Shown: positions 1 through 64,000 of the stretch, in pieces
How the letters are laid out: every line of letters starts with the position of its first letter
Position numbering within the stretch: the stretch's first letter is position 1
Origin: Acidobacteriota bacterium
GTDB lineage: Bacteria; Acidobacteriota; UBA6911; RPQK01; JADFOI01
Direction of reading: 5' to 3'
NCBI GenBank assembly: GCA_963663035.1
Contig: OY760074.1
Location: 2,880,001-2,944,000, forward strand
Length of the DNA: 64,000 nucleotides
Position numbers and translations under genes: made by a program
Notes under the pieces: model-generated
Databases searched by the model: none
Told to the model about the DNA's origin: nothing
The model's input: only the letters and a program-made list of their open reading frames with translations

Positions 1-540
1 CGTCTCGATACGCGTCAATGTGCGAGTTGTCATACCACCGAGCCGAGGATTGGCCGACCCGGAGGGAGTCCCCGGCAGAACCGTCTCACATGGGACACAC
101 TTCGCCAGATCAAAGATGCCACGAGGATGAACGTTCTTGTGAAGGGGATCGTCACCTCCGAGGATGCGGAACTCTGCGTCCAGTACGGTGCTGACGGCAT
201 TATCGTCTCCAACCATGGTGGACGATCGACGGAAACCGGGCGGGCAGCCGTAGACTGTTTGCAGGAAGTCGTTCGGGCCGTTCGTGGCCGGGTGCCGGTG
301 TTGGTGGACGGAGGTTTTCGCCGAGGTACCGATGTGTTCAAGGCCCTTGCGTTAGGAGCGCGCGCGATCTGTATAGGTCGACCGTATCAGTGGGGAGTCT
401 CGTCGTTTGGTCAGATCGGCGTAGAGACCGTCTTGTCCCTTCTCCAGCGCGAGCTCCATCTCGTGATGGCGCAGTGCGGGACACGTTCCATCGCCGAGAT
501 CGGAGCCGCCTCCATCGTCAGGAGATCCTGGCGATTCTGA
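1..540 (+). CDS. FMN-dependent alpha-hydroxy acid oxidase/dehydrogenase, 5' part outside window
   Basis: Frame open from base 1; motifs LTWD, VLVKGI, SNHGGR, DGGFRRGTDVFKALALGA, IGRP. Confidence 0.93.
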   Translation, partial: RLDTRQCASCHTTEPRIGRPGGSPRQNRLTWDTLRQIKDATRMNVLVKGIVTSEDAELCVQYGADGIIVSNHGGRSTETGRAAVDCLQEVVRAVRGRVPVLVDGGFRRGTDVFKALALGARAICIGRPYQWGVSSFGQIGVETVLSLLQRELHLVMAQCGTRSIAEIGAASIVRRSWRF

Positions 541-768
541 AAAAGGGTGTGCCGCGGATCGGTCTTTTCGACACCAGTCTTGAGCCCTATTAACCCGCCA
601 GTGTCTGGTTCTGGGATCAAGTTCGGCCTGTTGGAAGAAGAGGGAGTATCTAGCGCACTTTGGAGTGCACTCCCGATAAATCAATAGATTAAAGATTCAG
701 CTAGTCGCTCTGAAATGCTCGAAAATAGTCAACTGAGCCCAAATTCGTTCCCACACGTCCGACAAAAA

Positions 769-832
769 ACGCACAGGACTTAAAATCCTGTGAGGGTTTC
801 CCTCGTGAGGGTTCGAGTCCCTCCCCGGGCAC
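769..832 (+). pseudogene. 3' part of tRNA-Leu(TAA), probable att site of an integrative element
   Basis: Anticodon arm CAGGA-CTTAAAA-TCCTG, long variable arm, T arm GAGGGTTCGAGTCCCTC, acceptor 3' strand CCCGGGCA; 5' acceptor strand and D arm absent. Confidence 0.85.
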
Positions 833-998
833 GCTCCTGACGCGGGTTTCAGCCAAGTTGAGTCTCCCCGACTCACCCTCCAAAACCCCAAATTGTGCCT
901 AAAGTGTGCCCGCGGCAAACTCACTCCAACTCACTCCAGCCAAAATAGCGATTTAAGACTGGCCTGCAGATGTCCCATAAATGAATCACGAATCCGGG

Positions 999-2258
999 TT
1001 AGGGGGAAGTAGAATGGGTGGTGAAGGCCTGGAAGTCCCTGCCTGAAAGGGTTTGAAAGATACGCAGATCGAACTCCGGCAGGACGGCCAGAATGTGGTC
1101 AAAAATGTCGGCCTGAATCGCTTCATAGTGTGCCCATCTGATGTCGGTGCAGAAGACATAAATCTCGATCGGCAGACCGTGCTCACCCGGAGCCAACTGG
1201 CGGATGATCAAGGTCATCTCCTGGCTCACCATGGTGTGGTTTTGCAAATAGGCCTGGACGTAGGCTCGAAACGTCCCGATATTGGTCATTCGCCTGCCGT
1301 TGGCCAGGCTTGAATCGTCCACCTTGGCGGACCGGTTGTGCTCGGCCAATTCGGCTCGCTTTGTCTCAACGTATTTGGAAATGTACTGTATTTTGGAGAA
1401 GCGTCCGATCATCTCCTCGGTACAGAATCGAATGCTGTTCATATCAATATGGATTGCACGCTTGATCCTGCGTCCCCCCGATTGCTGCATGCCTCTCCAA
1501 TTCTTGAAGGATTCGCTGATCAGTGCGTAGGTGGGAACCGTGGTGATGGTCTTGTCCCAGTTCTGAACCTTGACGGTCGTCAAGGTCATTTCCACCACAT
1601 CCCCGTCGGCGCCGTATCGAGGCATCTCGATCCAATCTCCCGGGGCCACCATGCGGTTGGCGGTCAACTGAATGCCTGCCACAAAACCCAGAATGGCATC
1701 TTTGAAGATCAACATGAGAACCGCCGTTAAAGCCCCCAGGCCACTCAGGAAATAGAGCGGTGTTCGTTCCAGGATGATGGACAAGATCAAGATCCCCGAG
1801 ACGAAGTACGTGACCAGCTTCAGGACCTGCAGGAAGCTCTTGATGGGAACTTCCCTGGAGATCTCATAGGTCCCATAGATGTCTTGAACGGCATTGAGAA
1901 GGGAATCGACAACCAGGACAGCGACAAGGATCATGTAGATGAGCGCTGCACTGGAATGGAGAGAAGTCAATAGGCCATACCCCTCCAGGGCCAGAGGTAT
2001 CCCCGTGTAAAGAACGAGGGCTGGAGCCAGATGCGACAGCTTGGAGAAGACCCTCCTTTGCACGAGGGCGTCGTCCCAGCTAGTTCGGGAGCGAGAAACC
2101 AGCGATTTGACGACTGATACAATCAATCGCTTGGCCACGAAATTGGCCAGAACGCTCAGGAAAATGACGAAAAAGTAAGCGATGATTCGGGCCAGGACGA
2201 GTGCCGCCGTGGCACCTAGGTTCTGCTCGACCAGCCAGTTTTCGATAAATTCCAACAT
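999..2258 (-). CDS. Mechanosensitive channel, MscS family (YbdG/MscM-like)
   Basis: Several TM helices then FKDAILGFVAGIQL, GDWIEMP, VQNWDKTI, GGRRIKR, TNIGTFRAY. Confidence 0.93.
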   Translation of the reverse strand: MLEFIENWLVEQNLGATAALVLARIIAYFFVIFLSVLANFVAKRLIVSVVKSLVSRSRTSWDDALVQRRVFSKLSHLAPALVLYTGIPLALEGYGLLTSLHSSAALIYMILVAVLVVDSLLNAVQDIYGTYEISREVPIKSFLQVLKLVTYFVSGILILSIILERTPLYFLSGLGALTAVLMLIFKDAILGFVAGIQLTANRMVAPGDWIEMPRYGADGDVVEMTLTTVKVQNWDKTITTVPTYALISESFKNWRGMQQSGGRRIKRAIHIDMNSIRFCTEEMIGRFSKIQYISKYVETKRAELAEHNRSAKVDDSSLANGRRMTNIGTFRAYVQAYLQNHTMVSQEMTLIIRQLAPGEHGLPIEIYVFCTDIRWAHYEAIQADIFDHILAVLPEFDLRIFQTLSGRDFQAFTTHSTSP

Positions 2259-2378
2259 CGGCTCCAGATTCTAGCACGGGGTCCCCCGAGGGGAAACGAC
2301 CAGCTAATCTGTGGAGACGGTCGGTTCAAATCAATCTCAATCCTGCCAGAGCGAGGAGACCGGCGAGGACCAGTAACA

Positions 2379-2435
2379 CTTGCGAACGACCCTCGCTTCC
2401 AAGACCTGCTTCTGCGGATGAATTTGGAGCCCTAA
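2379..2435 (+). pseudogene. C-terminal relic of a Ser/Thr kinase-TPR type protein
   Basis: Translates LANDPRFQDLLLRMNLEP*, the DPRFxxLLxRM tail typical of these proteins; no upstream gene body. Confidence 0.6.
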
Positions 2436-2574
2436 ACCGGTCGAGGAGGCATTTCACGAAGATATCTTCCTTGCCTCTCCTTGGCCTCGAATACTTTCAT
2501 GAGTATTTAGATAGGTATTCCACAAAGGAGCAAATGCGGAAAACTTCAGGGGGTTGTCGATCAGTTTCCGGTAA

Positions 2575-2594
2575 GGGCGTTATCCGTCCAAGTG
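2575..2594 (+). repeat. 20-bp direct repeat, copy 1
   Basis: GGGCGTTATCCGTCCAAGTG, identical at 4256-4275. Confidence 0.9.
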
Positions 2595-3086
2595 ACTGGC
2601 TGTCCCTGGTTAGGATCGTGTGGGAGCGGCCGCAACCTTCTCCCCCGCCCAAGCTGTTTCCTCACAAGCTGGAAACCTTTATGGCTTCTCTCTCTCCCCG
2701 GCAGGCCCAAGAAATCCGAGCCTCCACGGATTCGGTTTTCTGGGACGATGTCCCGGTCTGGAACGGCTGAAGAGCCAAGGCTCTTCACTCTTCATCCAAT
2801 ACCCGTGTGCCTTATTTTCACTCTTTTCGCACTCATTCCTGCCACACTTACTCTCTCACAACCTCAGGGCAGGCTCTGCCTGTTATTCTCACTATCCAGC
2901 CCCAATATAACCTGTTTTTACCCGCTCTTTTGAGCCGAGATCCATTAGCCTCAGAAAGCAAACTCCTATATGTTAAGTTCCCAGTACCCCCACGACCCTT
3001 CGTGGGAATCCGAAACCGAGCGGCGGTGCGGAATTTACATCGACCATTTGCGTGACTTGCCTTGAGCCGAGACCTATACTCGTACG

Positions 3087-4052
3087 GTGCCGACTCTTTT
3101 TTCGCTACGAATTTGCGCTATTGGATGCCTCGTTGCTTTTTCGAGTTCGTTTGCAGCCGGACAGGTCGCTGCGGACAATTTCATCGTCGGTGTCCTGAAG
3201 GCCAACGGGATTATTGTTCCCGTTGCCACGTACGACGGCACGCGTTGGACGAATTCATGGCCGGGACCAGTCCGAAGGCCAACGACTCCTCCGGCCCCGC
3301 TGGAACAGGTTCCTAGAGAATGGCTGGCTGGTGAGAGTCTGGTTCCAACTTGGAGGCTTTGGCTACCCGCTGGAAGCACCCATGTGATTCGGGTTCTCGG
3401 ATTGCAATATTCCAAAACTGAGTGCGCAGAAATCTGGGGGCTAACCACGGATTTTCCCGCATCGCTGAATGTGCGTCCCAATAGTTGCCCCGATCCGGTG
3501 ATCGGCATCGTGTTGAATACGGACCGTCCGGTGGAGCCAATATTACCCGCCGATATTAGCCGACTGCCGTTTGCCGCACTCGAACGTGCTTTCGCTGAGT
3601 CAGAAAATCGAGAGATTTCAGCATCTATCGAGAGGTTTCCATCGTGGTTTGTCGGACCTACAGATGAGGATACGCGCGCCGCCATTCCGATAAGAGTGGA
3701 GCGTGCCTGGCGAACAACGCTGAGCTCAGGTGACGTGCTGTACTACATCGAGGCGAACCGAAGCTACGCAAAACCTGCCGCTGCCCAGGATAGTGCGTGT
3801 CCGAGTGTTTCCGCTTTTCGCGGGTGGATCGCGCGCGACATCGGGCAGGAAGAAAGGGTGATCGACGAGCGGGTGGAGCTCACGGATTGTGATTTCAAGA
3901 CCGCCGACACTACCACACCCACGGGTCTGCTGCAGCTGGAAGATGGAAACTACGTGATTGCTCGGGTCAATGGGTGGGAGAGCCAGTCTTACCAAATCCT
4001 GAAGATTGAATCTGGCGGCGTAATTCCTCTACTCGAATCTCCACTCCGATAA
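3087..4052 (+). CDS. Hypothetical secreted protein
   Basis: 321-aa ORF, signal peptide ending SFA, TATACT -10 box 6 nt upstream of the GTG. Confidence 0.75.
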   Translation: MPTLFSLRICAIGCLVAFSSSFAAGQVAADNFIVGVLKANGIIVPVATYDGTRWTNSWPGPVRRPTTPPAPLEQVPREWLAGESLVPTWRLWLPAGSTHVIRVLGLQYSKTECAEIWGLTTDFPASLNVRPNSCPDPVIGIVLNTDRPVEPILPADISRLPFAALERAFAESENREISASIERFPSWFVGPTDEDTRAAIPIRVERAWRTTLSSGDVLYYIEANRSYAKPAAAQDSACPSVSAFRGWIARDIGQEERVIDERVELTDCDFKTADTTTPTGLLQLEDGNYVIARVNGWESQSYQILKIESGGVIPLLESPLR

Positions 4053-4105
4053 CCGACAAGACTGCAACGTGGCCGCCAAACCGAACGCGCTTGAAGCCAG
4101 GCAAG

Positions 4106-4130
4106 CGAATCCCATCCACCCTCCCCACCA
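4106..4130 (+). other. Degenerate tRNA 3'-end remnant (possible old att site)
   Basis: CGAATCCCATCCACCCTCCCCACCA resembles T loop + acceptor + CCA; followed by an AT-rich tract. Confidence 0.4.
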
Positions 4131-4255
4131 TAAAGCTCAGTAACCTGCTGCAAAAAAATAACTTCCGATTCTCTTACCGGCCTGAATACCGTCACATGGC
4201 CGTATAGTCGGCATACCGGACTAGTGATTTTCGCTCAGCAGCAAGAGGACGAGAT

Positions 4256-4275
4256 GGGCGTTATCCGTCCAAGTG
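4256..4275 (+). repeat. 20-bp direct repeat, copy 2
   Basis: Identical to 2575-2594. Confidence 0.9.
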
Positions 4276-4431
4276 GGCGAAAGGGTGGCTTCCGATGAGC
4301 GAGTCTAGGTTCAATATGTTCGCTAGAACAGCCCCATCTATACTTCGATTGAGTATATACGGTCATCAGTTGACATTGCCTTCTAACCCTGCAAAGCCTA
4401 AACATTCAGGAACAATCCGAGGGAGGCTTCG

Positions 4432-4532
4432 ATGTTCGGGACGACCCTTTTCCATTACCGCATTCAGGAGAAAATCAGCGAAGTGGGATGGGGAAAGTGT
4501 ATCGGGTGGAGGATACCAATCTGAAGCGACGG
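4432..4532 (+). pseudogene. N-terminal relic of a Ser/Thr protein kinase, frameshifted
   Basis: GGGAGG RBS then MFGTTLFHYRIQEKISE / shift / GMGKVYRVEDTNLKR; parallels the N-terminus of 6211-6804. Confidence 0.75.
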
Positions 4533-4544
4533 TATAATCCTCAG

Positions 4545-5669
4545 TTATCCGCCGCCTCGCTGGTCACGAGCACTGGGGCGGGCCTGCTTTCCGTCTTCTA
4601 TCCTGTTCCCAGGCAGCCGCGCGGCGACGAAGTCGCTCACCCGGAGAGCCCCCGGCGGGTCGAGGTTGGTCATTACCACGATGACGTAGCCAGAATCCGG
4701 GAAAATCTTGAGGTCAGCGTTGATTCCGGGCGCGCCCCCTCCGTGGCCGAAGCTTCGGTCACCACTCTGATTCGAAACGCAAAATCCATATCCGTAGCTG
4801 TTGCCCTGTATCTGCGGGGCGCCCGACTTGCTGGTGGTCAGGATCTTCGTGTGCTCGGCGTCGAGTAGTTTGTGGCCGGTCAGCGCGGTGGCGAAGCGCA
4901 GAAGGTCCTCGCACGTTGAGTAGCCGCCGCCGGCGGGCGACCCGCGCATCGGCAGCGAGTCGTAGTGGTAGCGCGGCGGTCCTTCGGGGGAGGTGTAGCC
5001 CTTGGCGAGATTTGGCGTGGTCTCGTTCTTCCAATAGGAATCGGAATTGTTCATGCCGGCGCGCGCGTAGATGTTCTTGCGGATGTAGTCGTAGTAGCTC
5101 ATTCCGCTCACCCGCTCGATGATCGCCCCCGCCAGCACCAGGCCGTAGTTGCTGTAGGCAAAGCGCGACCCCGGCTCGAACGCCGGCGCGCGCTTGCCAT
5201 AAAGGGCGATGTAGTCTTTGGGGGTCTTGATCTTTTCGAGTTTGGCGCTGAACTTGGGGCCGAAGATGTCGCCGGTGCCGCCGGTATGTGTGAGCAGATG
5301 ATGGATCGTCACCTTCTTCGCCACGTCGGGGTTCGGGTAGTCCGGGATGTGCTTGCCGACGGGGTCTGTGAACTTGAGCTTGCCATGTCGCGCGAGCTGC
5401 GCCACCCCAACGGCGGTGAACATCTTGTTCATCGAGCCGAGGTTGTATTTGGTGTCAAGGCGGTTGGGAACCTTCTTCTCCCGGTCCTGCATGCCGCGGA
5501 CGTCACTGAACACCGCTTTGCCCTGGCGGGCGATCAGCACGCTGCCGGAGAACCGCTCCTGCCGCACCAACTCGTCGATACGACGCTTGAGAGCCTTGAG
5601 CGCCTCTTCCTCGGTCATCCTCGGCAGCGCGAACTCGGGAGGGGGCGACCCAGGGTTCATAACCGACAT
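4545..5669 (-). CDS. Serine hydrolase, beta-lactamase/PBP (AmpC-like) family; possibly 5'-truncated
   Basis: SMNK (SxxK), YSN, HGG, LLTHTGG; no signal peptide; GC-rich. Confidence 0.9.
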   Translation of the reverse strand: MSVMNPGSPPPEFALPRMTEEEALKALKRRIDELVRQERFSGSVLIARQGKAVFSDVRGMQDREKKVPNRLDTKYNLGSMNKMFTAVGVAQLARHGKLKFTDPVGKHIPDYPNPDVAKKVTIHHLLTHTGGTGDIFGPKFSAKLEKIKTPKDYIALYGKRAPAFEPGSRFAYSNYGLVLAGAIIERVSGMSYYDYIRKNIYARAGMNNSDSYWKNETTPNLAKGYTSPEGPPRYHYDSLPMRGSPAGGGYSTCEDLLRFATALTGHKLLDAEHTKILTTSKSGAPQIQGNSYGYGFCVSNQSGDRSFGHGGGAPGINADLKIFPDSGYVIVVMTNLDPPGALRVSDFVAARLPGNRIEDGKQARPSARDQRGGG

Positions 5670-5677
5670 CCAAAAGC

Positions 5678-6208
5678 CTATTCAAGTAATCTAATAGACT
5701 TTATAATATCTCTGAAAAGTTGTTTCTGATTTTCATCAATTGGTGAAAATTGTATATCAATAATACCACCAGTCGGATGCTCAATCCAAGCAATGGCTCT
5801 AAGCTGTCCTTCTTTTAAGAAGCTACTTGAATAATCGATATATGAGTATAAATTTTCTGATAACTCAATAGTTTCACAATCCAAACTTAATATTTTGACC
5901 TTAATTTCATCTTTACATGTCATGGTTAATGATGAGGCTTGTTCGGGGGGAATAAACCTGACAGTCAACCATGCATCACTACCTAATGATGATTGAAAAC
6001 GATACATCATATTCTCTTGAGGCGGAGTTTCCTGGGGAATAAGAAGACTCTTTGGATAATAGAAACTCACATGATAAACTTCGCTTTCAAAAATAACGAA
6101 ATCTGATTCATCCAACGTTTGTCCCAAACACAAATTTACGGAACAAAGAAAAAGAACAGCAACCAGCAACGATATAACTTTATAATTTTTCATTTTAATC
6201 ACGAACAT
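5678..6208 (-). CDS. Hypothetical secreted protein, AT-rich
   Basis: 176-aa ORF with signal peptide; composition differs sharply from neighbours. Confidence 0.7.
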   Translation of the reverse strand: MFVIKMKNYKVISLLVAVLFLCSVNLCLGQTLDESDFVIFESEVYHVSFYYPKSLLIPQETPPQENMMYRFQSSLGSDAWLTVRFIPPEQASSLTMTCKDEIKVKILSLDCETIELSENLYSYIDYSSSFLKEGQLRAIAWIEHPTGGIIDIQFSPIDENQKQLFRDIIKSIRLLE

Positions 6209-6210
6209 CC

Positions 6211-6804
6211 TTAATTGTCCCTTCTTGAGGTTCTAACCAGGATTCCCCAGATGGCTCCTCCCAATCGCCGACAAACGTAAGCCGCCTCTGACACCTGCGC
6301 CGTGGGCATCCTGGAGTCCACTTCCGTCTGCTCCTGGGTCAGCTTGGCCAGCCCAAAGTCCAGCACCTTGGCATCGCCCCGCTGGGTGATGAAGATATTG
6401 CCAGGCTTAATATCCCTGTGGACAATGCCTTTGGCGTGAGCCGGATCCAGCGCATCGGCAATCTGAATCCCCAAGTCCAATAGCTCATCCGTTTGCATCG
6501 AGCGGCCCTGGATGCGGTGCTTCACAGTCTGGCCTTCCAGGTACTCCATCACAATAAAAGGCTGACTCTCGTGATTGCCGATGTCATGAATGACGCAAAT
6601 GTTGGGATGGTTAAGGGCGGATGCCGCACGCGCTTCCCTGTGGAAACGATCCAATGCCTGTTTGTTCTCGGCGAATTTCTCAGGCAGGAACTTCAGGGCC
6701 ACATTGCGGCCCAGGCGAGTATCCTCCGCTTTGTAGACCACCCCCATCCCACCGCCGCCCAACTTCTCTGTGATCTTGTAATGCGAGATGGTCTTGCCGA
6801 GCAC
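6211..6804 (-). pseudogene. Truncated Hanks-type Ser/Thr kinase (subdomains I-VII only)
   Basis: [24 protein letters not shown] present; similarity ends near 6281 before the PE motif and C-lobe. Confidence 0.88.
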
Positions 6805-6932
6805 AACTCCCCCTCACTGCAATGCAGTTGACCTTAATGTTACGCCTTGGAGGGGATCAAAGGCAATGGAGAGCTAGAAAGAAACAAGTAGTATAAGATG
6901 TTGTTTTCAAAGATGATCGAAAGTCAGATAAG

Positions 6933-7607
6933 ATGAAAAGATTCCTCTTCGCAGCATCATCTATGGCCGGGTCTCTCATGGTGCTGCTGGTGTCGCTCAT
7001 GGCGGCTCAGCAACCTTCATTCGACCTGGACTCTTTGGCCACCGGGCCTTTCGCCAGAATGTCGACCTTGTACGAAAAGAGGTTCCTGTTCTTCAGCGTC
7101 GATGTGCTGACCCTCGAGATTCGGTTCGGAAGTGAGGTTGCGGAAAAAGTGAAATCGTTCGTCCAGAACGGCGACGCGTCCTCCCAATTTGCCGACTCCA
7201 TTGCCGACACTGCAATACACGCTCAGGATGCCTTTGTCCATATCCGTTTTCTGCGAAATATCAGCCTCAAGCGGTTCATCCAGGAAGCTCGCCAAAGCAC
7301 CCAGCGCGTTCGCGATGCCGGTATCATAGACAATCCCAGTTATGAACAGATTAGTGAAAACCTGCCTATCTGGTATGCGCCACTGGCAAATAGGGGGATA
7401 CGGGAGGGAGATGAGATATTCTACCGCATCCGGGGTGAGTCGCTGAGAACAGTATACCGCGGTGTGGATGAGGCTATCTATGTTGATCAAGAGGACCAAG
7501 GAAGAGTGGGTCCTTTGGCAGTCCTTGGGGGCTACTTTGTGGCAAAATCCGAGTTCCGCAAGGGCCTGCTCCAGTCCCTGTTTCACGACTCCGACAGCTC
7601 AAACTAA
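6933..7607 (+). CDS. Secreted hypothetical protein, possibly chalcone-isomerase-like fold
   Basis: Signal peptide; loose pattern (IRFLRNIS, GDEIFY, FRKGLL); fold call tentative. Confidence 0.6.
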   Translation: MKRFLFAASSMAGSLMVLLVSLMAAQQPSFDLDSLATGPFARMSTLYEKRFLFFSVDVLTLEIRFGSEVAEKVKSFVQNGDASSQFADSIADTAIHAQDAFVHIRFLRNISLKRFIQEARQSTQRVRDAGIIDNPSYEQISENLPIWYAPLANRGIREGDEIFYRIRGESLRTVYRGVDEAIYVDQEDQGRVGPLAVLGGYFVAKSEFRKGLLQSLFHDSDSSN

Positions 7608-7979
7608 AGGTGCCCGCCAATCAAGGCCACGATGGAAATCGCCCCATTTGTCTGAATCCTTCGTGCAATGGAAGCCCCAGATTCGATCAAATGCCAGATA
7701 CACGCAGGTGGAACATTTCCTGGGTATTTCAACCTTTGCCCTGATAAATTCATCTTCGTATGGGACCGGATCCCTTGGACCATCGATACCGCATGGTCCG
7801 TGATCGAGATGCAGGTAGTGGCCGACCTCATCAATGTGTCTTGTGCATTCCCCTTCGAATAAGTGTTCGCATTCAGAGCATTTCTTGGGCACGGCCCCAC
7901 GTGAGGCCGCATGGGCGAACGGAACCGGCGGCTCGATCGGGCCATCGATGGGACACGCTGGAAAGTATTTACTTTGCAT
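7599..7979 (-). CDS. Cys-rich hypothetical protein
   Basis: Two PxKCSxC units plus further Cys/His. Confidence 0.6.
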   Translation of the reverse strand: MQSKYFPACPIDGPIEPPVPFAHAASRGAVPKKCSECEHLFEGECTRHIDEVGHYLHLDHGPCGIDGPRDPVPYEDEFIRAKVEIPRKCSTCVYLAFDRIWGFHCTKDSDKWGDFHRGLDWRAPLV

Positions 7980-8007
7980 CTATCTTCAAGCGGCTAACGC
8001 TGCGCCT

Positions 8008-8373
8008 TCAGACGTCTTGCCCGATTCCCCCCTTCTTGTGCATGTGTTGAACATATCGGTCTTCGATTGCGGCTGTCGGGATGTTGATGACGGTGCCGTT
8101 GTAATGAAAGATGGTCCAAGTATCCTTGGAGTACTTCTGTATCCGAATAATGCCATCGAGAGAGATCCAGAGACGGTCAGACTTGGTTGCGAAGCCCAGT
8201 CCATTTTCTTCCACAATCACGTCCATCTGTCGAACACCAACGAAAATGACGTCGACGAGGCCAATGATGAAGCCGCGTACTAAAAAGAGCGGCAGCAAAA
8301 TGAGCAGGGCTAACCACGGTGACACCGAGACTGCCAAATAAACGAAAAGCGCAGTGCCTCCGCCTGCGATCAC
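8008..8373 (-). CDS. Hypothetical membrane protein (two TM + small soluble domain), ends uncertain
   Basis: Hydrophobic N-half; frame stays open upstream to about 8457. Confidence 0.5.
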   Translation of the reverse strand: MIAGGGTALFVYLAVSVSPWLALLILLPLFLVRGFIIGLVDVIFVGVRQMDVIVEENGLGFATKSDRLWISLDGIIRIQKYSKDTWTIFHYNGTVINIPTAAIEDRYVQHMHKKGGIGQDV

Positions 8374-8409
8374 GATGAGGCCCCAGAGGTTGGGAGCCCA
8401 GACCCCGAA

Positions 8410-9390
8410 ATGGGCAACGAGGCGCTGTCGGCGACTGAGATCGTATTTAAGATGGCATCATTCAAAAGACATTACGAGGTTTCTGCTGATCAGTATAATA
8501 TCCTCGTTGTCCGCATAAGACGCAAGGTATTTGGAGTTGCGGTGAGTCTTACTTTTTTGCAGATCAAGCGCGAACTCATCAACGCGCTTTGGAAGCTCCT
8601 CCCTCGTACCAGCTCAGTGAACCTGGAAGGTGTTCGCATGAGGGTGCCCCTAAGGCGGGAGCTGGATCGGCGTGTACTGAGCTCAAAGCACGAGCCATGG
8701 ATGGCGTCCTTGCTCAAGAGAATCCTTCCCCTGAAGGTGGGGGAGTTCGTGGATGTGGGCGCCAACGCAGGCCAAACCCTGCTCCGATACAAATCGCTGT
8801 GTCCAAAAGGCGTTTACGTGGGCTTCGAGCCCAATTATTATGCGGCGGCCTACGTCCAGGATATCATCGACTTGAATGGCTGGACCGAGAGTATGGTCGT
8901 GCCCGCCGGGATCGGTGATAGCAACGTCATCTCGCCGCTCTTCCTGGCCAATCCGTCCGATCTCTGCGCAACGCTGATTCCAGAAGCCCACTATCCTGTC
9001 GACACTACTCAAAGCCGGCGTGTCTTGATCCTGGCGGCGGAAGAAGCCTTTGCGCTGGCAAACGTTCAGGATCCAGCCATCATCAAAATAGATGTGGAGG
9101 GCTTTGAAGCCGAGGTACTGCGGGGGCTCGCTCCCGTCCTGAGATGGGCACAGCCCGTTGTGATCTGTGAAGTGCTTGGTGGTGGAGACAAAGAGACGCT
9201 GCGCGCGCGAAATACCGCCATTCAAGACACTCTGCAAGATTGCGGGTACTCTATCCTCAAGGCCTACGGCGACGAGGTGTCCCTCTCTCCAGAAGGGCTG
9301 ATCGACAGTAACCCAATCTACGTGTTCGCCAAAGACGAGGCAGCCCGTCGATTGCTTTCCACTTCGGCGCCAGTGCCGCAGGATGGGTGA
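8410..9390 (+). CDS. FkbM-family SAM-dependent methyltransferase (true start probably downstream)
   Basis: FVDVGANAG, GFEPN, IKIDVEGFEAEVL. Confidence 0.88.
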   Translation: MGNEALSATEIVFKMASFKRHYEVSADQYNILVVRIRRKVFGVAVSLTFLQIKRELINALWKLLPRTSSVNLEGVRMRVPLRRELDRRVLSSKHEPWMASLLKRILPLKVGEFVDVGANAGQTLLRYKSLCPKGVYVGFEPNYYAAAYVQDIIDLNGWTESMVVPAGIGDSNVISPLFLANPSDLCATLIPEAHYPVDTTQSRRVLILAAEEAFALANVQDPAIIKIDVEGFEAEVLRGLAPVLRWAQPVVICEVLGGGDKETLRARNTAIQDTLQDCGYSILKAYGDEVSLSPEGLIDSNPIYVFAKDEAARRLLSTSAPVPQDG

Positions 9391-10382
9391 CAAGAATGCT
9401 CGGTCCTTTCGTCCACTGGATAGATCCCGTGCTGGTCGATCTTGGTGGTCTCTACCTCTGGTGGTACGGCCTCGGCTTCGCCCTCGGATTCCTCCACCTC
9501 CATCTCTTCCTGCGGCAGCGGCGCGCCCGTCTCGGGTTGACGCTTCGCGAGGTCTACACCCTCACTCTCTTCCTGGTGATGGGGATGCTCGTTGGCGGCC
9601 GCCTCATCGAAGTGGCATTCGACGAGTGGCCATTCTACCGCCACAATCTCAGGTTAATACCAGCCTATTTGCTCGGCGGCATGGCCACCCACGGATTGAT
9701 GCTGGGCGCGGCTGCGGCTGTAGTCGCCTTCGCCCTTGCCTACAAGAAGTCGTTCCTCGCCCTCGCCGACGAGCTCGTCATCCCGGGGGCTTTTCTGATG
9801 GGAATCGGCCGCATTGGCAACTTGATCGATGGCCTGATCGTGGGCAGCGTGACCGACGTATGGTGGGCTGTGAAGTTCCCGGATGCCGAAGGGTTTCGAC
9901 ATCCGGTCGTTCTCTACGACGGCGTCAAGAACCTCCTGTTGATGCTGTTTCTCCTCAGGGTTCGAAAGACCAATCCAACTCCGGGGGCTACCGCGGCTCG
10001 ATTCGTGTTCTGGTACGCCTTCCTGCGGATCTTCATCGATCTCTTCCGTGACTACCCGACCCATCGACTCGCTCTCGGCACCGGCCAAACCCTGAACATC
10101 ATCATGGCTCTGTTCGGGATCGTTCTCTTGATCCGGTCGCGCCTGCGGCGGCTGGGACGTCTGGCGGGCGGCCGGGCCCCTGCGGCCGGGCGACAGGCCG
10201 CACCTCACGATCAGTCACCGCTTGTGGCTCAGCAGTTGGCGCTGATCGGCATTCTCCTGTTCTGTCTGACCATTCCTAGCAACTGGACTCAGGATATTCC
10301 CGCCCGATACGGCGCACGGCACCCGGGGCTGCAGCACTCGTGGTTGTATCCTCAGATCGACACGATGCCGCGGGCGCCTTGA
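9387..10382 (+). CDS. lgt: Prolipoprotein diacylglyceryl transferase family, divergent, with C-terminal extension
   Basis: WYG, GGRL, GGMATHG, GRIGNLIDG, RHPVVLYD. Confidence 0.82.
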   Translation: MTRMLGPFVHWIDPVLVDLGGLYLWWYGLGFALGFLHLHLFLRQRRARLGLTLREVYTLTLFLVMGMLVGGRLIEVAFDEWPFYRHNLRLIPAYLLGGMATHGLMLGAAAAVVAFALAYKKSFLALADELVIPGAFLMGIGRIGNLIDGLIVGSVTDVWWAVKFPDAEGFRHPVVLYDGVKNLLLMLFLLRVRKTNPTPGATAARFVFWYAFLRIFIDLFRDYPTHRLALGTGQTLNIIMALFGIVLLIRSRLRRLGRLAGGRAPAAGRQAAPHDQSPLVAQQLALIGILLFCLTIPSNWTQDIPARYGARHPGLQHSWLYPQIDTMPRAP

Positions 10383-10421
10383 CCTTATTGCCGTGTTAGG
10401 CGGCGGAGTCAACTTGTCCGA

Positions 10422-10583
10422 TCACCCGAGATACTGTCGTGCAATCCAGCGGCCAAAATACACGCCACCCGCGGTTCCCACGACGCTAAGGAGGAACGCG
10501 GTCATCACACCCACCAGGCCACCGAGCCACCAACCCAACCAACTCCCGACGATGGCGCCGAAAAATACCAAAAGTTTCGACAT
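10422..10583 (-). CDS. 53-aa Gly-rich two-helix membrane protein (absent from ORF track)
   Basis: MSKLLVFFGAIVGSWLGWWLGGLVGVMTAFLLSVVGTAGGVYFGRWIARQYLG*. Confidence 0.7.
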   Translation of the reverse strand: MSKLLVFFGAIVGSWLGWWLGGLVGVMTAFLLSVVGTAGGVYFGRWIARQYLG

Positions 10584-10715
10584 ATCTTACGGCCGCTACG
10601 GTTCGCTTCAAGCAGTCTTGATGGCATTGTTATACGCCTCAGGTGAACGGGAATCAATGACAACGATGTTTTCCACCGCATACAATGACTAAAATGACCA
10701 GCTGGGAGGAATGAG

Positions 10716-12260
10716 ATGACACCAAGAGAGATTCCCGAGGGAACAGTACAGCCGATGGATGAGCATAACCAGACTTTGGTTTCCAACACTCACCCTCCCG
10801 ATTGGGTCAATCCGGAACCTGCCGGTCGCTACAATCTGGTGGTCATCGGAGCAGGTACGGCAGGCCTGGTGACGGCGGCGGGTGCGGCAGGCTTAGGGGC
10901 CAAAGTGGCCTTGATTGAGAAACACCTTTTGGGAGGCGATTGTTTAAATGTGGGATGTGTGCCCTCCAAGTCCTTGATTCGATCTTCCCGCGCTTATGCT
11001 GATGTTCGGGATGCACACGAGTTTGGAGTACGCGTCCCGGATGGAGTCGAGGTGGACTTTCCCGCCGTCATGGAGCGGATGAGGCGCCTGCGTTCCAGGA
11101 TCAGTCATCACGATTCTGCCCAGCGCTTCCAGCAGCTGGGAGTAGACGTGTTCCTGGGGGAAGGCCGCTTCAAGGATTCCGGCACGATAGAAGTAGAGGG
11201 TCAAACGCTACGCTTCAAGAAGGCCGTCCTGGCAACCGGGGCCCGCGCTGCAGCGCCTCCTATCCCAGGTTTGGCAGAAGCCGGATATCTGACCAATGAG
11301 ACCATCTTTTCACTGACCGAACTGCCCAGACGCCTGGCCGTGATCGGCGCCGGACCCATTGGCTGCGAACTCGCTCAGGCCTTTCGTCGCTTCGGTTCGG
11401 AGGTCTCCATTCTGGAAATGCACCCTCAAATCTTAACGCGCGAGGATCAAGACGCCGCTGGGATCGTCCAGCGATCGTTTCTTCGAGATGGGGTAAACCT
11501 GGTTTTAGGGTGCAAGATTCTAGGGGTGGAACAGAAGAACTCAGACAAGGTCATTCAATTGGAATGCGAGGGGGAGTGCAGGGACCTTCCCGTAGACGAG
11601 ATTCTGGTTGGGGTTGGCCGAGCGCCCAACGTAGAGGGTCTCAATCTGGAGGCGGTCGGAGTGAATTATGACCAGAGAAATGGGGTCCAGGTCAACGACT
11701 ATCTCCAGACCTCCAACCCTCGCATCTATGCTGCCGGAGACATCTGTTTCCCCTACAAGTTCACCCATACGGCCGACGCCCTGGCCCGGATCGTCATCCA
11801 GAACACTCTCTTCAGCATCCTTTTCCTGGGCCGAAAGAAAGCCAGCGCCCTCACCATTCCCTGGTGTACCTACACAGATCCCGAAATTGCCCACGTGGGA
11901 ATGTACGAAAAGGACGCTCTGGCCAAAGGCATCGCGGTCGACACCTTCCTGAAACCCTTAAAGGAAATGGACCGCGCTATTCTAGACGGAGAGGAGGAGG
12001 GATGGGTCAAGATCCATGTCAGGAAAGGCACGGACAAGATTCTGGGGGCCACCATGGTGGCCCGTCACGCGGGAGAGATGATCAGTGAGATTACCCTGGC
12101 CATGGTGGCCAACACCGGTTTAGGAACTCTCGCTGGTGTCATCCATCCCTATCCCACACAGGCCGAAGCCATCAAACAGGCGGGAGATAACTATAACCGT
12201 ACTCGCCTCACGCCCCTGGTCAAGAGGGTCTTCTCTCGATGGTTGGCCTGGAGGCGCTAG
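10716..12260 (+). CDS. Class I pyridine nucleotide-disulfide oxidoreductase (MerA/LpdA-like, no C-terminal CC)
   Basis: GAGTAG, GGDCLNVGCVPSK, GAGPIGCE, HPYPTQAE. Confidence 0.92.
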   Translation: MTPREIPEGTVQPMDEHNQTLVSNTHPPDWVNPEPAGRYNLVVIGAGTAGLVTAAGAAGLGAKVALIEKHLLGGDCLNVGCVPSKSLIRSSRAYADVRDAHEFGVRVPDGVEVDFPAVMERMRRLRSRISHHDSAQRFQQLGVDVFLGEGRFKDSGTIEVEGQTLRFKKAVLATGARAAAPPIPGLAEAGYLTNETIFSLTELPRRLAVIGAGPIGCELAQAFRRFGSEVSILEMHPQILTREDQDAAGIVQRSFLRDGVNLVLGCKILGVEQKNSDKVIQLECEGECRDLPVDEILVGVGRAPNVEGLNLEAVGVNYDQRNGVQVNDYLQTSNPRIYAAGDICFPYKFTHTADALARIVIQNTLFSILFLGRKKASALTIPWCTYTDPEIAHVGMYEKDALAKGIAVDTFLKPLKEMDRAILDGEEEGWVKIHVRKGTDKILGATMVARHAGEMISEITLAMVANTGLGTLAGVIHPYPTQAEAIKQAGDNYNRTRLTPLVKRVFSRWLAWRR

Positions 12261-12342
12261 GCTTGGAAAGGTTGGCTCATTCGCCGCACTGAGGCGGCTC
12301 CCACATTCTGGTCCTTGCTGTTCCGGGTCCTTGCTGTGAGGC

Positions 12343-13728
12343 TCACTCAAGGGGCTCGAGGTCACCCAACATGGTGGGGATCAGTTCCGTGACGGTGGGG
12401 TGAATGTGCACGGCCCGCTGGATCACCGTGTAGGGTGCCCGGGCATACATCACATCCAGGATGGAATGGATGATCTCGTCCCCTCCGATGCCCAGGATGG
12501 CTGCTCCCAGAATCTCCTTGGTCTCAGCATCCACCAGAACTTTCATCAACCCCTGAGTTTCGCCTTTTTCCACCGCTCGGGAAACGCGCGTCATGGGCCT
12601 GGTAGCCATCAGAGCCTTTCGCCCCGATTGCCTCACCTGGGTTTCCGTCATCCCCACCCGCCCCAGCGGGGGATCGATATACAAGGCGTAGGCCAGAATG
12701 CGATCGCTGACTCGTCGAGGGTCATCATCCAGCAGATTGGCGACGACGATCTCGTAGTCGTTATAGGAGGTGTGGGTGAAGGCGCCCTTCCCATTGCAAT
12801 CGCCTACAGCCCAGACGCCGGGAACATTGGTGCGGAGTTGGTCGTCCACCGCGATGTAGCCCCGTTTATCCACCTCGATACCCGCCTTTTCCAAACCCAG
12901 ATCATCGGTGTTGGGCTGGCGTCCCACCGCCAGCAGTAAGTGTGAACCTCTCACCTCGCGGGCACCCCTTTCACAATCGAGATTGACCAGGACTCCATCT
13001 CCATCTTTTGTTCCATCGATACAGTCGGCCTCCAGCCGGATCTCAATCCCCTCCTTTTCCAGGATCTCCTGGGTGGCTGCAGAGATGTCTTCATCTTCGT
13101 GTACGATCAAGCGAGAGGCCCTCTCGACAATGGTGACGCGGCTGCCAAATCGTCGGTACATTTGGCCAAACTCCAAGCCGATATAGCTTCCGCCGATAAT
13201 GACCAGATGTTCGGGGAGAAAGTCCACCTCCATGATGCTGGAGCTGGTCAGGTAGTCCACGCTTTCGATGTTCGAAAACGGAGGAACGAAGGCCCGCCCT
13301 CCCACGTTGATAAAGATCTTGTCCGCCTCCAGTCTTTCCTCACCAACGCTGATGATGTGGGGATCCTCGAATCGCCCATGCCCCTCATACACGGTGGTGT
13401 TGTCCAGCTTTTTCATCCAACCTTCGACACCCTGGTTGGACTTGGCCACCACACCATCCTTGCGTTCCTTGACCCGCTTCATGTCCACGGAGGGAGAGCT
13501 ACCCGTGATGACACCGAACTCCTCACCACGCCCGGCCACATAAGCGGCGCGGGCACTGGCCACCAGGGTCTTGGTGGGGATGCAGCCAGTGTTCACACAG
13601 GTGCCTCCAAAGAGTTTCCGCTCAATGACCGCTACCTTCATCCCCTCTTTAGACAGCCTGGCTGCTAGGGATGGCCCAGCCTGCCCGGTCCCAATCACGA
13701 TGGCATCATATTTTTTTGTCACACACAC
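12343..13728 (-). CDS. Class I FAD-containing disulfide oxidoreductase (MerA/RclA-like)
   Basis: GTGQAG, GGTCVNTGCIPTK, GGSYIGLE, HIHPTVTE. Confidence 0.92.
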   Translation of the reverse strand: MCVTKKYDAIVIGTGQAGPSLAARLSKEGMKVAVIERKLFGGTCVNTGCIPTKTLVASARAAYVAGRGEEFGVITGSSPSVDMKRVKERKDGVVAKSNQGVEGWMKKLDNTTVYEGHGRFEDPHIISVGEERLEADKIFINVGGRAFVPPFSNIESVDYLTSSSIMEVDFLPEHLVIIGGSYIGLEFGQMYRRFGSRVTIVERASRLIVHEDEDISAATQEILEKEGIEIRLEADCIDGTKDGDGVLVNLDCERGAREVRGSHLLLAVGRQPNTDDLGLEKAGIEVDKRGYIAVDDQLRTNVPGVWAVGDCNGKGAFTHTSYNDYEIVVANLLDDDPRRVSDRILAYALYIDPPLGRVGMTETQVRQSGRKALMATRPMTRVSRAVEKGETQGLMKVLVDAETKEILGAAILGIGGDEIIHSILDVMYARAPYTVIQRAVHIHPTVTELIPTMLGDLEPLE

Positions 13729-14727
13729 CTACCTCGGGAGATCGAGAGCTGCGCAGTGGGCAGCTCCATAAAGCGCTGTCTTTGGATTGAGAATGACTCG
13801 AATGGGAATGGCCTCCATCAGCCCGGAGAGTCGCCCCTTCTCACGGAAGCTCTTGGTGAAGGTCCCGTCGCGCAGCTTGCTGATAATGTTGGGAGCAATT
13901 CCACCACCGACGTACAGGCCACCCACTGCCTTGGCCTTGAGCGCAAGGTTGCCCGCTTCTGCTCCGTAAATGGAAACGAACAGATCCAGCGCCTTGACGC
14001 ACAGGTCGCTTTTACCCTCTATCGCCGCCCTCGAGACGGTGATGCCAGGATCGTCCTGCTCTATCTTTTCCCTCAGCCAGCTGGCCTCCTCGCCGTAGCC
14101 CGAGTCTCTCAGAAAGCAGTAGATGTTAAACAGGCCCTGGCCCGAGAGAACTCGCTCGTAACTCACATGCAGGTAGCTCTTCAGCAAATAGCGTAAAAGC
14201 TCGATCTCCAGTTCATTGCGGGGGGCAAAGTCAGCGTGACCACCTTCGGAAGCAATGGGCTTGAAGATCTCCCCTTCCCGGTAGAGCAAGGCCTCCCCCA
14301 GACCGGTGCCAGCCGAAATCAGAGCCCCGTTTCCATCCGGTTGTGAGGACCCTTCCTGCAGTGTCTCCAACTCATCTTCGGCCAGCAACTGAATGCCGTA
14401 GCCATTGGCCTCCAGATCGTTGATTAAATGAACATTCTGGAAGCCAACAGTTTCCCTGATGGCCTCCGCTCGAATGGTCCATGGCAGGTTGGGGGTTTTG
14501 GAACACTCCCCGACCACTGGGCCGGCCACTCCAAAACAGGCCGCCACAATCGGTTCCCCCCGGATCTCGTCCGCCTTGTCAGCCAGGAATTCCCGCAGGA
14601 CCTCTTCCAGTCCCGAGAACTCATCGCTTTGATAGGTCTCCTCTATGAGGAGTTTCGGCTGCCCAGCCTCAACGGCAACCAACCCTACATGGCTTTTGGT
14701 TCCACCAATATCACCGGCCAAGATCAT
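13729..14727 (-). CDS. glk: Glucokinase
   Basis: LAGDIGGT, INDLEA, AGTGLG, SEGGH, GGGIAP. Confidence 0.95.
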   Translation of the reverse strand: MILAGDIGGTKSHVGLVAVEAGQPKLLIEETYQSDEFSGLEEVLREFLADKADEIRGEPIVAACFGVAGPVVGECSKTPNLPWTIRAEAIRETVGFQNVHLINDLEANGYGIQLLAEDELETLQEGSSQPDGNGALISAGTGLGEALLYREGEIFKPIASEGGHADFAPRNELEIELLRYLLKSYLHVSYERVLSGQGLFNIYCFLRDSGYGEEASWLREKIEQDDPGITVSRAAIEGKSDLCVKALDLFVSIYGAEAGNLALKAKAVGGLYVGGGIAPNIISKLRDGTFTKSFREKGRLSGLMEAIPIRVILNPKTALYGAAHCAALDLPR

Positions 14728-15850
14728 TGCTGTCCAACCACCTCAGCGCTTGCTCATAGACCTTATCATGGCCGAGTATCTCCATTTCCCTGCTGACAAG
14801 CTGCGCTTCATCTTCGTCCTGGAAGCGGATGACCCTTGCCACCTCCTGTTTCCCCTCCAACGTCACATGACTCTCCAGGTGTTCGCCGGCGGAAGCGATG
14901 AAGGCGGAAAATCGAGCCGATGGCTCGTTCTCCACCAGAAGCTGAAGCGAGTTCAAACCATGGCCAGAGCCACTGGCAGCTGAGGTGATCTTGATCTGAA
15001 TCATGACTGTTCGATCCTGGGCCTTCAACTCCCACTGATAGGTATGCTCATCGATCCAGCGCGGTTTTGCGGTGGATCTCCATTTCAAACGACTGGCCAG
15101 CCAGGCTGCCATAAGCAGACTCTGGGCAGGAATGGAGTTTTCATTGGAGCCCCGGGCCGAAGACTCAATCTGTACACGGTCGAGCCGGGCCAGGTAGGGC
15201 CGGCAGTCCAGAGCGTCAAAGAATCCTGCCACCAATACCCGCCAGGGGGTAAGGCGGCACCAGCTCAGGTCGCTGAAGGCCGACACTTGAGCCCTTTTTT
15301 CGATCAGGGTGAGCAGAGTCCGCAATCCCTCTTTGGCATCCGGCAACCCGGCCGAGTCAATGATCACACGGTCACAGCTTTCAACCAGCCCAGTGAAGGT
15401 TTCCGCCTGGAAGTCGAGTAAATCACGCCACCACAAAAAGACCGGGAGATCCGGAATCACCAGCGATCTGACCAGAGAGGGCAAATGGCCAGTCTCCTGA
15501 CCAGCAGCTTGAATGACAATTTGCTCACAGCAAATCTGTTTCTGGCCACGCCCGGAGGGATGACACTGGGCAGTCACCATGGCATTGAGGAAGGGCTCCG
15601 AAGAATCAGGTTCCGAGAGTAAGACAATGGCGCGGCTGGGATGTTCGTCCGTCACCTGAGCCATGATCTGGCTGATCTCTCCGGTGCTGTCCTGGCCAGG
15701 GCTGTACACCACCAGATTGGCGACGCAGGCTCGCATGACGGCCTGCTGATCCTCCCCCCCTGAGGACACCTCCGTCATCTGTTCCCACAGTTCGTTTAGC
15801 TCATGCTCCAGGGTTGGCACATCCACGACTCTTTGGGGTAGCTTGCTCAT
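14711..15850 (-). CDS. opcA: G6PD assembly protein OpcA
   Basis: HPSRAI, CCEQI, PDLPVFLWW, DLSWCRLTPWR; follows zwf. Confidence 0.9.
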   Translation of the reverse strand: MSKLPQRVVDVPTLEHELNELWEQMTEVSSGGEDQQAVMRACVANLVVYSPGQDSTGEISQIMAQVTDEHPSRAIVLLSEPDSSEPFLNAMVTAQCHPSGRGQKQICCEQIVIQAAGQETGHLPSLVRSLVIPDLPVFLWWRDLLDFQAETFTGLVESCDRVIIDSAGLPDAKEGLRTLLTLIEKRAQVSAFSDLSWCRLTPWRVLVAGFFDALDCRPYLARLDRVQIESSARGSNENSIPAQSLLMAAWLASRLKWRSTAKPRWIDEHTYQWELKAQDRTVMIQIKITSAASGSGHGLNSLQLLVENEPSARFSAFIASAGEHLESHVTLEGKQEVARVIRFQDEDEAQLVSREMEILGHDKVYEQALRWLDSNDLGR

Positions 15851-17361
15851 AGCCGTCTCCAGCGCCGTCCTTCCCGCTGCATGAATTCATCACCTTCTGT
15901 GGGTCCCCAGCTCCCCGCTTCGTAGTTCGGGAAGTTATCTGCTGGCTTCTGCCAGGCGTCAAAGACAGGCATCAACAGCTTCCAGGCAGCCTCTACCATG
16001 TCCCCTCTTGCAAAGAGAGTCGAGTCTCCCAACATGGCATCCAGAAGAAGTCTCTCATAGGCATCGGCGGATTTCTTTCCAAAAGAAGTCCCATAGCGGA
16101 AATCCATATTGACGGTACGGACTTTTATGGCCTGGCCCGGAAGCTTGGCACCAAACCTCAGGGTAATGCCGGCATCGGGTTGGATGCGCAGGGTAAGGGA
16201 ATTGGGCTGCAAGGGCTCGCTGTCTTTGAAGAGGAGATGGGGCACCGCCCGGAACTGGACGGCGACTTCGGTGACTCGCTTGGGCAAGCACTTGGCAGAA
16301 CGGAGGTAAAAGGGCACATCGGCCCAGCGCCAGTTGTCCACCAGCAGCTTAATGGCGGCGTAGGTCTCCGTGCTGGAATCAGGCCTGACGTCCTTCTCTT
16401 GGCGGTAGCCTTCGACGGCCAGTCCGTTCACCGCGCCCGCCCCGTATTGGCCGCGAACTGCGAACTGATCGATGTCCTCTGATGCGAAGGGTCGGATGGC
16501 ACGCATCACTTTGGTCTTCTCGTCCCGTACGGCGTTCGCCTCCAGGGAAGCTGGAGGCTCCATGGCCACCAGGGCAAGAATCTGAAACAGGTGGTTCTGG
16601 ATCATGTCCCGCAGAACTCCGATCTGGTCATAGTATCCTCCACGGCCTTCCACTCCCAGAGTCTCAGCGGCCGTGATTTGCACATGTTCGATATAGCGTC
16701 GGCTCCAGAGCGGTTCAAAAATCCCATTAGCGAAGCGAAGCACCAAGATGTTTTGAACCGTTTCCTTCCCCAGGTAGTGATCGATGCGGTACACCTGATC
16801 CTCCCTGAACACCTCCAGAACCTCTTTGTTGAGTGCCTGCATGCTTTCCAGGTCGTGCCCAAATGGCTTTTCGATAATGACACGGCTCCAGCCACTGGAG
16901 CGGGTCAGGCCAAGGGAGCCCAGTTGTTGGGTGATGGGAGCAAAGAGGCTGGGAGGGGTTGAAAAGTAAAACAGCCGGTTTCCGGAAGTTCCACGTTCCT
17001 GCTCGATCTGGGTGAGCAGCTTACCGAGGCTTTTGAAGCTCTCCTGATCATTGACATCGGTAGGGATGTAAAACATCCCGGCTGCGCAATTCTCCCAGAC
17101 GCTCTTATCCACGGCACCCCCATCCAGGAACTGCTGGACGGCCTCCCCCATTCTGACCCGAAAGTCTTCGCTGCTCATGGTGGTACGGCCGGACCCCACA
17201 ACGGAAAACCCGCCGGGCAGAAGATTTTGTTGAGCCAGGCTGTAGAGTGCCGGCACCAGCTTGCGCTTGGTTAAATCGCCCGAAGCTCCAAAAATAACCA
17301 TCGTGCAGGGCTCAGGCGTGTGATCTAGGCGCAAACCCTCCACCAGGGGATTTCCCATCAT
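15847..17361 (-). CDS. zwf: Glucose-6-phosphate 1-dehydrogenase
   Basis: GASGDL, EKPFG, RIDHYLGKE. Confidence 0.97.
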   Translation of the reverse strand: MMGNPLVEGLRLDHTPEPCTMVIFGASGDLTKRKLVPALYSLAQQNLLPGGFSVVGSGRTTMSSEDFRVRMGEAVQQFLDGGAVDKSVWENCAAGMFYIPTDVNDQESFKSLGKLLTQIEQERGTSGNRLFYFSTPPSLFAPITQQLGSLGLTRSSGWSRVIIEKPFGHDLESMQALNKEVLEVFREDQVYRIDHYLGKETVQNILVLRFANGIFEPLWSRRYIEHVQITAAETLGVEGRGGYYDQIGVLRDMIQNHLFQILALVAMEPPASLEANAVRDEKTKVMRAIRPFASEDIDQFAVRGQYGAGAVNGLAVEGYRQEKDVRPDSSTETYAAIKLLVDNWRWADVPFYLRSAKCLPKRVTEVAVQFRAVPHLLFKDSEPLQPNSLTLRIQPDAGITLRFGAKLPGQAIKVRTVNMDFRYGTSFGKKSADAYERLLLDAMLGDSTLFARGDMVEAAWKLLMPVFDAWQKPADNFPNYEAGSWGPTEGDEFMQREGRRWRRL

Positions 17362-18824
17362 GATTCCCTCTCGCCATCCGCTGTGATGCTGACCCAGTCC
17401 GTATGGACCCAGCCCAGCTCCGGCTTGTCCAGGCGTTGGTACAGGTGGGAGCCAAAAAAGTCACGCTGAGCCTGGGTCAGATTCTGAGGTAATGCTGCAG
17501 TACGATAGCTATCGAAGTAGGCAAGGCTGGCGGCCATAGCCATCACTGGGATCCCCAGGTCTTGGGCGGTGGAGACCGTCCTTCGCCAGCGCGGTTGGGC
17601 CTCACTCACCCAGGCGCGGAAACTCGGATCCAGGAGTAAATTCTGTAAGTCAGGCTGCCGCTGATAGGCTTGTTTGATGTCATCCAGGAAGCGTGCACGT
17701 ATGATGCAGCCTCCCTTCCAGATGCGGCTCACCTCACCTAAGTTAATCTTCCACTGGTGCTGGTCCGAACCAGCACGAAGAAGAGCATAACCCTGGGAAT
17801 AGGAGCAAATCTTACTGGCATAGAGCGCGTCATGGATGGCGTTAATCATTTCCTCCGGGTCTCCATGGTAGCGCCCATTAGGAGGTCCTGAAATGGCTTG
17901 GCTCGCTTCCTGGCGCTCTTGCCTGAGAGCGGAAAGAAAGCGCGCCTCGATGGCGGCATGAATGGTGGGAATGGCAATGCCGAAGTCCAGGGCAACCTGT
18001 GAGGTCCACTTGCCAGTGCCCTTTTGTCCAGCCTTGTCGAGAATCAGCTCCACCAGCGGCTTGCCACTCTCCTGGTCCATGACGCTGAAAATCTTAGCCG
18101 TAATCTCAATGAGATAGGACTCCATCACTCCCTCATTCCATTGGCCAAAAATATCAGTTAACTGGCTGCTCTCAAGACCCAGTGCATCTCTGAGAAGATG
18201 GTAAGCCTCAGCAATCAGCTGCATATCTCCGTACTCAATCCCGTTGTGAACCATCTTGACAAAGTGACCTGCTCCGTCCGGTCCACAATAGGTCACACAG
18301 GGACCATCATCGACCTGGGCGGCCATCCTTTCGAAAACAGGCCTCAGTTCTTCATAGGCCGCCTGGTCTCCACCGGGCATCATGGAGGGTCCCCAAAGTG
18401 CTCCCATCTCGCCTCCTGACACCCCCACCCCAAAAAACTTCAGGCCCTCTCGAGCCAAAGCAGCTTCGCGACGGATGGTATCTGGAAAGTGGGAGTTCCC
18501 GCCGTCAATAATGATGTCGCCCTTCTCCAGGTGAGGCTTTAGTAAATCGATGGTCCAGTCGACCGGGTCGCCAGCCTTGACCATCATCAGAACTCTGCGT
18601 GGTCTCTCTAATGACCGGACAAGATCTTCGATTGAGTGGGTACCACTGATCTGCTTTCCCTGGGCCTTCTTTTGAATGAACTCATCCACCCCTTCCGGCT
18701 TTCGAGTCCACACAGCAATCGGATAACCGTTACGCTCAATATTGAGGGCAAGATTTTGCCCCATCACTCCCAGCCCTAGCAGTCCAAACTTGGCTAGGCC
18801 GTTCGGTGCCTCTGCCTTTGACAT
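17358..18824 (-). CDS. gnd: NADP-dependent 6-phosphogluconate dehydrogenase
   Basis: GLGVMG, DGGNS, KMVHNGIEYG, QKGTG, QAQRDFFG. Confidence 0.97.
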   Translation of the reverse strand: MSKAEAPNGLAKFGLLGLGVMGQNLALNIERNGYPIAVWTRKPEGVDEFIQKKAQGKQISGTHSIEDLVRSLERPRRVLMMVKAGDPVDWTIDLLKPHLEKGDIIIDGGNSHFPDTIRREAALAREGLKFFGVGVSGGEMGALWGPSMMPGGDQAAYEELRPVFERMAAQVDDGPCVTYCGPDGAGHFVKMVHNGIEYGDMQLIAEAYHLLRDALGLESSQLTDIFGQWNEGVMESYLIEITAKIFSVMDQESGKPLVELILDKAGQKGTGKWTSQVALDFGIAIPTIHAAIEARFLSALRQERQEASQAISGPPNGRYHGDPEEMINAIHDALYASKICSYSQGYALLRAGSDQHQWKINLGEVSRIWKGGCIIRARFLDDIKQAYQRQPDLQNLLLDPSFRAWVSEAQPRWRRTVSTAQDLGIPVMAMAASLAYFDSYRTAALPQNLTQAQRDFFGSHLYQRLDKPELGWVHTDWVSITADGERES

Positions 18825-18839
18825 TTCATGGCCTCCTTA

Positions 18840-20637
18840 TCAGGCTCTTGCCTCAGTCGCTTCTTTCACGGCGCTGAGCAATGTTTTCAAACCGGTCTCG
18901 ATATCTTGTCCCAGGTGGAAGCGAATGACGCGCCGATTGCGCTGGGCCAGGGACTGGAAGTCACCCAGCGCCTGAGCCTGTTGGAGGACTCCAAAGGTGT
19001 AGGGTTGGTCCGGAATGGAGAGATCCTGGCTGTCCCCGGCGGTGATCTGGATAAAGATTCCGTTGTCGGCTCCACCTTTGTGCAGCTGGCCGGTGGAATG
19101 GAGAAAGCGCGGCCCGTATCCCACAGTGGTGGCCGTTTTGAGTGCGCTGCGAATTCGAGTGCGGATCTCGCCCAGCCACTGGTCGTGGGAACCTGTCTCG
19201 GGGATGTAGGCAGTCAATGCCACATAGTCACCCGGCTGGGCCTGTGAAAGATGCGCTCCCAGGTAACCGGCCAGTGTTTCGCTCTCCGCTTGGAGTACGG
19301 TTTTTGTCTTCTGATCAGAATAGATTCGGCAACCCTGCTCCTCAACGAGTACCTCCTGCTGCGGCAGCTGACTCTCATTTTTGTACACTTCGAGTAAATG
19401 CTTGGTATTGTCCTTGCTCTCCTGCACATTGGGTTGATCGAAGGGATTAATCTTCAGCAAAGCTCCCACCAGTGCGATGGCGAACTCCCACAGGAAGAAC
19501 GCGCGCCCTAAACTCAGGCCATCCCGCAAGACCTGGCAAACGACCGGATGGCCTGCCTTCTCCAGAGCCTCAATTTTGGCATCGGTTTCCTTGTCGGAAG
19601 CAGCGCTGGTACGAATGTAGACAAAGACCCGGTCATCTCCGTAAAGGCTGGGGTCACCCAGAGATTCTCCGGCCACCGGTAATATTCCACGACCTTCTTT
19701 ACCGGTGCTTTCGGCTATCAGCTGTTCAATCCAAAGTCCCAGAGATTCAAGGGGGGGAGGTGTGATCAAGGTGATCTTGTCTCGGCCCTCTTTGGCCAGT
19801 TGACCCAAGGCTGCTGCCAGCCGGGCTGCTGGGTTTTCAGCAGTCGGCACACTCCTCTCGCAGGCTTCACAGGCAGAAGTGGCTCTTTCCAGGATCTCTT
19901 TCACGTCCAGTCCCATCAAGGCGGCAGGTACCATGCCAAAGAAGGACAGAACAGAGTAACGTCCACCGATGTCGGCCATGTTTCTAAACACACGCCGGAA
20001 ACCTTTCTCTTGGGCAATCTGCTCGAGTTTCGTCCCGGGATCCGTGATGGCAATAAAATTTCTACCGGGCTCATCCGCTTTGACCTGGGCAACCTTGTCG
20101 AAGAAATATTGGAAAAACATCAGGGATTCGGTGGTGGTTCCCGACTTGCTGGCTACGATGAACAGAGTTTTTTCCACATCAACGGCCTCCTCCATCGTTC
20201 TGACCGTAGCGGGATTGGTGCTGTCCAGAACCAGGAGCTGTGGATACCCCTTGATCTCACCGAAGGTTCGCCGCAAAACCTCCGGACCCAGGCTGCTGCC
20301 ACCCATACCCAGCAGCATGATGTGATCGAAACCATCGCCCCGCACCCGGTCGGCAAAAGCTCTCAGCTCCTGGGCCTTCTCGAGGATGGTTCCAGCCACC
20401 GTTAACCAGCCCAGTGAATTTCGGATGATCTTCTGGTGCTCGGGGTCGTCTTTCCAAAGAGCACTGTCCTGACGCCAGAGACGCCGGATGAACTGCTGTT
20501 CATCCATCTCCTCGATCATCTCCAGCACCGCTGTTTCGTACTGTCCCAGTGAAAGTGATTGCCTCTCAACGATGCTGGTGATGTTGGCCTCGCGCCTTTC
20601 CTCGATGGTTTTTATCAGTTTATCAAAGGGTTCCTCA
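18840..20637 (-). pseudogene. pgi: Bifunctional transaldolase/phosphoglucose isomerase, 5'-truncated at a repeat (PGI domain intact)
   Basis: GMGGS, SKSGTT, GGRYS, ESTGK, NPFDQPNVQESK; frame continues upstream of 20528 as EEPFDKLIKTIEERR (transaldolase tail-like) into the repeat. Confidence 0.78.
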
Positions 20638-20848
20638 AGCCGGGATTATGCATAAGTATTCTACTGCAGTGCCGCAATCATCCACCCTGACCGCGTTGTG
20701 CGACCCGCAGGCGGGTAACCCTTGGGCTCCTCGGCGTACTGCATGAGTACACCTGCGGGGCCCGACCCGCAAGCGGGTACCCCTCCCACGCCTTGTCATC
20801 GCGGCGCCAGCGGCACTTCGTCACGAAAACTTACGCATAATCCCGGCT
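20638..20848 (+). repeat. Palindromic dispersed element, type 1, long form
   Basis: Ends AGCCGGGATTATGCATAAG / CTTACGCATAATCCCGGCT; very similar to 59438-59649. Confidence 0.92.
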
Positions 20849-21779
20849 AGCCCTGGACAAGGGGCTTCACGCGTGTTTGAAACAATTCCAGCTGTTCAAG
20901 CTCGTCTGCCAGGGGCCAGAGAAACACTCTCTGGGCGCCGGCAGCGGAGTAAGCAGCTAATTTCTCCGCACACCTTTCCGGCGATCCGATGAGCAGCTGC
21001 TGGCGCAACTCTTCGATGGGACGGTTCAGCGCTGGGCCAAGCACCGTGGAGAGAATCTGGTCAGCTCTGGAGCGGTCCTCAGTCAGGTACATCCACATGG
21101 TGGCAATGCCATTGGGGAAGGCCTCCGCTGCCTTTCCGGCCAAGGATAGTTGCTCCGAGAGATAACCGAGACCGTGCGCGAATCTCTCTGGAGTGGTGTT
21201 GTATCCCGAGGCCAGCCATCCGTCGCCGTAGCGGGCCGTGCGCCGCAACCCTGCCTTTGAGCCCCAGCTCGCCACCCAAATCGGGGGACCGGACTGCTCA
21301 GGGGGATAGGGCTCAAGCTGAATCCCTTCAGTCGAATAGAACTTTCCCTGGAAGCTTTCAGAATGCGGTGTCCAGAGGGCGCGCAGGACCTCAATGACCT
21401 CATCAAACCGCTTCCAGCGCTCTGGAAAAGGTACGCCAGCCGCCATGTAATCACGCTCTGAGGACCCGGGTCCGACACCGACCACGAGCCGTCCCCCCGA
21501 CAGGAGGCTGATGGCGCCGAGGGTCTTGGCGGTCAGGACAGGACCGCGCACCACCGGGAGGGAAACGGTTGTAGCAAGGGTCATCTCTCCAGATGATTCC
21601 ATCACCGCAGCCAGAGCCGTGTGACCATCTAACCACGGTCGAGAGAACAAGAGGTGATCATTCACGCACAGGAACGTGTAGCCAAGCTCAGCGGCCCGCT
21701 TGGTGTAGGTCCCGAGGTCGGCCAGTGAAAAGCCCTTGCCGGAGAAATCAATGAGGGGCAGATTAACACCGTATTCCAT
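20847..21779 (-). CDS. LLM-class flavin-dependent oxidoreductase
   Basis: NDH, LSGGRLVVGVG, PPIWVA, ARYGDGW; GGAGG before ATG at 21779. Confidence 0.9.
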   Translation of the reverse strand: MEYGVNLPLIDFSGKGFSLADLGTYTKRAAELGYTFLCVNDHLLFSRPWLDGHTALAAVMESSGEMTLATTVSLPVVRGPVLTAKTLGAISLLSGGRLVVGVGPGSSERDYMAAGVPFPERWKRFDEVIEVLRALWTPHSESFQGKFYSTEGIQLEPYPPEQSGPPIWVASWGSKAGLRRTARYGDGWLASGYNTTPERFAHGLGYLSEQLSLAGKAAEAFPNGIATMWMYLTEDRSRADQILSTVLGPALNRPIEELRQQLLIGSPERCAEKLAAYSAAGAQRVFLWPLADELEQLELFQTRVKPLVQG

Positions 21780-21841
21780 CCTGCCTCCAAGAGTGCTACG
21801 GTCCTGCCCACAATGCAAGGCTTTATTCGGATTCGGCACCT

Positions 21842-21919
21842 GAGGAAATGTGGGGACAGACTACCCGTTCACCTCATTTCAAAATGAGGTGAACGGGTAG
21901 TCTGTCCCCACATTTCCTC
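21842..21919. repeat. Perfect 38-bp inverted repeat with 2-nt centre (REP-like)
   Basis: GAGGAAATGTGGGGACAGACTACCCGTTCACCTCATTT-CA-exact reverse complement. Confidence 0.95.
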
Positions 21920-22222
21920 CCACATTTCTCTCCCTACCTCTGAGTCGGGTTTCAAACAGCCGGTCCATTTTTAATGAAACTTCTCCGATTTTGATTCGTC
22001 CTAATAGGTGAATGAGGATTATCCCCTCCCTCATTCGACACTCCTCCACTCCCCCGATGGTGAGCCTGGAGAAATCCGGGCTCACCATCACCTCCCCCAG
22101 CTTCTCTTCACCAAAAGTGTCAGCTAGAACCTGGAAGTTCGGTCGGACTTCAGTTAGCCTGTCAACCGGGAGTATGCATATTCCCGGTTATACCCTTCCA
22201 AGCGGAAGAGATTGGAACAGAA

Positions 22223-23038
22223 GTGGCACAGGTTAAGCCGACATCGTCACAGCGAACCACCTTGGCGCACCTCTATCGCAGCTATGAGGGTTTCGTCATA
22301 GGCTTCTGCTCGGTGATGTCTTTCCTGGTTGCTTGGGAGTCGATCGTGAGGCTCGGCTTTGTCAATCCACTCTTTCTGGCCGCACCCACTCAGATTCTTT
22401 CCTCGATACTGGAACTCTCCCAGACCCGCCTCTGGGAAGATATCTATGTGAGCGGTACGGAATTCCTGGTTGGTTTCTCCATCTCGGTGATCGTGGGGAT
22501 TCCTTTCGGACTATGGGTGGGTTGGAATCGAAGAACCTTTTATGCCGTTAACCCATTTTTGTCGGGTCTTTACGCGACCCCGCGGATCGCCTTATTACCT
22601 CTTTTGATCATCTGGGTAGGAATTGGAATATGGTCGAAGGTTTTGATGGTTTTTCTGGGGGCTATCTTCCCGATTGTCATGAGCACCATGGCCGGCGTGC
22701 GCAGCGCCGATCAGTCTCTCCTCCGGGTGGCACAGACCTTTGGGGCCTCGGATCTTCATCTCTTTCGCACCATCATTCTCCCGGGCAGCGTACCTTTCGT
22801 AGTGGCTGGTCTTCGACTGGGATTCGGGCGGGCGATCTTGAGTGTTATCGTGGCCGAGTTTTACGTCTCGACGAGAGGCCTTGGCAATCTCATCAGCTTC
22901 GCTGGGGAAACCTTCCAGACCTCCCAGGCATTCGCAGCCATCGTGATTGTGGCTTTTTTCGGTCTACTGGGCAGCGCCGCCCTGGAGCGATTGGAGTCGC
23001 GATTCGATCGCTGGCGTGCACCCAGCCAGCAAGGCTAG
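22223..23038 (+). CDS. ABC permease, SsuC/TauC/NitT family
   Basis: PRIALLPL, EAA-like loop AQTFGAS, IVAEF. Confidence 0.92.
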   Translation: MAQVKPTSSQRTTLAHLYRSYEGFVIGFCSVMSFLVAWESIVRLGFVNPLFLAAPTQILSSILELSQTRLWEDIYVSGTEFLVGFSISVIVGIPFGLWVGWNRRTFYAVNPFLSGLYATPRIALLPLLIIWVGIGIWSKVLMVFLGAIFPIVMSTMAGVRSADQSLLRVAQTFGASDLHLFRTIILPGSVPFVVAGLRLGFGRAILSVIVAEFYVSTRGLGNLISFAGETFQTSQAFAAIVIVAFFGLLGSAALERLESRFDRWRAPSQQG

Positions 23039-23039
23039 G

Positions 23040-23068
23040 TAGCCGGGATAAGGTAGAGACCCGGCTAG
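23040..23068. terminator. Hairpin between convergent genes, matching the ends of the type 1 repeat
   Basis: TAGCCGGG-ATAAGGTAGAGA-CCCGGCTAG. Confidence 0.55.
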
Positions 23069-23069
23069 G

Positions 23070-24962
23070 CTATGCCGGCGACTTATCAATCGTTGGCGTC
23101 CACGGTGTCTCGGCCCAGGCGACTCCGGTCCGTCTCACCTGGGCATCGATCAAGTAGGGTTTACCCTCCAGGGTGGCCCGCTTGGCCCTCGCCAATGCCT
23201 GCTTCAGTTGAGCGGGGGACTCGGCCACCTCGCCTTCCACTCCGAAGCCCTTGGCGATATAGGCCATATTCATGTCGGGCTTGCCCAGATAATCGCAAAC
23301 GAACTGACCCGTCTGCACCATCCGACTGTTGGGCGGAAGAGCTGAGATGACTCGGTTGTGGGGTCCGCCATAGGCATGGTTATTGTAGATCACCGTGATC
23401 ACCGGCAGTTCCAATCGAGCCATATTCCAGAGTCCAGTCGGTCCAAAAATAAAGGCTCCGTCCCCAGACAGAGCAATGACCTGCTGGTTGGGCTTGGCCA
23501 GCTTGACTCCAGCCGCTTTTCCGGTGGCTCCTCCCAGGTGGCCAGCGTAATAGGCGATGTGCTCCCGGCCGCCCATCGGGTTGAAGCCGAAGAACTGCTT
23601 CCCTCCCGTTCCGCCCGACTCATCCACAATGATGGCATCTTCGTCCGCGAATTGGGCGATCTCATAGGTGAGGCGATCCGACAGGATCGGGCTTCCATCC
23701 CAGTCCGGGTTCTTGGTCATCAGGGAGCTCAACTTCCTGGCCCTTTCGCTAAAGGCCCTCACCTTCTCACTTCGCTCCTGGGCCTTCCTCTTGATGGTGG
23801 GGGTCATGATGCTCTTGATGGCAGTGATCAGGTCGTCCTGACCATAGGCCACATCGGCCACCAGGGGAACCTCTACGGTAATGACATTGCCCATGCTGGC
23901 ACTGTCGAGCCGCATGTCAATGAACTTGATGTGACGCGGCACCAGCGGCGTGGTGCCAGTGTGCTGAAGCTTGTTTCCCACATTGATGACCACATCCGGG
24001 TTCTGCGTTCCCAGGGCACGTCCCCCCACCCACAGGGGATGGGCCTCGGGAAAGTTGGCAAAAACCTGCCTGTTCTGAGTCACCGGCATGCCCAGCAGTT
24101 CAGCCAGCTGGACCGCCTTGTCCACCGAGTTGGTCTTGTACAGTTCATCACCGACGATCAAGAGCGGTCGTCTGGCTTCCACCAGGAGCCGGGCGGCCCG
24201 CTCCACCTCTTTCGGATTGGGTCTGACTCGCATGCGCGGGTCCACCTTCTCTTGGGCGATAATCTCCGAGCGCACCTTTTCCTGAGTGTAGTCCGTGTGC
24301 CAGGTCGCATAGGTAGGACCATAAGGGGGAGTCCAGGCCACTTTAAAAGCACGACGTATCGTCTCCGGAATCATCTCCGCACGCCGCGCCAGCCAGTGCC
24401 ACTTGGTGATTGGCCCCACAATCTCCTCCTGATAGATCACTTCTTCGAAATTGTCCCGTCCGGCAGCCCGGCTCGGTTCATTGCGATAGCTGTAGTACAC
24501 CAGGGGCGTCTGTTCCTTCCAGGCGCAGTACATCTGTCCCATGGCATTCACCAGACCCACGATGGCCGCCTGCATCACGATGGCAGGTTCTCCTGAGGCC
24601 TGAATGTAGCCCATGGCCATAGCAGCTCCGGGACCTTCGTGAGGCGTGAGGATGTATTTGAGTTGCGGCCGGTCCACCAGGGCTTCGTAAAAAAAGGCGT
24701 CGCTGCTGGCCGAGTTCCCAAAGATGTATTTGACTCCCGAGGCAATCAGCTGCTCGGCAAAGGCCTCCCCTCCCGTCCCCTCAAAGACTCTCACCCCATC
24801 CGGGGAATCTCGGCGTTCTCCCTCCTGTCCGTGAACCAGCGGGGTCAGGGACTGGAGGACCGACTGGGCTGCCGCCAGCGAGACTCCCGTTTTCACTAGC
24901 CGGGTCACAAAGCCCCGCCGAGAAATAGATTTCGACAGATACTGGGCGACTAGTTCTCTCAT
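23070..24962 (-). CDS. Thiamine diphosphate-dependent enzyme (benzoylformate decarboxylase-like) with twin-arginine-like leader
   Basis: PHE catalytic Glu region, GDG...NN ThDP motif, N-terminal SRRGFV. Confidence 0.88.
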   Translation of the reverse strand: MRELVAQYLSKSISRRGFVTRLVKTGVSLAAAQSVLQSLTPLVHGQEGERRDSPDGVRVFEGTGGEAFAEQLIASGVKYIFGNSASSDAFFYEALVDRPQLKYILTPHEGPGAAMAMGYIQASGEPAIVMQAAIVGLVNAMGQMYCAWKEQTPLVYYSYRNEPSRAAGRDNFEEVIYQEEIVGPITKWHWLARRAEMIPETIRRAFKVAWTPPYGPTYATWHTDYTQEKVRSEIIAQEKVDPRMRVRPNPKEVERAARLLVEARRPLLIVGDELYKTNSVDKAVQLAELLGMPVTQNRQVFANFPEAHPLWVGGRALGTQNPDVVINVGNKLQHTGTTPLVPRHIKFIDMRLDSASMGNVITVEVPLVADVAYGQDDLITAIKSIMTPTIKRKAQERSEKVRAFSERARKLSSLMTKNPDWDGSPILSDRLTYEIAQFADEDAIIVDESGGTGGKQFFGFNPMGGREHIAYYAGHLGGATGKAAGVKLAKPNQQVIALSGDGAFIFGPTGLWNMARLELPVITVIYNNHAYGGPHNRVISALPPNSRMVQTGQFVCDYLGKPDMNMAYIAKGFGVEGEVAESPAQLKQALARAKRATLEGKPYLIDAQVRRTGVAWAETPWTPTIDKSPA

Positions 24963-25008
24963 TGTGTTCTCCTTATGTTACTTTAGGCGACACGTTCTTC
25001 CCCGGTCT

Positions 25009-25033
25009 GTTGGGGGAATTATATTCCCCCAAC
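25009..25033. promoter_or_regulatory. Candidate operator in a divergent promoter region
   Basis: GTTGGGGGAAT-TAT-ATTCCCCCAAC, perfect 11-bp inverted repeat. Confidence 0.5.
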
Positions 25034-25123
25034 TTGCAACGGGTCAACAAACGCTCTTGACTGAAAGACTGGTTAGCATCACTGCCGAAAATCGACTATA
25101 TTGAACCGCCACGAGACACTGCT

Positions 25124-25942
25124 ATGGCAGCCACACCCAAGCTGAAAGCGAGAGGAATTTGCGTTGACTATTTCCAGGCCCGGCTGGGTCAATCCATACG
25201 GGCTCTCTCCCACATCGATCTCTCGGTAAACGAAAACGAGTTTGTGACCATCGTTGGACCGAGTGGTTGCGGCAAGACGACCTTCCTCAACGTGGTTGCC
25301 GGAATCATCATGCCATCAGAAGGTGAGCTGTCCCTGGATGGGCGTCCGGTCAAGGGGCCGGGCTCAGATCGAGCGGTGGTCTTTCAGCAAGCGTCGCTTC
25401 TCCCCTGGCGACCGGTCCTGGGCAATGTCCTCTACGGCCTGGAATGTCAGGGCAAGGACGTCACGGCGGCCATGCCGCGAGCCAGCGAGCTGCTCGAGCT
25501 GGTGGGCTTGACCGGGTTTGAGCATCATTATCCGCATGAGCTTTCGGGCGGCATGCAGCAGCGCGTCAACCTGGCCCGGGCTCTCTTGATCGATCCTGAT
25601 CTTTTGCTCATGGATGAGCCCTTTGCGGCCTTGGACGCTCAAACACGGGAAATCATGCAAACCGAACTGTTAAGCATCTGGCAAAGGACGAGTAAGACAG
25701 TGCTTTTCATCACCCATCAGATTGATGAATCAGTTTTTCTCTCCGATCAAGTCATCGTTTTCGGTTCTCGCCCCGGTCGGGTAAAGGCCTGTATTCCGAT
25801 CCCCTTCAAGCGACCCCGCCAACTCTCCCTCAAGCGCACTCCAGAGTTCCTCGACTATATCGATCAGATCTGGGAGTTAATCGAAAGCGATGTGCGTTCG
25901 GCAGCCCGCGGCCAGAAAGAATCCGCTGCTTCGAGTGATTAG
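25124..25942 (+). CDS. ABC ATPase, SsuB/TauB family
   Basis: GPSGCGKT, LSGGMQQR, LLMDEPF. Confidence 0.95.
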   Translation: MAATPKLKARGICVDYFQARLGQSIRALSHIDLSVNENEFVTIVGPSGCGKTTFLNVVAGIIMPSEGELSLDGRPVKGPGSDRAVVFQQASLLPWRPVLGNVLYGLECQGKDVTAAMPRASELLELVGLTGFEHHYPHELSGGMQQRVNLARALLIDPDLLLMDEPFAALDAQTREIMQTELLSIWQRTSKTVLFITHQIDESVFLSDQVIVFGSRPGRVKACIPIPFKRPRQLSLKRTPEFLDYIDQIWELIESDVRSAARGQKESAASSD

Positions 25943-25954
25943 CCCGCCCTTCTC

Positions 25955-27268
25955 TTAGCGGATCATGGCCTCCGGCAGCCAGAGAACCAGCTGGGGCCAG
26001 AGCATGACCAGAATCAGCCCCAGGAGCTCCAACACGATAAAGGGCAAGATGGATCGGTAAATGTCCCCCATGGTGATCCCTTTGGGAACCACGCCCTTCA
26101 TGTAGAAGAGGTTCAATCCAAAGGGAGGGGTAATAAAGGCCAGCTCCATATTGATCGTGAAGAGGACACCAAACCAGATCAAATCGAATCCCAATTCTTC
26201 GCTCAGTGGTAAAAAGACCGGAAGAGTGATCATCATAATCCCGATGGGGTCGATAAACATTCCCAGGATCAGGAGGACAAGCTGCATTGCCAGGAGAATC
26301 AGCCATGGGTTCACTGCAACGCCCGAGACCATCCCCAGAATGAAGTTACCGGCTCCCGTTGCGGCGTAAATGTGTGAGAAGGCCTTGGCTCCCAACACGA
26401 TCCAACCCACCATGACAGAGAGTGTGAAAGCGTCGAGGGTGGCTTCCTGAAACATTGCCCAGGAAAACCGCCTCTTGAGGATTGCACACAGCAGAGCTCC
26501 AAAGGCTCCGATTGCCGAGGCCTCGGTGGGGGTGGCGACTCCCGTATAGATGGTACCCAGCACCAGCACGACCAGCGCCACCGGAAACATCACCGCCCTG
26601 ATGAGCTTGAACTTCTGGCCCCAGGAGATCTTCTCCTCTTCAGGAATGGAAGGGCCAAGATGAGGCTGGAAAAGAGTCCTGACACCTATGTATAGGACAA
26701 AGAGAGCGGCGATCAGGAGACCGGGAAGCACCCCTCCCATGAACAGTCTCCCCACCGATGCCCCTGACACACTGGCGAACACGATCATGATGATGCTGGG
26801 GGGAATCAGAATCCCCAGGGAACCTCCGGCGGAGATCGCACCCAGGGCGATGTCCTTGTGATAGTTTCTCCTGAGCATGGAGGGCAAGGCCACCAGGCCC
26901 ATGGTGACCGTACCGGCCGCACTCACTCCCGACATGGCGGCAAAAAGAGCACAGATGATCACCGTACCCATGGCCAACCCCCCTCTCAAGGAGCCCATCC
27001 AGTGGTACATCATTTCATACAGGTCATCGGCGATACCCGAGCGTGCAAGAAAGTTGGCCATCAGGACAAACAGCGGCAAGGCTACCAGTGTGTAGAGCGT
27101 CCAGGAGGAAAAGGCTGTCGTGGTCAGGAGGAAAAGAGCTTCAGGACCCATCCTCCACAGGGCCAGGACCACCGCGGTGGCGCCCAACCCAAAGGCAAGG
27201 GGCAGGCCGGACAGGAGCAGCAAGGCCAGAAAAACAAACAGAATCGCGGTGACTAATCCGATACTCAT
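25955..27268 (-). CDS. dctM: TRAP transporter large permease
   Basis: About 12 TM, LIPPSI, TPTEA, TPPFG. Confidence 0.93.
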   Translation of the reverse strand: MSIGLVTAILFVFLALLLLSGLPLAFGLGATAVVLALWRMGPEALFLLTTTAFSSWTLYTLVALPLFVLMANFLARSGIADDLYEMMYHWMGSLRGGLAMGTVIICALFAAMSGVSAAGTVTMGLVALPSMLRRNYHKDIALGAISAGGSLGILIPPSIIMIVFASVSGASVGRLFMGGVLPGLLIAALFVLYIGVRTLFQPHLGPSIPEEEKISWGQKFKLIRAVMFPVALVVLVLGTIYTGVATPTEASAIGAFGALLCAILKRRFSWAMFQEATLDAFTLSVMVGWIVLGAKAFSHIYAATGAGNFILGMVSGVAVNPWLILLAMQLVLLILGMFIDPIGIMMITLPVFLPLSEELGFDLIWFGVLFTINMELAFITPPFGLNLFYMKGVVPKGITMGDIYRSILPFIVLELLGLILVMLWPQLVLWLPEAMIR

Positions 27269-27840
27269 TCAGGCTCATCCTGCTGAGTCCTGGCCATTCG
27301 TTCCGACATTTCCACCTTCCCCGTGATTGCTGTCATGCAGTTCCGGATCAGATTGGCTGCACCCTGCAAAAGGGTGAGCAGGATACCTGCAGTCATCACG
27401 ATATAAACGGGATAAATGGGGGGGCCCCAGTAGGTGGGTGAGTGCTCCAAGTTGACAACGGCTTCGACTGTTGTCATCCAGGTGGCTCGCAGCAGAGCGA
27501 CAAGGAAGAGGAAAAAGAATAGTGAGGAAGCGACCCCCACAATGGCCTTGGTTCTGGTGCCCAGGCGATCATGCAGGATCGGTACATTGACATGTCCGCC
27601 ATGGAGCAGCAGATAGGCCCCTCCCAGAGCCGTACTGGCCAGGAAGAGGTATTGGGTGCTCTCCATGGCCCAAGTCGTGGGTGTCTTCAGGAAATATCGT
27701 GCTATCACCTCATAGGTCATGATGAACATCATGGCCGGAATGAGAAAAGCACTGAGTTTCCCGGTCCAATCACTGGCAGCTTCTATGGCTTCCAGAACGC
27801 GCCTGAGGTATGGGAAAAAAGGAGGAGAAAGACTACGAAT
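27265..27840 (-). CDS. dctQ: TRAP transporter small permease (start uncertain, possibly ATT)
   Basis: YEVIARY, WAME, GGHV; DctQ-like N-terminus lies upstream of the first ATG (27732). Confidence 0.82.
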   Translation of the reverse strand: MRSLSPPFFPYLRRVLEAIEAASDWTGKLSAFLIPAMMFIMTYEVIARYFLKTPTTWAMESTQYLFLASTALGGAYLLLHGGHVNVPILHDRLGTRTKAIVGVASSLFFFLFLVALLRATWMTTVEAVVNLEHSPTYWGPPIYPVYIVMTAGILLTLLQGAANLIRNCMTAITGKVEMSERMARTQQDEPE

Positions 27841-27886
27841 AACTGCCCTCCACTGGGAGAATGGAACAGGTTCGCCTGGGCGATGA

Positions 27887-28945
27887 CTAGTCGTCTGTCC
27901 CTGTTGTTCCCTTCTCCGCCAGATACTCTCTCATCAACCGAATAATCTCTTCAGATCGTGGGCTTCTGGCTGCTGCCGTGTCCAAAATGGGCGCCGCCGC
28001 TGCCAGGATTTTGCGGTATTCCTCATCAGGTAAAGTGACAATGGTCACTCCATGTTCTTTCTCAGCAAGTTCCAAGATGCCATCTATCTTGCCGGGGATG
28101 GTTTCGATGTAATAGAGCATGGCCTCTTCGGCCGCATCGTCTACGATCTTCTGCAAGTCATCAGAGAGGCTGTTATAGGCCTCGAGATTGACGTACATGT
28201 CTCCCGCCACCTGACCAAAGGGTGGACCCAGCAGCCCTTTGGCAGCGTCCCAGAGGTTGATGGTGCCGATCGTATAGTTGGGGATGATCAATGCATCCAC
28301 GGTTCCTGTTTGCAAGGCCAGGAACATCTCTGCCGGCGCCAGGGTCACGGGAGTCGCGCCCAGATTTTTTATCAAATCGGGAGCAGCGCCGCTCCCTCTT
28401 ATTTTCAGCCCCTTGATCTCCTCCACGGTGTAGATGGGATCTCTGGAGATGAGGGCCAGGGGAGAGGGTCCCAGCGACTTGAGAAGATGACAGCCTTTCT
28501 CTCTGTAGGCGGCGTCCAGGATCTCGTACACAGCCCCGTCCTGATAATAGATATAGAAGTCAACAAAGTCCTCGAGGGTGGAAAAGACACCGAAGAGTCC
28601 CTGCTCGATGTAGGCCTCCGGAACCTGCCGGACGTTGTAGCCCCCCACGCCCATTCCCACTTCGATTGCCTTCCTCTGCACTGCATTGAACTGCTCGTAG
28701 GCATCGACGATGGCGCCGGGTGCAAAGATTTCTATTTCCAGCCGTCCATTGCTCCGCTCGTTCACCAGTTCGACGAACTTGGCAAACTGGTCCTGATAGG
28801 ACCAACTGTTGGGTGAAATTCCGGCTTGCGCTCTCCATCTAATGGTGCTGTCGGTGGCTGCACGCTCGCTTGAACAGGCCGTCAGCGCAAGCGTGATCAA
28901 AAGCAGAGCTTTAGTTAGTGGCGAGCTTCTCGGCGTCATAAACAA
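27887..28945 (-). CDS. dctP: TRAP substrate-binding lipoprotein
   Basis: Lipobox LTAC, SNGRLEIEIF, KGLKIR, ALQTGTVD. Confidence 0.92.
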   Translation of the reverse strand: MFMTPRSSPLTKALLLITLALTACSSERAATDSTIRWRAQAGISPNSWSYQDQFAKFVELVNERSNGRLEIEIFAPGAIVDAYEQFNAVQRKAIEVGMGVGGYNVRQVPEAYIEQGLFGVFSTLEDFVDFYIYYQDGAVYEILDAAYREKGCHLLKSLGPSPLALISRDPIYTVEEIKGLKIRGSGAAPDLIKNLGATPVTLAPAEMFLALQTGTVDALIIPNYTIGTINLWDAAKGLLGPPFGQVAGDMYVNLEAYNSLSDDLQKIVDDAAEEAMLYYIETIPGKIDGILELAEKEHGVTIVTLPDEEYRKILAAAAPILDTAAARSPRSEEIIRLMREYLAEKGTTGTDD

Positions 28946-29039
28946 TCTGGCCTCCCAGGCCCGTTATCACTACTCACTGAATGAACCGGATTAGGCCAGG
29001 ATTGTACTCCAAGATATAATCGGAAAAAAGAGGCAAGAT

Positions 29040-30062
29040 GTGAGAAGGAAAGAAAGGCTCTATCCTCAATCCTCCACTGGCTTGAGCAAACGAACAGGTT
29101 GGGCAAGGACCCTTCTGCTTGCTGTCCTGCTTCTGGCATCTGGGTGTGGACAACAGGAAGTCGGCCAGGAGACCGGGCTGGAGAACTCGCAACAGATGCC
29201 AACCATTCGGATCGCTTATCCAGGAATATCGGCGACCATCTGGCCTTTCATGTACGGCCAGGAAAAAGGGATCTTCGAGGAGGAAGGTCTGTCTGTGGAG
29301 ATGAATAGAATCCGAGGAGTTCCTCAGATCATCGCCACGGTGCTGAGCGGCGATATTGACGTGGCCTGGGTTGGATTTGATGGGATGGCCAGCGCAGTCG
29401 CCCAGGGAGCCACCGACCTGAGATACATTAGCGAGTTCCTGACAGAATTTCCTCTCTACCTGGTGGTGGCACCTCACATCAATAGTTTTGACGATCTGCG
29501 GGGGGCACCGGTCGCCACAGCTGGCCCTGGAAGCATCACGGAGACCCTGTTTTTAGAGGGATTAAGGAGGGGGGGGCTGACAGATCCACGGAAGGACACT
29601 AACTTCATGAACATGAGCGGCCCTGACACTCGTCTCACCCAGTTGCTCAATGGCACCTTCGTGGGGGTCGCTCTCAATGCTCCCTGGGCTCAACAGGCGG
29701 AAGCCCGAGGGTACAGGATCCTGCAATATCAGGGTGATTTTCTCCTTCCCTGGGGGGGAGAGGGTCCTATCACGACCATCCGCGCCATTTCCTCCAAACG
29801 CCAAGCTCTGCAGGGCCTGGTGAACGGCCTGGGAAGGGCCATCCGCGGGCTAAAAGAAAACCGGGATGAAGCCATCAAGGTGGCCACCGAATATATGAAA
29901 CTGGAGCCTGCACTGGCCGAGAAGGTCTACGATGTGATGATGCCCGTCTTTAAGTTTGACGGGGAATTCGGCCTGGAAGGGATCCAGCGAACCTTTGACA
30001 GCAAGTCCGCTCCTGGCGAGAAGATTGAAGCCAGCCAATTCCTGGACGAGTCCTTTCTATAG
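29040..30062 (+). CDS. ABC substrate-binding lipoprotein, SsuA/THI5-like
   Basis: Lipobox ASGC, GIFEEEGLSVE, DLRG; similar to NMT1-type binding proteins. Confidence 0.88.
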   Translation: MRRKERLYPQSSTGLSKRTGWARTLLLAVLLLASGCGQQEVGQETGLENSQQMPTIRIAYPGISATIWPFMYGQEKGIFEEEGLSVEMNRIRGVPQIIATVLSGDIDVAWVGFDGMASAVAQGATDLRYISEFLTEFPLYLVVAPHINSFDDLRGAPVATAGPGSITETLFLEGLRRGGLTDPRKDTNFMNMSGPDTRLTQLLNGTFVGVALNAPWAQQAEARGYRILQYQGDFLLPWGGEGPITTIRAISSKRQALQGLVNGLGRAIRGLKENRDEAIKVATEYMKLEPALAEKVYDVMMPVFKFDGEFGLEGIQRTFDSKSAPGEKIEASQFLDESFL

Positions 30063-31139
30063 CCCTTTGGCTTTGATGGCGGCTTCGAGCTGGCTGACAG
30101 TCGAGCCGTAGAGCTGCTCCAGAGTCTTGACCCGCTTGAAATAAATGTGTGGGTCATACTCCCAGGTGTAGCCGACACCCCCGAATAGCTGGATGGTCTC
30201 ACCGCAAACAAAGCGAGCAGCGTCTCCACAGTAGGCCTTGGCAGAGGCCACCAACAAGGGAGCTTCATCCTGCTTGTTCTCCAGGGCCCACGCTGCTCGG
30301 TACACTGCCGAGCGAGAGCTTTCCGTGCGAATCCACATATCAGCCGCCCGGTGCTGAAGCACCTGAAAGCTTCCAATCGTTCGACCGAAGGCCTTGCGCT
30401 CCTTGATGTAATCCAGGGCCAGTTCCAGGGAACGCTCCATCAAACCCAGCAACAGGGCTGACGCTCCCAGCGCTCCCAGGAGATCGACCTCCTCCAGGAG
30501 CGTGTCCGCCCTTTGCTTATCGGCCAGGAGCGTCCCGCCAGAGTCCAGGGAAATTTCCACGAAGCGCTGGGCATGGTCGAAGACGGGCAGTGAGGTTGCC
30601 TTCCAACCTTCTGGGGGACGAGGGGCCAGAGCAAGACCTTCGGCAGTGGTCACCAGCAGTACATCAGCACTGGCTCCGAAGGGGACAGGGCGCTTCGTCC
30701 CTCGAACGTTTCCCTGGGCAAAACGCGTCTGGGGCGAGGTCACCTCTCCACCATCCACGGCTTCGGGTCGAGCCAGCAGCACAATCTTCCCTCCAGTCAC
30801 CATCTCCTGAAGTAATTGGGAAGCCTCCTGGCCGCCAACACGGTGGAGGGCGGCCTCCACCAGCACCAGATCCAGGAAGGGACCCGGGAAGGCGACGCGC
30901 CCCATCTCGTGCAGAACCACGGCCAAGCCTATGGCACCGGCCGCCGATCCTCCCTCACTCTCGGGAAGGGTGAGTCCCAGGTAACCAAGTTCCGCGAGCT
31001 GGACGTAAAGCGCCCTCGAAAATCCCTCCTGGGTGTCCTCCATCACAGGACGTGCCTTGGTCAGCGGACTTTCTTTTCCCACAAAGTCCCGAATGGAACT
31101 CTTCAAGAGTGCATTGGCGTCGTTTAACTCAAACCGCAT
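30057..31139 (-). CDS. Acyl-CoA dehydrogenase, short beta-type subunit
   Basis: RKAFGRTIGSFQVLQH, IQLFGGVGYTWE. Confidence 0.9.
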   Translation of the reverse strand: MRFELNDANALLKSSIRDFVGKESPLTKARPVMEDTQEGFSRALYVQLAELGYLGLTLPESEGGSAAGAIGLAVVLHEMGRVAFPGPFLDLVLVEAALHRVGGQEASQLLQEMVTGGKIVLLARPEAVDGGEVTSPQTRFAQGNVRGTKRPVPFGASADVLLVTTAEGLALAPRPPEGWKATSLPVFDHAQRFVEISLDSGGTLLADKQRADTLLEEVDLLGALGASALLLGLMERSLELALDYIKERKAFGRTIGSFQVLQHRAADMWIRTESSRSAVYRAAWALENKQDEAPLLVASAKAYCGDAARFVCGETIQLFGGVGYTWEYDPHIYFKRVKTLEQLYGSTVSQLEAAIKAKGL

Positions 31140-31144
31140 AGGCC

Positions 31145-32314
31145 TCAAGACTTGGGGAGTTTCAATATACGCTTGGAAATGATGTTTCGCTGGATCTCGG
31201 AGGAGCCCGCATAGATGGTCACAGCTCGGCAATAGAGGGCCTCATGGGCCCAGTCCATCTCCGCACGCGCATCAGGTGAACCCACCAGAAGATGGGCCTG
31301 AAATCCCAGCAAGTCGAGAGCAGTATCGGCCAGACGCCTGGAGTACTCCGACCAGAAAACTTTCTCCAGGGAGGCTTCCGGCCCCGGTGCCTGGCCCGAG
31401 GCCAGGCTGGCCAGGGTGCGAAAACCGTTGGCGCGCATGACCTCATTTTCGACCAGAAGTCTGGCGATCTTCTCCCGAACATCGGCCCGCTGGATAGTCC
31501 CGTTCTGGCGGACTCCGTTTACCAGGTCCTTGAGGTAGTGGTCGAACCTGGCCGGGTGAGCCAAGGACATGGACCCCCGTTCGTAAGCCAACACCGTCAT
31601 AGCGATAGGCCACCCCTCTCCTATGGCCCCAATAATGTGCTCGCGCTTGGCCAGGGCGCCGTCAAAGAACACTTCACCGAACTCCGACTCTCCCGTCATC
31701 TGCCGAATGGGACGCACTTCGATGCCTTCCTGGTGGAGAGAAACGAGAAAGAAGGTGATGCCGCCGTAGCGGTCCTCCTGATCGGTACGAGCCAGAACGA
31801 AGATCCAATCCGACCAGGGAGCAAAGGTGGTCCACACTTTCTGCCCTTCCAGGCGAAAGTCCTCGCCATCAGGGACGGCCCGCGTCCGCAGCGCGGCCAG
31901 ATCGCTTCCGGCCTCAGGTTCGCTGAAACCCTGGCACCAGACCTCCTCGCCGGAAAGCATTTTGGGAACAAAGCGACGGCGTTGCTCTTCGCTCCCATGG
32001 TGAATAAGGGCCGGGCCCAGCAGATTGATCCCGACACGGGAAGCGATGGGAGGCGCGTGGATGGTCTCGGCGGCGAAGATGGCCTGCTCGACCACCGTGA
32101 GACCCCGGCCCCCCCATTGCTTGGGCCAGTGGATACCCAGGTAGCCGGCCTCATTGAGCTTGCCCTGCCAGCTGCGGCGAATATCGAAAAGCTTCTTTTC
32201 GTCATTGTTCGGATCACGAAGCTCTTCTATCCAGGGACGTTCCAGATTGTCCTGGAGCCAATCGCGCAACTGGGCCCGAAACTGCCGCTGCTCTTCACTG
32301 AAGTGGAGATCCAC
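31145..32314 (-). CDS. Acyl-CoA dehydrogenase, alpha-type subunit
   Basis: WCQGFSEPEAGSDLA, GQKVWT, LAYER, IYAGSSEIQR. Confidence 0.93.
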   Translation of the reverse strand: MDLHFSEEQRQFRAQLRDWLQDNLERPWIEELRDPNNDEKKLFDIRRSWQGKLNEAGYLGIHWPKQWGGRGLTVVEQAIFAAETIHAPPIASRVGINLLGPALIHHGSEEQRRRFVPKMLSGEEVWCQGFSEPEAGSDLAALRTRAVPDGEDFRLEGQKVWTTFAPWSDWIFVLARTDQEDRYGGITFFLVSLHQEGIEVRPIRQMTGESEFGEVFFDGALAKREHIIGAIGEGWPIAMTVLAYERGSMSLAHPARFDHYLKDLVNGVRQNGTIQRADVREKIARLLVENEVMRANGFRTLASLASGQAPGPEASLEKVFWSEYSRRLADTALDLLGFQAHLLVGSPDARAEMDWAHEALYCRAVTIYAGSSEIQRNIISKRILKLPKS

Positions 32315-32443
32315 GAATTGACTCCTTCAAAGAAGCATACCAATTATTCACAGCTCCGGGACTCCGTCAAGCGCATATTCCCAAGCGCCCGTTATGGTGG
32401 CTCTTTCTTGACTTTCTGTGAGTCGGCATGCAAGATGACGCCC

Positions 32444-33892
32444 ATGTTGAACTGCCAGAATTATATTGGGGGTAAGTGGATACCATCCTCCAACGGCGAA
32501 ACCATAGAGTCTACCAATCCTGCCACGGGAGACCTGGTCTGCACCGCTCCCAACGCCAGCCTGGATGAGGTCAAGGAGGCCATCAGTACAGCCCGCAGGG
32601 CCTTCGAAAGTTCGACTTGGTCCGAAGACTCTAACATGAGAGCAAGAGTCTTATATCGCTGGGCTCAGGAGATGAGAAACCGAATGGATGAGCTTGCCCG
32701 GCTGTTGACTGATGAGAATGGCAAGACCCTGGCAGACGCAAAGGGGGAATTGGAGAGAGGCATAGGAATCCTCGAGTATTATGCTGGCCTGGCCCAAAAT
32801 GTCTTCGGAAAAACTTCTATTTCCTCACCCAATTATTACAGCTTTGTTATGAGAGAACCGATGGGGGTTGTTGGAGCCATTGTTCCCTGGAACTTTCCTG
32901 CTGTGTTGATGCTCAGGGCCGTTTCCCCGGCCCTGGCAGCCGGCAATGCGGTGATCGCGAAACCCGCCAGCTATACTCCAGGTATCAACTACGCCATGAT
33001 CAAAATCTTCTCGGAGATAGAGGAGGTTCCTGATGGGATCTTGAGTTTCGTCTCAGGCACCGGATCCATCGTGGGAGCCGAACTCGCCAGAAGCCGAGAC
33101 GTGGATATGATCGCTCTCACGGGATCCTCCGAGACAGGAAAGCGGGTGATGCAAGCGGCCTCCGAAACCCTGAAGAAGGTCTCTCTGGAATTAGGAGGAA
33201 AGTCTCCCAATATTGTACTAGACGATGCCAACTTCGATAAAGCAATCCGGTATGCCTTGAAAGGTGCCTGGATGTCCTTCGGCTGCCAGGTTTGCTATGC
33301 CGGCACCCGGATCTTGCTGGACAATGCCATTCATGACAGGTTCGTTGAAGCCCTCAAAGAACAGGCTGAAAGTATGAAGCTGGGATATGGGGCTAACCAG
33401 GGAGTGGATATTGGACCGGTCATCTCCCAGGACCAGGTGGACATCATCATGGACTACATCGACATCGGCAACCAGGATGCCAAACTGGTGACGGGGGGCT
33501 TCAGGGCCGACAGCGGTGACCTGGCCAAAGGTTTCTTTGTTGCTCCCACGGTCTTTGACGATGTCCCTGTCGAATCCAGACTGAGTCAGGAGGAGGTCTT
33601 TGGGCCGGTTCTGTCGGTCTTTCGCTTTGACGATGTAGAGGAAGCTGCAGAAATTGCCAACAACTCACAGTTTGGCCTGGCCGCAGCCGTTTGGACCCAG
33701 GACATCAACAAGGCCTTGCGATTGGCTCGAACGCTCAGGGCGGGAACGGTTTGGGTCAACACCTACGGCAGGCTCCCCTACCAGGCGGAGATGGGGGGAC
33801 AAAAAGAAAGCGGCATCGGCATCCAATATGGGGAAGAAGGACTGAACGAGTTTACCCAACTGAAACACATCGGGATAGATATCGGAGACTGA
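32444..33892 (+). CDS. Aldehyde dehydrogenase (candidate aromatic aldehyde dehydrogenase)
   Basis: PWNFP, TGS, LELGGK, CQVC, EEVFGP. Confidence 0.93.
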   Translation: MLNCQNYIGGKWIPSSNGETIESTNPATGDLVCTAPNASLDEVKEAISTARRAFESSTWSEDSNMRARVLYRWAQEMRNRMDELARLLTDENGKTLADAKGELERGIGILEYYAGLAQNVFGKTSISSPNYYSFVMREPMGVVGAIVPWNFPAVLMLRAVSPALAAGNAVIAKPASYTPGINYAMIKIFSEIEEVPDGILSFVSGTGSIVGAELARSRDVDMIALTGSSETGKRVMQAASETLKKVSLELGGKSPNIVLDDANFDKAIRYALKGAWMSFGCQVCYAGTRILLDNAIHDRFVEALKEQAESMKLGYGANQGVDIGPVISQDQVDIIMDYIDIGNQDAKLVTGGFRADSGDLAKGFFVAPTVFDDVPVESRLSQEEVFGPVLSVFRFDDVEEAAEIANNSQFGLAAAVWTQDINKALRLARTLRAGTVWVNTYGRLPYQAEMGGQKESGIGIQYGEEGLNEFTQLKHIGIDIGD

Positions 33893-33930
33893 TCCCACCG
33901 CATTTGCCGGCTCTGGGGAGGGAAAATCCA

Positions 33931-34761
33931 ATGACAGCTCGAGAGTATCAAACCGTGAAGGTTGAGCGTGAGGAGGGAGTGGCCTGGATGATCCTCAACC
34001 GACCGGAGAAGCGCAATGCCATGAATCCTCAGATGCATTATGAGATGGAGGAGGTGCTCAACGAGCTGTCCCTGGACCCTGAGATTCAGGTGCTGGTCCT
34101 CACGGGAGAAGGTGAGGCGTTTTGTGCCGGCATGGACCTCAAGGAGTACTTCCGAGACCTTGATAACGACCCCGCCGAACAGATCAAAGTTCGGTGGGCC
34201 ATGCGCAATTGGCAATATTTCAGGCTTCGCATGTGTCCCAAGCCCACCATAGCGGCAGTGAATGGATGGTGCTTTGGAGGAGCATTCACTCCCTTGATTT
34301 CATGTGACCTGGCCATCGCCGCCGATGAAGCGGTCTTCGGCCTGTCCGAAGTCAATTGGGGAATCCTGCCGGGAGGATTCGTCACCCGTGATGTGGCCAT
34401 GGTGATGAGCTACCGGGATGCCCTCTATTACATCATTACGGGCAAGACCTTTGATGGGAAAAAAGCGGCCGAGCTGCGGCTGGTGAATGAATCCGTGCCG
34501 CGATCTGAGCTGCGCTCTCGGGTCATGGCCCTGGCCCAGGATCTCAAGAAGATGAATCCTCACACGCTGCGCTATGCCAAAGATGCCTTCAAGATGTCCC
34601 GAGACATGGACTTTGAGCAGGCTTACGACTACCTGGCTGCCAAAAACGATCAGCTTCAGTTTCGGGATCCTGAGAAGGCACGGGACAAGGGCATCGAACA
34701 GTTTATCGACGACAAGACTTACAGACCCGGACTCAGTCCTTTGAAACGCTCCAAGGGCTAA
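33931..34761 (+). CDS. ech: p-Hydroxycinnamoyl-CoA hydratase/lyase (HCHL; Ech/FerB)
   Basis: RPEKRNAM, AGMDLKEYFR, GWCFGG, SEVNWG, DYL, FIDDKTYRPG. Confidence 0.9.
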   Translation: MTAREYQTVKVEREEGVAWMILNRPEKRNAMNPQMHYEMEEVLNELSLDPEIQVLVLTGEGEAFCAGMDLKEYFRDLDNDPAEQIKVRWAMRNWQYFRLRMCPKPTIAAVNGWCFGGAFTPLISCDLAIAADEAVFGLSEVNWGILPGGFVTRDVAMVMSYRDALYYIITGKTFDGKKAAELRLVNESVPRSELRSRVMALAQDLKKMNPHTLRYAKDAFKMSRDMDFEQAYDYLAAKNDQLQFRDPEKARDKGIEQFIDDKTYRPGLSPLKRSKG

Positions 34762-36878
34762 TGCGTGATCTCCGACCACTGCTGGCGCCAACCAGCGTAG
34801 CCATTGTGGGCGCCTCGAGTCGCCTCAATTCCGTGGCAGCCCGGCCCCTGAACAACCTCCAGGAAATGGAGTATGGGGGAGCCATCTATCCGATTAATCC
34901 CCACAGCAGTGAAATTGCCGGTATCCCTTGTTACCCCAATCTGGAAGAGCTGCCTGAGGTGCCCGAACTCGCTTTGCTGGTGTTACCGGCCAAGCACGTC
35001 ATGGCGACTCTGGAAAGTTGTGCCAGCCGCCAGGTTCGAGCGGCCATTGTGATCAGTGCAGGGTTTGCCGAGAGGGACCCGGAGGGGGCTCAAGCTCAAG
35101 CCAGGATGGGGGAGCTGGCCCGGGAAAGCGGAATGGTGATTTGTGGACCAAACAGCTTGGGTGTCCTGAATTTTGTGGATCGGATTCCCTTGACCTTTGG
35201 TTCAGTCGTCGACATGAAACACTTTCCAGGTGGCCGCGTGGGCCTGGTCTCGCAGAGCGGAGGAGTTCTGGTGGGACTGGCCAACCGGGCCTTTGATGCC
35301 GGCGTCAACATCAGCTACGCCGTGGCTACCGGAAACGAAGCGGATCTCGAGCTAAGCGAGACCGTTGAGTATCTCGCAGAAAATCCAGGCACGGACGTGG
35401 TGGTGGCCATCGTGGAAGCCATTCGCGACGGTCCCCGTTTCCTCTCCCTGTGCGATCGCCTGCTGGAACTGGGAAAGCCCTTGATTGTCTACAAGGTTGG
35501 CCGCTCGGAAGTGGGCAAAGCCGCTGCCCGTTCTCACACGGGAGCCCTGGCAGGCTCCTACCCGGTGCTGCAAGCGGTCCTTCACCAGCGGGGAGTCATA
35601 GAAGCCGAGGAGATCGACGATTTGTTCGCGCTGGCTGGGGCTTGTGCCGGCGGACGTTTTCCCACGGTTCCGGGTCTGGGGGTGATTACCGAATCAGGTG
35701 GGGCGGGTGCCATGGCAGCTGACAAGGCCGATGAGCTGGGTCTCACGGTAGCCACCATCGGCGAGGAGACAGGACAGCGACTGAAAGAGTTCGTTCCCAA
35801 GTTCGCCAGTAGTCAAGTCACAAATCCATTCGATGTGACCTCGGTGATTGCCGAAAACCCGGCCTCGGTGGGAAACATGGCCGAGGCCTTCTTCGAGGAC
35901 CCGGCAGTGGGCGGCTTACTGGTGATCACGGCTGGCAGCGGTGAGCCGGGGAAGGCACGCATGCAGGCCTTGCTTGATCACGCTGACACCTCCCAAAAAC
36001 CGGTCTTCGGGGTAATCCTGGCTGGCTCAAGTGCCACACCCTCCTACCAACTCCTGAGGTCGGGCAATATACCGGCCTTCCACTCTCCAGGTAAGGCAGT
36101 GGCTTCCATGGCCGCGCTGTGGCATTTCACCGAAGCGCGGAAACGGCACAAGGCACGTTCCAGAGCCGCCAAAGAACCGGTGGCTTCTGCTACCCCTTTC
36201 AAGGATGCATTGGCGGGACTCGGAAGAGCACCAACGGAGTTCGATGCCAAATGCTTCCTCAAGCAGTGTGGTCTACTGGTGGTTGAAGAGCTGCTGGCCA
36301 GCTCAGTGAGCAAAGCGATTGAGCATGCAGAGACTCTTGGATACCCGGTTGCACTCAAGATTCAATCCCCGCAGATTGCCCATAAGACCGAGGTGGGTGG
36401 GATTCGCCTGAATCTGAATGACCGACAGGCCGTAGAGACAGCTTACCAGGAGATTTTGGAGCGGGCACAAGACACCAAGCCCACAGCTGACATCGTTGGA
36501 ATGCTAGTCTCCCAAATGGTTCCGACACCGCTGGAGCTTGTTGCCGGAATGCACGTGGACCCGACCTTTGGTCCACTTATTCTTTTTGGTCTGGGCGGTA
36601 TTTGGGTCGAGGTCTTTGATGAAGCTTCCATGTGTCCGGCGCCGCTCACACCGGAAGACACCCTGGAGATGGTGACTCAGCTGCGCGGTGCCTCTCTCTT
36701 GCAGGGAGCCCGAAATATGCCACCAGTCAGACCAGAGGAAATCCAGTCACTTCTTTTGACACTTTCAGGAATCGCCATGGCGGCTCAGGGTCTCCTGGGG
36801 GGAATTGATATCAATCCCCTGGTCCCCACCTCAGATGGCCGTCTGATGATACTGGATGCCAGCCTCTACCTTATCTGA
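34761..36878 (+). CDS. ADP-forming acyl-CoA synthetase (candidate feruloyl-CoA synthetase, FerA type)
   Basis: GPNSLG, SQSG, GNEAD, SHTGALAG, HKTEVGG, DPTFGP; TAATG overlap with ech. Confidence 0.88.
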   Translation: MRDLRPLLAPTSVAIVGASSRLNSVAARPLNNLQEMEYGGAIYPINPHSSEIAGIPCYPNLEELPEVPELALLVLPAKHVMATLESCASRQVRAAIVISAGFAERDPEGAQAQARMGELARESGMVICGPNSLGVLNFVDRIPLTFGSVVDMKHFPGGRVGLVSQSGGVLVGLANRAFDAGVNISYAVATGNEADLELSETVEYLAENPGTDVVVAIVEAIRDGPRFLSLCDRLLELGKPLIVYKVGRSEVGKAAARSHTGALAGSYPVLQAVLHQRGVIEAEEIDDLFALAGACAGGRFPTVPGLGVITESGGAGAMAADKADELGLTVATIGEETGQRLKEFVPKFASSQVTNPFDVTSVIAENPASVGNMAEAFFEDPAVGGLLVITAGSGEPGKARMQALLDHADTSQKPVFGVILAGSSATPSYQLLRSGNIPAFHSPGKAVASMAALWHFTEARKRHKARSRAAKEPVASATPFKDALAGLGRAPTEFDAKCFLKQCGLLVVEELLASSVSKAIEHAETLGYPVALKIQSPQIAHKTEVGGIRLNLNDRQAVETAYQEILERAQDTKPTADIVGMLVSQMVPTPLELVAGMHVDPTFGPLILFGLGGIWVEVFDEASMCPAPLTPEDTLEMVTQLRGASLLQGARNMPPVRPEEIQSLLLTLSGIAMAAQGLLGGIDINPLVPTSDGRLMILDASLYLI

Positions 36879-36885
36879 CACTCTA

Positions 36886-37064
36886 AGCCCGCATTATGCA
36901 TAGGTTTTCGTAGCGAAGTGGCGCAGGTGCCGCGATGACAAGGCGTGTGACGAAGCGCCCCGCAGGCGTACTCTTGCAGTACGCCGAGGAGCGCAAGGAA
37001 ACACAACGCAGTCAGCGCGGATGATTGCGACGCTGTAGTAGAAAATCTATGCATGATGCGGGCT
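36886..37064 (-). repeat. Palindromic dispersed element, diverged type 1
   Basis: Ends AGCCCGCATTATGCATAG / CTATGCATGATGCGGGCT; shared internal blocks in reverse orientation. Confidence 0.88.
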
Positions 37065-37143
37065 AGTCGTATATGCTCTGGGGACCGCCTGCTCGTGGGC
37101 AGATGGATAACAAGCACAATTGCTCAAAAAAACAGGAGGATTG

Positions 37144-38811
37144 ATGATGAACCCGATACGGTTCTCAATAACCTTGTTCCTTGCATTCTCAGCACTGCCT
37201 CTGGCTGCTTGCAGCGGAGTCATGGGGGATCAGGCCTTCTCGGAAGAAGAGTTGGCCTGTCTGGCACTCACCGGTGTCCGCAATCTCACCATTACCTCAG
37301 CCCGGTTGGTCCCGGCCGCCGATGAGACGCCCCAATATTGCTACGTCAAAGGAGTGATCGCACCGGCCATAAGCTATCATGTCCAGCTTCCCTTGCCGGA
37401 AAACTGGAACGGCCGATTCCTCAAGTGGGGAGATGGCGGCAAGGACGGGGACCTGGATTTCGCGAATCACCGGGTGGCCGAAGGATACGCGGTTGCCAAC
37501 AGCAACATGGGGCACGACAGTGGAGCGGAACCAGGCTCAGCCTTTGGCTATGACAACCGGCAGGCGGAGATCGACTTTGGCTACCGGGCCGTGCATCTCA
37601 CCGCCAACGCGGCCAAGACGATGATCCGGCAGTATTACGATCAGGCTCCCGAATATTCCTATTTCGAGGGTTGCTCGACAGGTGGCAGGGAAGGTCTGAT
37701 GGAAGCACAACGCTATCCCTACGACTTTGACGGGATTGTGGCTGGTGCTCCCGTGATTCACTATCAGACAACGAATGTGAGCCATGCCTGGATGCTGCAA
37801 AAGGTCTTCCAGAACGACTTCGCGGATAACCTGGCCTTTGACACCGACGGAGATGGCTCCTTCGACAGTTTGAAAAAAGTGAAGATGCTGGAGGACGCGG
37901 TACTGGCCAAATGCGATGCCAATGATGGGATCACCGACGGAATCATTGATAATCCCCTCGCCTGCGAATTCGCCCCAGACTTGGATCTGGCTGAGATGAT
38001 GTGCAGTGGGAATGTGAATGCCGACGATTGTTTCACCACCGGTCAGCTGCAAAATATAAAAGATTTCTACGCGGGCCCTTACGACAGCAAGGGAGTTTCC
38101 ATCTTAAAAGGGAAAGCCTTTGGCTCGGAATGGGCCTGGCCCAATAGCAACATACCCCATGAAGGAAACTCCCTGTTCCCAGGCAATTTAGGGTATGTGA
38201 GAAACCACTTCAACGCTATCTTTTACGAGGAGGATCCAGGTGTGGCCCCGCCGGATATCACTGACCTCTCCTACCAGCTGGATAAGAGAGCCATACCACC
38301 GGAATGGGCCTGGTGGGAATTTAATGTTGACGATGTCACGGCAGGTCGAGGCGACTTGATGATGTCAATCATCGATGCGACGGATCCGGACTTGACCCGA
38401 TTCCTCATCCAAAACGAAGGAAAGATCATCCTCTACCACGGCTGGGCTGATTTTTCTCCTCCTCCTGAACCCAGCGTGGATTACTACAATGCAATGGTGG
38501 ACGCCACTTTCGGGGGTGATCTAGAGGAGGCCAGAAATCAAGCCAGATTGTTCATGGTGCCCGGGATGGGTCACTGCCGGGGTGGGCCCGGACCCAACAC
38601 CTGGGACAAACTACCAGCGCTGGTGGATTGGGTTGAGAACGGAAATGCACCGGACTCCCTCATCGCCACCCACAGCACGGATGGAGTGGTCGATAACGAA
38701 CGGCCCCTTTGCCCCTATCCGGAACAAGCCGTTTACAGCGGCCCTTCCGGCGGCGAAAACGACGCCGCTAACTGGGTGGCCAGCAACTTCATATGCCAGG
38801 AAGTGAGATAA
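37144..38811 (+). CDS. Tannase/feruloyl esterase family lipoprotein
   Basis: Lipobox LAAC, WNGRF, GCSTGG, HGWAD, PGMGHC, RPLCPYP. Confidence 0.93.
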   Translation: MMNPIRFSITLFLAFSALPLAACSGVMGDQAFSEEELACLALTGVRNLTITSARLVPAADETPQYCYVKGVIAPAISYHVQLPLPENWNGRFLKWGDGGKDGDLDFANHRVAEGYAVANSNMGHDSGAEPGSAFGYDNRQAEIDFGYRAVHLTANAAKTMIRQYYDQAPEYSYFEGCSTGGREGLMEAQRYPYDFDGIVAGAPVIHYQTTNVSHAWMLQKVFQNDFADNLAFDTDGDGSFDSLKKVKMLEDAVLAKCDANDGITDGIIDNPLACEFAPDLDLAEMMCSGNVNADDCFTTGQLQNIKDFYAGPYDSKGVSILKGKAFGSEWAWPNSNIPHEGNSLFPGNLGYVRNHFNAIFYEEDPGVAPPDITDLSYQLDKRAIPPEWAWWEFNVDDVTAGRGDLMMSIIDATDPDLTRFLIQNEGKIILYHGWADFSPPPEPSVDYYNAMVDATFGGDLEEARNQARLFMVPGMGHCRGGPGPNTWDKLPALVDWVENGNAPDSLIATHSTDGVVDNERPLCPYPEQAVYSGPSGGENDAANWVASNFICQEVR

Positions 38812-38823
38812 GAACCATCAGAC

Positions 38824-41097
38824 TCACTCGTCTGACTGTCTGAGACGAAGGCTGTTGGCTACCACAGTAACGCTACTGAAGGCCATGGCCAAGGCGGCTA
38901 GAATGGGATGTAAGGATCGAAGTGCGCTGGGGAAAATGGCGAAAGGATAGAGAACCCCGGCCGCCAATGGAATGAGGATCACGTTGTAGAAAAAGGCCCA
39001 GAAGAGATTCTGTTTGATGGTCCGCAGGGTGGCCTTGCTGAGAGCAATGGATTGCGGAACGGAGCGAAGGTCACCTCTCATGAGAGTCACATCAGCCGTT
39101 TCCATGGCCACGTCGGTACCCGTTCCTATAGCGATTCCCACATCCGCCTGAGCCAGAGCGGGGGCGTCATTGATTCCATCTCCCACCATCGCCACCAATC
39201 CCACTCCCTCGCTTTGCAGCTTCTGAATGTGGGCCGCCTTCTCGCCAGGAAGCACCTCCGCCAGGACCCGGTCGATCCCCACTTCTCCAGCTATAGCCTG
39301 GGCTGTGGCCGTATTGTCGCCCGTCATCATGACCACCGTCAGGCCCAGTTGTTGAAGCTCCCCAACAGCCTCCCTGGAGCCTGGCTTCAAGGTGTCCGCA
39401 ATGCCCAAAAGGCCCACAGCCTTCTCGTCAACCGCCACCCAGACTACGGTTTTTGCTTCCGATTGCAGGCGTTTGGCTTCGGCTTCCAGCCCGTTGAGTT
39501 GAACTGAGCTCTCCATCATCATCTTGAGGTTACCCAGAGCCACGCGGCGCCCCTCAACCCGGGCAACCACTCCCTGGCCCGATTGAGCTTCAAATTGATC
39601 GGGTTGGCTCAAGGGGAGCCCCCGCTCTTGAGCGGCTCCTACAATCGCTTCCCCCAAGGGATGTTCACTCCCCCTTTCCACCGATGCAGCCAGTGACAGC
39701 AGTTCAGCTCCTTCCTGGCCTGTTTTCAGGTTCTGCTCTGGGACCCAGATATCGGTGACGGAAGGCTTACCCAATGTGAGGGTCCCGGTTTTATCCAGCA
39801 CAATCACCTTGAGTGAATGGGCATTCTCCAATGCCTGGCTGCTCTTGAAGAGAATGCCATTTTGGGCCCCCCTACCCGTAGCCACCATAATGGCGGTGGG
39901 TGTGGCGAGTCCCAGAGCACAAGGGCAGGCGATGACCAGCACTGCCACCATCCGAATCATGGCCGGGGTCAAACCTTGCTGGGCGATCACCCACCAAACC
40001 AGAAAGGTGACCGCGGCCACAAGAATCACGATGGGCACAAAGACACCGGCCACCTGATCGGCCAGGCGCTGAATCGGGGCCCGGCTTCCTTGAGCCTCCT
40101 GCACCAGACGAATGATCTGTGCCAGGGCAGTCTCGGCTCCCACACGCCGGGCCTCGAACAGGAGTCTCCCCTGCTGGTTGATGGAACCGCCGATCACCTC
40201 TTCACCTGTCTGCTTGGTGACGGGGAGACTCTCACCCGTCATCATACTCTCGTCTACTCCTGATCGACCTTCGGTGACGATACCGTCCACGGGAATCCTC
40301 TCCCCGGGACGGACAACGACGATGTCACCTAGGGCAACTTCTGCAACCGGGATATCCACTTCCTGATTGTCTCTGACCACGCGGGCCGTCTTTGGGCGCA
40401 GACCCATCAGCTTTTTAATGGCCGCGCTGGTTTTACCTTTGGCTCGAGCCTCCAGAAGCTTTCCCAGTTTGATCAGAGTGATGATGACGGCTGCGGTCTC
40501 ATAGTAAACATGCGTTCCCAGAGCGGGACTCCCAAGAGTCAGTGCCACAGTCACAGGAATACTGTAGAAGTAGGCGGCTGAGGAGCCCATCGCAATCAAC
40601 ACGTCCATATTGGCCGAGCGGTTGCGCAGGGAGTTCCAGCCACCGACATAGTAGTCCCAGCCCACGTAAAATTGCACAGGCGTCCCCAAAGCGAGCATCA
40701 GCCAATTCACCCAGGCAGCGTAAGACCAGGCTCCCAGAAGACCAAAGTCGCGTGACATGCTGAGTAAAAACAGGGGTAGCGAGAGGCTCACACCGATCCA
40801 GAACTTGCGGGCCAGAGTCTCAATCTCAGCCTGGCGGGCAGCTCCTTCGCTGTCTTCCAGCAGGTCAGGCCCAGATTCTGCCGCTGAGTAGCCGACTCGC
40901 TCGATGGCTGCCACCAGGTCGTGGGGGCTCACCTGATCCGGGAGGTACACCACCTGAGCTTTCTCGCTGGCAAAGTTGACATTCGCTCCCACCACACCGG
41001 CGACCTTCTTTTCCAGCGTCCGCTGGATCGTAGCGGCACAGTTGGCGCAGGTCATCCCGGTGATGGCCAGGGTGATCTGTTCCTCATTGGGGCTCAC
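38824..41097 (-). CDS. copA: Cu(I)-translocating P1B-type ATPase
   Basis: GMTCANC, TGES, CPC, DKTGT, HP, GDGIND, YN, MAFSS. Confidence 0.96.
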
Positions 41098-41306
41098 TCA
41101 TCCTCCGCTGGATAATTGATCTCCTGCAACAAATGACGCACCTGCTCCCAACTCAGGGAACTCTCGTCCCAGTCGAGAGTGACCATCTTAGTTGGATCGT
41201 CGGCCTGAACCGAGGTGACGCCCTCCAGCTCACTCAATTCTTGCCGAATGGTCATGACACAGTGACCACAACTAATGTTCGGTACTCGAAACGTCTTTGT
41301 CTTCAT
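41094..41306 (-). CDS. copZ: Copper chaperone (HMA domain)
   Basis: ISCGHC; between csoR and copA. Confidence 0.9.
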
Positions 41307-41362
41307 GTCTCTCTCCTCCCCCTCTCATCCGCAAACATTACCCTATTTCTCAAAAGGTGTAC

Positions 41363-41641
41363 CTAGCGCTTTCCCGTGGTCTTGAAGACGTCCAGAATTT
41401 CTCCAATGACACGCTCCCGCTCGTCTGGATTGTCCCCTCGAATCGCGGTAGTGGCACAGGTGTGCAGATGCCGGTCCAGTACCAGGGTATTCACTTTCTC
41501 GAGCGCCCGCTGTACTGCCACTATCTGGTTCACGATATCGATACAATAGGCGTCACTTTCCACCATGCGGGCGATGCCTCCAACGTGTCCTTCAGCGCTC
41601 TTTAACCGCTTTAAGATATCGGATGTGACTTTCTGACTCAT
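41363..41641 (-). CDS. csoR: CsoR-family metal-sensing repressor
   Basis: RLKSAEGH, YC, HLHTC. Confidence 0.92.
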   Translation of the reverse strand: MSQKVTSDILKRLKSAEGHVGGIARMVESDAYCIDIVNQIVAVQRALEKVNTLVLDRHLHTCATTAIRGDNPDERERVIGEILDVFKTTGKR

Positions 41642-41663
41642 TGTTTTCCCGGCCCTTTCGGCC

Positions 41664-41724
41664 CACCCCCCCAGGGGCTGGGGTACTCTTCCCTATTATG
41701 AGCATTAAGAACAACTCTTGTCAA
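41664..41724 (-). promoter_or_regulatory. Sigma70 promoter and CsoR-type operator
   Basis: Minus strand TTGACA-N18-CATAAT, followed by C-tract/G-tract pseudo-palindrome TACCCCAGCCCCTGGGGGGG. Confidence 0.7.
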
Positions 41725-41739
41725 CTTCAGGAATGGAGA

Positions 41740-42639
41740 TTAATCGATGGCCTGGTCTGAGAGAACGGCTATCAAAGAGAGAGGGTCAATCCGGCTTCCA
41801 TTGAGACGAACACTCCAGTGAAGGTGGGGGCCGGTGACACGACCTGTAGCTCCCACGTAGCCGATCTGCTCTCCGGGTGAGACCAGATCCCCCTCTGCTA
41901 CGGCGAAGCGGGACAGATGGCCGAAGTAGGAATAGAGTCCCTGTCCGTGGTCCACGATAATGGTGTTACCAGAGAAGTAGAGATTTGAAACCAGAACGGC
42001 TTTCCCGCTATTGGGGGATCTCACGGGAGTTCCCTCATCGGCATCAAAATCTGTTCCGCTGTGAGGGCTGCGCGGCTGCCCGTTCAGGATACTGCGTTTG
42101 CCAAACCCACTGGTGGCCGCGCCTGGGACCGGTGACAGAAAGGATCTCTCCCAGAGTTTCCGCGGGTTGATGGTGGCGAAGATCGCCCCGACTCTCTGGG
42201 ACTCCTCCTGGATGCGCTCCGACTCTTCCTGGGGAGGATTGACGAATCTCTCCTCTACAGTGAGCCGGCGAGTGGGGAAGTCTTTCCCCCCAACCTGGAG
42301 TTCATATCTGGCTTCGACTGAAGAACCGCTCTCGGTTGCTCCCTTGAGACTGACCGGGTAATTACCAGGGGATGTTTCCAGATCAATGCCGATAAGACCT
42401 TGCCACTTTCTTCCATCCCCGCTGGGAGAGAAGAGGACGGTTTTTTCAAAAGCTTCTCCCTGCATGCTTTCCAAAGGGACAGTGCTTTCAGCCCTGATCA
42501 GGACAACTTCTCCCGGCTGCAGTGAGCGGGCCAGATGGGAAACTTCCAGCTTGGAAGGTGTCAACTGATTGGCAGCACCCATCAAGGCAGGCAAGACCAG
42601 GAGTAACCACAAAAGAATCTGAAAAAACGACTTTTTCAT
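41740..42639 (-). CDS. M23 family metallopeptidase
   Basis: HSGTD, GPHLH; signal peptide. Confidence 0.93.
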   Translation of the reverse strand: MKKSFFQILLWLLLVLPALMGAANQLTPSKLEVSHLARSLQPGEVVLIRAESTVPLESMQGEAFEKTVLFSPSGDGRKWQGLIGIDLETSPGNYPVSLKGATESGSSVEARYELQVGGKDFPTRRLTVEERFVNPPQEESERIQEESQRVGAIFATINPRKLWERSFLSPVPGAATSGFGKRSILNGQPRSPHSGTDFDADEGTPVRSPNSGKAVLVSNLYFSGNTIIVDHGQGLYSYFGHLSRFAVAEGDLVSPGEQIGYVGATGRVTGPHLHWSVRLNGSRIDPLSLIAVLSDQAID

Positions 42640-42707
42640 GAGCTTCGATTATATAGTAGAACCGTGTTGAAAAGCATTCGACTATACTAGCGGGCTAGGC
42701 CTGAACG

Positions 42708-43346
42708 ATGAAGTGTATTCTTTGCGGAAAGAGGAAGGGGAAGCGATTCTGTCCCGCCAAGAACACTTCGATCTGTGCTCAGTGTTGCGGTGAAAAGCGG
42801 GTTGTCGAAATCCCTTGCCCATCGGATTGCGTTTTTCTCAGGACCGGTCACAGCTACCAGTCGATCAAAAAATACACGTCGCAACTCCGCCATGAGGAAG
42901 ATCCCCTCCGGCGCAGAAAACTCTACGAGACCGGCCAACAGTTTGGCCCTCTTTTTGGTGAGCTTGAAAGGACGATCATCGGTTACGCAGCCGATCTGAG
43001 AACCCTCACCGACCAGCATATTCTGGAGGCCGTGAGCTTGTTGAAGAAGACCTATCGGACCGAGCGAAAGGGTGTGATTTATGAGCACGACTCCACCAAT
43101 CCACTCGTGCAAGCTTTGTCTCGGGATCTAAGAGTTTCTCTGGAAAAGATCAGAACGGGACAGGAGGGTCAGTCGCCGAGCCTGAAGACGACTGATTTGT
43201 TGGACTGCCTGGAGGTTGTGGAGCACGACATCGGCTATCATCTCGAGGGGCTGATTGAACGAGGAAGTTACCTGGAATTTATTAAAAAGAATCATCCTGA
43301 AATTGCATCCAAAGCGGCCTCCAAAGGCAGCCTGATTCAGCCCTGA
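42708..43346 (+). CDS. Hypothetical protein with N-terminal Cys-rich zinc-binding domain
   Basis: CILC, FCP, CAQCC, CPSDC, then helical domain. Confidence 0.8.
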   Translation: MKCILCGKRKGKRFCPAKNTSICAQCCGEKRVVEIPCPSDCVFLRTGHSYQSIKKYTSQLRHEEDPLRRRKLYETGQQFGPLFGELERTIIGYAADLRTLTDQHILEAVSLLKKTYRTERKGVIYEHDSTNPLVQALSRDLRVSLEKIRTGQEGQSPSLKTTDLLDCLEVVEHDIGYHLEGLIERGSYLEFIKKNHPEIASKAASKGSLIQP

Positions 43347-43373
43347 GCCGAAGCTGATGCAACGAGGTTCAAC

Positions 43374-43844
43374 ATGCGATGCTATCTCGTCCAGCATGGA
43401 AAGTCGCAATCCAAGGCAGAGGATCCCTCACGATCACTGACAAAGGAAGGAATCGTTGAATCGACTCGCACCAGTGAGTTTCTCTCCCACATCGGCCTTT
43501 CTGTTTCTCTCATCCAGCACAGCGGCAAAGCTCGAGCCCAGCAAACGGCAACCATCCTGGCACGGGGCGTCAGGGGCCGGTCCGAACAGATCAAGGGCCT
43601 CGCTCCCCTGGACGATCCTGAACTCATGGCCGACTTGCTGGGCGGAACGTCTCATGATGTAATGCTGGTTGGACATCTCCCCCACCTGGAAAGCCTTGCT
43701 TCGATCCTCTTAACAGGGAGAGCCGACCAAAAGCCGGTCAGATTTCAAAACAGTGGTGTCCTGTGCCTGGAGAGGAACGAGGATAAGACCTGGTCTCTGG
43801 TGTGGCTGATCACTCCAGAACTTGTGGACGCGTCTGACTTCTAG
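43374..43844 (+). CDS. sixA: Phosphohistidine phosphatase SixA
   Basis: LVQHG, RSLT, HSGKARAQQTA, LVGHLP. Confidence 0.88.
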   Translation: MRCYLVQHGKSQSKAEDPSRSLTKEGIVESTRTSEFLSHIGLSVSLIQHSGKARAQQTATILARGVRGRSEQIKGLAPLDDPELMADLLGGTSHDVMLVGHLPHLESLASILLTGRADQKPVRFQNSGVLCLERNEDKTWSLVWLITPELVDASDF

Positions 43845-43847
43845 GAA

Positions 43848-44186
43848 TCAGACTCCAGCGGTGTAGGCACGGTCGATCTTTGCCGCCAGGATGAAGTCAC
43901 CTTCACTGAGGCCGTTTATTTTGTGGGTCCAGATCTTGACCTCGACCTTTCCCCAGGCCAGATAGAGGTCGGGATGGTGCCCCTCCTTTTCGGCAATCTC
44001 CCCCACCTGATTCAGAAAGTGGAGAGCGGTCTTGAAGTCTTTGGATTTGAAGGTCTTTTGAATATGATGATTCTCAAGCACTTCCCAGTCACTGACCTGT
44101 TCTGCAAGGGGTCTGATTTCCTCAGCGGTGAGAGGTGGAGTCCCTCCCCGGCAGGGCACACATTTTTTCTCGGCCAGCTCTGTCAT
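43848..44186 (-). CDS. Pterin-4-alpha-carbinolamine dehydratase
   Basis: CVPC, EGHHPD, WTH, DFILAAKID. Confidence 0.92.
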   Translation of the reverse strand: MTELAEKKCVPCRGGTPPLTAEEIRPLAEQVSDWEVLENHHIQKTFKSKDFKTALHFLNQVGEIAEKEGHHPDLYLAWGKVEVKIWTHKINGLSEGDFILAAKIDRAYTAGV

Positions 44187-44322
44187 TGGTTCTGATGGCG
44201 GGTGTTCAGGCAGGTCTAGATCGAGGCCGCACAAGCCCTTCGACCGCAGGCGTAGCCGGAGCTACGTTGAGGATCGAAGGGCGCGGAGAACGAAGAGCTT
44301 GGCCTTCCTGGACAGCCGCCAC

Positions 44323-46332
44323 CTAGGGGGCTGTCAGGTCTACCAGATCGTTCTTGCTCTTCTTCTGAAGGACCATCTCTTCATAGTACTCACGAACCAT
44401 GGCCTCCTCTTTGGCTGCCTTCCTGCGCGCCATCTTCTCATCTCGCGCGGTTTGCGGTCGGTCGCCCTTATCTTTCATCCGGCTCGCATCCTTCGCATTG
44501 ATCTTCAGGGCGTGCTCGTAAGTGTCGAGGTCGACATCTTTGCCGCCGGCAAAGATCTCGTGACGACCTTGTTCCTTGTACCAGTTCGCGACGGTGGCAT
44601 TCATGTGCATGTGCTCAATGATGTTTCGCCATCCGTGGCCCGTATTATAGGCGCAGAAGGAAATTTCGCCTTCCTGGGTTGCATAGGGAATGATGCACAT
44701 CTCGGTACGGCGAAAGTCGTAATTGAACAAATCCTGAAACCACATACCGGCGACAAAGAGAAAGTTCCAGCGATCGTCACGACGATCCTTGGCCGCTGTG
44801 CCATAGTCCTTGCCCGACAAACCAAAGCTCTTATCAAACTTCTTGAGGAGATCCAGCAGGGTCAGCTGGGAAGGCGCTTGAAATGGTTTGTAGTTCTTGA
44901 GCAAGGCCAATCCCATCATGAGGTTGGAAAACCAGGTTTCTCGCCCCGCATCGGTGATCCCCTGCATATCCTTGACCAGTCCCGGGATATTGAGGAATTG
45001 TGGTACAGGGGCTGCTTCTTTGGTTTCCTTGTCAATCATCATGGCCGTACCGATGCCGCAGTTGGGATGGCAGCCACAGCTCACCTGGCCCCACTTGGCT
45101 GACGGTCCGTGCGCCTGATCCGCAAAATCAGCAAAGGCACCCATCAGGGACAGGGGGAACCAGTCTCTGGTGGGTTCGGTCAATCCAACCTGCGTTTTGA
45201 CATCCCTGGCCAGGTGGGACAAGGTATAACGCTGTCGGAGCCTTCGCTCGTCCGTGATTTCCTCATCCCGCCCGGTAAAGGACACCGGTTGAAAGGCAAT
45301 GAAAGCGATCTTCTTGGGGTTGTCCATCGCGAAGCGGATAATGGGTCCCACCTGATCATTGTTCACGTCGTTGACCAGGGTGATCACCAGGATGATCTCG
45401 ATTCCCGCTTCGTGGATGTTATTTATGGCACGCAGCTTGACATCGAACAGGTTGCCGATGTGGCGATGGCTGTTGGCATCGTTCCCAATCCCATCAAACT
45501 GCAGGTAGGCATAACGCAATCCCGCCTCGGCTGCTTTGCGGGCAAAGGTCTTGCTTTTGGCAAACTCAATTCCGTTGGTAGCAGCTTGCACGCTGTTGTA
45601 GCCGATTTTACGGGCATACTTGATGGCTCGGAAAAAGTGCGGGGAGATGGAAGGCTCACCACCTGAGAACTGCACCGACATCTGCCGTCTTGGTTTGATC
45701 TTCATGGAGTTGTCGAGTATCTCTTTGATTTCGCCCCACTCCAGTTCATGGACAAAACCCACCTGGTTGGCATCCATGAAGCAGGGATCGCACATCATAT
45801 TACAGCGGTTGGTCAGATCGACCGTGAGCACCGAACCGCGTCCATGCTTGATGGTACTGGACCCGTGGTCGTGCAGATCTTTGTCATTGTGAGTCCGAAT
45901 ATCGCGACCGGGAAAGTTTTCCTCAATCCAGCTCAAGAATTTGGTATCGATGGCCATCAAGTCTTCAAACTTTCCGTGCTGAGGACACTCTTTGATCATC
46001 CACACCTCTCCATCACGATCCACAATCTGGGCCTTGATTTCACCGACTTTCTCATCGATGAGGATCCGATAATCTTCTTCTCCGCTCAGAATCCTCTCAC
46101 GCGCTTCCACCACACACTTGGGACAGAGTGAATCCGTCTCACGCGGCCAACCCAGCTTGGGCTTGGTTTTCTCCCAGGATTTCAGCAAAGGTTTATCGGA
46201 CCATTTCGGGGTAAAGGAGGGTCTGGGTTTATATTTGTTGAAGAATTGAATGGAGTTGAAAGAAACTCGTGCCCCAAAACAGAGGGCCGTATCCATACAC
46301 TTCAACGCGTTTGTGGTTAAACTTGCTGGCAT
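44323..46332 (-). CDS. Radical SAM protein of the Tes / GDGT-MAS (MJ0619) family
   Basis: N-terminal CPKC...CPQHG, CNMMCDPC, C-terminal CHPNC, MWFQD, CIIPYA, FCAYN. Confidence 0.82.
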   Translation of the reverse strand: MPASLTTNALKCMDTALCFGARVSFNSIQFFNKYKPRPSFTPKWSDKPLLKSWEKTKPKLGWPRETDSLCPKCVVEARERILSGEEDYRILIDEKVGEIKAQIVDRDGEVWMIKECPQHGKFEDLMAIDTKFLSWIEENFPGRDIRTHNDKDLHDHGSSTIKHGRGSVLTVDLTNRCNMMCDPCFMDANQVGFVHELEWGEIKEILDNSMKIKPRRQMSVQFSGGEPSISPHFFRAIKYARKIGYNSVQAATNGIEFAKSKTFARKAAEAGLRYAYLQFDGIGNDANSHRHIGNLFDVKLRAINNIHEAGIEIILVITLVNDVNNDQVGPIIRFAMDNPKKIAFIAFQPVSFTGRDEEITDERRLRQRYTLSHLARDVKTQVGLTEPTRDWFPLSLMGAFADFADQAHGPSAKWGQVSCGCHPNCGIGTAMMIDKETKEAAPVPQFLNIPGLVKDMQGITDAGRETWFSNLMMGLALLKNYKPFQAPSQLTLLDLLKKFDKSFGLSGKDYGTAAKDRRDDRWNFLFVAGMWFQDLFNYDFRRTEMCIIPYATQEGEISFCAYNTGHGWRNIIEHMHMNATVANWYKEQGRHEIFAGGKDVDLDTYEHALKINAKDASRMKDKGDRPQTARDEKMARRKAAKEEAMVREYYEEMVLQKKSKNDLVDLTAP

Positions 46333-46582
46333 AAGTCAAGATCCTTTCTCTTTTATACCTTATTAATCAGCGAGCATCTACTTCAAGTGAGCACAATACA
46401 CTCATGGAAGATACAAGTATGTTGTGGTTGCCAGGGATCGTCAACCCTGGTGAGGGGCAGGGGGTGGTCCAGTCTACTTTTTTTGGAAAAATTGATCCCA
46501 TCCCAAAAAACCGCACTTAAAAGAACAATTTGGTGTAAAATCAGGTGATCAAGCACCATTAACAGAAGGAGACCGAATTAGG

Positions 46583-47179
46583 ATGCTGACTTTAACCGAT
46601 ACAGCCAAAGAGCAGATCTCATCCTCCCTTGCCCAACAGGAGGATAAAACCGCCCTGCGGGTGGAGGCTAACACCAATGGTACCAGTGAGTTCTCGTACG
46701 GCATGAAGCTTATCGGCCAGGAAGACAGGACCCCTGAAGATATCATTGTGGAAGGCCAAGAGTTCCAGATTGTCATTGACCCCAAGAGTGCGGAGTACTT
46801 GAAAGGGGCGACCATTGATTACGAAGACAAGATCGTTAAGAGCGGCTTCAAGTTTCAGAACCCCAACAAGCCGGAGGTCCCCAAGTTAGGTGACGGTCCT
46901 CGAAGTGACCTCACTGGACCCGTCGCAGAAAAGGTACAGAGATTGCTCGATTCCGAGCTGAATCCGGCTGTGGCCGCCCATGGCGGAAAGATTCAGTTGG
47001 TGGGAATTCGGGACAACAAGGTCTACTTGAGTTTCGGAGGCGGTTGCCACGGTTGCGGTATGGTGGACGTCACTCTCAAGCAGGGTGTCGAGCAAAGACT
47101 GAGAGATCTCATCCCTGAAATTGAGGAAGTGGTCGACACGACCGACCACAGCACCGGCGAGAATCCCTTCTACACTTGA
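46583..47179 (+). CDS. nfuA: Fe-S biogenesis protein NfuA
   Basis: Cys-less A-type domain (GFKFQNPN) + NifU-C (HGG, GGCHGC, TDH..GENP). Confidence 0.9.
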   Translation: MLTLTDTAKEQISSSLAQQEDKTALRVEANTNGTSEFSYGMKLIGQEDRTPEDIIVEGQEFQIVIDPKSAEYLKGATIDYEDKIVKSGFKFQNPNKPEVPKLGDGPRSDLTGPVAEKVQRLLDSELNPAVAAHGGKIQLVGIRDNKVYLSFGGGCHGCGMVDVTLKQGVEQRLRDLIPEIEEVVDTTDHSTGENPFYT

Positions 47180-47266
47180 GCTGGACTTTTTTCACTCAAT
47201 GGATAGAAATCTTGTCTTGACAGCTGTGTTTTGATATAAATCCAAGCTTCTGAGGTCCAGCCCATA

Positions 47267-48439
47267 ATGAATAGAAAACCACTTTTGCTCGTTCTTTTAC
47301 TTCCTTTTTTGTTCCTTTCGGCCTGTGGCGGCGAAGCCACAACGGCAACTTTTAATCGTATTGCGAATAATCGAACTGTCACCATTGGCTCAGTGCCCTT
47401 CGAAGCACCGTTACTGTATCAAGATGGCCAGAACTGGGTGGGACCGGATGCTGAGTTGGGTTGGCTGATCGTGGAAAGGATACGAGAAGATGTTGACGGG
47501 GGAGAAAATGCGGCCGAGATTGAAGGCCGGTTTATCGGCATGCAGCACGAAACTCTGGCCACCGCGTTAGAGGGTTCAGAGGTGGATATGGTTCTGGGTG
47601 TCTTTGGAATCACAGAGGAGCGAAAAGAGAAAGTTTTATTCTCCGAACCTTATCACAGCTTGGAACTCGTTCTCAGCATCAACCCTGTCTACAGCGACCT
47701 GAGTCCCGATTCCCTGGCCGGGGAGGATATTGGAGTTCGGCAGGGAACTGCCGTCGAGCAATTTGTGGAGGGGAAGTACCAGGATAGTACTATCGTTCCC
47801 TTCAAAACCCTTGACGACGCCATTTTAGCCCTCAGGAGGGGCGAGATCAGTGGAGTGATTGATGATCAGTACATGTCCGCTTATTCCCTGGATACGGTGC
47901 CCGGTGTATCTCACCTGGAACTCCTCCCGACAATAGTCGGGACAGTGGATTGTGCGGTTGCTGTGCAAAAAAAAGATACCCGTCTGCTGGAAATGGTGAA
48001 TGAAGTCATTGCCCAACTGCAGGCTGACGAGACCTATTCACAGTTGCTTGAGGGGGAACCTGAGGCTCAGTTAGCTCGGGTAATAGAGCGCCGTCCGGAG
48101 CGAGTGGAAAACGAGCGCCTGGCGGTGGAGCCCCGCAGCCTGGTCATCCAGATTAGCAAGGATGACAACTACGATTTTGACATCTATCGAATGGCCAACT
48201 TGAATATCACTCTCACCGAACAGGAAACTGGTCAGTCATTCACTTCCTCCCGGATCGATTTTCAGAGTAGCACGGGAGTCAGCGGCATCAAGGTTCCACC
48301 GGGCAGTTATAAGCTCGTGATCCCTAGAATGAACAACTGGTCTCCCGGCATAGTTGTCGTTCAGCCCTCCGATCCGAATCGGTTGACCATCCGCATTCGG
48401 CTGCAAATGGGAGGACAAGTGAGGATGACCAGAAGCTAG
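47267..48439 (+). CDS. Family-3 substrate-binding lipoprotein with extra C-terminal beta domain
   Basis: Lipobox LSAC, GPDAEL, ITEERK, FSEPY, GVRQGT. Confidence 0.85.
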   Translation: MNRKPLLLVLLLPFLFLSACGGEATTATFNRIANNRTVTIGSVPFEAPLLYQDGQNWVGPDAELGWLIVERIREDVDGGENAAEIEGRFIGMQHETLATALEGSEVDMVLGVFGITEERKEKVLFSEPYHSLELVLSINPVYSDLSPDSLAGEDIGVRQGTAVEQFVEGKYQDSTIVPFKTLDDAILALRRGEISGVIDDQYMSAYSLDTVPGVSHLELLPTIVGTVDCAVAVQKKDTRLLEMVNEVIAQLQADETYSQLLEGEPEAQLARVIERRPERVENERLAVEPRSLVIQISKDDNYDFDIYRMANLNITLTEQETGQSFTSSRIDFQSSTGVSGIKVPPGSYKLVIPRMNNWSPGIVVVQPSDPNRLTIRIRLQMGGQVRMTRS

Positions 48440-48447
48440 TTAATCTT

Positions 48448-48735
48448 AGCCCGCACTTCTCACACCCGCTCTACTACAGCGTCGCAATGATCCGACCTGA
48501 CTGCGTTGCACGACCCGCAAGCGGGTACCCCTCACCTCCTCAACGTACTCAAGAGTACGTTTGCGGGGGGCCGACCCGTGGCGGGTACCCCTCGCGCGCC
48601 AGTCGGAGCCGCAGGCTTTAGCCTGCGGGCCCGTGGGCTAAAGCCCACGGCTCTGTTTTCCGGCCCTTCCGCCGCTTCGTGACGACCTGGTGTGAGAACC
48701 GCGGGCTTGCCCGCACTTCTCACACCCGCTCTACT
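48448..48735 (+). repeat. Palindromic element type 2 with nested REP-like doublet, plus a partial second copy
   Basis: Ends AGCCCGCACTTCTCACACC / GGTGTGAGAACCGCGGGCT (to 48707); first 27 nt repeated at 48709-48735. Confidence 0.88.
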
Positions 48736-48758
48736 TCCTTTCTGATACACTTTTCTTA

Positions 48759-48907
48759 AGCCGGGATTATTCATAGGTTTTCGTGACGAAGTGCCGCAGG
48801 CGCCGCGATGACAAGGCGTGCAAGGAGTACCCGCTTGCGGGTCGCACAACGTAGCCAGCGTGGATGATTGCGGCACTGCAGTAGAAAACTTATGCATAAT
48901 ACCGGCT
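48759..48907 (-). repeat. Palindromic element type 1, short form
   Basis: Reverse complement closely matches 58134-58283. Confidence 0.9.
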
Positions 48908-48920
48908 AGAGGACTGACTG

Positions 48921-48948
48921 GGAACTTTTTCCTTCCCGGGAAATCTAA
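48921..48948 (+). promoter_or_regulatory. ECF (sigmaE-type) promoter, probably autoregulatory
   Basis: GGAACTT-N16-TCTAA directly upstream of the ECF sigma gene. Confidence 0.75.
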
Positions 48949-48984
48949 TTAAAGGTAAGAACCGAAACCAAGCAGGGCTGTTTC

Positions 48985-49611
48985 ATGGCTGAACTGACTC
49001 GTTCCATCCATCCAAGGGCAGGATTTGAGGAAGCAGAAGGTCTCGTCCTGCGTTTGAAGGAAAGGGACGAGGCAGCTTTCGAGGAAGTGTTTCTGCTGTA
49101 CAAGGATCTGATCTTCAATCTCTCTTTCAGCATGTTGGCAGATAAGTCTGAAGCGATGGACATCACCCAGGAAGTCTTTCTCACCCTTTACCGGAAAATT
49201 CACCGATTCCGTGGAGAGTGCAGTTTGAAGACATGGCTTTATCGCGTTGCTCTCAACCAGGTCGCTAATCGCAATCGGTGGTGGAGACGGCGCTTTCGAC
49301 ATCGAACGATCTCCTTGGACTTGAACCCAACGCTTGAGCAGCAAAAGAGTGTAGATCCGATTTCGGATGGTCCCGGGCCGGACCGGCGGCTACTCTCTGT
49401 GGAAGTGAGAAAGGCCCTTCGAGAGGGCTTGGATCAGCTTCCATTTGACCAGCGAGCCGCCGTGACCTTGCGGGACATGCATGGATTGAGGTACCAGGAG
49501 ATCGCTGACGTAATGGGAGCCAACATGGGAACCGTGAAATCACGCATTGTTCGTGGTCGAGGGACACTGAGGGAGTTCTTGAAACCCTATTGGGGAAGAG
49601 GGGCTGTATGA
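48985..49611 (+). CDS. ECF RNA polymerase sigma factor
   Basis: DITQEVF, TWLYRVA, YQEIA, GTVKSR. Confidence 0.95.
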   Translation: MAELTRSIHPRAGFEEAEGLVLRLKERDEAAFEEVFLLYKDLIFNLSFSMLADKSEAMDITQEVFLTLYRKIHRFRGECSLKTWLYRVALNQVANRNRWWRRRFRHRTISLDLNPTLEQQKSVDPISDGPGPDRRLLSVEVRKALREGLDQLPFDQRAAVTLRDMHGLRYQEIADVMGANMGTVKSRIVRGRGTLREFLKPYWGRGAV

Positions 49612-50339
49612 CCTGTCGAGAATTACGCCAAAGGATTCACGAGTTTCTGGATGGCGAGTTGCCGCCCAAAGACTTCGCTGTCTTGAACGAGCATCTTCAG
49701 CAATGTGCCGGGTGCCAGCGGTACCACGATGAGTTCACTTGGGTCACAGAAGCCCTCTCCTTCGAACGCCTACCCCAGTCGGTACAAGAGGCACTCTGGA
49801 AACGTGTCAAGAGCCGGGCTGAGGCCAATTTTAAAACACGAATTTGGGGACTTTGGGACGACTTCCGCACTTTCTGGCGTGACCTGGATCGCAGCCTCTT
49901 GTGGTCGAAACTGACAGCTGCACCGGTCACTTTGGCATTCTTTGTGGCCATTTTGACCCAGTTTGGACAGGTCGATTTTCAGGACTGGACCTATCCAATG
50001 ATGGCCACTGTTTCGCCCTCCTCAAGTCCTGTCTCGGGACCGAAGATTATTCAGGTTTCCGTTCGCTATAGGGGTACGGAAATAGAAGAGCTCATGAGCG
50101 CAGTGTGGAAGATGCCCTTCGAGGACTCCTTGTCTTTGGTGGCCGCAATCACACCAGAAGGCTTCGCTGAAGTTGGAGATGTTTTGGAATACCCAAAGAG
50201 TCAGGAGCTTCTCAGAGCCATTTCTCTGACTCTCCGGGGCAGCCAGTTTCAGCCGGCAGGCGGGCAGAGTCTCGACCACCCTTTTGTGATTTATTCCTTC
50301 CAGAAAGTCGACGTTTACGAAGATTACAGAGGGCTTTGA
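49608..50339 (+). CDS. zf-HC2 anti-sigma factor
   Basis: MTC...HLQQCAGC, one TM; ATGA overlap with sigma stop. Confidence 0.88.
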   Translation: MTCRELRQRIHEFLDGELPPKDFAVLNEHLQQCAGCQRYHDEFTWVTEALSFERLPQSVQEALWKRVKSRAEANFKTRIWGLWDDFRTFWRDLDRSLLWSKLTAAPVTLAFFVAILTQFGQVDFQDWTYPMMATVSPSSSPVSGPKIIQVSVRYRGTEIEELMSAVWKMPFEDSLSLVAAITPEGFAEVGDVLEYPKSQELLRAISLTLRGSQFQPAGGQSLDHPFVIYSFQKVDVYEDYRGL

Positions 50340-52539
50340 TTACCGGATTGATACGGTTGTCTTGCTGGTCGCAATGTTGCCCACAGAGTCGACTACGCGC
50401 AGGGTGATGGCATGCTCACCTGGCTCCAGGCTGGCAATCCCAACCGTATACTCTTCGGAATCACTATCAGCGATTCCATCTTCCGGGAAGAGAATGTTCC
50501 ACTCTCCCGCATCGACTGAATACTCGGCTTGGTAGATGACACTTCCGCTGGTGTGAGCACTGAATTGCAAGGTAGCCTGAGTTCCCTCCACTTGAGGGGG
50601 GCTCAGTTCCAGGGCCGGGGACGCATTGGCGATCACAAAGGACTTGCTGACCAGTTCACCTTCCAATGCTTGTGCTGCCGGGTTACTGGCACGGTCCGAG
50701 ACCACGACTTTGACGAAGTAAACTCCATCGGGAAAGCTCACTCCATCGAAGGTGTAGTAGGCCGCATACAGGCCTTCTTCTAAAAGCTTCCATGTGTTCT
50801 CGTCCCGGCTACGATAAGAAAGAGAGTAGGTGAGGTCATCACCGTTCAGGTCTTCTGCAGTCCAGGAGATACTCTGGGCACCTGCAGAAAAGACCTGACG
50901 AGGGGGTAGCTGATCTGCTGGCGTGCCTAAATCACGGACCGCTCGGGGCAGCGAGCGAAGGTGCGCTTGGCCGGGACCACCGGGGGAAACTCCACCAGCA
51001 GGATTGGGGATGACTGTTCGGATAAAAGCCACTCCAGGGGCATGAATGGTAAGAGAGGTGAGTTGAGGAGACCTGTTGCGCTGGATATAACTGACTGTCA
51101 CTGATTCAACGGCATTGCGCTGCGACGTCAAGGCTGTGGCCTCTCCCTCTTGGAGGAATTCCATTTTCCACTGCAGGAATCGAGCCGGAACACTTTCAAT
51201 GTGGCTCCCAGCGGGGTCACTGGTAGGAAGCACTCCAGTCGCTCCAGGTCTGGTCCGGAACTTCGGTATTGCCCGAGCGGGTGTAGACTTTGACGGCTCG
51301 ATAAGTGGAATTGCTCATCCGCCACTCAATCACTCCCCACGAGGCAAGCATGGTGGCGTCCAGGACTTTCGACTCGTACACACCATCGCTCGAGGTGCGG
51401 GACAGCAATTGGAACACCCGGCCCAGATTGCTGGTTGCGGCGTAGATTGTCCCCTGCCACTCGAGCAGTTGAGTGACCTGTTCCTCCGAAGTCTGGGTCA
51501 GAAAGGTTACGAATTTTCGGGGGTCAATCGAGATGATTCGTCCCTTGTTTCCCGTGCCCACCAGCAAATTGCCATTGTCTCGCATGAGCAAATCAAAGGC
51601 CAGTTCATCATTGGAAGCGTAGAGAAGATCAACCAAACCTCCCTTATCAACCTTATAAATCTCCAGCACTGACCCATTTTCCGTCCCCGAAATTTTCAGT
51701 GTGACCTCTCCAGCAGCTGTCCGGGATAACTACCGTGATGTCTGAGCAGGGGACTGAAGGACAGCCTCATTGTCCCCGTCCTCTGGCCTCGAGACTGCAG
51801 CTGCATAGATATTTCCATACCGATCCACTGTAAGGGCTTTGATCTCCTGGAGAGGTGAGTCGTAGATCACGAAGGGCGATCCGTTGGAGGAAATGCGAAA
51901 CAGTAAACCTCCCGGGGCAGTTCCCGCCAAAAGCTTTCCCTCCAGATCCCACTCCAGAGCGGTAATGTGGGTCTGCCCGCTGTCGTAGAAAACACCGCCC
52001 TCTCCCTGTGGATTGACCTTGTAGATCACTCCTGCGGGTCCGGTTCCAACGAAGAGATTATTCTGAGCATCCATGGCCAGAGTCCAAATGTACTTTTCGC
52101 CTGGATCAAAGAAGACTTGAGCTTCTCCTCGATCGTTCACTCGGTACACTTTGCCATCAGGTCCAGCCCCAGCATAAATTCGGTCCGTGGAGTCAACTGC
52201 CAAGGCATAGACCCCAGGATATTCCAGCCGGGCCCATTCTGCTCCACGCCCGCTGGAATCGACACGAAAGATCTTTCCATTATTCCCGCTACCCAGATAG
52301 AGGTTACCGGCCTTATCCATGACTGCAGAATAGATGAAGGCTTCTTCACTATCGAGCACCTGTTCAATGGCTGGTGCCAAAATCAGTTTTCCGTCGCTGG
52401 TGACGGAAACTCCATTTAATTCACCCTGGAGAAATTCACTCTGTTGGGAGGTCGTCCAGCGGACGGGCTGAGTGGCTTCCAGGAGAAGACCCGAAACAAG
52501 CAAGAAGGTCGCAAATCCTAGAAGACGTCTGTAATTCAT
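50340..52539 (-). pseudogene. Secreted beta-propeller/Ig-domain protein interrupted by an in-frame TAG (51730-51732) and a frameshift (about 51222)
   Basis: ORFs 51730-52539 and 51217-51669 share one frame; WSDWSASY joins SDPAGS...ARFLQWK in a shifted frame. Confidence 0.8.
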
Positions 52540-52567
52540 CTCTTTAAAGTGTTTGGAAGATTCGTGT

Positions 52568-54376
52568 CTACTGGACGTTCACGCTGATCTCCTGCCATCC
52601 ATTCAGAACGAAATCTGTGGCCGGCAGCTCGTGTTCAACGTATATCACCCTACTGATCGGCAAAACGTCGCCAGAGGTCTTCTCAGAACCGTAGAGTGCC
52701 AGTAGGGAGGGAGGAAGGTCAGGCATTCCCTCTCCCGCAATCACTGATCCTGATTGCTCACGCGTCAAGCGGATATACAGACGATCGTTCTTCTTCAAGT
52801 TGTTAATCGCTTTAATCAGCTGCTGCAAGCTCTCCGGGACAAACTCGCCCCGGCCGTCACCGGCATCCTTTCGAGCCAGTGACAAGCCATCGGCGACCAC
52901 GACCCTCAGAGGACCGGCGCCGACTTCCTCGGGAATCTTCAGCGGGTATTTCTCGATCATTGTCTCGCCATTGGATTGGCGCAAAAACACCGTCAGATTG
53001 ACTTCCTCTCCCGGGTCTGCTTCCAACTGGTCCAGCCACACCTTTTCCAATGTGGCTTCTCGAGTCTGTTCGACCGCTGTGATTTCGATATTGATTTTCT
53101 CCATGACCAGGTCCTCAAATCCACTGGTCAACAGAAAGTTCACCGGAGTAGCTGCGGCCAGTGCAGCGACAACGGAACCGCTCATCAGATCGGAAACACT
53201 GCTCTCGAACTTGATATCCTGTTGCCCTTTTACCGATATGGTGCATTTGACTTGCAGAGTCTGTCCGCCAATGGATCGTTCTGAGGAAACGATGCTGCTG
53301 TGGACCGCAAAGCTCATCAGAAAAGGAGTGAGAAAGGCGTCCGTTACGACTTCGAAATTCAACTGTTTGAGTTCATTCCGGCTGGTGTGGAGCTTCAAAT
53401 CAACCGGTATGAGTTGAGGCCTCTCTCCGGCCACACCCATAATTCCCGTGGCACGATCCTGTTTGATACTCCCGATGAATCCGATCGGCGCCGAGACCTT
53501 CTGGCTGGTCATCAAACTGGGAATAATGGTCAGTACGGCCGCCTGACTCAGAGGTAAGTCCGTGTAACCGATGCTCAGAAAAGGGTGACCAAAAGCATAG
53601 ATCTTGGACCCATCGATGAAGGTAACAGTGCCACTGGCACTGACATCCACGTCTCCCCTGACCAGCTGGACGCTGATTGTCGAACCGGCCTGCAGAGGAA
53701 CATTCTCAAAGTCTTCCATTCTGGCACTACCCATACCCCCCACCGGGACCAGACCCAGGGACTCCAGCTGAGAGGCAAAGGGCTCAATGGAGCTGGCCGA
53801 AAAGCCAGAGAGATTTAAGGGCGTAGCGATCGGCTGCAGCCTTCCAAAGTTCCGTCCACGAGTGACTGCAGGATCTACGAAAAATCGGGGGTTTTCAAAG
53901 TGAGAGAAAAAGGACGGCGACTGTGCCACCTGATACATTTCCTGAGGATTGACACTTCGGAGAATCCGAGGGCGGGCTCCAGGATTTTCCTTGAAGATGT
54001 CAAGCATTTCACGGATGGGAGTGATGCCGACAATGGGTTCTTTGGCGAAGGGAAAGGAGAAGGCAACCGCTCCAATCAACTTGTCCTCAATGTAGACGGG
54101 GCTTCCACTCATTCTGGCAAACACTCCCGTGGAGTCAATCGATGCACCCGCCAGCCGCGCCAAAATCATATTGTGTTTCGGCCCGACGTTCTCCAGAACA
54201 CCCAGAATTTCAACCTGGAAAGTTTCTACCCGGGTCCCTTTGAAGACTGTCTTTCCGTATCCCTCTTGCCCCGACTTGATCGATTCCAGAGGATAGAAGT
54301 CAGCCGACTGGCCAGTCAGGGGAATGCTAGCCAGGAACGATAGGGCCAAGATCTGACCCAGTTGCCGAAAACTCAT
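52568..54376 (-). CDS. SpoIVB-like peptidase S55 domain protein
   Basis: MSGSPVY, KLIGAV, GITPI, AFGHPF; signal peptide from ATG 54376. Confidence 0.88.
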   Translation of the reverse strand: MSFRQLGQILALSFLASIPLTGQSADFYPLESIKSGQEGYGKTVFKGTRVETFQVEILGVLENVGPKHNMILARLAGASIDSTGVFARMSGSPVYIEDKLIGAVAFSFPFAKEPIVGITPIREMLDIFKENPGARPRILRSVNPQEMYQVAQSPSFFSHFENPRFFVDPAVTRGRNFGRLQPIATPLNLSGFSASSIEPFASQLESLGLVPVGGMGSARMEDFENVPLQAGSTISVQLVRGDVDVSASGTVTFIDGSKIYAFGHPFLSIGYTDLPLSQAAVLTIIPSLMTSQKVSAPIGFIGSIKQDRATGIMGVAGERPQLIPVDLKLHTSRNELKQLNFEVVTDAFLTPFLMSFAVHSSIVSSERSIGGQTLQVKCTISVKGQQDIKFESSVSDLMSGSVVAALAAATPVNFLLTSGFEDLVMEKINIEITAVEQTREATLEKVWLDQLEADPGEEVNLTVFLRQSNGETMIEKYPLKIPEEVGAGPLRVVVADGLSLARKDAGDGRGEFVPESLQQLIKAINNLKKNDRLYIRLTREQSGSVIAGEGMPDLPPSLLALYGSEKTSGDVLPISRVIYVEHELPATDFVLNGWQEISVNVQ

Positions 54377-54550
54377 TTTGGAAGAACCTCTCTGCTCTGG
54401 GCTGTCGCTCCACCAGAATACCGAGTGAGAATTCTCCGGGTCAATGATTCTGGCACTCAGAGGCACTTTGTCAGTGTCGCCTGTCAAAATTAGTCCACAT
54501 GTTTTCTCCACAGACAGTCTTGCCTAGCCTGATGTCAGACGGAAGTCTCA

Positions 54551-57500
54551 ATGCTTAGACTTGATCGGCTGGAACTAACTGGATTTAAATCGTTTGCGGA
54601 GAAAACCTCCATTCAGTTCGAGGGGGGAATCAGCAGCATCGTCGGACCCAACGGCTGTGGCAAGTCCAACCTGGCAGATGCCATCGGTTGGGTGCTGGGT
54701 AGTGGGAGCGCTCAAAGCCTTCGGGGCCAGAGAATGGATGATGTGATCTTCAGCGGAACCCGCAAACGCCGACCCTCCGGGCTGGTAGACGCAACCCTGG
54801 TCTTTTCTCGAGACGACAACAAGCCAATCGTTCTGAAAGAAACGGAGTTTTCCGGTGAAATCCTGGAGATTGGCCGCAAGCTTTATCGTTCCGGGGAAAG
54901 TGTCTACACAGTGAACCAGCGGCGTTGTCGGCTCAAAGACATCCATTCAGTGCTGGAAGAGGCAGGGCTCGGTTTCGCCTCTTACGCCCTCATTGCCCAA
55001 GGGAAGATTGGTTGGTTCCTGCGCGCCAAACCGGTGGAGCGACGTTCGGTCATTGAAGAGGCTGCCTGCATCACGGGATATAAGAGCAGACGGCGCAGTG
55101 CCGAAGTGAAGTTGGAACTGGCACAGCAGAACCTGCTGCGTGTGAACGATATCATTAGCGAGATAGAACGCCGACTCCGCTCGCTCAAGCGTCAGGCCGC
55201 CCAAGCCCGAAGCTACAAAAGAGTGAAGGAAGAATTCCGCCAGGTCCAGCGCCAGAAGTTTGTGCTGGAAGCACATCAGTTGAGAGTGGGTCTCCAGAGT
55301 CTGGACCGGGAGTTGGACCAGCTCAAAAAATCTGACGAAAATCTGAGCAAGGAACTGGTTCAAGGCGAGGAAGCTCATCGCGAGACTTTGAACAAGAGAG
55401 AACAACTGGAATCAGGACTTTCTCAGCTACGACAGACTTCATCAGAAACTCGACTGGAAACAGATCGGACTGAGAATTCAATTCAGTACCATGGTGAGCA
55501 AATCGAGGCCAGCCGAAAATCTCTGGAAATCAATGCCTCAGAACAACAAACGATTGCACAATCCCTGGAAAAGGTTGGGGAGGAGTTAACGCGTTTTCTC
55601 TCCGAGTGTATTACCTTGGAGAAAGAAGAGGAACAGATTGAAGCGGCCATCAACGAACAGACTGAAGTGGTTAACCGACATGAAGCTGAGGTGAAAGAAG
55701 CCGAGGGTCGGGCCCTGGAGCTTCAAACCCGGCTGCCTCGTCTGTCAGCCGAGACAGCCTCCTTCAACAACCTCAAGGGACAACTTGAGCAGCGGCTCCA
55801 GGCCGCTCACTCCAACCGCGAGCGTCTGGAGAGGGCACGAGCCAGTTCTTTGTTGAAGTTGAAAGAGAGCACGGCTTCCTTGACAACGACAAGGAGCAGC
55901 CTTGCAAAGAAGAAATCAGAGACAACTCTGCTGGCTCAGCGCTTGGATGAGCAAGAGACCCAGAAGCTGAATCTCCAACGGCAGTTGGAGGAAACCAAGG
56001 GGGAAGCAGAGGAGGCCCACCAGAAATTCATCGCCCAACGGGAACGACTTCACTCCCTTCAAGAGCTCCAGCTCAGTCATGCCCAGTACAGCGATGGAGT
56101 ACAGAGTATCCTGAAACACCTCAAGGCCACCGAAAGCGTAAGAACTGGGGGTACCCTGGCTGAATGCATTGAGACCAGTCCGCGCTATGAAAAGATGGTG
56201 GAAAAGTTTCTCGAAGAGGAGCTGGAATATATTCTTGTGGATTCCCTGGATGAGGCGCTCGTTGGAATCTCAGAGTTGAGAACACTGAAAAGCGGACGGT
56301 GTACTTTCCTGGCTCTTTCTTCATCCAATGGTTTTCAAAAAAGTAATTCCCACAACCCCATAGTTGGAGCTTCATCAGGTAACGGTGTTCACGGAATGCT
56401 GAGCGACTTGTTGCAGATGAACCCTGAAATCAAGAAGGCTTTTAACCGCGCCTTACCCCAGAGAGCAGAAGCTATCGTGGTTTCCAACCTGGAGAAAGCT
56501 CTTGAACTCGCTCCCCAAAATCCTGAGCGCACTTTTATCACCTTGGACGGGGAATCCCTCACTCCCCGCGGATTGCTGTCGGCAAGTGCCGTCCAGGAGC
56601 AAGAACTGGGGCTGCTGAGTCTGAAGAGACAGAAAAGAGACCTGGAAAATACGATTCTGGAGGTCCAGAAGAGAAGCCAAACGCTTCGAGAGAAACAGGA
56701 ACAACAGCAAGAACAGCTACGCGAGACTCTAAAGTTCTTTACAGACAAGGAAGAATCCCTTCGCCAGTTGGAAAGGGAAATGATCGGCTTGACTCACCTG
56801 GAAGAACAGTGGGAAAGGGAACAAACACTACAAGAGCAGGCGCTGAAGGTCATTGAAGGTGAGATGGCCCAGCTACTGCTTGAACAAGAGCAGCATGCCA
56901 GGGAGATCACAGAAGTCGAAGAGCAATTAGCCGAAAAGAAAGGCCAGCAGGCCTCAAAGGAGAAGCTGCTGTCGCAGACTCAGGACTCCTTGCAACAGCT
57001 CAGGGTAGAGCTCGGGCGGATTCGCGAGCAGCTTCATTCGCGCTCCTCTGATCACAAGGTCTTGGGTGAACGGCGCCTGGCACTCGACCGAGCCGTGGAA
57101 CGGCTAGAGGAACAACGACAAGCTTTTGAGGTTCGCAAAGAAATCACCCAAACAACTCAGCAACAACATGAAGAACGATTGGAGAAGATGACGGCAGCTC
57201 TTGAAACCTTGAGGGCAGACTTCTCCCGCTACCAGAAAGAAGCAGCGCAACTGGCTTCCACTCTCCAGGAGCGGGAAGAGGAATATGAGAGGTGGAAAGA
57301 AGATTATCCGAAGACAGAGGAGGGGTTGGTCGCTTCTCGAGGACGCAAGGCTGAGTTGCAGGAAGAGCGGGCTCAGGTGGATGTCCAGCGGGCACGGGTG
57401 GAGACTCAACTCCAACACATCAACCAGCAGGTCTTGGAGCAACTTCAAATGTCTCTGGATGAGGCTGCTGAAGGAATCGATCCGAAGCAGGTGAGTGAAG

Positions 57501-58135
57501 AGGTTGGCCAGCAACACAGTGATCTCAAGGTGCGCCTGGATCGGTTCGGTCCAATCAATATGGCCGCCTTGCAGGAATACCAGGACATTGAAAAGCGTTT
57601 CAATTTTCTCGACTCACAGCGCCAAGACATTGAGAAATCGATTGCTGACACCACACGGGCGATCCAGGAAATCAATCGACGAAGCCGAGAAAAGTTCAGC
57701 CATGCCTTTGAAGCGATCAATTCACACTTCAACGAGATTTTTCAAAAGCTCTTTGGAGGTGGCGAATGTGGGATGCGGCTCTTGGACGAAGAAGATCTTC
57801 TGGAGAGCGGTCTGGATATCTATGCCCAGCCTCCTGGGAAGAAACTTCAAAACGTCAGGCTTCTCTCAGGCGGAGAAGAGGCGCTGACGGTGTTTGCCCT
57901 TCTGATGGCCATTTTCACTCACCGCCCCAGCCGCTTTTGTGTCCTCGATGAAGTGGACGCACCTCTTGACGATGCCAATGTTGTCCGTTTCACAAACCTT
58001 ATTCAGCAGATGAGCGAGCAAACTCAGTTCATTGTCATTACTCATAACAAGCACACAATGAAGTCGGCCAATGCTCTTTACGGTATCACCATGGAGGAAG
58101 CGGGCGTTTCTCAGGTGGTGTCGGTAAAACTTTAG
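54551..58135 (+). CDS. smc: Chromosome segregation protein SMC
   Basis: GFKSF, GPNGCGKSN, coiled coils and hinge, LSGGE, LDEVDAPLD, ITH. Confidence 0.96.
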   Translation: MLRLDRLELTGFKSFAEKTSIQFEGGISSIVGPNGCGKSNLADAIGWVLGSGSAQSLRGQRMDDVIFSGTRKRRPSGLVDATLVFSRDDNKPIVLKETEFSGEILEIGRKLYRSGESVYTVNQRRCRLKDIHSVLEEAGLGFASYALIAQGKIGWFLRAKPVERRSVIEEAACITGYKSRRRSAEVKLELAQQNLLRVNDIISEIERRLRSLKRQAAQARSYKRVKEEFRQVQRQKFVLEAHQLRVGLQSLDRELDQLKKSDENLSKELVQGEEAHRETLNKREQLESGLSQLRQTSSETRLETDRTENSIQYHGEQIEASRKSLEINASEQQTIAQSLEKVGEELTRFLSECITLEKEEEQIEAAINEQTEVVNRHEAEVKEAEGRALELQTRLPRLSAETASFNNLKGQLEQRLQAAHSNRERLERARASSLLKLKESTASLTTTRSSLAKKKSETTLLAQRLDEQETQKLNLQRQLEETKGEAEEAHQKFIAQRERLHSLQELQLSHAQYSDGVQSILKHLKATESVRTGGTLAECIETSPRYEKMVEKFLEEELEYILVDSLDEALVGISELRTLKSGRCTFLALSSSNGFQKSNSHNPIVGASSGNGVHGMLSDLLQMNPEIKKAFNRALPQRAEAIVVSNLEKALELAPQNPERTFITLDGESLTPRGLLSASAVQEQELGLLSLKRQKRDLENTILEVQKRSQTLREKQEQQQEQLRETLKFFTDKEESLRQLEREMIGLTHLEEQWEREQTLQEQALKVIEGEMAQLLLEQEQHAREITEVEEQLAEKKGQQASKEKLLSQTQDSLQQLRVELGRIREQLHSRSSDHKVLGERRLALDRAVERLEEQRQAFEVRKEITQTTQQQHEERLEKMTAALETLRADFSRYQKEAAQLASTLQEREEEYERWKEDYPKTEEGLVASRGRKAELQEERAQVDVQRARVETQLQHINQQVLEQLQMSLDEAAEGIDPKQVSEEVGQQHSDLKVRLDRFGPINMAALQEYQDIEKRFNFLDSQRQDIEKSIADTTRAIQEINRRSREKFSHAFEAINSHFNEIFQKLFGGGECGMRLLDEEDLLESGLDIYAQPPGKKLQNVRLLSGGEEALTVFALLMAIFTHRPSRFCVLDEVDAPLDDANVVRFTNLIQQMSEQTQFIVITHNKHTMKSANALYGITMEEAGVSQVVSVKL

Positions 58136-58283
58136 CCGAGATTATTCATAAGTTATCTACTGCAGTGCCGCAATCATCCACGCTGACTGCGTAGTGCGAC
58201 CCGCAAAGCGGGTACCCCTCGCACGCCTTGTCATCTCGGCGCCTGCGGCACTTCGTCACGAAAACCTATGAATAATCTCGGCT
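58134..58283 (+). repeat. Palindromic element type 1, short form; both ends overlap TAG stops
   Basis: Ends AGCCGAGATTATTCATA / TATGAATAATCTCGGCT. Confidence 0.92.
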
Positions 58284-58518
58284 AGCCTCTTCCCTTCTTC
58301 TCGATTCCGTGTTCCCGGATTTTCTTGGAGAGCGTATTTCGATGAACGCCCATGGTTTCGGCTGCGCGGCTCAGGCTTCCATTCGTTTCCTTCAGGACGC
58401 GCAGGATAAAGAGCTTTTCGAACTGGGAAACGGCTTCAGACCAGTAAATTCCCTTGGTCACCATCTCATCAATGAGCTTCTCGAGTACCTGTTTGATTTT
58501 GGTCTGTTCGGCGCTCAT
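58282..58518 (-). CDS. Fis-type helix-turn-helix protein
   Basis: FEKLFI, GSLSRAAETMGVHRNTLSKK. Confidence 0.88.
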   Translation of the reverse strand: MSAEQTKIKQVLEKLIDEMVTKGIYWSEAVSQFEKLFILRVLKETNGSLSRAAETMGVHRNTLSKKIREHGIEKKGRG

Positions 58519-59420
58519 AGCACTTCATCCAAGTTTCTGCCCGTCAGGCGAAAATAAGCTTCCAAGTAGCGCCTTGAGGTGGCTTCCACGATAGACTCGG
58601 GAAGCTCCGGGCCGGGAGGGGTTTTGTCCCAATCAAGCGTCTCTACAAAATCGCGAATGAATTGTTTGTCGAAGGAAGGCTGAGATTTTCCCGGTTCAAA
58701 TCCATCAGCCGGCCAGAATCGGGAGGAGTCCGGTGTGAGAGCCTCATCGATGAGGAGCAGGCGTGAGCCCTCCATACCGAATTCAAACTTGGTATCGCAA
58801 ATGATAATGCCTCTCTGAAAGGCAAGTTTTCGGGCTCGCTTGTAGAGTCGAAGGCTCAGGTCTCGTACCTGTTCCGCCAAGTCAGGTCCAATGATCTCGG
58901 CAGCACGCTCAAAGCTGATATTCTCGTCATGGCCCGTTTTCGCCTTGGTGGACGGAGTAAAAATCGGTTCAGGAAGCTCTTCTGACTCGCGCAGTCCCTT
59001 GGGCAACTGCTCTCCACAAATCGTTCCACTCTGGCGATATTCTTTCCAGCCCGACCCGGCCAGGTAACCCCGCACCACACACTCGATAGGAAGAGGACTA
59101 CACCTTCGAACCAGCATGGAACGACCTGCCAACTGCTCCCTGAAGGCACTCAGGGAAGCTGGAAACTCTTCCACCCGGACAGAGATGAGGTGATGAGGGA
59201 CAATCCCTTCCAGTTGCTCAAACCAAAAGGCAGAAAGTTGGGTCAAAACCTTCCCTTTCTGAGGGATCGCATCGGGCAATATCACGTCAAAGGCCGAAAT
59301 TCGATCAGTTGCAACCATGAGAAGCTGGTCGTCCAGCGAAAACATCTCCCTGACCTTTCCTTGGCAAACTTTGGGAATTCCAGGCAGTTCCTGCGTCTTG
59401 ATAGCTGTTTCTCGTCCCAC
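58515..59420 (-). CDS. purC: SAICAR synthetase
   Basis: GKVRE, TDRISAFD, ECVVRGY, DTKFEFG, TPDSSRFW, FDKQ. Confidence 0.96.
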   Translation of the reverse strand: MGRETAIKTQELPGIPKVCQGKVREMFSLDDQLLMVATDRISAFDVILPDAIPQKGKVLTQLSAFWFEQLEGIVPHHLISVRVEEFPASLSAFREQLAGRSMLVRRCSPLPIECVVRGYLAGSGWKEYRQSGTICGEQLPKGLRESEELPEPIFTPSTKAKTGHDENISFERAAEIIGPDLAEQVRDLSLRLYKRARKLAFQRGIIICDTKFEFGMEGSRLLLIDEALTPDSSRFWPADGFEPGKSQPSFDKQFIRDFVETLDWDKTPPGPELPESIVEATSRRYLEAYFRLTGRNLDEVL

Positions 59421-59437
59421 TGGCCTCTCTCCTCCCA

Positions 59438-59649
59438 AGCCGGCATCATGCATAAGTCATCTACTGCAGGGCCGCAATCATCCACGCTGACTGCGTTGTG
59501 CGACCCGCAAAGCGGGTACCCCTTGGGCTCCTCGGCGTACTGCATGAGTACGCCTGCGGGGCCCGACCCGCAAGCGGGTACCCCTCGCACGCCTTGTCAT
59601 CGCAGCGCCTGCGACCCTCCGTCACGATGACCTATGCATAATCCCGGCT
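59438..59649 (+). repeat. Palindromic element type 1, long form
   Basis: Very similar to 20638-20848. Confidence 0.92.
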
Positions 59650-59718
59650 AGTGATTCTATATGGAAGATGGGCAACAGGAAAACTTCCATCAGAAAAAGG
59701 GTTAAGTTTTCTAATCGC

Positions 59719-59774
59719 TTGACAGCCTGAAAAATCTGTTGCTATAGTTAGCAGTCAATCAAGGGGAGTGCTAA
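59719..59774 (+). promoter_or_regulatory. Sigma70 promoter and CIRCE (HrcA operator)
   Basis: TTGACA-N18-TATAGT; TTAGCAGTC-N9-GAGTGCTAA at 59748-59774, one mismatch to CIRCE. Confidence 0.9.
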
Positions 59775-59866
59775 ACAGACAACGTAATTACCTGTGGAAG
59801 CTGGTGTTTCTCAAGCTTCCACATTTTTTTGAACCTAAAGATTAGCAAGAAAGGAGCATACAGCTG

Positions 59867-60187
59867 ATGAAGATCAAGCCTTTACATGATCGAGTTTTAG
59901 TCAAGCGACTGGGCAACGACGAGGAGGAGATTCGAGGTGGAATTGTCATTCCTGATACGGCCAAGGAAAAACCTCAAGAGGGAGAGGTCGCGGCTGTCGG
60001 GGATGGGAAGGTCCTGGACAGTGGAGACACGGTCAAACCGTCGGTGAAAGAAGGAGACCGGATCCTGTTTGGGAAATATTCGGGGACAGAAGTAAAGATC
60101 GACGATGAAGACTTCCTGATCATGCGCGAGGACGAAATTCTGGGAATTTTGCTCTCCAAGAAAGTCAAGGTCAAGGTTCAGGCATAA
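59867..60187 (+). CDS. groES: Co-chaperonin GroES
   Basis: [25 protein letters not shown]. Confidence 0.97.
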
Positions 60188-60236
60188 AGAAGACAAGGAC
60201 TTAGATAACGACTTAAGAAAGTCTTACCCGGTTTAA

Positions 60237-61901
<1,665 letters not shown>

Positions 61902-61942
61902 TCTAAGGCGTCCGCTCTGAGAGCGGACAAGAGAATACTGCA

Positions 61943-61971
61943 GCAGCGCCCGCTTTTAGAGCGGGCGCTGC
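61943..61971 (+). terminator. Hairpin after groEL
   Basis: GCAGCGCCCGCT-TTTAG-AGCGGGCGCTGC; T-rich tract further downstream. Confidence 0.6.
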
Positions 61972-62029
61972 ACACTCCTACCGGGTTTTCCCCTTTTTTC
62001 TTTTTTCTTTTTTCTGCACAATAGCGCCC

Positions 62030-63631
62030 GTGACTCAAAAATGGTCTGTGGCGTTGTTTTGTGGCAGCGTCATCTACCTGACGCTTTTTTATCAGCTGGG
62101 CAACCTGGCCTTTCTCGGTGCGGATGAGCCCCGTTACGCCCGCATTGGCGAGGAAATGAACCTGCGGGACAGCTATATCACTCCAACCCTGAATTTTCGA
62201 CCTTGGCTAGAGAAACCCCCCTTACTGTTCTGGCTGGAGGCGGGTAGTTTCCAACTTTTCGGAGTTCACGAATGGTCGGCCCGACTGCCGGTGGGAATCG
62301 TGGCCCTGCTGTCACTGCTCATGATGGCCCTACTGGCCTTTAAGCTTGCAGGTCCTCGCGTCGCCATTCTCACTGTCTTGATCTTATCCACTTCAATGCT
62401 CTTCGTTGCCTTTGCCCGGGCTGCCAGCACCGATACGCTCCTGGTTGCGCTGCTCAGCGCGGCTATGGTTTGTGGCTTTCAAGCCACCCGCGGCAGCTCC
62501 ATCCTGTGGGCAGGCAGCGCCGGGGTGGCACTAGGTCTTTCCGTGTTGGCCAAAGGACCTGTGGCGGTGGTTCTCTTCGCCGGCATCTTTGGACTTTACT
62601 TTCTGCTTGAACAAGAAATCGGTTGGACCGCGCTACAGATCGCCGTGGCAGCGAGCCTCTTTTTGGTGACGAGTGTTCCCTGGTTTTGGCAGGTTTGGGT
62701 GGAGAATGGATACGATTTCATAGCCACCTTCTGGCTCAATCATCACCTGGCACGCTTTTTCACCGATATCCACCATCACTCCCAACCCTTCTGGTATTAC
62801 CTGGCTGTGGTGGCCTTAGGTTTCTTCCCCTGGGTTTGCTTCCTCGGTTCCGCCTCCTTACGCACCTGGCGGCGGGGCAGGCATCTTCTCAGTTCCGCCT
62901 ACCGCCCTGAACTCTTTCTATGGCTGTGGGTGGGAGTGCCCTTTGTTTTCTTTTCACTCAGTGAGAGCAAACTGGCGGGTTATATTCTGCCAGTGTTCCC
63001 ACCACTGGCTGTGATTGTTGCCATGGAGTGGGAACACTGGCTCAAAGGTGATCTGATTAGCCATCGCCTGATGCCTGCCCAACTCCTGGCGCTGGTAGGA
63101 TATGGCCTGGTTGTGGCTGTTTCATTGATCTGGGGTTCTTACTCGGCATACGGTGCGCTGGGTCTCGGCATCCTTTTGGCCTTACCGATTTTAGGAGGGA
63201 TCACCTGGGCTTACCTTAAGTTCCGGCAACATCGTCCTCTGGCTATCTTCTTGTCCCTGGTGGCAGCTATGACCTTATTTACGGCACTCACCTTTTGGAG
63301 GGCGGCCCCGGTGGTTGATGATTACCACTCCGCTCGAGATCTCAGCCAGCTCATCCTTCCTGAAATCTCCGCCAACGAGCCCTTGCTTCTTTACCGATAT
63401 TTTCATCACACCGCTCATTACTATACGAACTATCAAACTGCCCAGGAATCGTTATCAGATCTGGCAGGACTTCAAGACTACTTTCAAAACCATCCCCAGA
63501 GTCGATATTACATCCTCACTCAGGAATCAGGCTGGCGCCAGCTTCAGCAGCTCGAGCTCAGTCTGGTTCGACATCAGGGTAATCTCTACCTGCTTGAAAT
63601 CACTCCCCCAGTTCCGGAGGAAAACCATTAG
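62030..63631 (+). CDS. ArnT/PMT-like (GT83/GT39) membrane glycosyltransferase
   Basis: DEPRYA, EKPPL, LAKGP, KLAGYILP; many TM helices. Confidence 0.9.
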   Translation: MTQKWSVALFCGSVIYLTLFYQLGNLAFLGADEPRYARIGEEMNLRDSYITPTLNFRPWLEKPPLLFWLEAGSFQLFGVHEWSARLPVGIVALLSLLMMALLAFKLAGPRVAILTVLILSTSMLFVAFARAASTDTLLVALLSAAMVCGFQATRGSSILWAGSAGVALGLSVLAKGPVAVVLFAGIFGLYFLLEQEIGWTALQIAVAASLFLVTSVPWFWQVWVENGYDFIATFWLNHHLARFFTDIHHHSQPFWYYLAVVALGFFPWVCFLGSASLRTWRRGRHLLSSAYRPELFLWLWVGVPFVFFSLSESKLAGYILPVFPPLAVIVAMEWEHWLKGDLISHRLMPAQLLALVGYGLVVAVSLIWGSYSAYGALGLGILLALPILGGITWAYLKFRQHRPLAIFLSLVAAMTLFTALTFWRAAPVVDDYHSARDLSQLILPEISANEPLLLYRYFHHTAHYYTNYQTAQESLSDLAGLQDYFQNHPQSRYYILTQESGWRQLQQLELSLVRHQGNLYLLEITPPVPEENH

Positions 63632-63778
63632 CCCGCAATTCTCACACCCGCTCTACTGCATCGACGCAAGGACCGACCTGACGGTGTTGCGCGACCCGCA
63701 CAAGCGGGTACCCCTCGCGCGCCTTGTCAGGCCGGTCCTTGCGCCGCTTCGCGACGACCTGGTGTGAGAAATGCGGGC
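63630..63778 (+). repeat. Palindromic element type 2, short form
   Basis: Ends AGCCCGCAATTCTCACACC / GGTGTGAGAAATGCGGGC. Confidence 0.88.
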
Positions 63779-63820
63779 GACCAGGGCCCAACATGTTAAG
63801 ATAAGCACTTTACGGTAGGT

Positions 63821-64000
63821 TTGGCCTTAAAACTCCACAACACACTGACATCCGAACTTGAGGAACTGAAGCCTCTGGACGGGAAGACTGTCCGCATGTA
63901 TACGTGCGGGCCCACAGTCTATGATTTTGTCCACATCGGAAATTTCCGAACTTTTGTTTTTCAGGACCTCCTGCGACGCTACATCAAGTACAAGGGTTTT
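63821..64000 (+). CDS. cysS: Cysteine-tRNA ligase, 5' end
   Basis: TTG start; LHNTLT, MYTCGPTVYD, HIGN. Confidence 0.93.
   Translation, partial: MALKLHNTLTSELEELKPLDGKTVRMYTCGPTVYDFVHIGNFRTFVFQDLLRRYIKYKGF

Follow-up and report, generated by a model that had tools for sequence, protein, structure and literature searches.

The 64,000-nucleotide stretch of Acidobacteriota DNA analyzed here (hereafter, the window) carries seven copies of a palindromic element, all of them intergenic, 145–256 bp long, and with a GC content of 55–66% (Table 1). These copies lie where an earlier note, made from the sequence alone, had placed them, with bounds now refined to CC...GG termini in all seven cases, and copies 2 and 4 run in the opposite orientation to the remaining five. 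That list had, however, overlooked an eighth element (Z), which contains the same core between different ends. The interior proved modular as described, with an ACCCGC-loop-GCGGGT hairpin module occurring zero to two times per copy and a central CGTAC..GTACG hairpin missing from copies 4, 5, and 7. The claim that the element lacks coding capacity likewise held: stop-free frames span 39–63 codons, and neither Pfam nor NCBIfam gave a match for the three long ORFs that overlap copies, the lack of an NCBIfam match also leading us to reject an RPE-type coding role.

Table 1 Features of the palindromic element family in the window.
Feature	Position	Strand	Description
Copy 1	20640..20846	-	207 bp; type A IS1380-like TIRs; two hairpin modules and central core; 111.7 bits; flanks CAAG / CTAG, the CTAG containing the stop codon of a luciferase-like gene
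Copy 2	36888..37062	+	175-bp standard form; type A; no added module; core 36960-36990; flanks TAAG / CTAG
Element Z	44196..44321	+	126 bp; same core at 44244-44273; non-IS1380 ends; adjoins the stop codon of a radical SAM gene
Empty site	47265..47275		Site of a 174-bp copy in the related L063 genome, immediately downstream of a solute-binding protein gene's start codon
Copy 3	48450..48705	-	256 bp; type B TIRs; two modules; core 48537-48566; nested insert; flanks TTAG / CTTG
Inverted doublet, which we take to be REP-like from its architecture	48601..48654 (approximate bounds)		Within copy 3; GGAG/AGAG tag plus hairpin, TTTA loop
Partial second type B end	48710..48735	+	Directly after copy 3; the 4-bp CTTG is common to both
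Copy 4	48761..48905	+	145 bp; type A; central core deleted
Copy 5	58136..58281	-	146 bp; type A; core absent; flanks TTAG / CTAG, TAG being the SMC stop codon
Copy 6	59440..59647	-	208 bp; type A; two direct-orientation modules around core 59529-59559; between purC and groES
Copy 7	63632..63777	-	146 bp; type B; no core; flanks TTAG / CGAC, TAG being the stop codon of the upstream gene

Beyond the window, a genome scan recovered at least 100 loci with matching ends; 83 of the 100 listed are Acidobacteriota, and 71 have a partner end within 400 bp. Element length ranged from 49 to 265 bp among the copies measured, with a mode at the 175-bp standard form, and many of the copies collected were deleted forms of 49–146 bp. 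One listed locus, L033 from a Planctomycetia MAG, contains a transposase gene flanked by these ends, as the earlier note had suggested looking for: a complete 1708-bp (1.7-kb) IS1380 with CTAG at both sides and a 482-aa transposase that scores 313 bits against the NCBIfam IS1380 model (NF033539, cut-off 180) and matches Pfam DDE_Tnp_1_4. Its right end equals the type A ends (defined below) at L004 and L037 for 23 bp and is identical at only 9 of 37 positions thereafter, although agreement over the first 18 nt is imposed by the scan pattern.

Further IS1380s were obtained by protein search, without using the end pattern, and 7 of the 10 fetched (those with both ends found by script) displayed CC-starting ends and CTAG, TTAG, or CTAA flanks. 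Window ends match IS1380 ends at 11–15 of 15 positions. The right end of copy 7 agrees with an end of the independently found Stutzerimonas/Pseudomonas IS1380 (L106) at 15/15 positions and with the right end of IS1380A (L108), whose boundary was placed by eye, at 14/16. By way of control, among 5241 CC-starting 15-mers from the + strand of the window compared with the non-L033 ends, only 3 reached 14 matches and none 13 or 15. The positions fixed in the copies (CC at 1–2 and CA at 12–13) belong to the most highly conserved ones of IS1380 ends. IS1380 ends are also variable at most of the positions that vary in the copies (3, 5, 9, 11, and 14). Both MITE ends resemble the IS1380 right end, and the element interior is unrelated to the IS1380 interior. 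Judged by these sequence comparisons, the termini are IS1380-family TIRs. The earlier note had taken the co-varying ends as an argument against DDE mobilization, which this identity does not support; the element is probably a DDE-type MITE, rather than a REP/HUH substrate, that such an enzyme would have mobilized.

The ends were also said to differ between copies while remaining complementary within each copy. This was largely borne out: the window contains two end types, A (copies 1, 2, 4, 5, and 6) and B (copies 3 and 7), and in 5 of 7 copies, though not in copies 4 and 6, the best partner of an end, ties included, is the opposite end of the same copy. In copy 5, both ends are identical over their first 15 nt and share a G-to-A change. 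Since IS1380 TIRs naturally span the same range as types A and B, much of the apparent end co-variation is attributable to subfamily structure. Some concerted change probably lies on top of this structure, arising from either fold-back copying or selection for pairing.

The flanks resemble those of the IS1380s themselves. The earlier note had reported no consistent target duplication, and exact direct 4-bp repeats are indeed confined to 19 of 81 copies (12.6 expected, p 0.006), the other 62 being without one, yet the flanks do correspond to a 4-bp CTAG-like site. Direct 4-bp repeats other than CTAG are also in excess (6 versus 0.8 expected). AG and CT adjoin the ends in 67 of 81 copies whatever the outer bases, although in 68 the scan pattern dictates one of the two sides. 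That a 4-bp duplication had simply decayed was rejected as the cause, as mismatches fall mostly at the outer bases. L105, an IS1380 itself, has the mixed flanks TTAG/CTAG. A comparison with relatives, also proposed in the earlier note, identified one clear empty site in the window where the L063 genome is filled, from which insertion is seen to add the element plus about 4 bp; two further cases, in L005 and L044, are poorly alignable. Insertion at a CTAG-like site would account for the frequent position of elements at TAG stop codons and beside other copies. The partial type B end after copy 3, absent from the corresponding L063 site, probably represents a tandem insertion later deleted by microhomology.

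Taken together, the most likely interpretation is that these elements are a family of Acidobacteriota MITEs of type II and that DDE transposases of the IS1380 family, acting in trans on the MITE TIRs, would move them into 4-bp CTAG-like sites. What speaks against it is that neither the window nor, L033 aside, listed loci L001–L100, including ~0.49 Mb of Acidobacteriota loci, yielded an IS1380 transposase. The view of the earlier note that the element is mobile and non-autonomous is supported. A structure-recognized element, moved as ssDNA by an HUH (RAYT/IS200-type) enzyme or via RNA, with IS1380-like ends as relic or coincidence, which is broadly the reading of the earlier note, seems improbable. 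It would fit the majority of copies without exact duplication, the REP-like inserts, the strand-asymmetric fold and inner-stem covariation described below, and the occurrence of the core between unrelated ends. However, ends and flanks match real IS1380s, for the two TIR types separately, exact non-palindromic 4-bp duplications are in excess, the same mixed flank is found at an IS1380, and no HUH, RAYT, or reverse transcriptase family was detected among the 53 window ORFs scanned.

The interior adopts a rod-like fold in which compensatory changes are seen, along with an excess of G-T pairs on one strand. For copy 6, the fold reaches -106.7 kcal/mol (z = -6.3), and 0/200 shuffles were as stable. 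Across the alignment, 95.1% of cells are paired versus 87.0 +/- 0.4 when shuffled (0/500 shuffles), and 29 of 54 pairs display two-sided change versus 13.5 when shuffled (0/500), counts that rest on a structure derived from the same alignment of related sequences. Ends and inner stems thus co-vary beyond shuffles, in line with the claim that pairing is conserved. In stems outside the pattern-biased end, G-T exceeds A-C on one strand by 28 to 8 cells, or 16 to 7 distinct column types, and the unpaired purine-rich motifs persist from one end type to the next, whereas the paired columns are rewritten. A loop-E motif was considered for the outer internal loop but dropped, as it conflicts with the register of the co-varying stem. 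From these patterns, we infer that the core is under structural selection as a single strand, either RNA or ssDNA.

Alternatively, the element may be a plain MITE derived from an IS1380 and folding only as a by-product, with replication slippage or gene conversion keeping the palindrome symmetric, no structural selection, and the shared core reflecting old nesting. Tree-controlled tests of end covariation, which had only 3, 2, and 5 independent pairs and hence too few for significance, were not significant, as this scenario would have it, and orientation is not clearly tied to host transcription (18/28 sense, 10/28 antisense, p 0.18, not significant). The same scenario is favored by the behavior of the elements at their sites. 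They insert beside and into each other, and orthologous copies in related genomes swap or lose modules in place; for instance, the L063 orthologue of copy 4 has identical flanks and the identical TIR mismatch and still contains the core. Yet symmetrizing copying predicts equal G-T and A-C, contrary to the excess observed, and retention of the unpaired purine-rich motifs where paired columns are rewritten also argues against it, so that we regard a by-product fold as unlikely. Under the MITE interpretation preferred here, a 20-bp REP-like hairpin would enter, facing either way, at the GACCGAG-type motifs that flank the core, while the core itself would be lost by in-place deletion, e.g., between two direct copies of this hairpin, which gives the modularity plain causes.

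A third explanation, that the host retains the element for a cellular function, as a non-coding RNA or an mRNA-stability element, and that it spread secondarily by capture between IS ends, appears very improbable. The RNA-like fold and the long persistence at orthologous sites in related genomes would be consistent with such a role, and according to reviews, transcripts of Correia and ERIC elements are processed by RNase III/E. Against this stand presence/absence differences between close relatives, the many deleted forms, a weak sense bias, and copy 2, in which no sigma-70 promoter or terminator was called. Rfam also offers no counterpart: the window yielded 0 matches at the gathering threshold, and E-value scans none reaching gathering, the sole sub-threshold match overlapping a copy being a snoRNA at E 3.9. 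The earlier note would have given up its proposal if the ends matched a catalogued IS and covariation was not significant, or if the element belonged to an Rfam family; the ends do match an IS family, but covariation exceeds shuffles while the tree-controlled test is short of pairs, and no Rfam family corresponds.

The central hairpin core is also recognizable in elements with non-IS1380 ends. The core pattern has 4 matches in the window and 0 in 100 shuffles, and region 44217-44301 of element Z, which was outside the training set, scores 27.3 bits (E 7e-5) against the covariance model. Among other-ended elements elsewhere, L004:787-961, scored with a model built without it, reaches 49.3 bits on one strand and 12.4 on the other and aligns nearly gap-free over 175 positions, and one in L042 reaches 42.8 bits. 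Palindromes of family Y were not accepted as core carriers (13.4 and 11.5 bits, E 0.5 and 1.6), and because an unrelated perfect hairpin (L062:3093-3232) obtains 27 bits on both strands with model R1, such R1-only scores were not taken as evidence. BLASTN of copies, relatives, and X and Z elements against plasmids, phages, and E. coli genomes gave none or short chance-level matches (best E 0.1), nor did the searches, these included, find an IS family behind the X and Z ends; three matches were fetched, but the core model did not match them, and two or three lie in apparent coding DNA. It appears that the core has acquired TIRs from different types of transposase.

We tentatively extend this to a broader scheme that we consider possible, at rather less than even odds. 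An ancient structured core (hairpin, conserved internal loop, and purine-rich flanking motifs) would be what persists in a superfamily of miniature elements extending across bacteria, swapping whole TIR pairs and moving between transposase families, with IS1380 here and other ends in X, Z, Rickettsia RPE-5, and Salmonella Sal-1, and its defined-strand fold would aid transposition or persistence. As a further step, the mixed flanks may reflect CTAG-targeting IS1380 transposases that carry donor flank bases along, as piggyBac carries its 4-nt overhangs.

A MITE is a known kind of element, and the point of interest is the shared core, which hints at one structured core fitted with the ends of different transposases. 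If Acidobacteriota, Rickettsia, and Salmonella elements truly share it, several named repeats would be one lineage changing its transposase partner, and the reason why MITEs conserve an RNA-like fold would become testable by swapping ends and core. If this link fails, the modest remainder is an abundant, apparently undescribed IS1380-type MITE; the literature searched, which took in few subscription papers, held no description of this repeat family or of any IS1380-ended MITE. In either case, the ends point to one specific transposase family, making a direct assay possible, and the flank pattern provides a natural read-out of IS1380 transposase cutting. According to the available part of an earlier survey (PMC2229807), most named bacterial repeats of such size had no tied mobilizing enzyme, only RUP having a proposed transposase at that time.

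Several known repeats share individual traits with the present elements. Elements of the REP/REPIN/BIME type have the same tag-plus-hairpin shape as the 20-bp module and the copy 3 doublet, which make the element a mosaic. A REP/REPIN unit consists of a 5' tetranucleotide tag and a short hairpin, with a linked RAYT gene and no TIR or TSD; identity as such a RAYT substrate was rejected, as the element taken as a whole is bounded by DDE-type TIRs and 4-bp sites and only its nested inserts are REP-shaped. ERIC/IRU elements are similarly long imperfect palindromes with a central hairpin and, by eye, a similar motif order, but homology was not retained, as the one copy compared (L111 from E. coli, which we take to be an ERIC) was matched neither by either of two covariance models nor by the HMM. 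Correia/NEMIS elements of Neisseria also have an optional internal module (Correia 107 versus 155 bp), and short motifs recur (CAAGGCG and GCAACG in NEMIS, CAAGGCG in pneumococcal BOX); both groups differ in being TA-flanked and AT-rich and in their ends. A likeness of the core, assessed by eye and without a score in the PMC2267715 supplement, is seen in Rickettsia RPE-5 and Salmonella Sal-1, in which the same central hairpin layout (CCG(C/G)AG-CGTA, loop, TACGT-GAGG) lies inside a long palindrome; it appears in 14 of the 27 rows for Sal-1 and in several for RPE-5 (rco:5, 29, 35, 37). The Sal-1 3' arm additionally resembles family X, which is core-bearing and other-ended, whereas the inner stem of RPE-5 and Sal-1 is one pair shorter and their ends are unrelated.

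As for type II MITEs, the accessible portion of a review of prokaryotic MITEs (PMC10969869), which does not mention IS1380, describes elements of <500 bp that are intergenic and multicopy, with TIRs, a stable stem-loop, and IS similarity restricted to the TIRs. The present elements agree in being <500 bp, multicopy, mainly intergenic, and without a transposase, in sharing TIRs but not the interior with an autonomous IS, and in having filled and empty sites in relatives; they differ in being GC-rich, where type II MITEs are described as typically AT-rich, in their IS1380-type ends, and in a core common to other-ended families. Finally, relative to the IS1380 family (L033, L106, and, under their RefSeq names, ISPosp7 [L107] and IS1380A [L108]), they are MITEs without a transposase and with an exact duplication in a minority of copies, whereas their CC...GG ends match the CC-starting family TIRs of ~15–23 bp with CA at 12–13, and the CTAG/TTAG/CTAA flanks are the same, as would befit an IS1380-dependent element.

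All seven palindromic elements that the earlier note had located in the window were borne out, with CC...GG bounds and lengths of 145–256 bp; all lie between genes, and a TAG stop codon forms part of the flank in 3 of the 7. The 53 window ORFs gave no hit to any transposase family. To extend this sample, species-representative genomes were scanned once with a degenerate pattern for the type A end (A and B being two kinds of IS1380-like TIR), which yielded at least 100 loci. Among the matches listed, 17 Acidobacteriota genomes contributed 83, one further genome 8, and other phyla 9, and a partner end lay within 400 bp in 71 and was absent in 29. These 71, minus 3 with a doubtful partner or different interior, were combined with 6 profile-search copies and the 7 window copies into a set of 81 elements of 49–265 bp (mode 175).

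Features of the window and of scanned loci (L-numbers)
Feature	Location	Description
Copy 1	from about 20640	type A ends
Copy 2	from about 36888	type A ends
Copy 3	from about 48450	type B ends
REP-like doublet	inside copy 3	
Partial second end	directly after copy 3	
Copy 4	from about 48761	type A ends
Copy 5	from about 58136	type A ends
Copy 6	from about 59440	type A ends
Copy 7	from about 63632	type B ends
Protein kinase ORF	window 6211-6804	only profile positions 1-160 of 263; next ORF (176 aa) matches no family; the gene may be split
Inverted repeat	window 21842-21919	perfect, 38 bp, 2-nt loop; upstream of luciferase-like gene; no relation to the MITE (E 0.9 with the core model)
Long hairpin	L062:3092-3233	resembles the 21842-21919 repeat
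Hybrid elements	L006:3004-3052, L058:471-735	type A at one end, type B-like at the other
Planctomycetia MAG element	L031:6-154	149 bp, type A ends, CTAG flanks, interior not that of the family; may derive directly from an IS1380 by deletion
Split MITE	L045, about 214-3018	interrupted by an IS21-family element
Interrupted end	L100:304 onward	other DNA within; same end forms a complete 49-bp mini-element in L006
Paired copies	L066:2698-3142	oppositely oriented around a ~115-bp segment with its own inverted-repeat ends
AT-rich palindromes	L070:2795-2936, L071:4518-4712, L082:354-525, L047:3596-3684	7-bp tandem units; recurrent in several of these genomes
Family X	L004:783-965, L042:847-1026, L035:3195 (end only)	~180-bp palindromes, non-IS1380 ends
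Family Y	L063:3133-3404, L062:3672-3941, L068:2642-2912	~270-bp palindromes, a further end type co-varying within copies; ends also in L043, L053, L059, L088

The earlier note had proposed a structure-selected non-autonomous mobile element or RNA family, setting it apart from DDE-mobilised MITEs, and had suggested looking for a transposase gene flanked by these ends. Such a gene was found in a Planctomycetia MAG, where a 1708-bp element (L033) with CTAG on both sides encodes a 482-aa ORF that the IS1380 transposase model recognises at 313 bits (cut-off 180; Pfam DDE_Tnp_1_4). Its right end equals those of two MITE loci (L004 and L037) over 23 bp, beyond which the sequences are unrelated (9/37). 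Because the search pattern itself had selected L033, we sought independent evidence through a protein search of plasmids, which retrieved IS1380 elements. For 7 of the 10 elements fetched, both ends were located by script: CC opens each of them, CA occupies positions 12–13 in most, and the flanking sequence is CTAG, TTAG, or CTAA. The right end of copy 7 matches one IS1380 end (L106) at 15/15 positions, and the remaining B ends match it at 13–14. Of 5241 CC-starting 15-mers on the window plus strand, 3 score 14; scores of 13 or 15 do not occur. Across the 81 elements, end positions 1, 2, 12, and 13 are almost fixed and 3, 5, 9–11, and 14 variable; a lenient reading of the TIRs fits the tolerance of imperfect ends by IS1380-family transposases described in PMC9330008. 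The hybrid elements indicate that the two end types can recombine. The element behaves like, and on the tested features is, a type II MITE with IS1380-family ends, and we reject a non-DDE mechanism as unlikely. Among the matches listed, no IS1380 transposase was found in the window or in scanned loci other than L033, and we infer mobilisation by a transposase of this family.

An empty site, another feature the earlier note had suggested seeking in relatives, was identified at window 47265-47275, where a related genome (L063, flanks 87–95% identical) carries a 174-bp copy; the insertion amounts to the element plus about 4 bp. Given this flank similarity, the window most probably belongs to the same Acidobacteriota group as L063. 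Exact 4-bp duplications flank 19 of the 81 copies (12.6 expected, p 0.006), including 6 other than CTAG (0.8 expected). NNAG...CTNN flanks occur in 67/81 copies, WAG on one side being forced by the search pattern in 68, and CTAG stands on exactly one side in 38/81. Two identical Pseudanabaena IS1380 copies likewise differ, with a mixed TTAG/CTAG flank in L105 and CTAA/CTAA in L104. Mixed flanks could reflect an AG/CT that is part of the element itself, or decay of the duplication accompanied by selection. In piggyBac, which leaves 4-nt overhangs, donor flank bases travel with the element. By analogy, we favor a 4-nt staggered insertion in which donor flank bases would be carried along and then patchily repaired. 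IS1380 serves as a piggyBac outgroup, with CCC ends and a 4-bp target, in PMC10813416. Tandem copies with one CTAG between right and left end (L014, L017, L091, and L093; 4/81) represent cases where one element inserted into the flank of another already in place.

Next, we evaluated pairing within the elements. Raw end-to-end agreement clearly exceeded permutation at position 3 (77/81 vs 52.4) and position 11 (70 vs 41.9), as well as at 5, 9, 10, and 14. Control by an interior tree left only 3, 2, and 5 independent pairs, placing significance out of reach, with values (2.5, 1.8, and 3.9 vs 0, 0, and 0.2) in the same direction. An alignment of 28 copies of standard length had 95.1% of its cells paired (87.0 ± 0.4 in shuffles) and 29/54 pairs showed two-sided change (13.5 in shuffles), inner stems far from the TIR included; for these counts the structure was taken from the same alignment and the sequences are related. 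Copy 6 folds much more stably than its shuffles (z −6.3). Outside the pattern-biased end, 28 mismatched stem cells were G-T and 8 were A-C, representing 16 and 7 distinct column types, and the G-T-favoured strand gave the better RNA fold in 25/28 copies, which suggests that the fold is selected in single-stranded form. The earlier note's view that pairing is selected is supported. Comparison with Rfam gave no match. For 54 elements with enough flank, and gene direction taken from codon score, the folding strand was sense in 18/28 tandem contexts (p 0.18), so host mRNA is not established as the reason for the fold.

The interior is modular. A 20-bp hairpin (ACCCGC-loop-GCGGGT), seen only inside family members, takes the place of a GACCGAG-type motif flanking the central hairpin (core), which it can do at either flank and in both orientations. 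Copy 5 is the expected product of deletion between two direct modules of copy 6. Copy 4 and its L063 ortholog have flanks and a TIR mismatch in common and differ in the core and a 12-bp piece, hence modules change in place.

The core also extends to elements with other ends. A model trained on IS1380-ended copies only scored L004:787-961 at 49.3 bits, vs 12.4 on the opposite strand, nearly gap-free across 175 positions; almost all TIR pairs are rewritten there and unpaired motifs preserved, and a relative is present in L042. Family X ends differ between copies and pair within each, and IS1380-type copies directly abut them in L004 and L035. A core model search recovered a further window element with a third kind of end (family Z, 44196-44321), and the core pattern matched 4 times in the window and never in 100 shuffles. 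No transposase or IS family behind X and Z ends was identified in plasmid, phage, and E. coli genome searches. For family Y, one palindrome of which lies beside the ortholog of copy 3, similarity to the core was non-significant only. We consider this core, common to different end types, the part worth following.

Motif and keyword searches of the open literature retrieved no description of this MITE family, and no IS1380-ended MITE appears in the accessible parts of PMC4133298, PMC3281130, PMC11602168, PMC2779907, PMC5896051, and PMC3184786; the MITE catalogue of PMC11602168 may contain these sequences without a name. Type II MITEs are defined in PMC10969869, the available portion of which does not mention IS1380. 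One E. coli ERIC copy was matched by neither the covariance models nor the HMM. An optional module is described for Correia elements (PMC2229807, in part), and by eye, in the supplement of PMC2267715, several Rickettsia RPE-5 rows and, for Salmonella Sal-1, 14 of 27 rows display the same hairpin as the core; its stem is shorter by one pair there, and the ends are unrelated.
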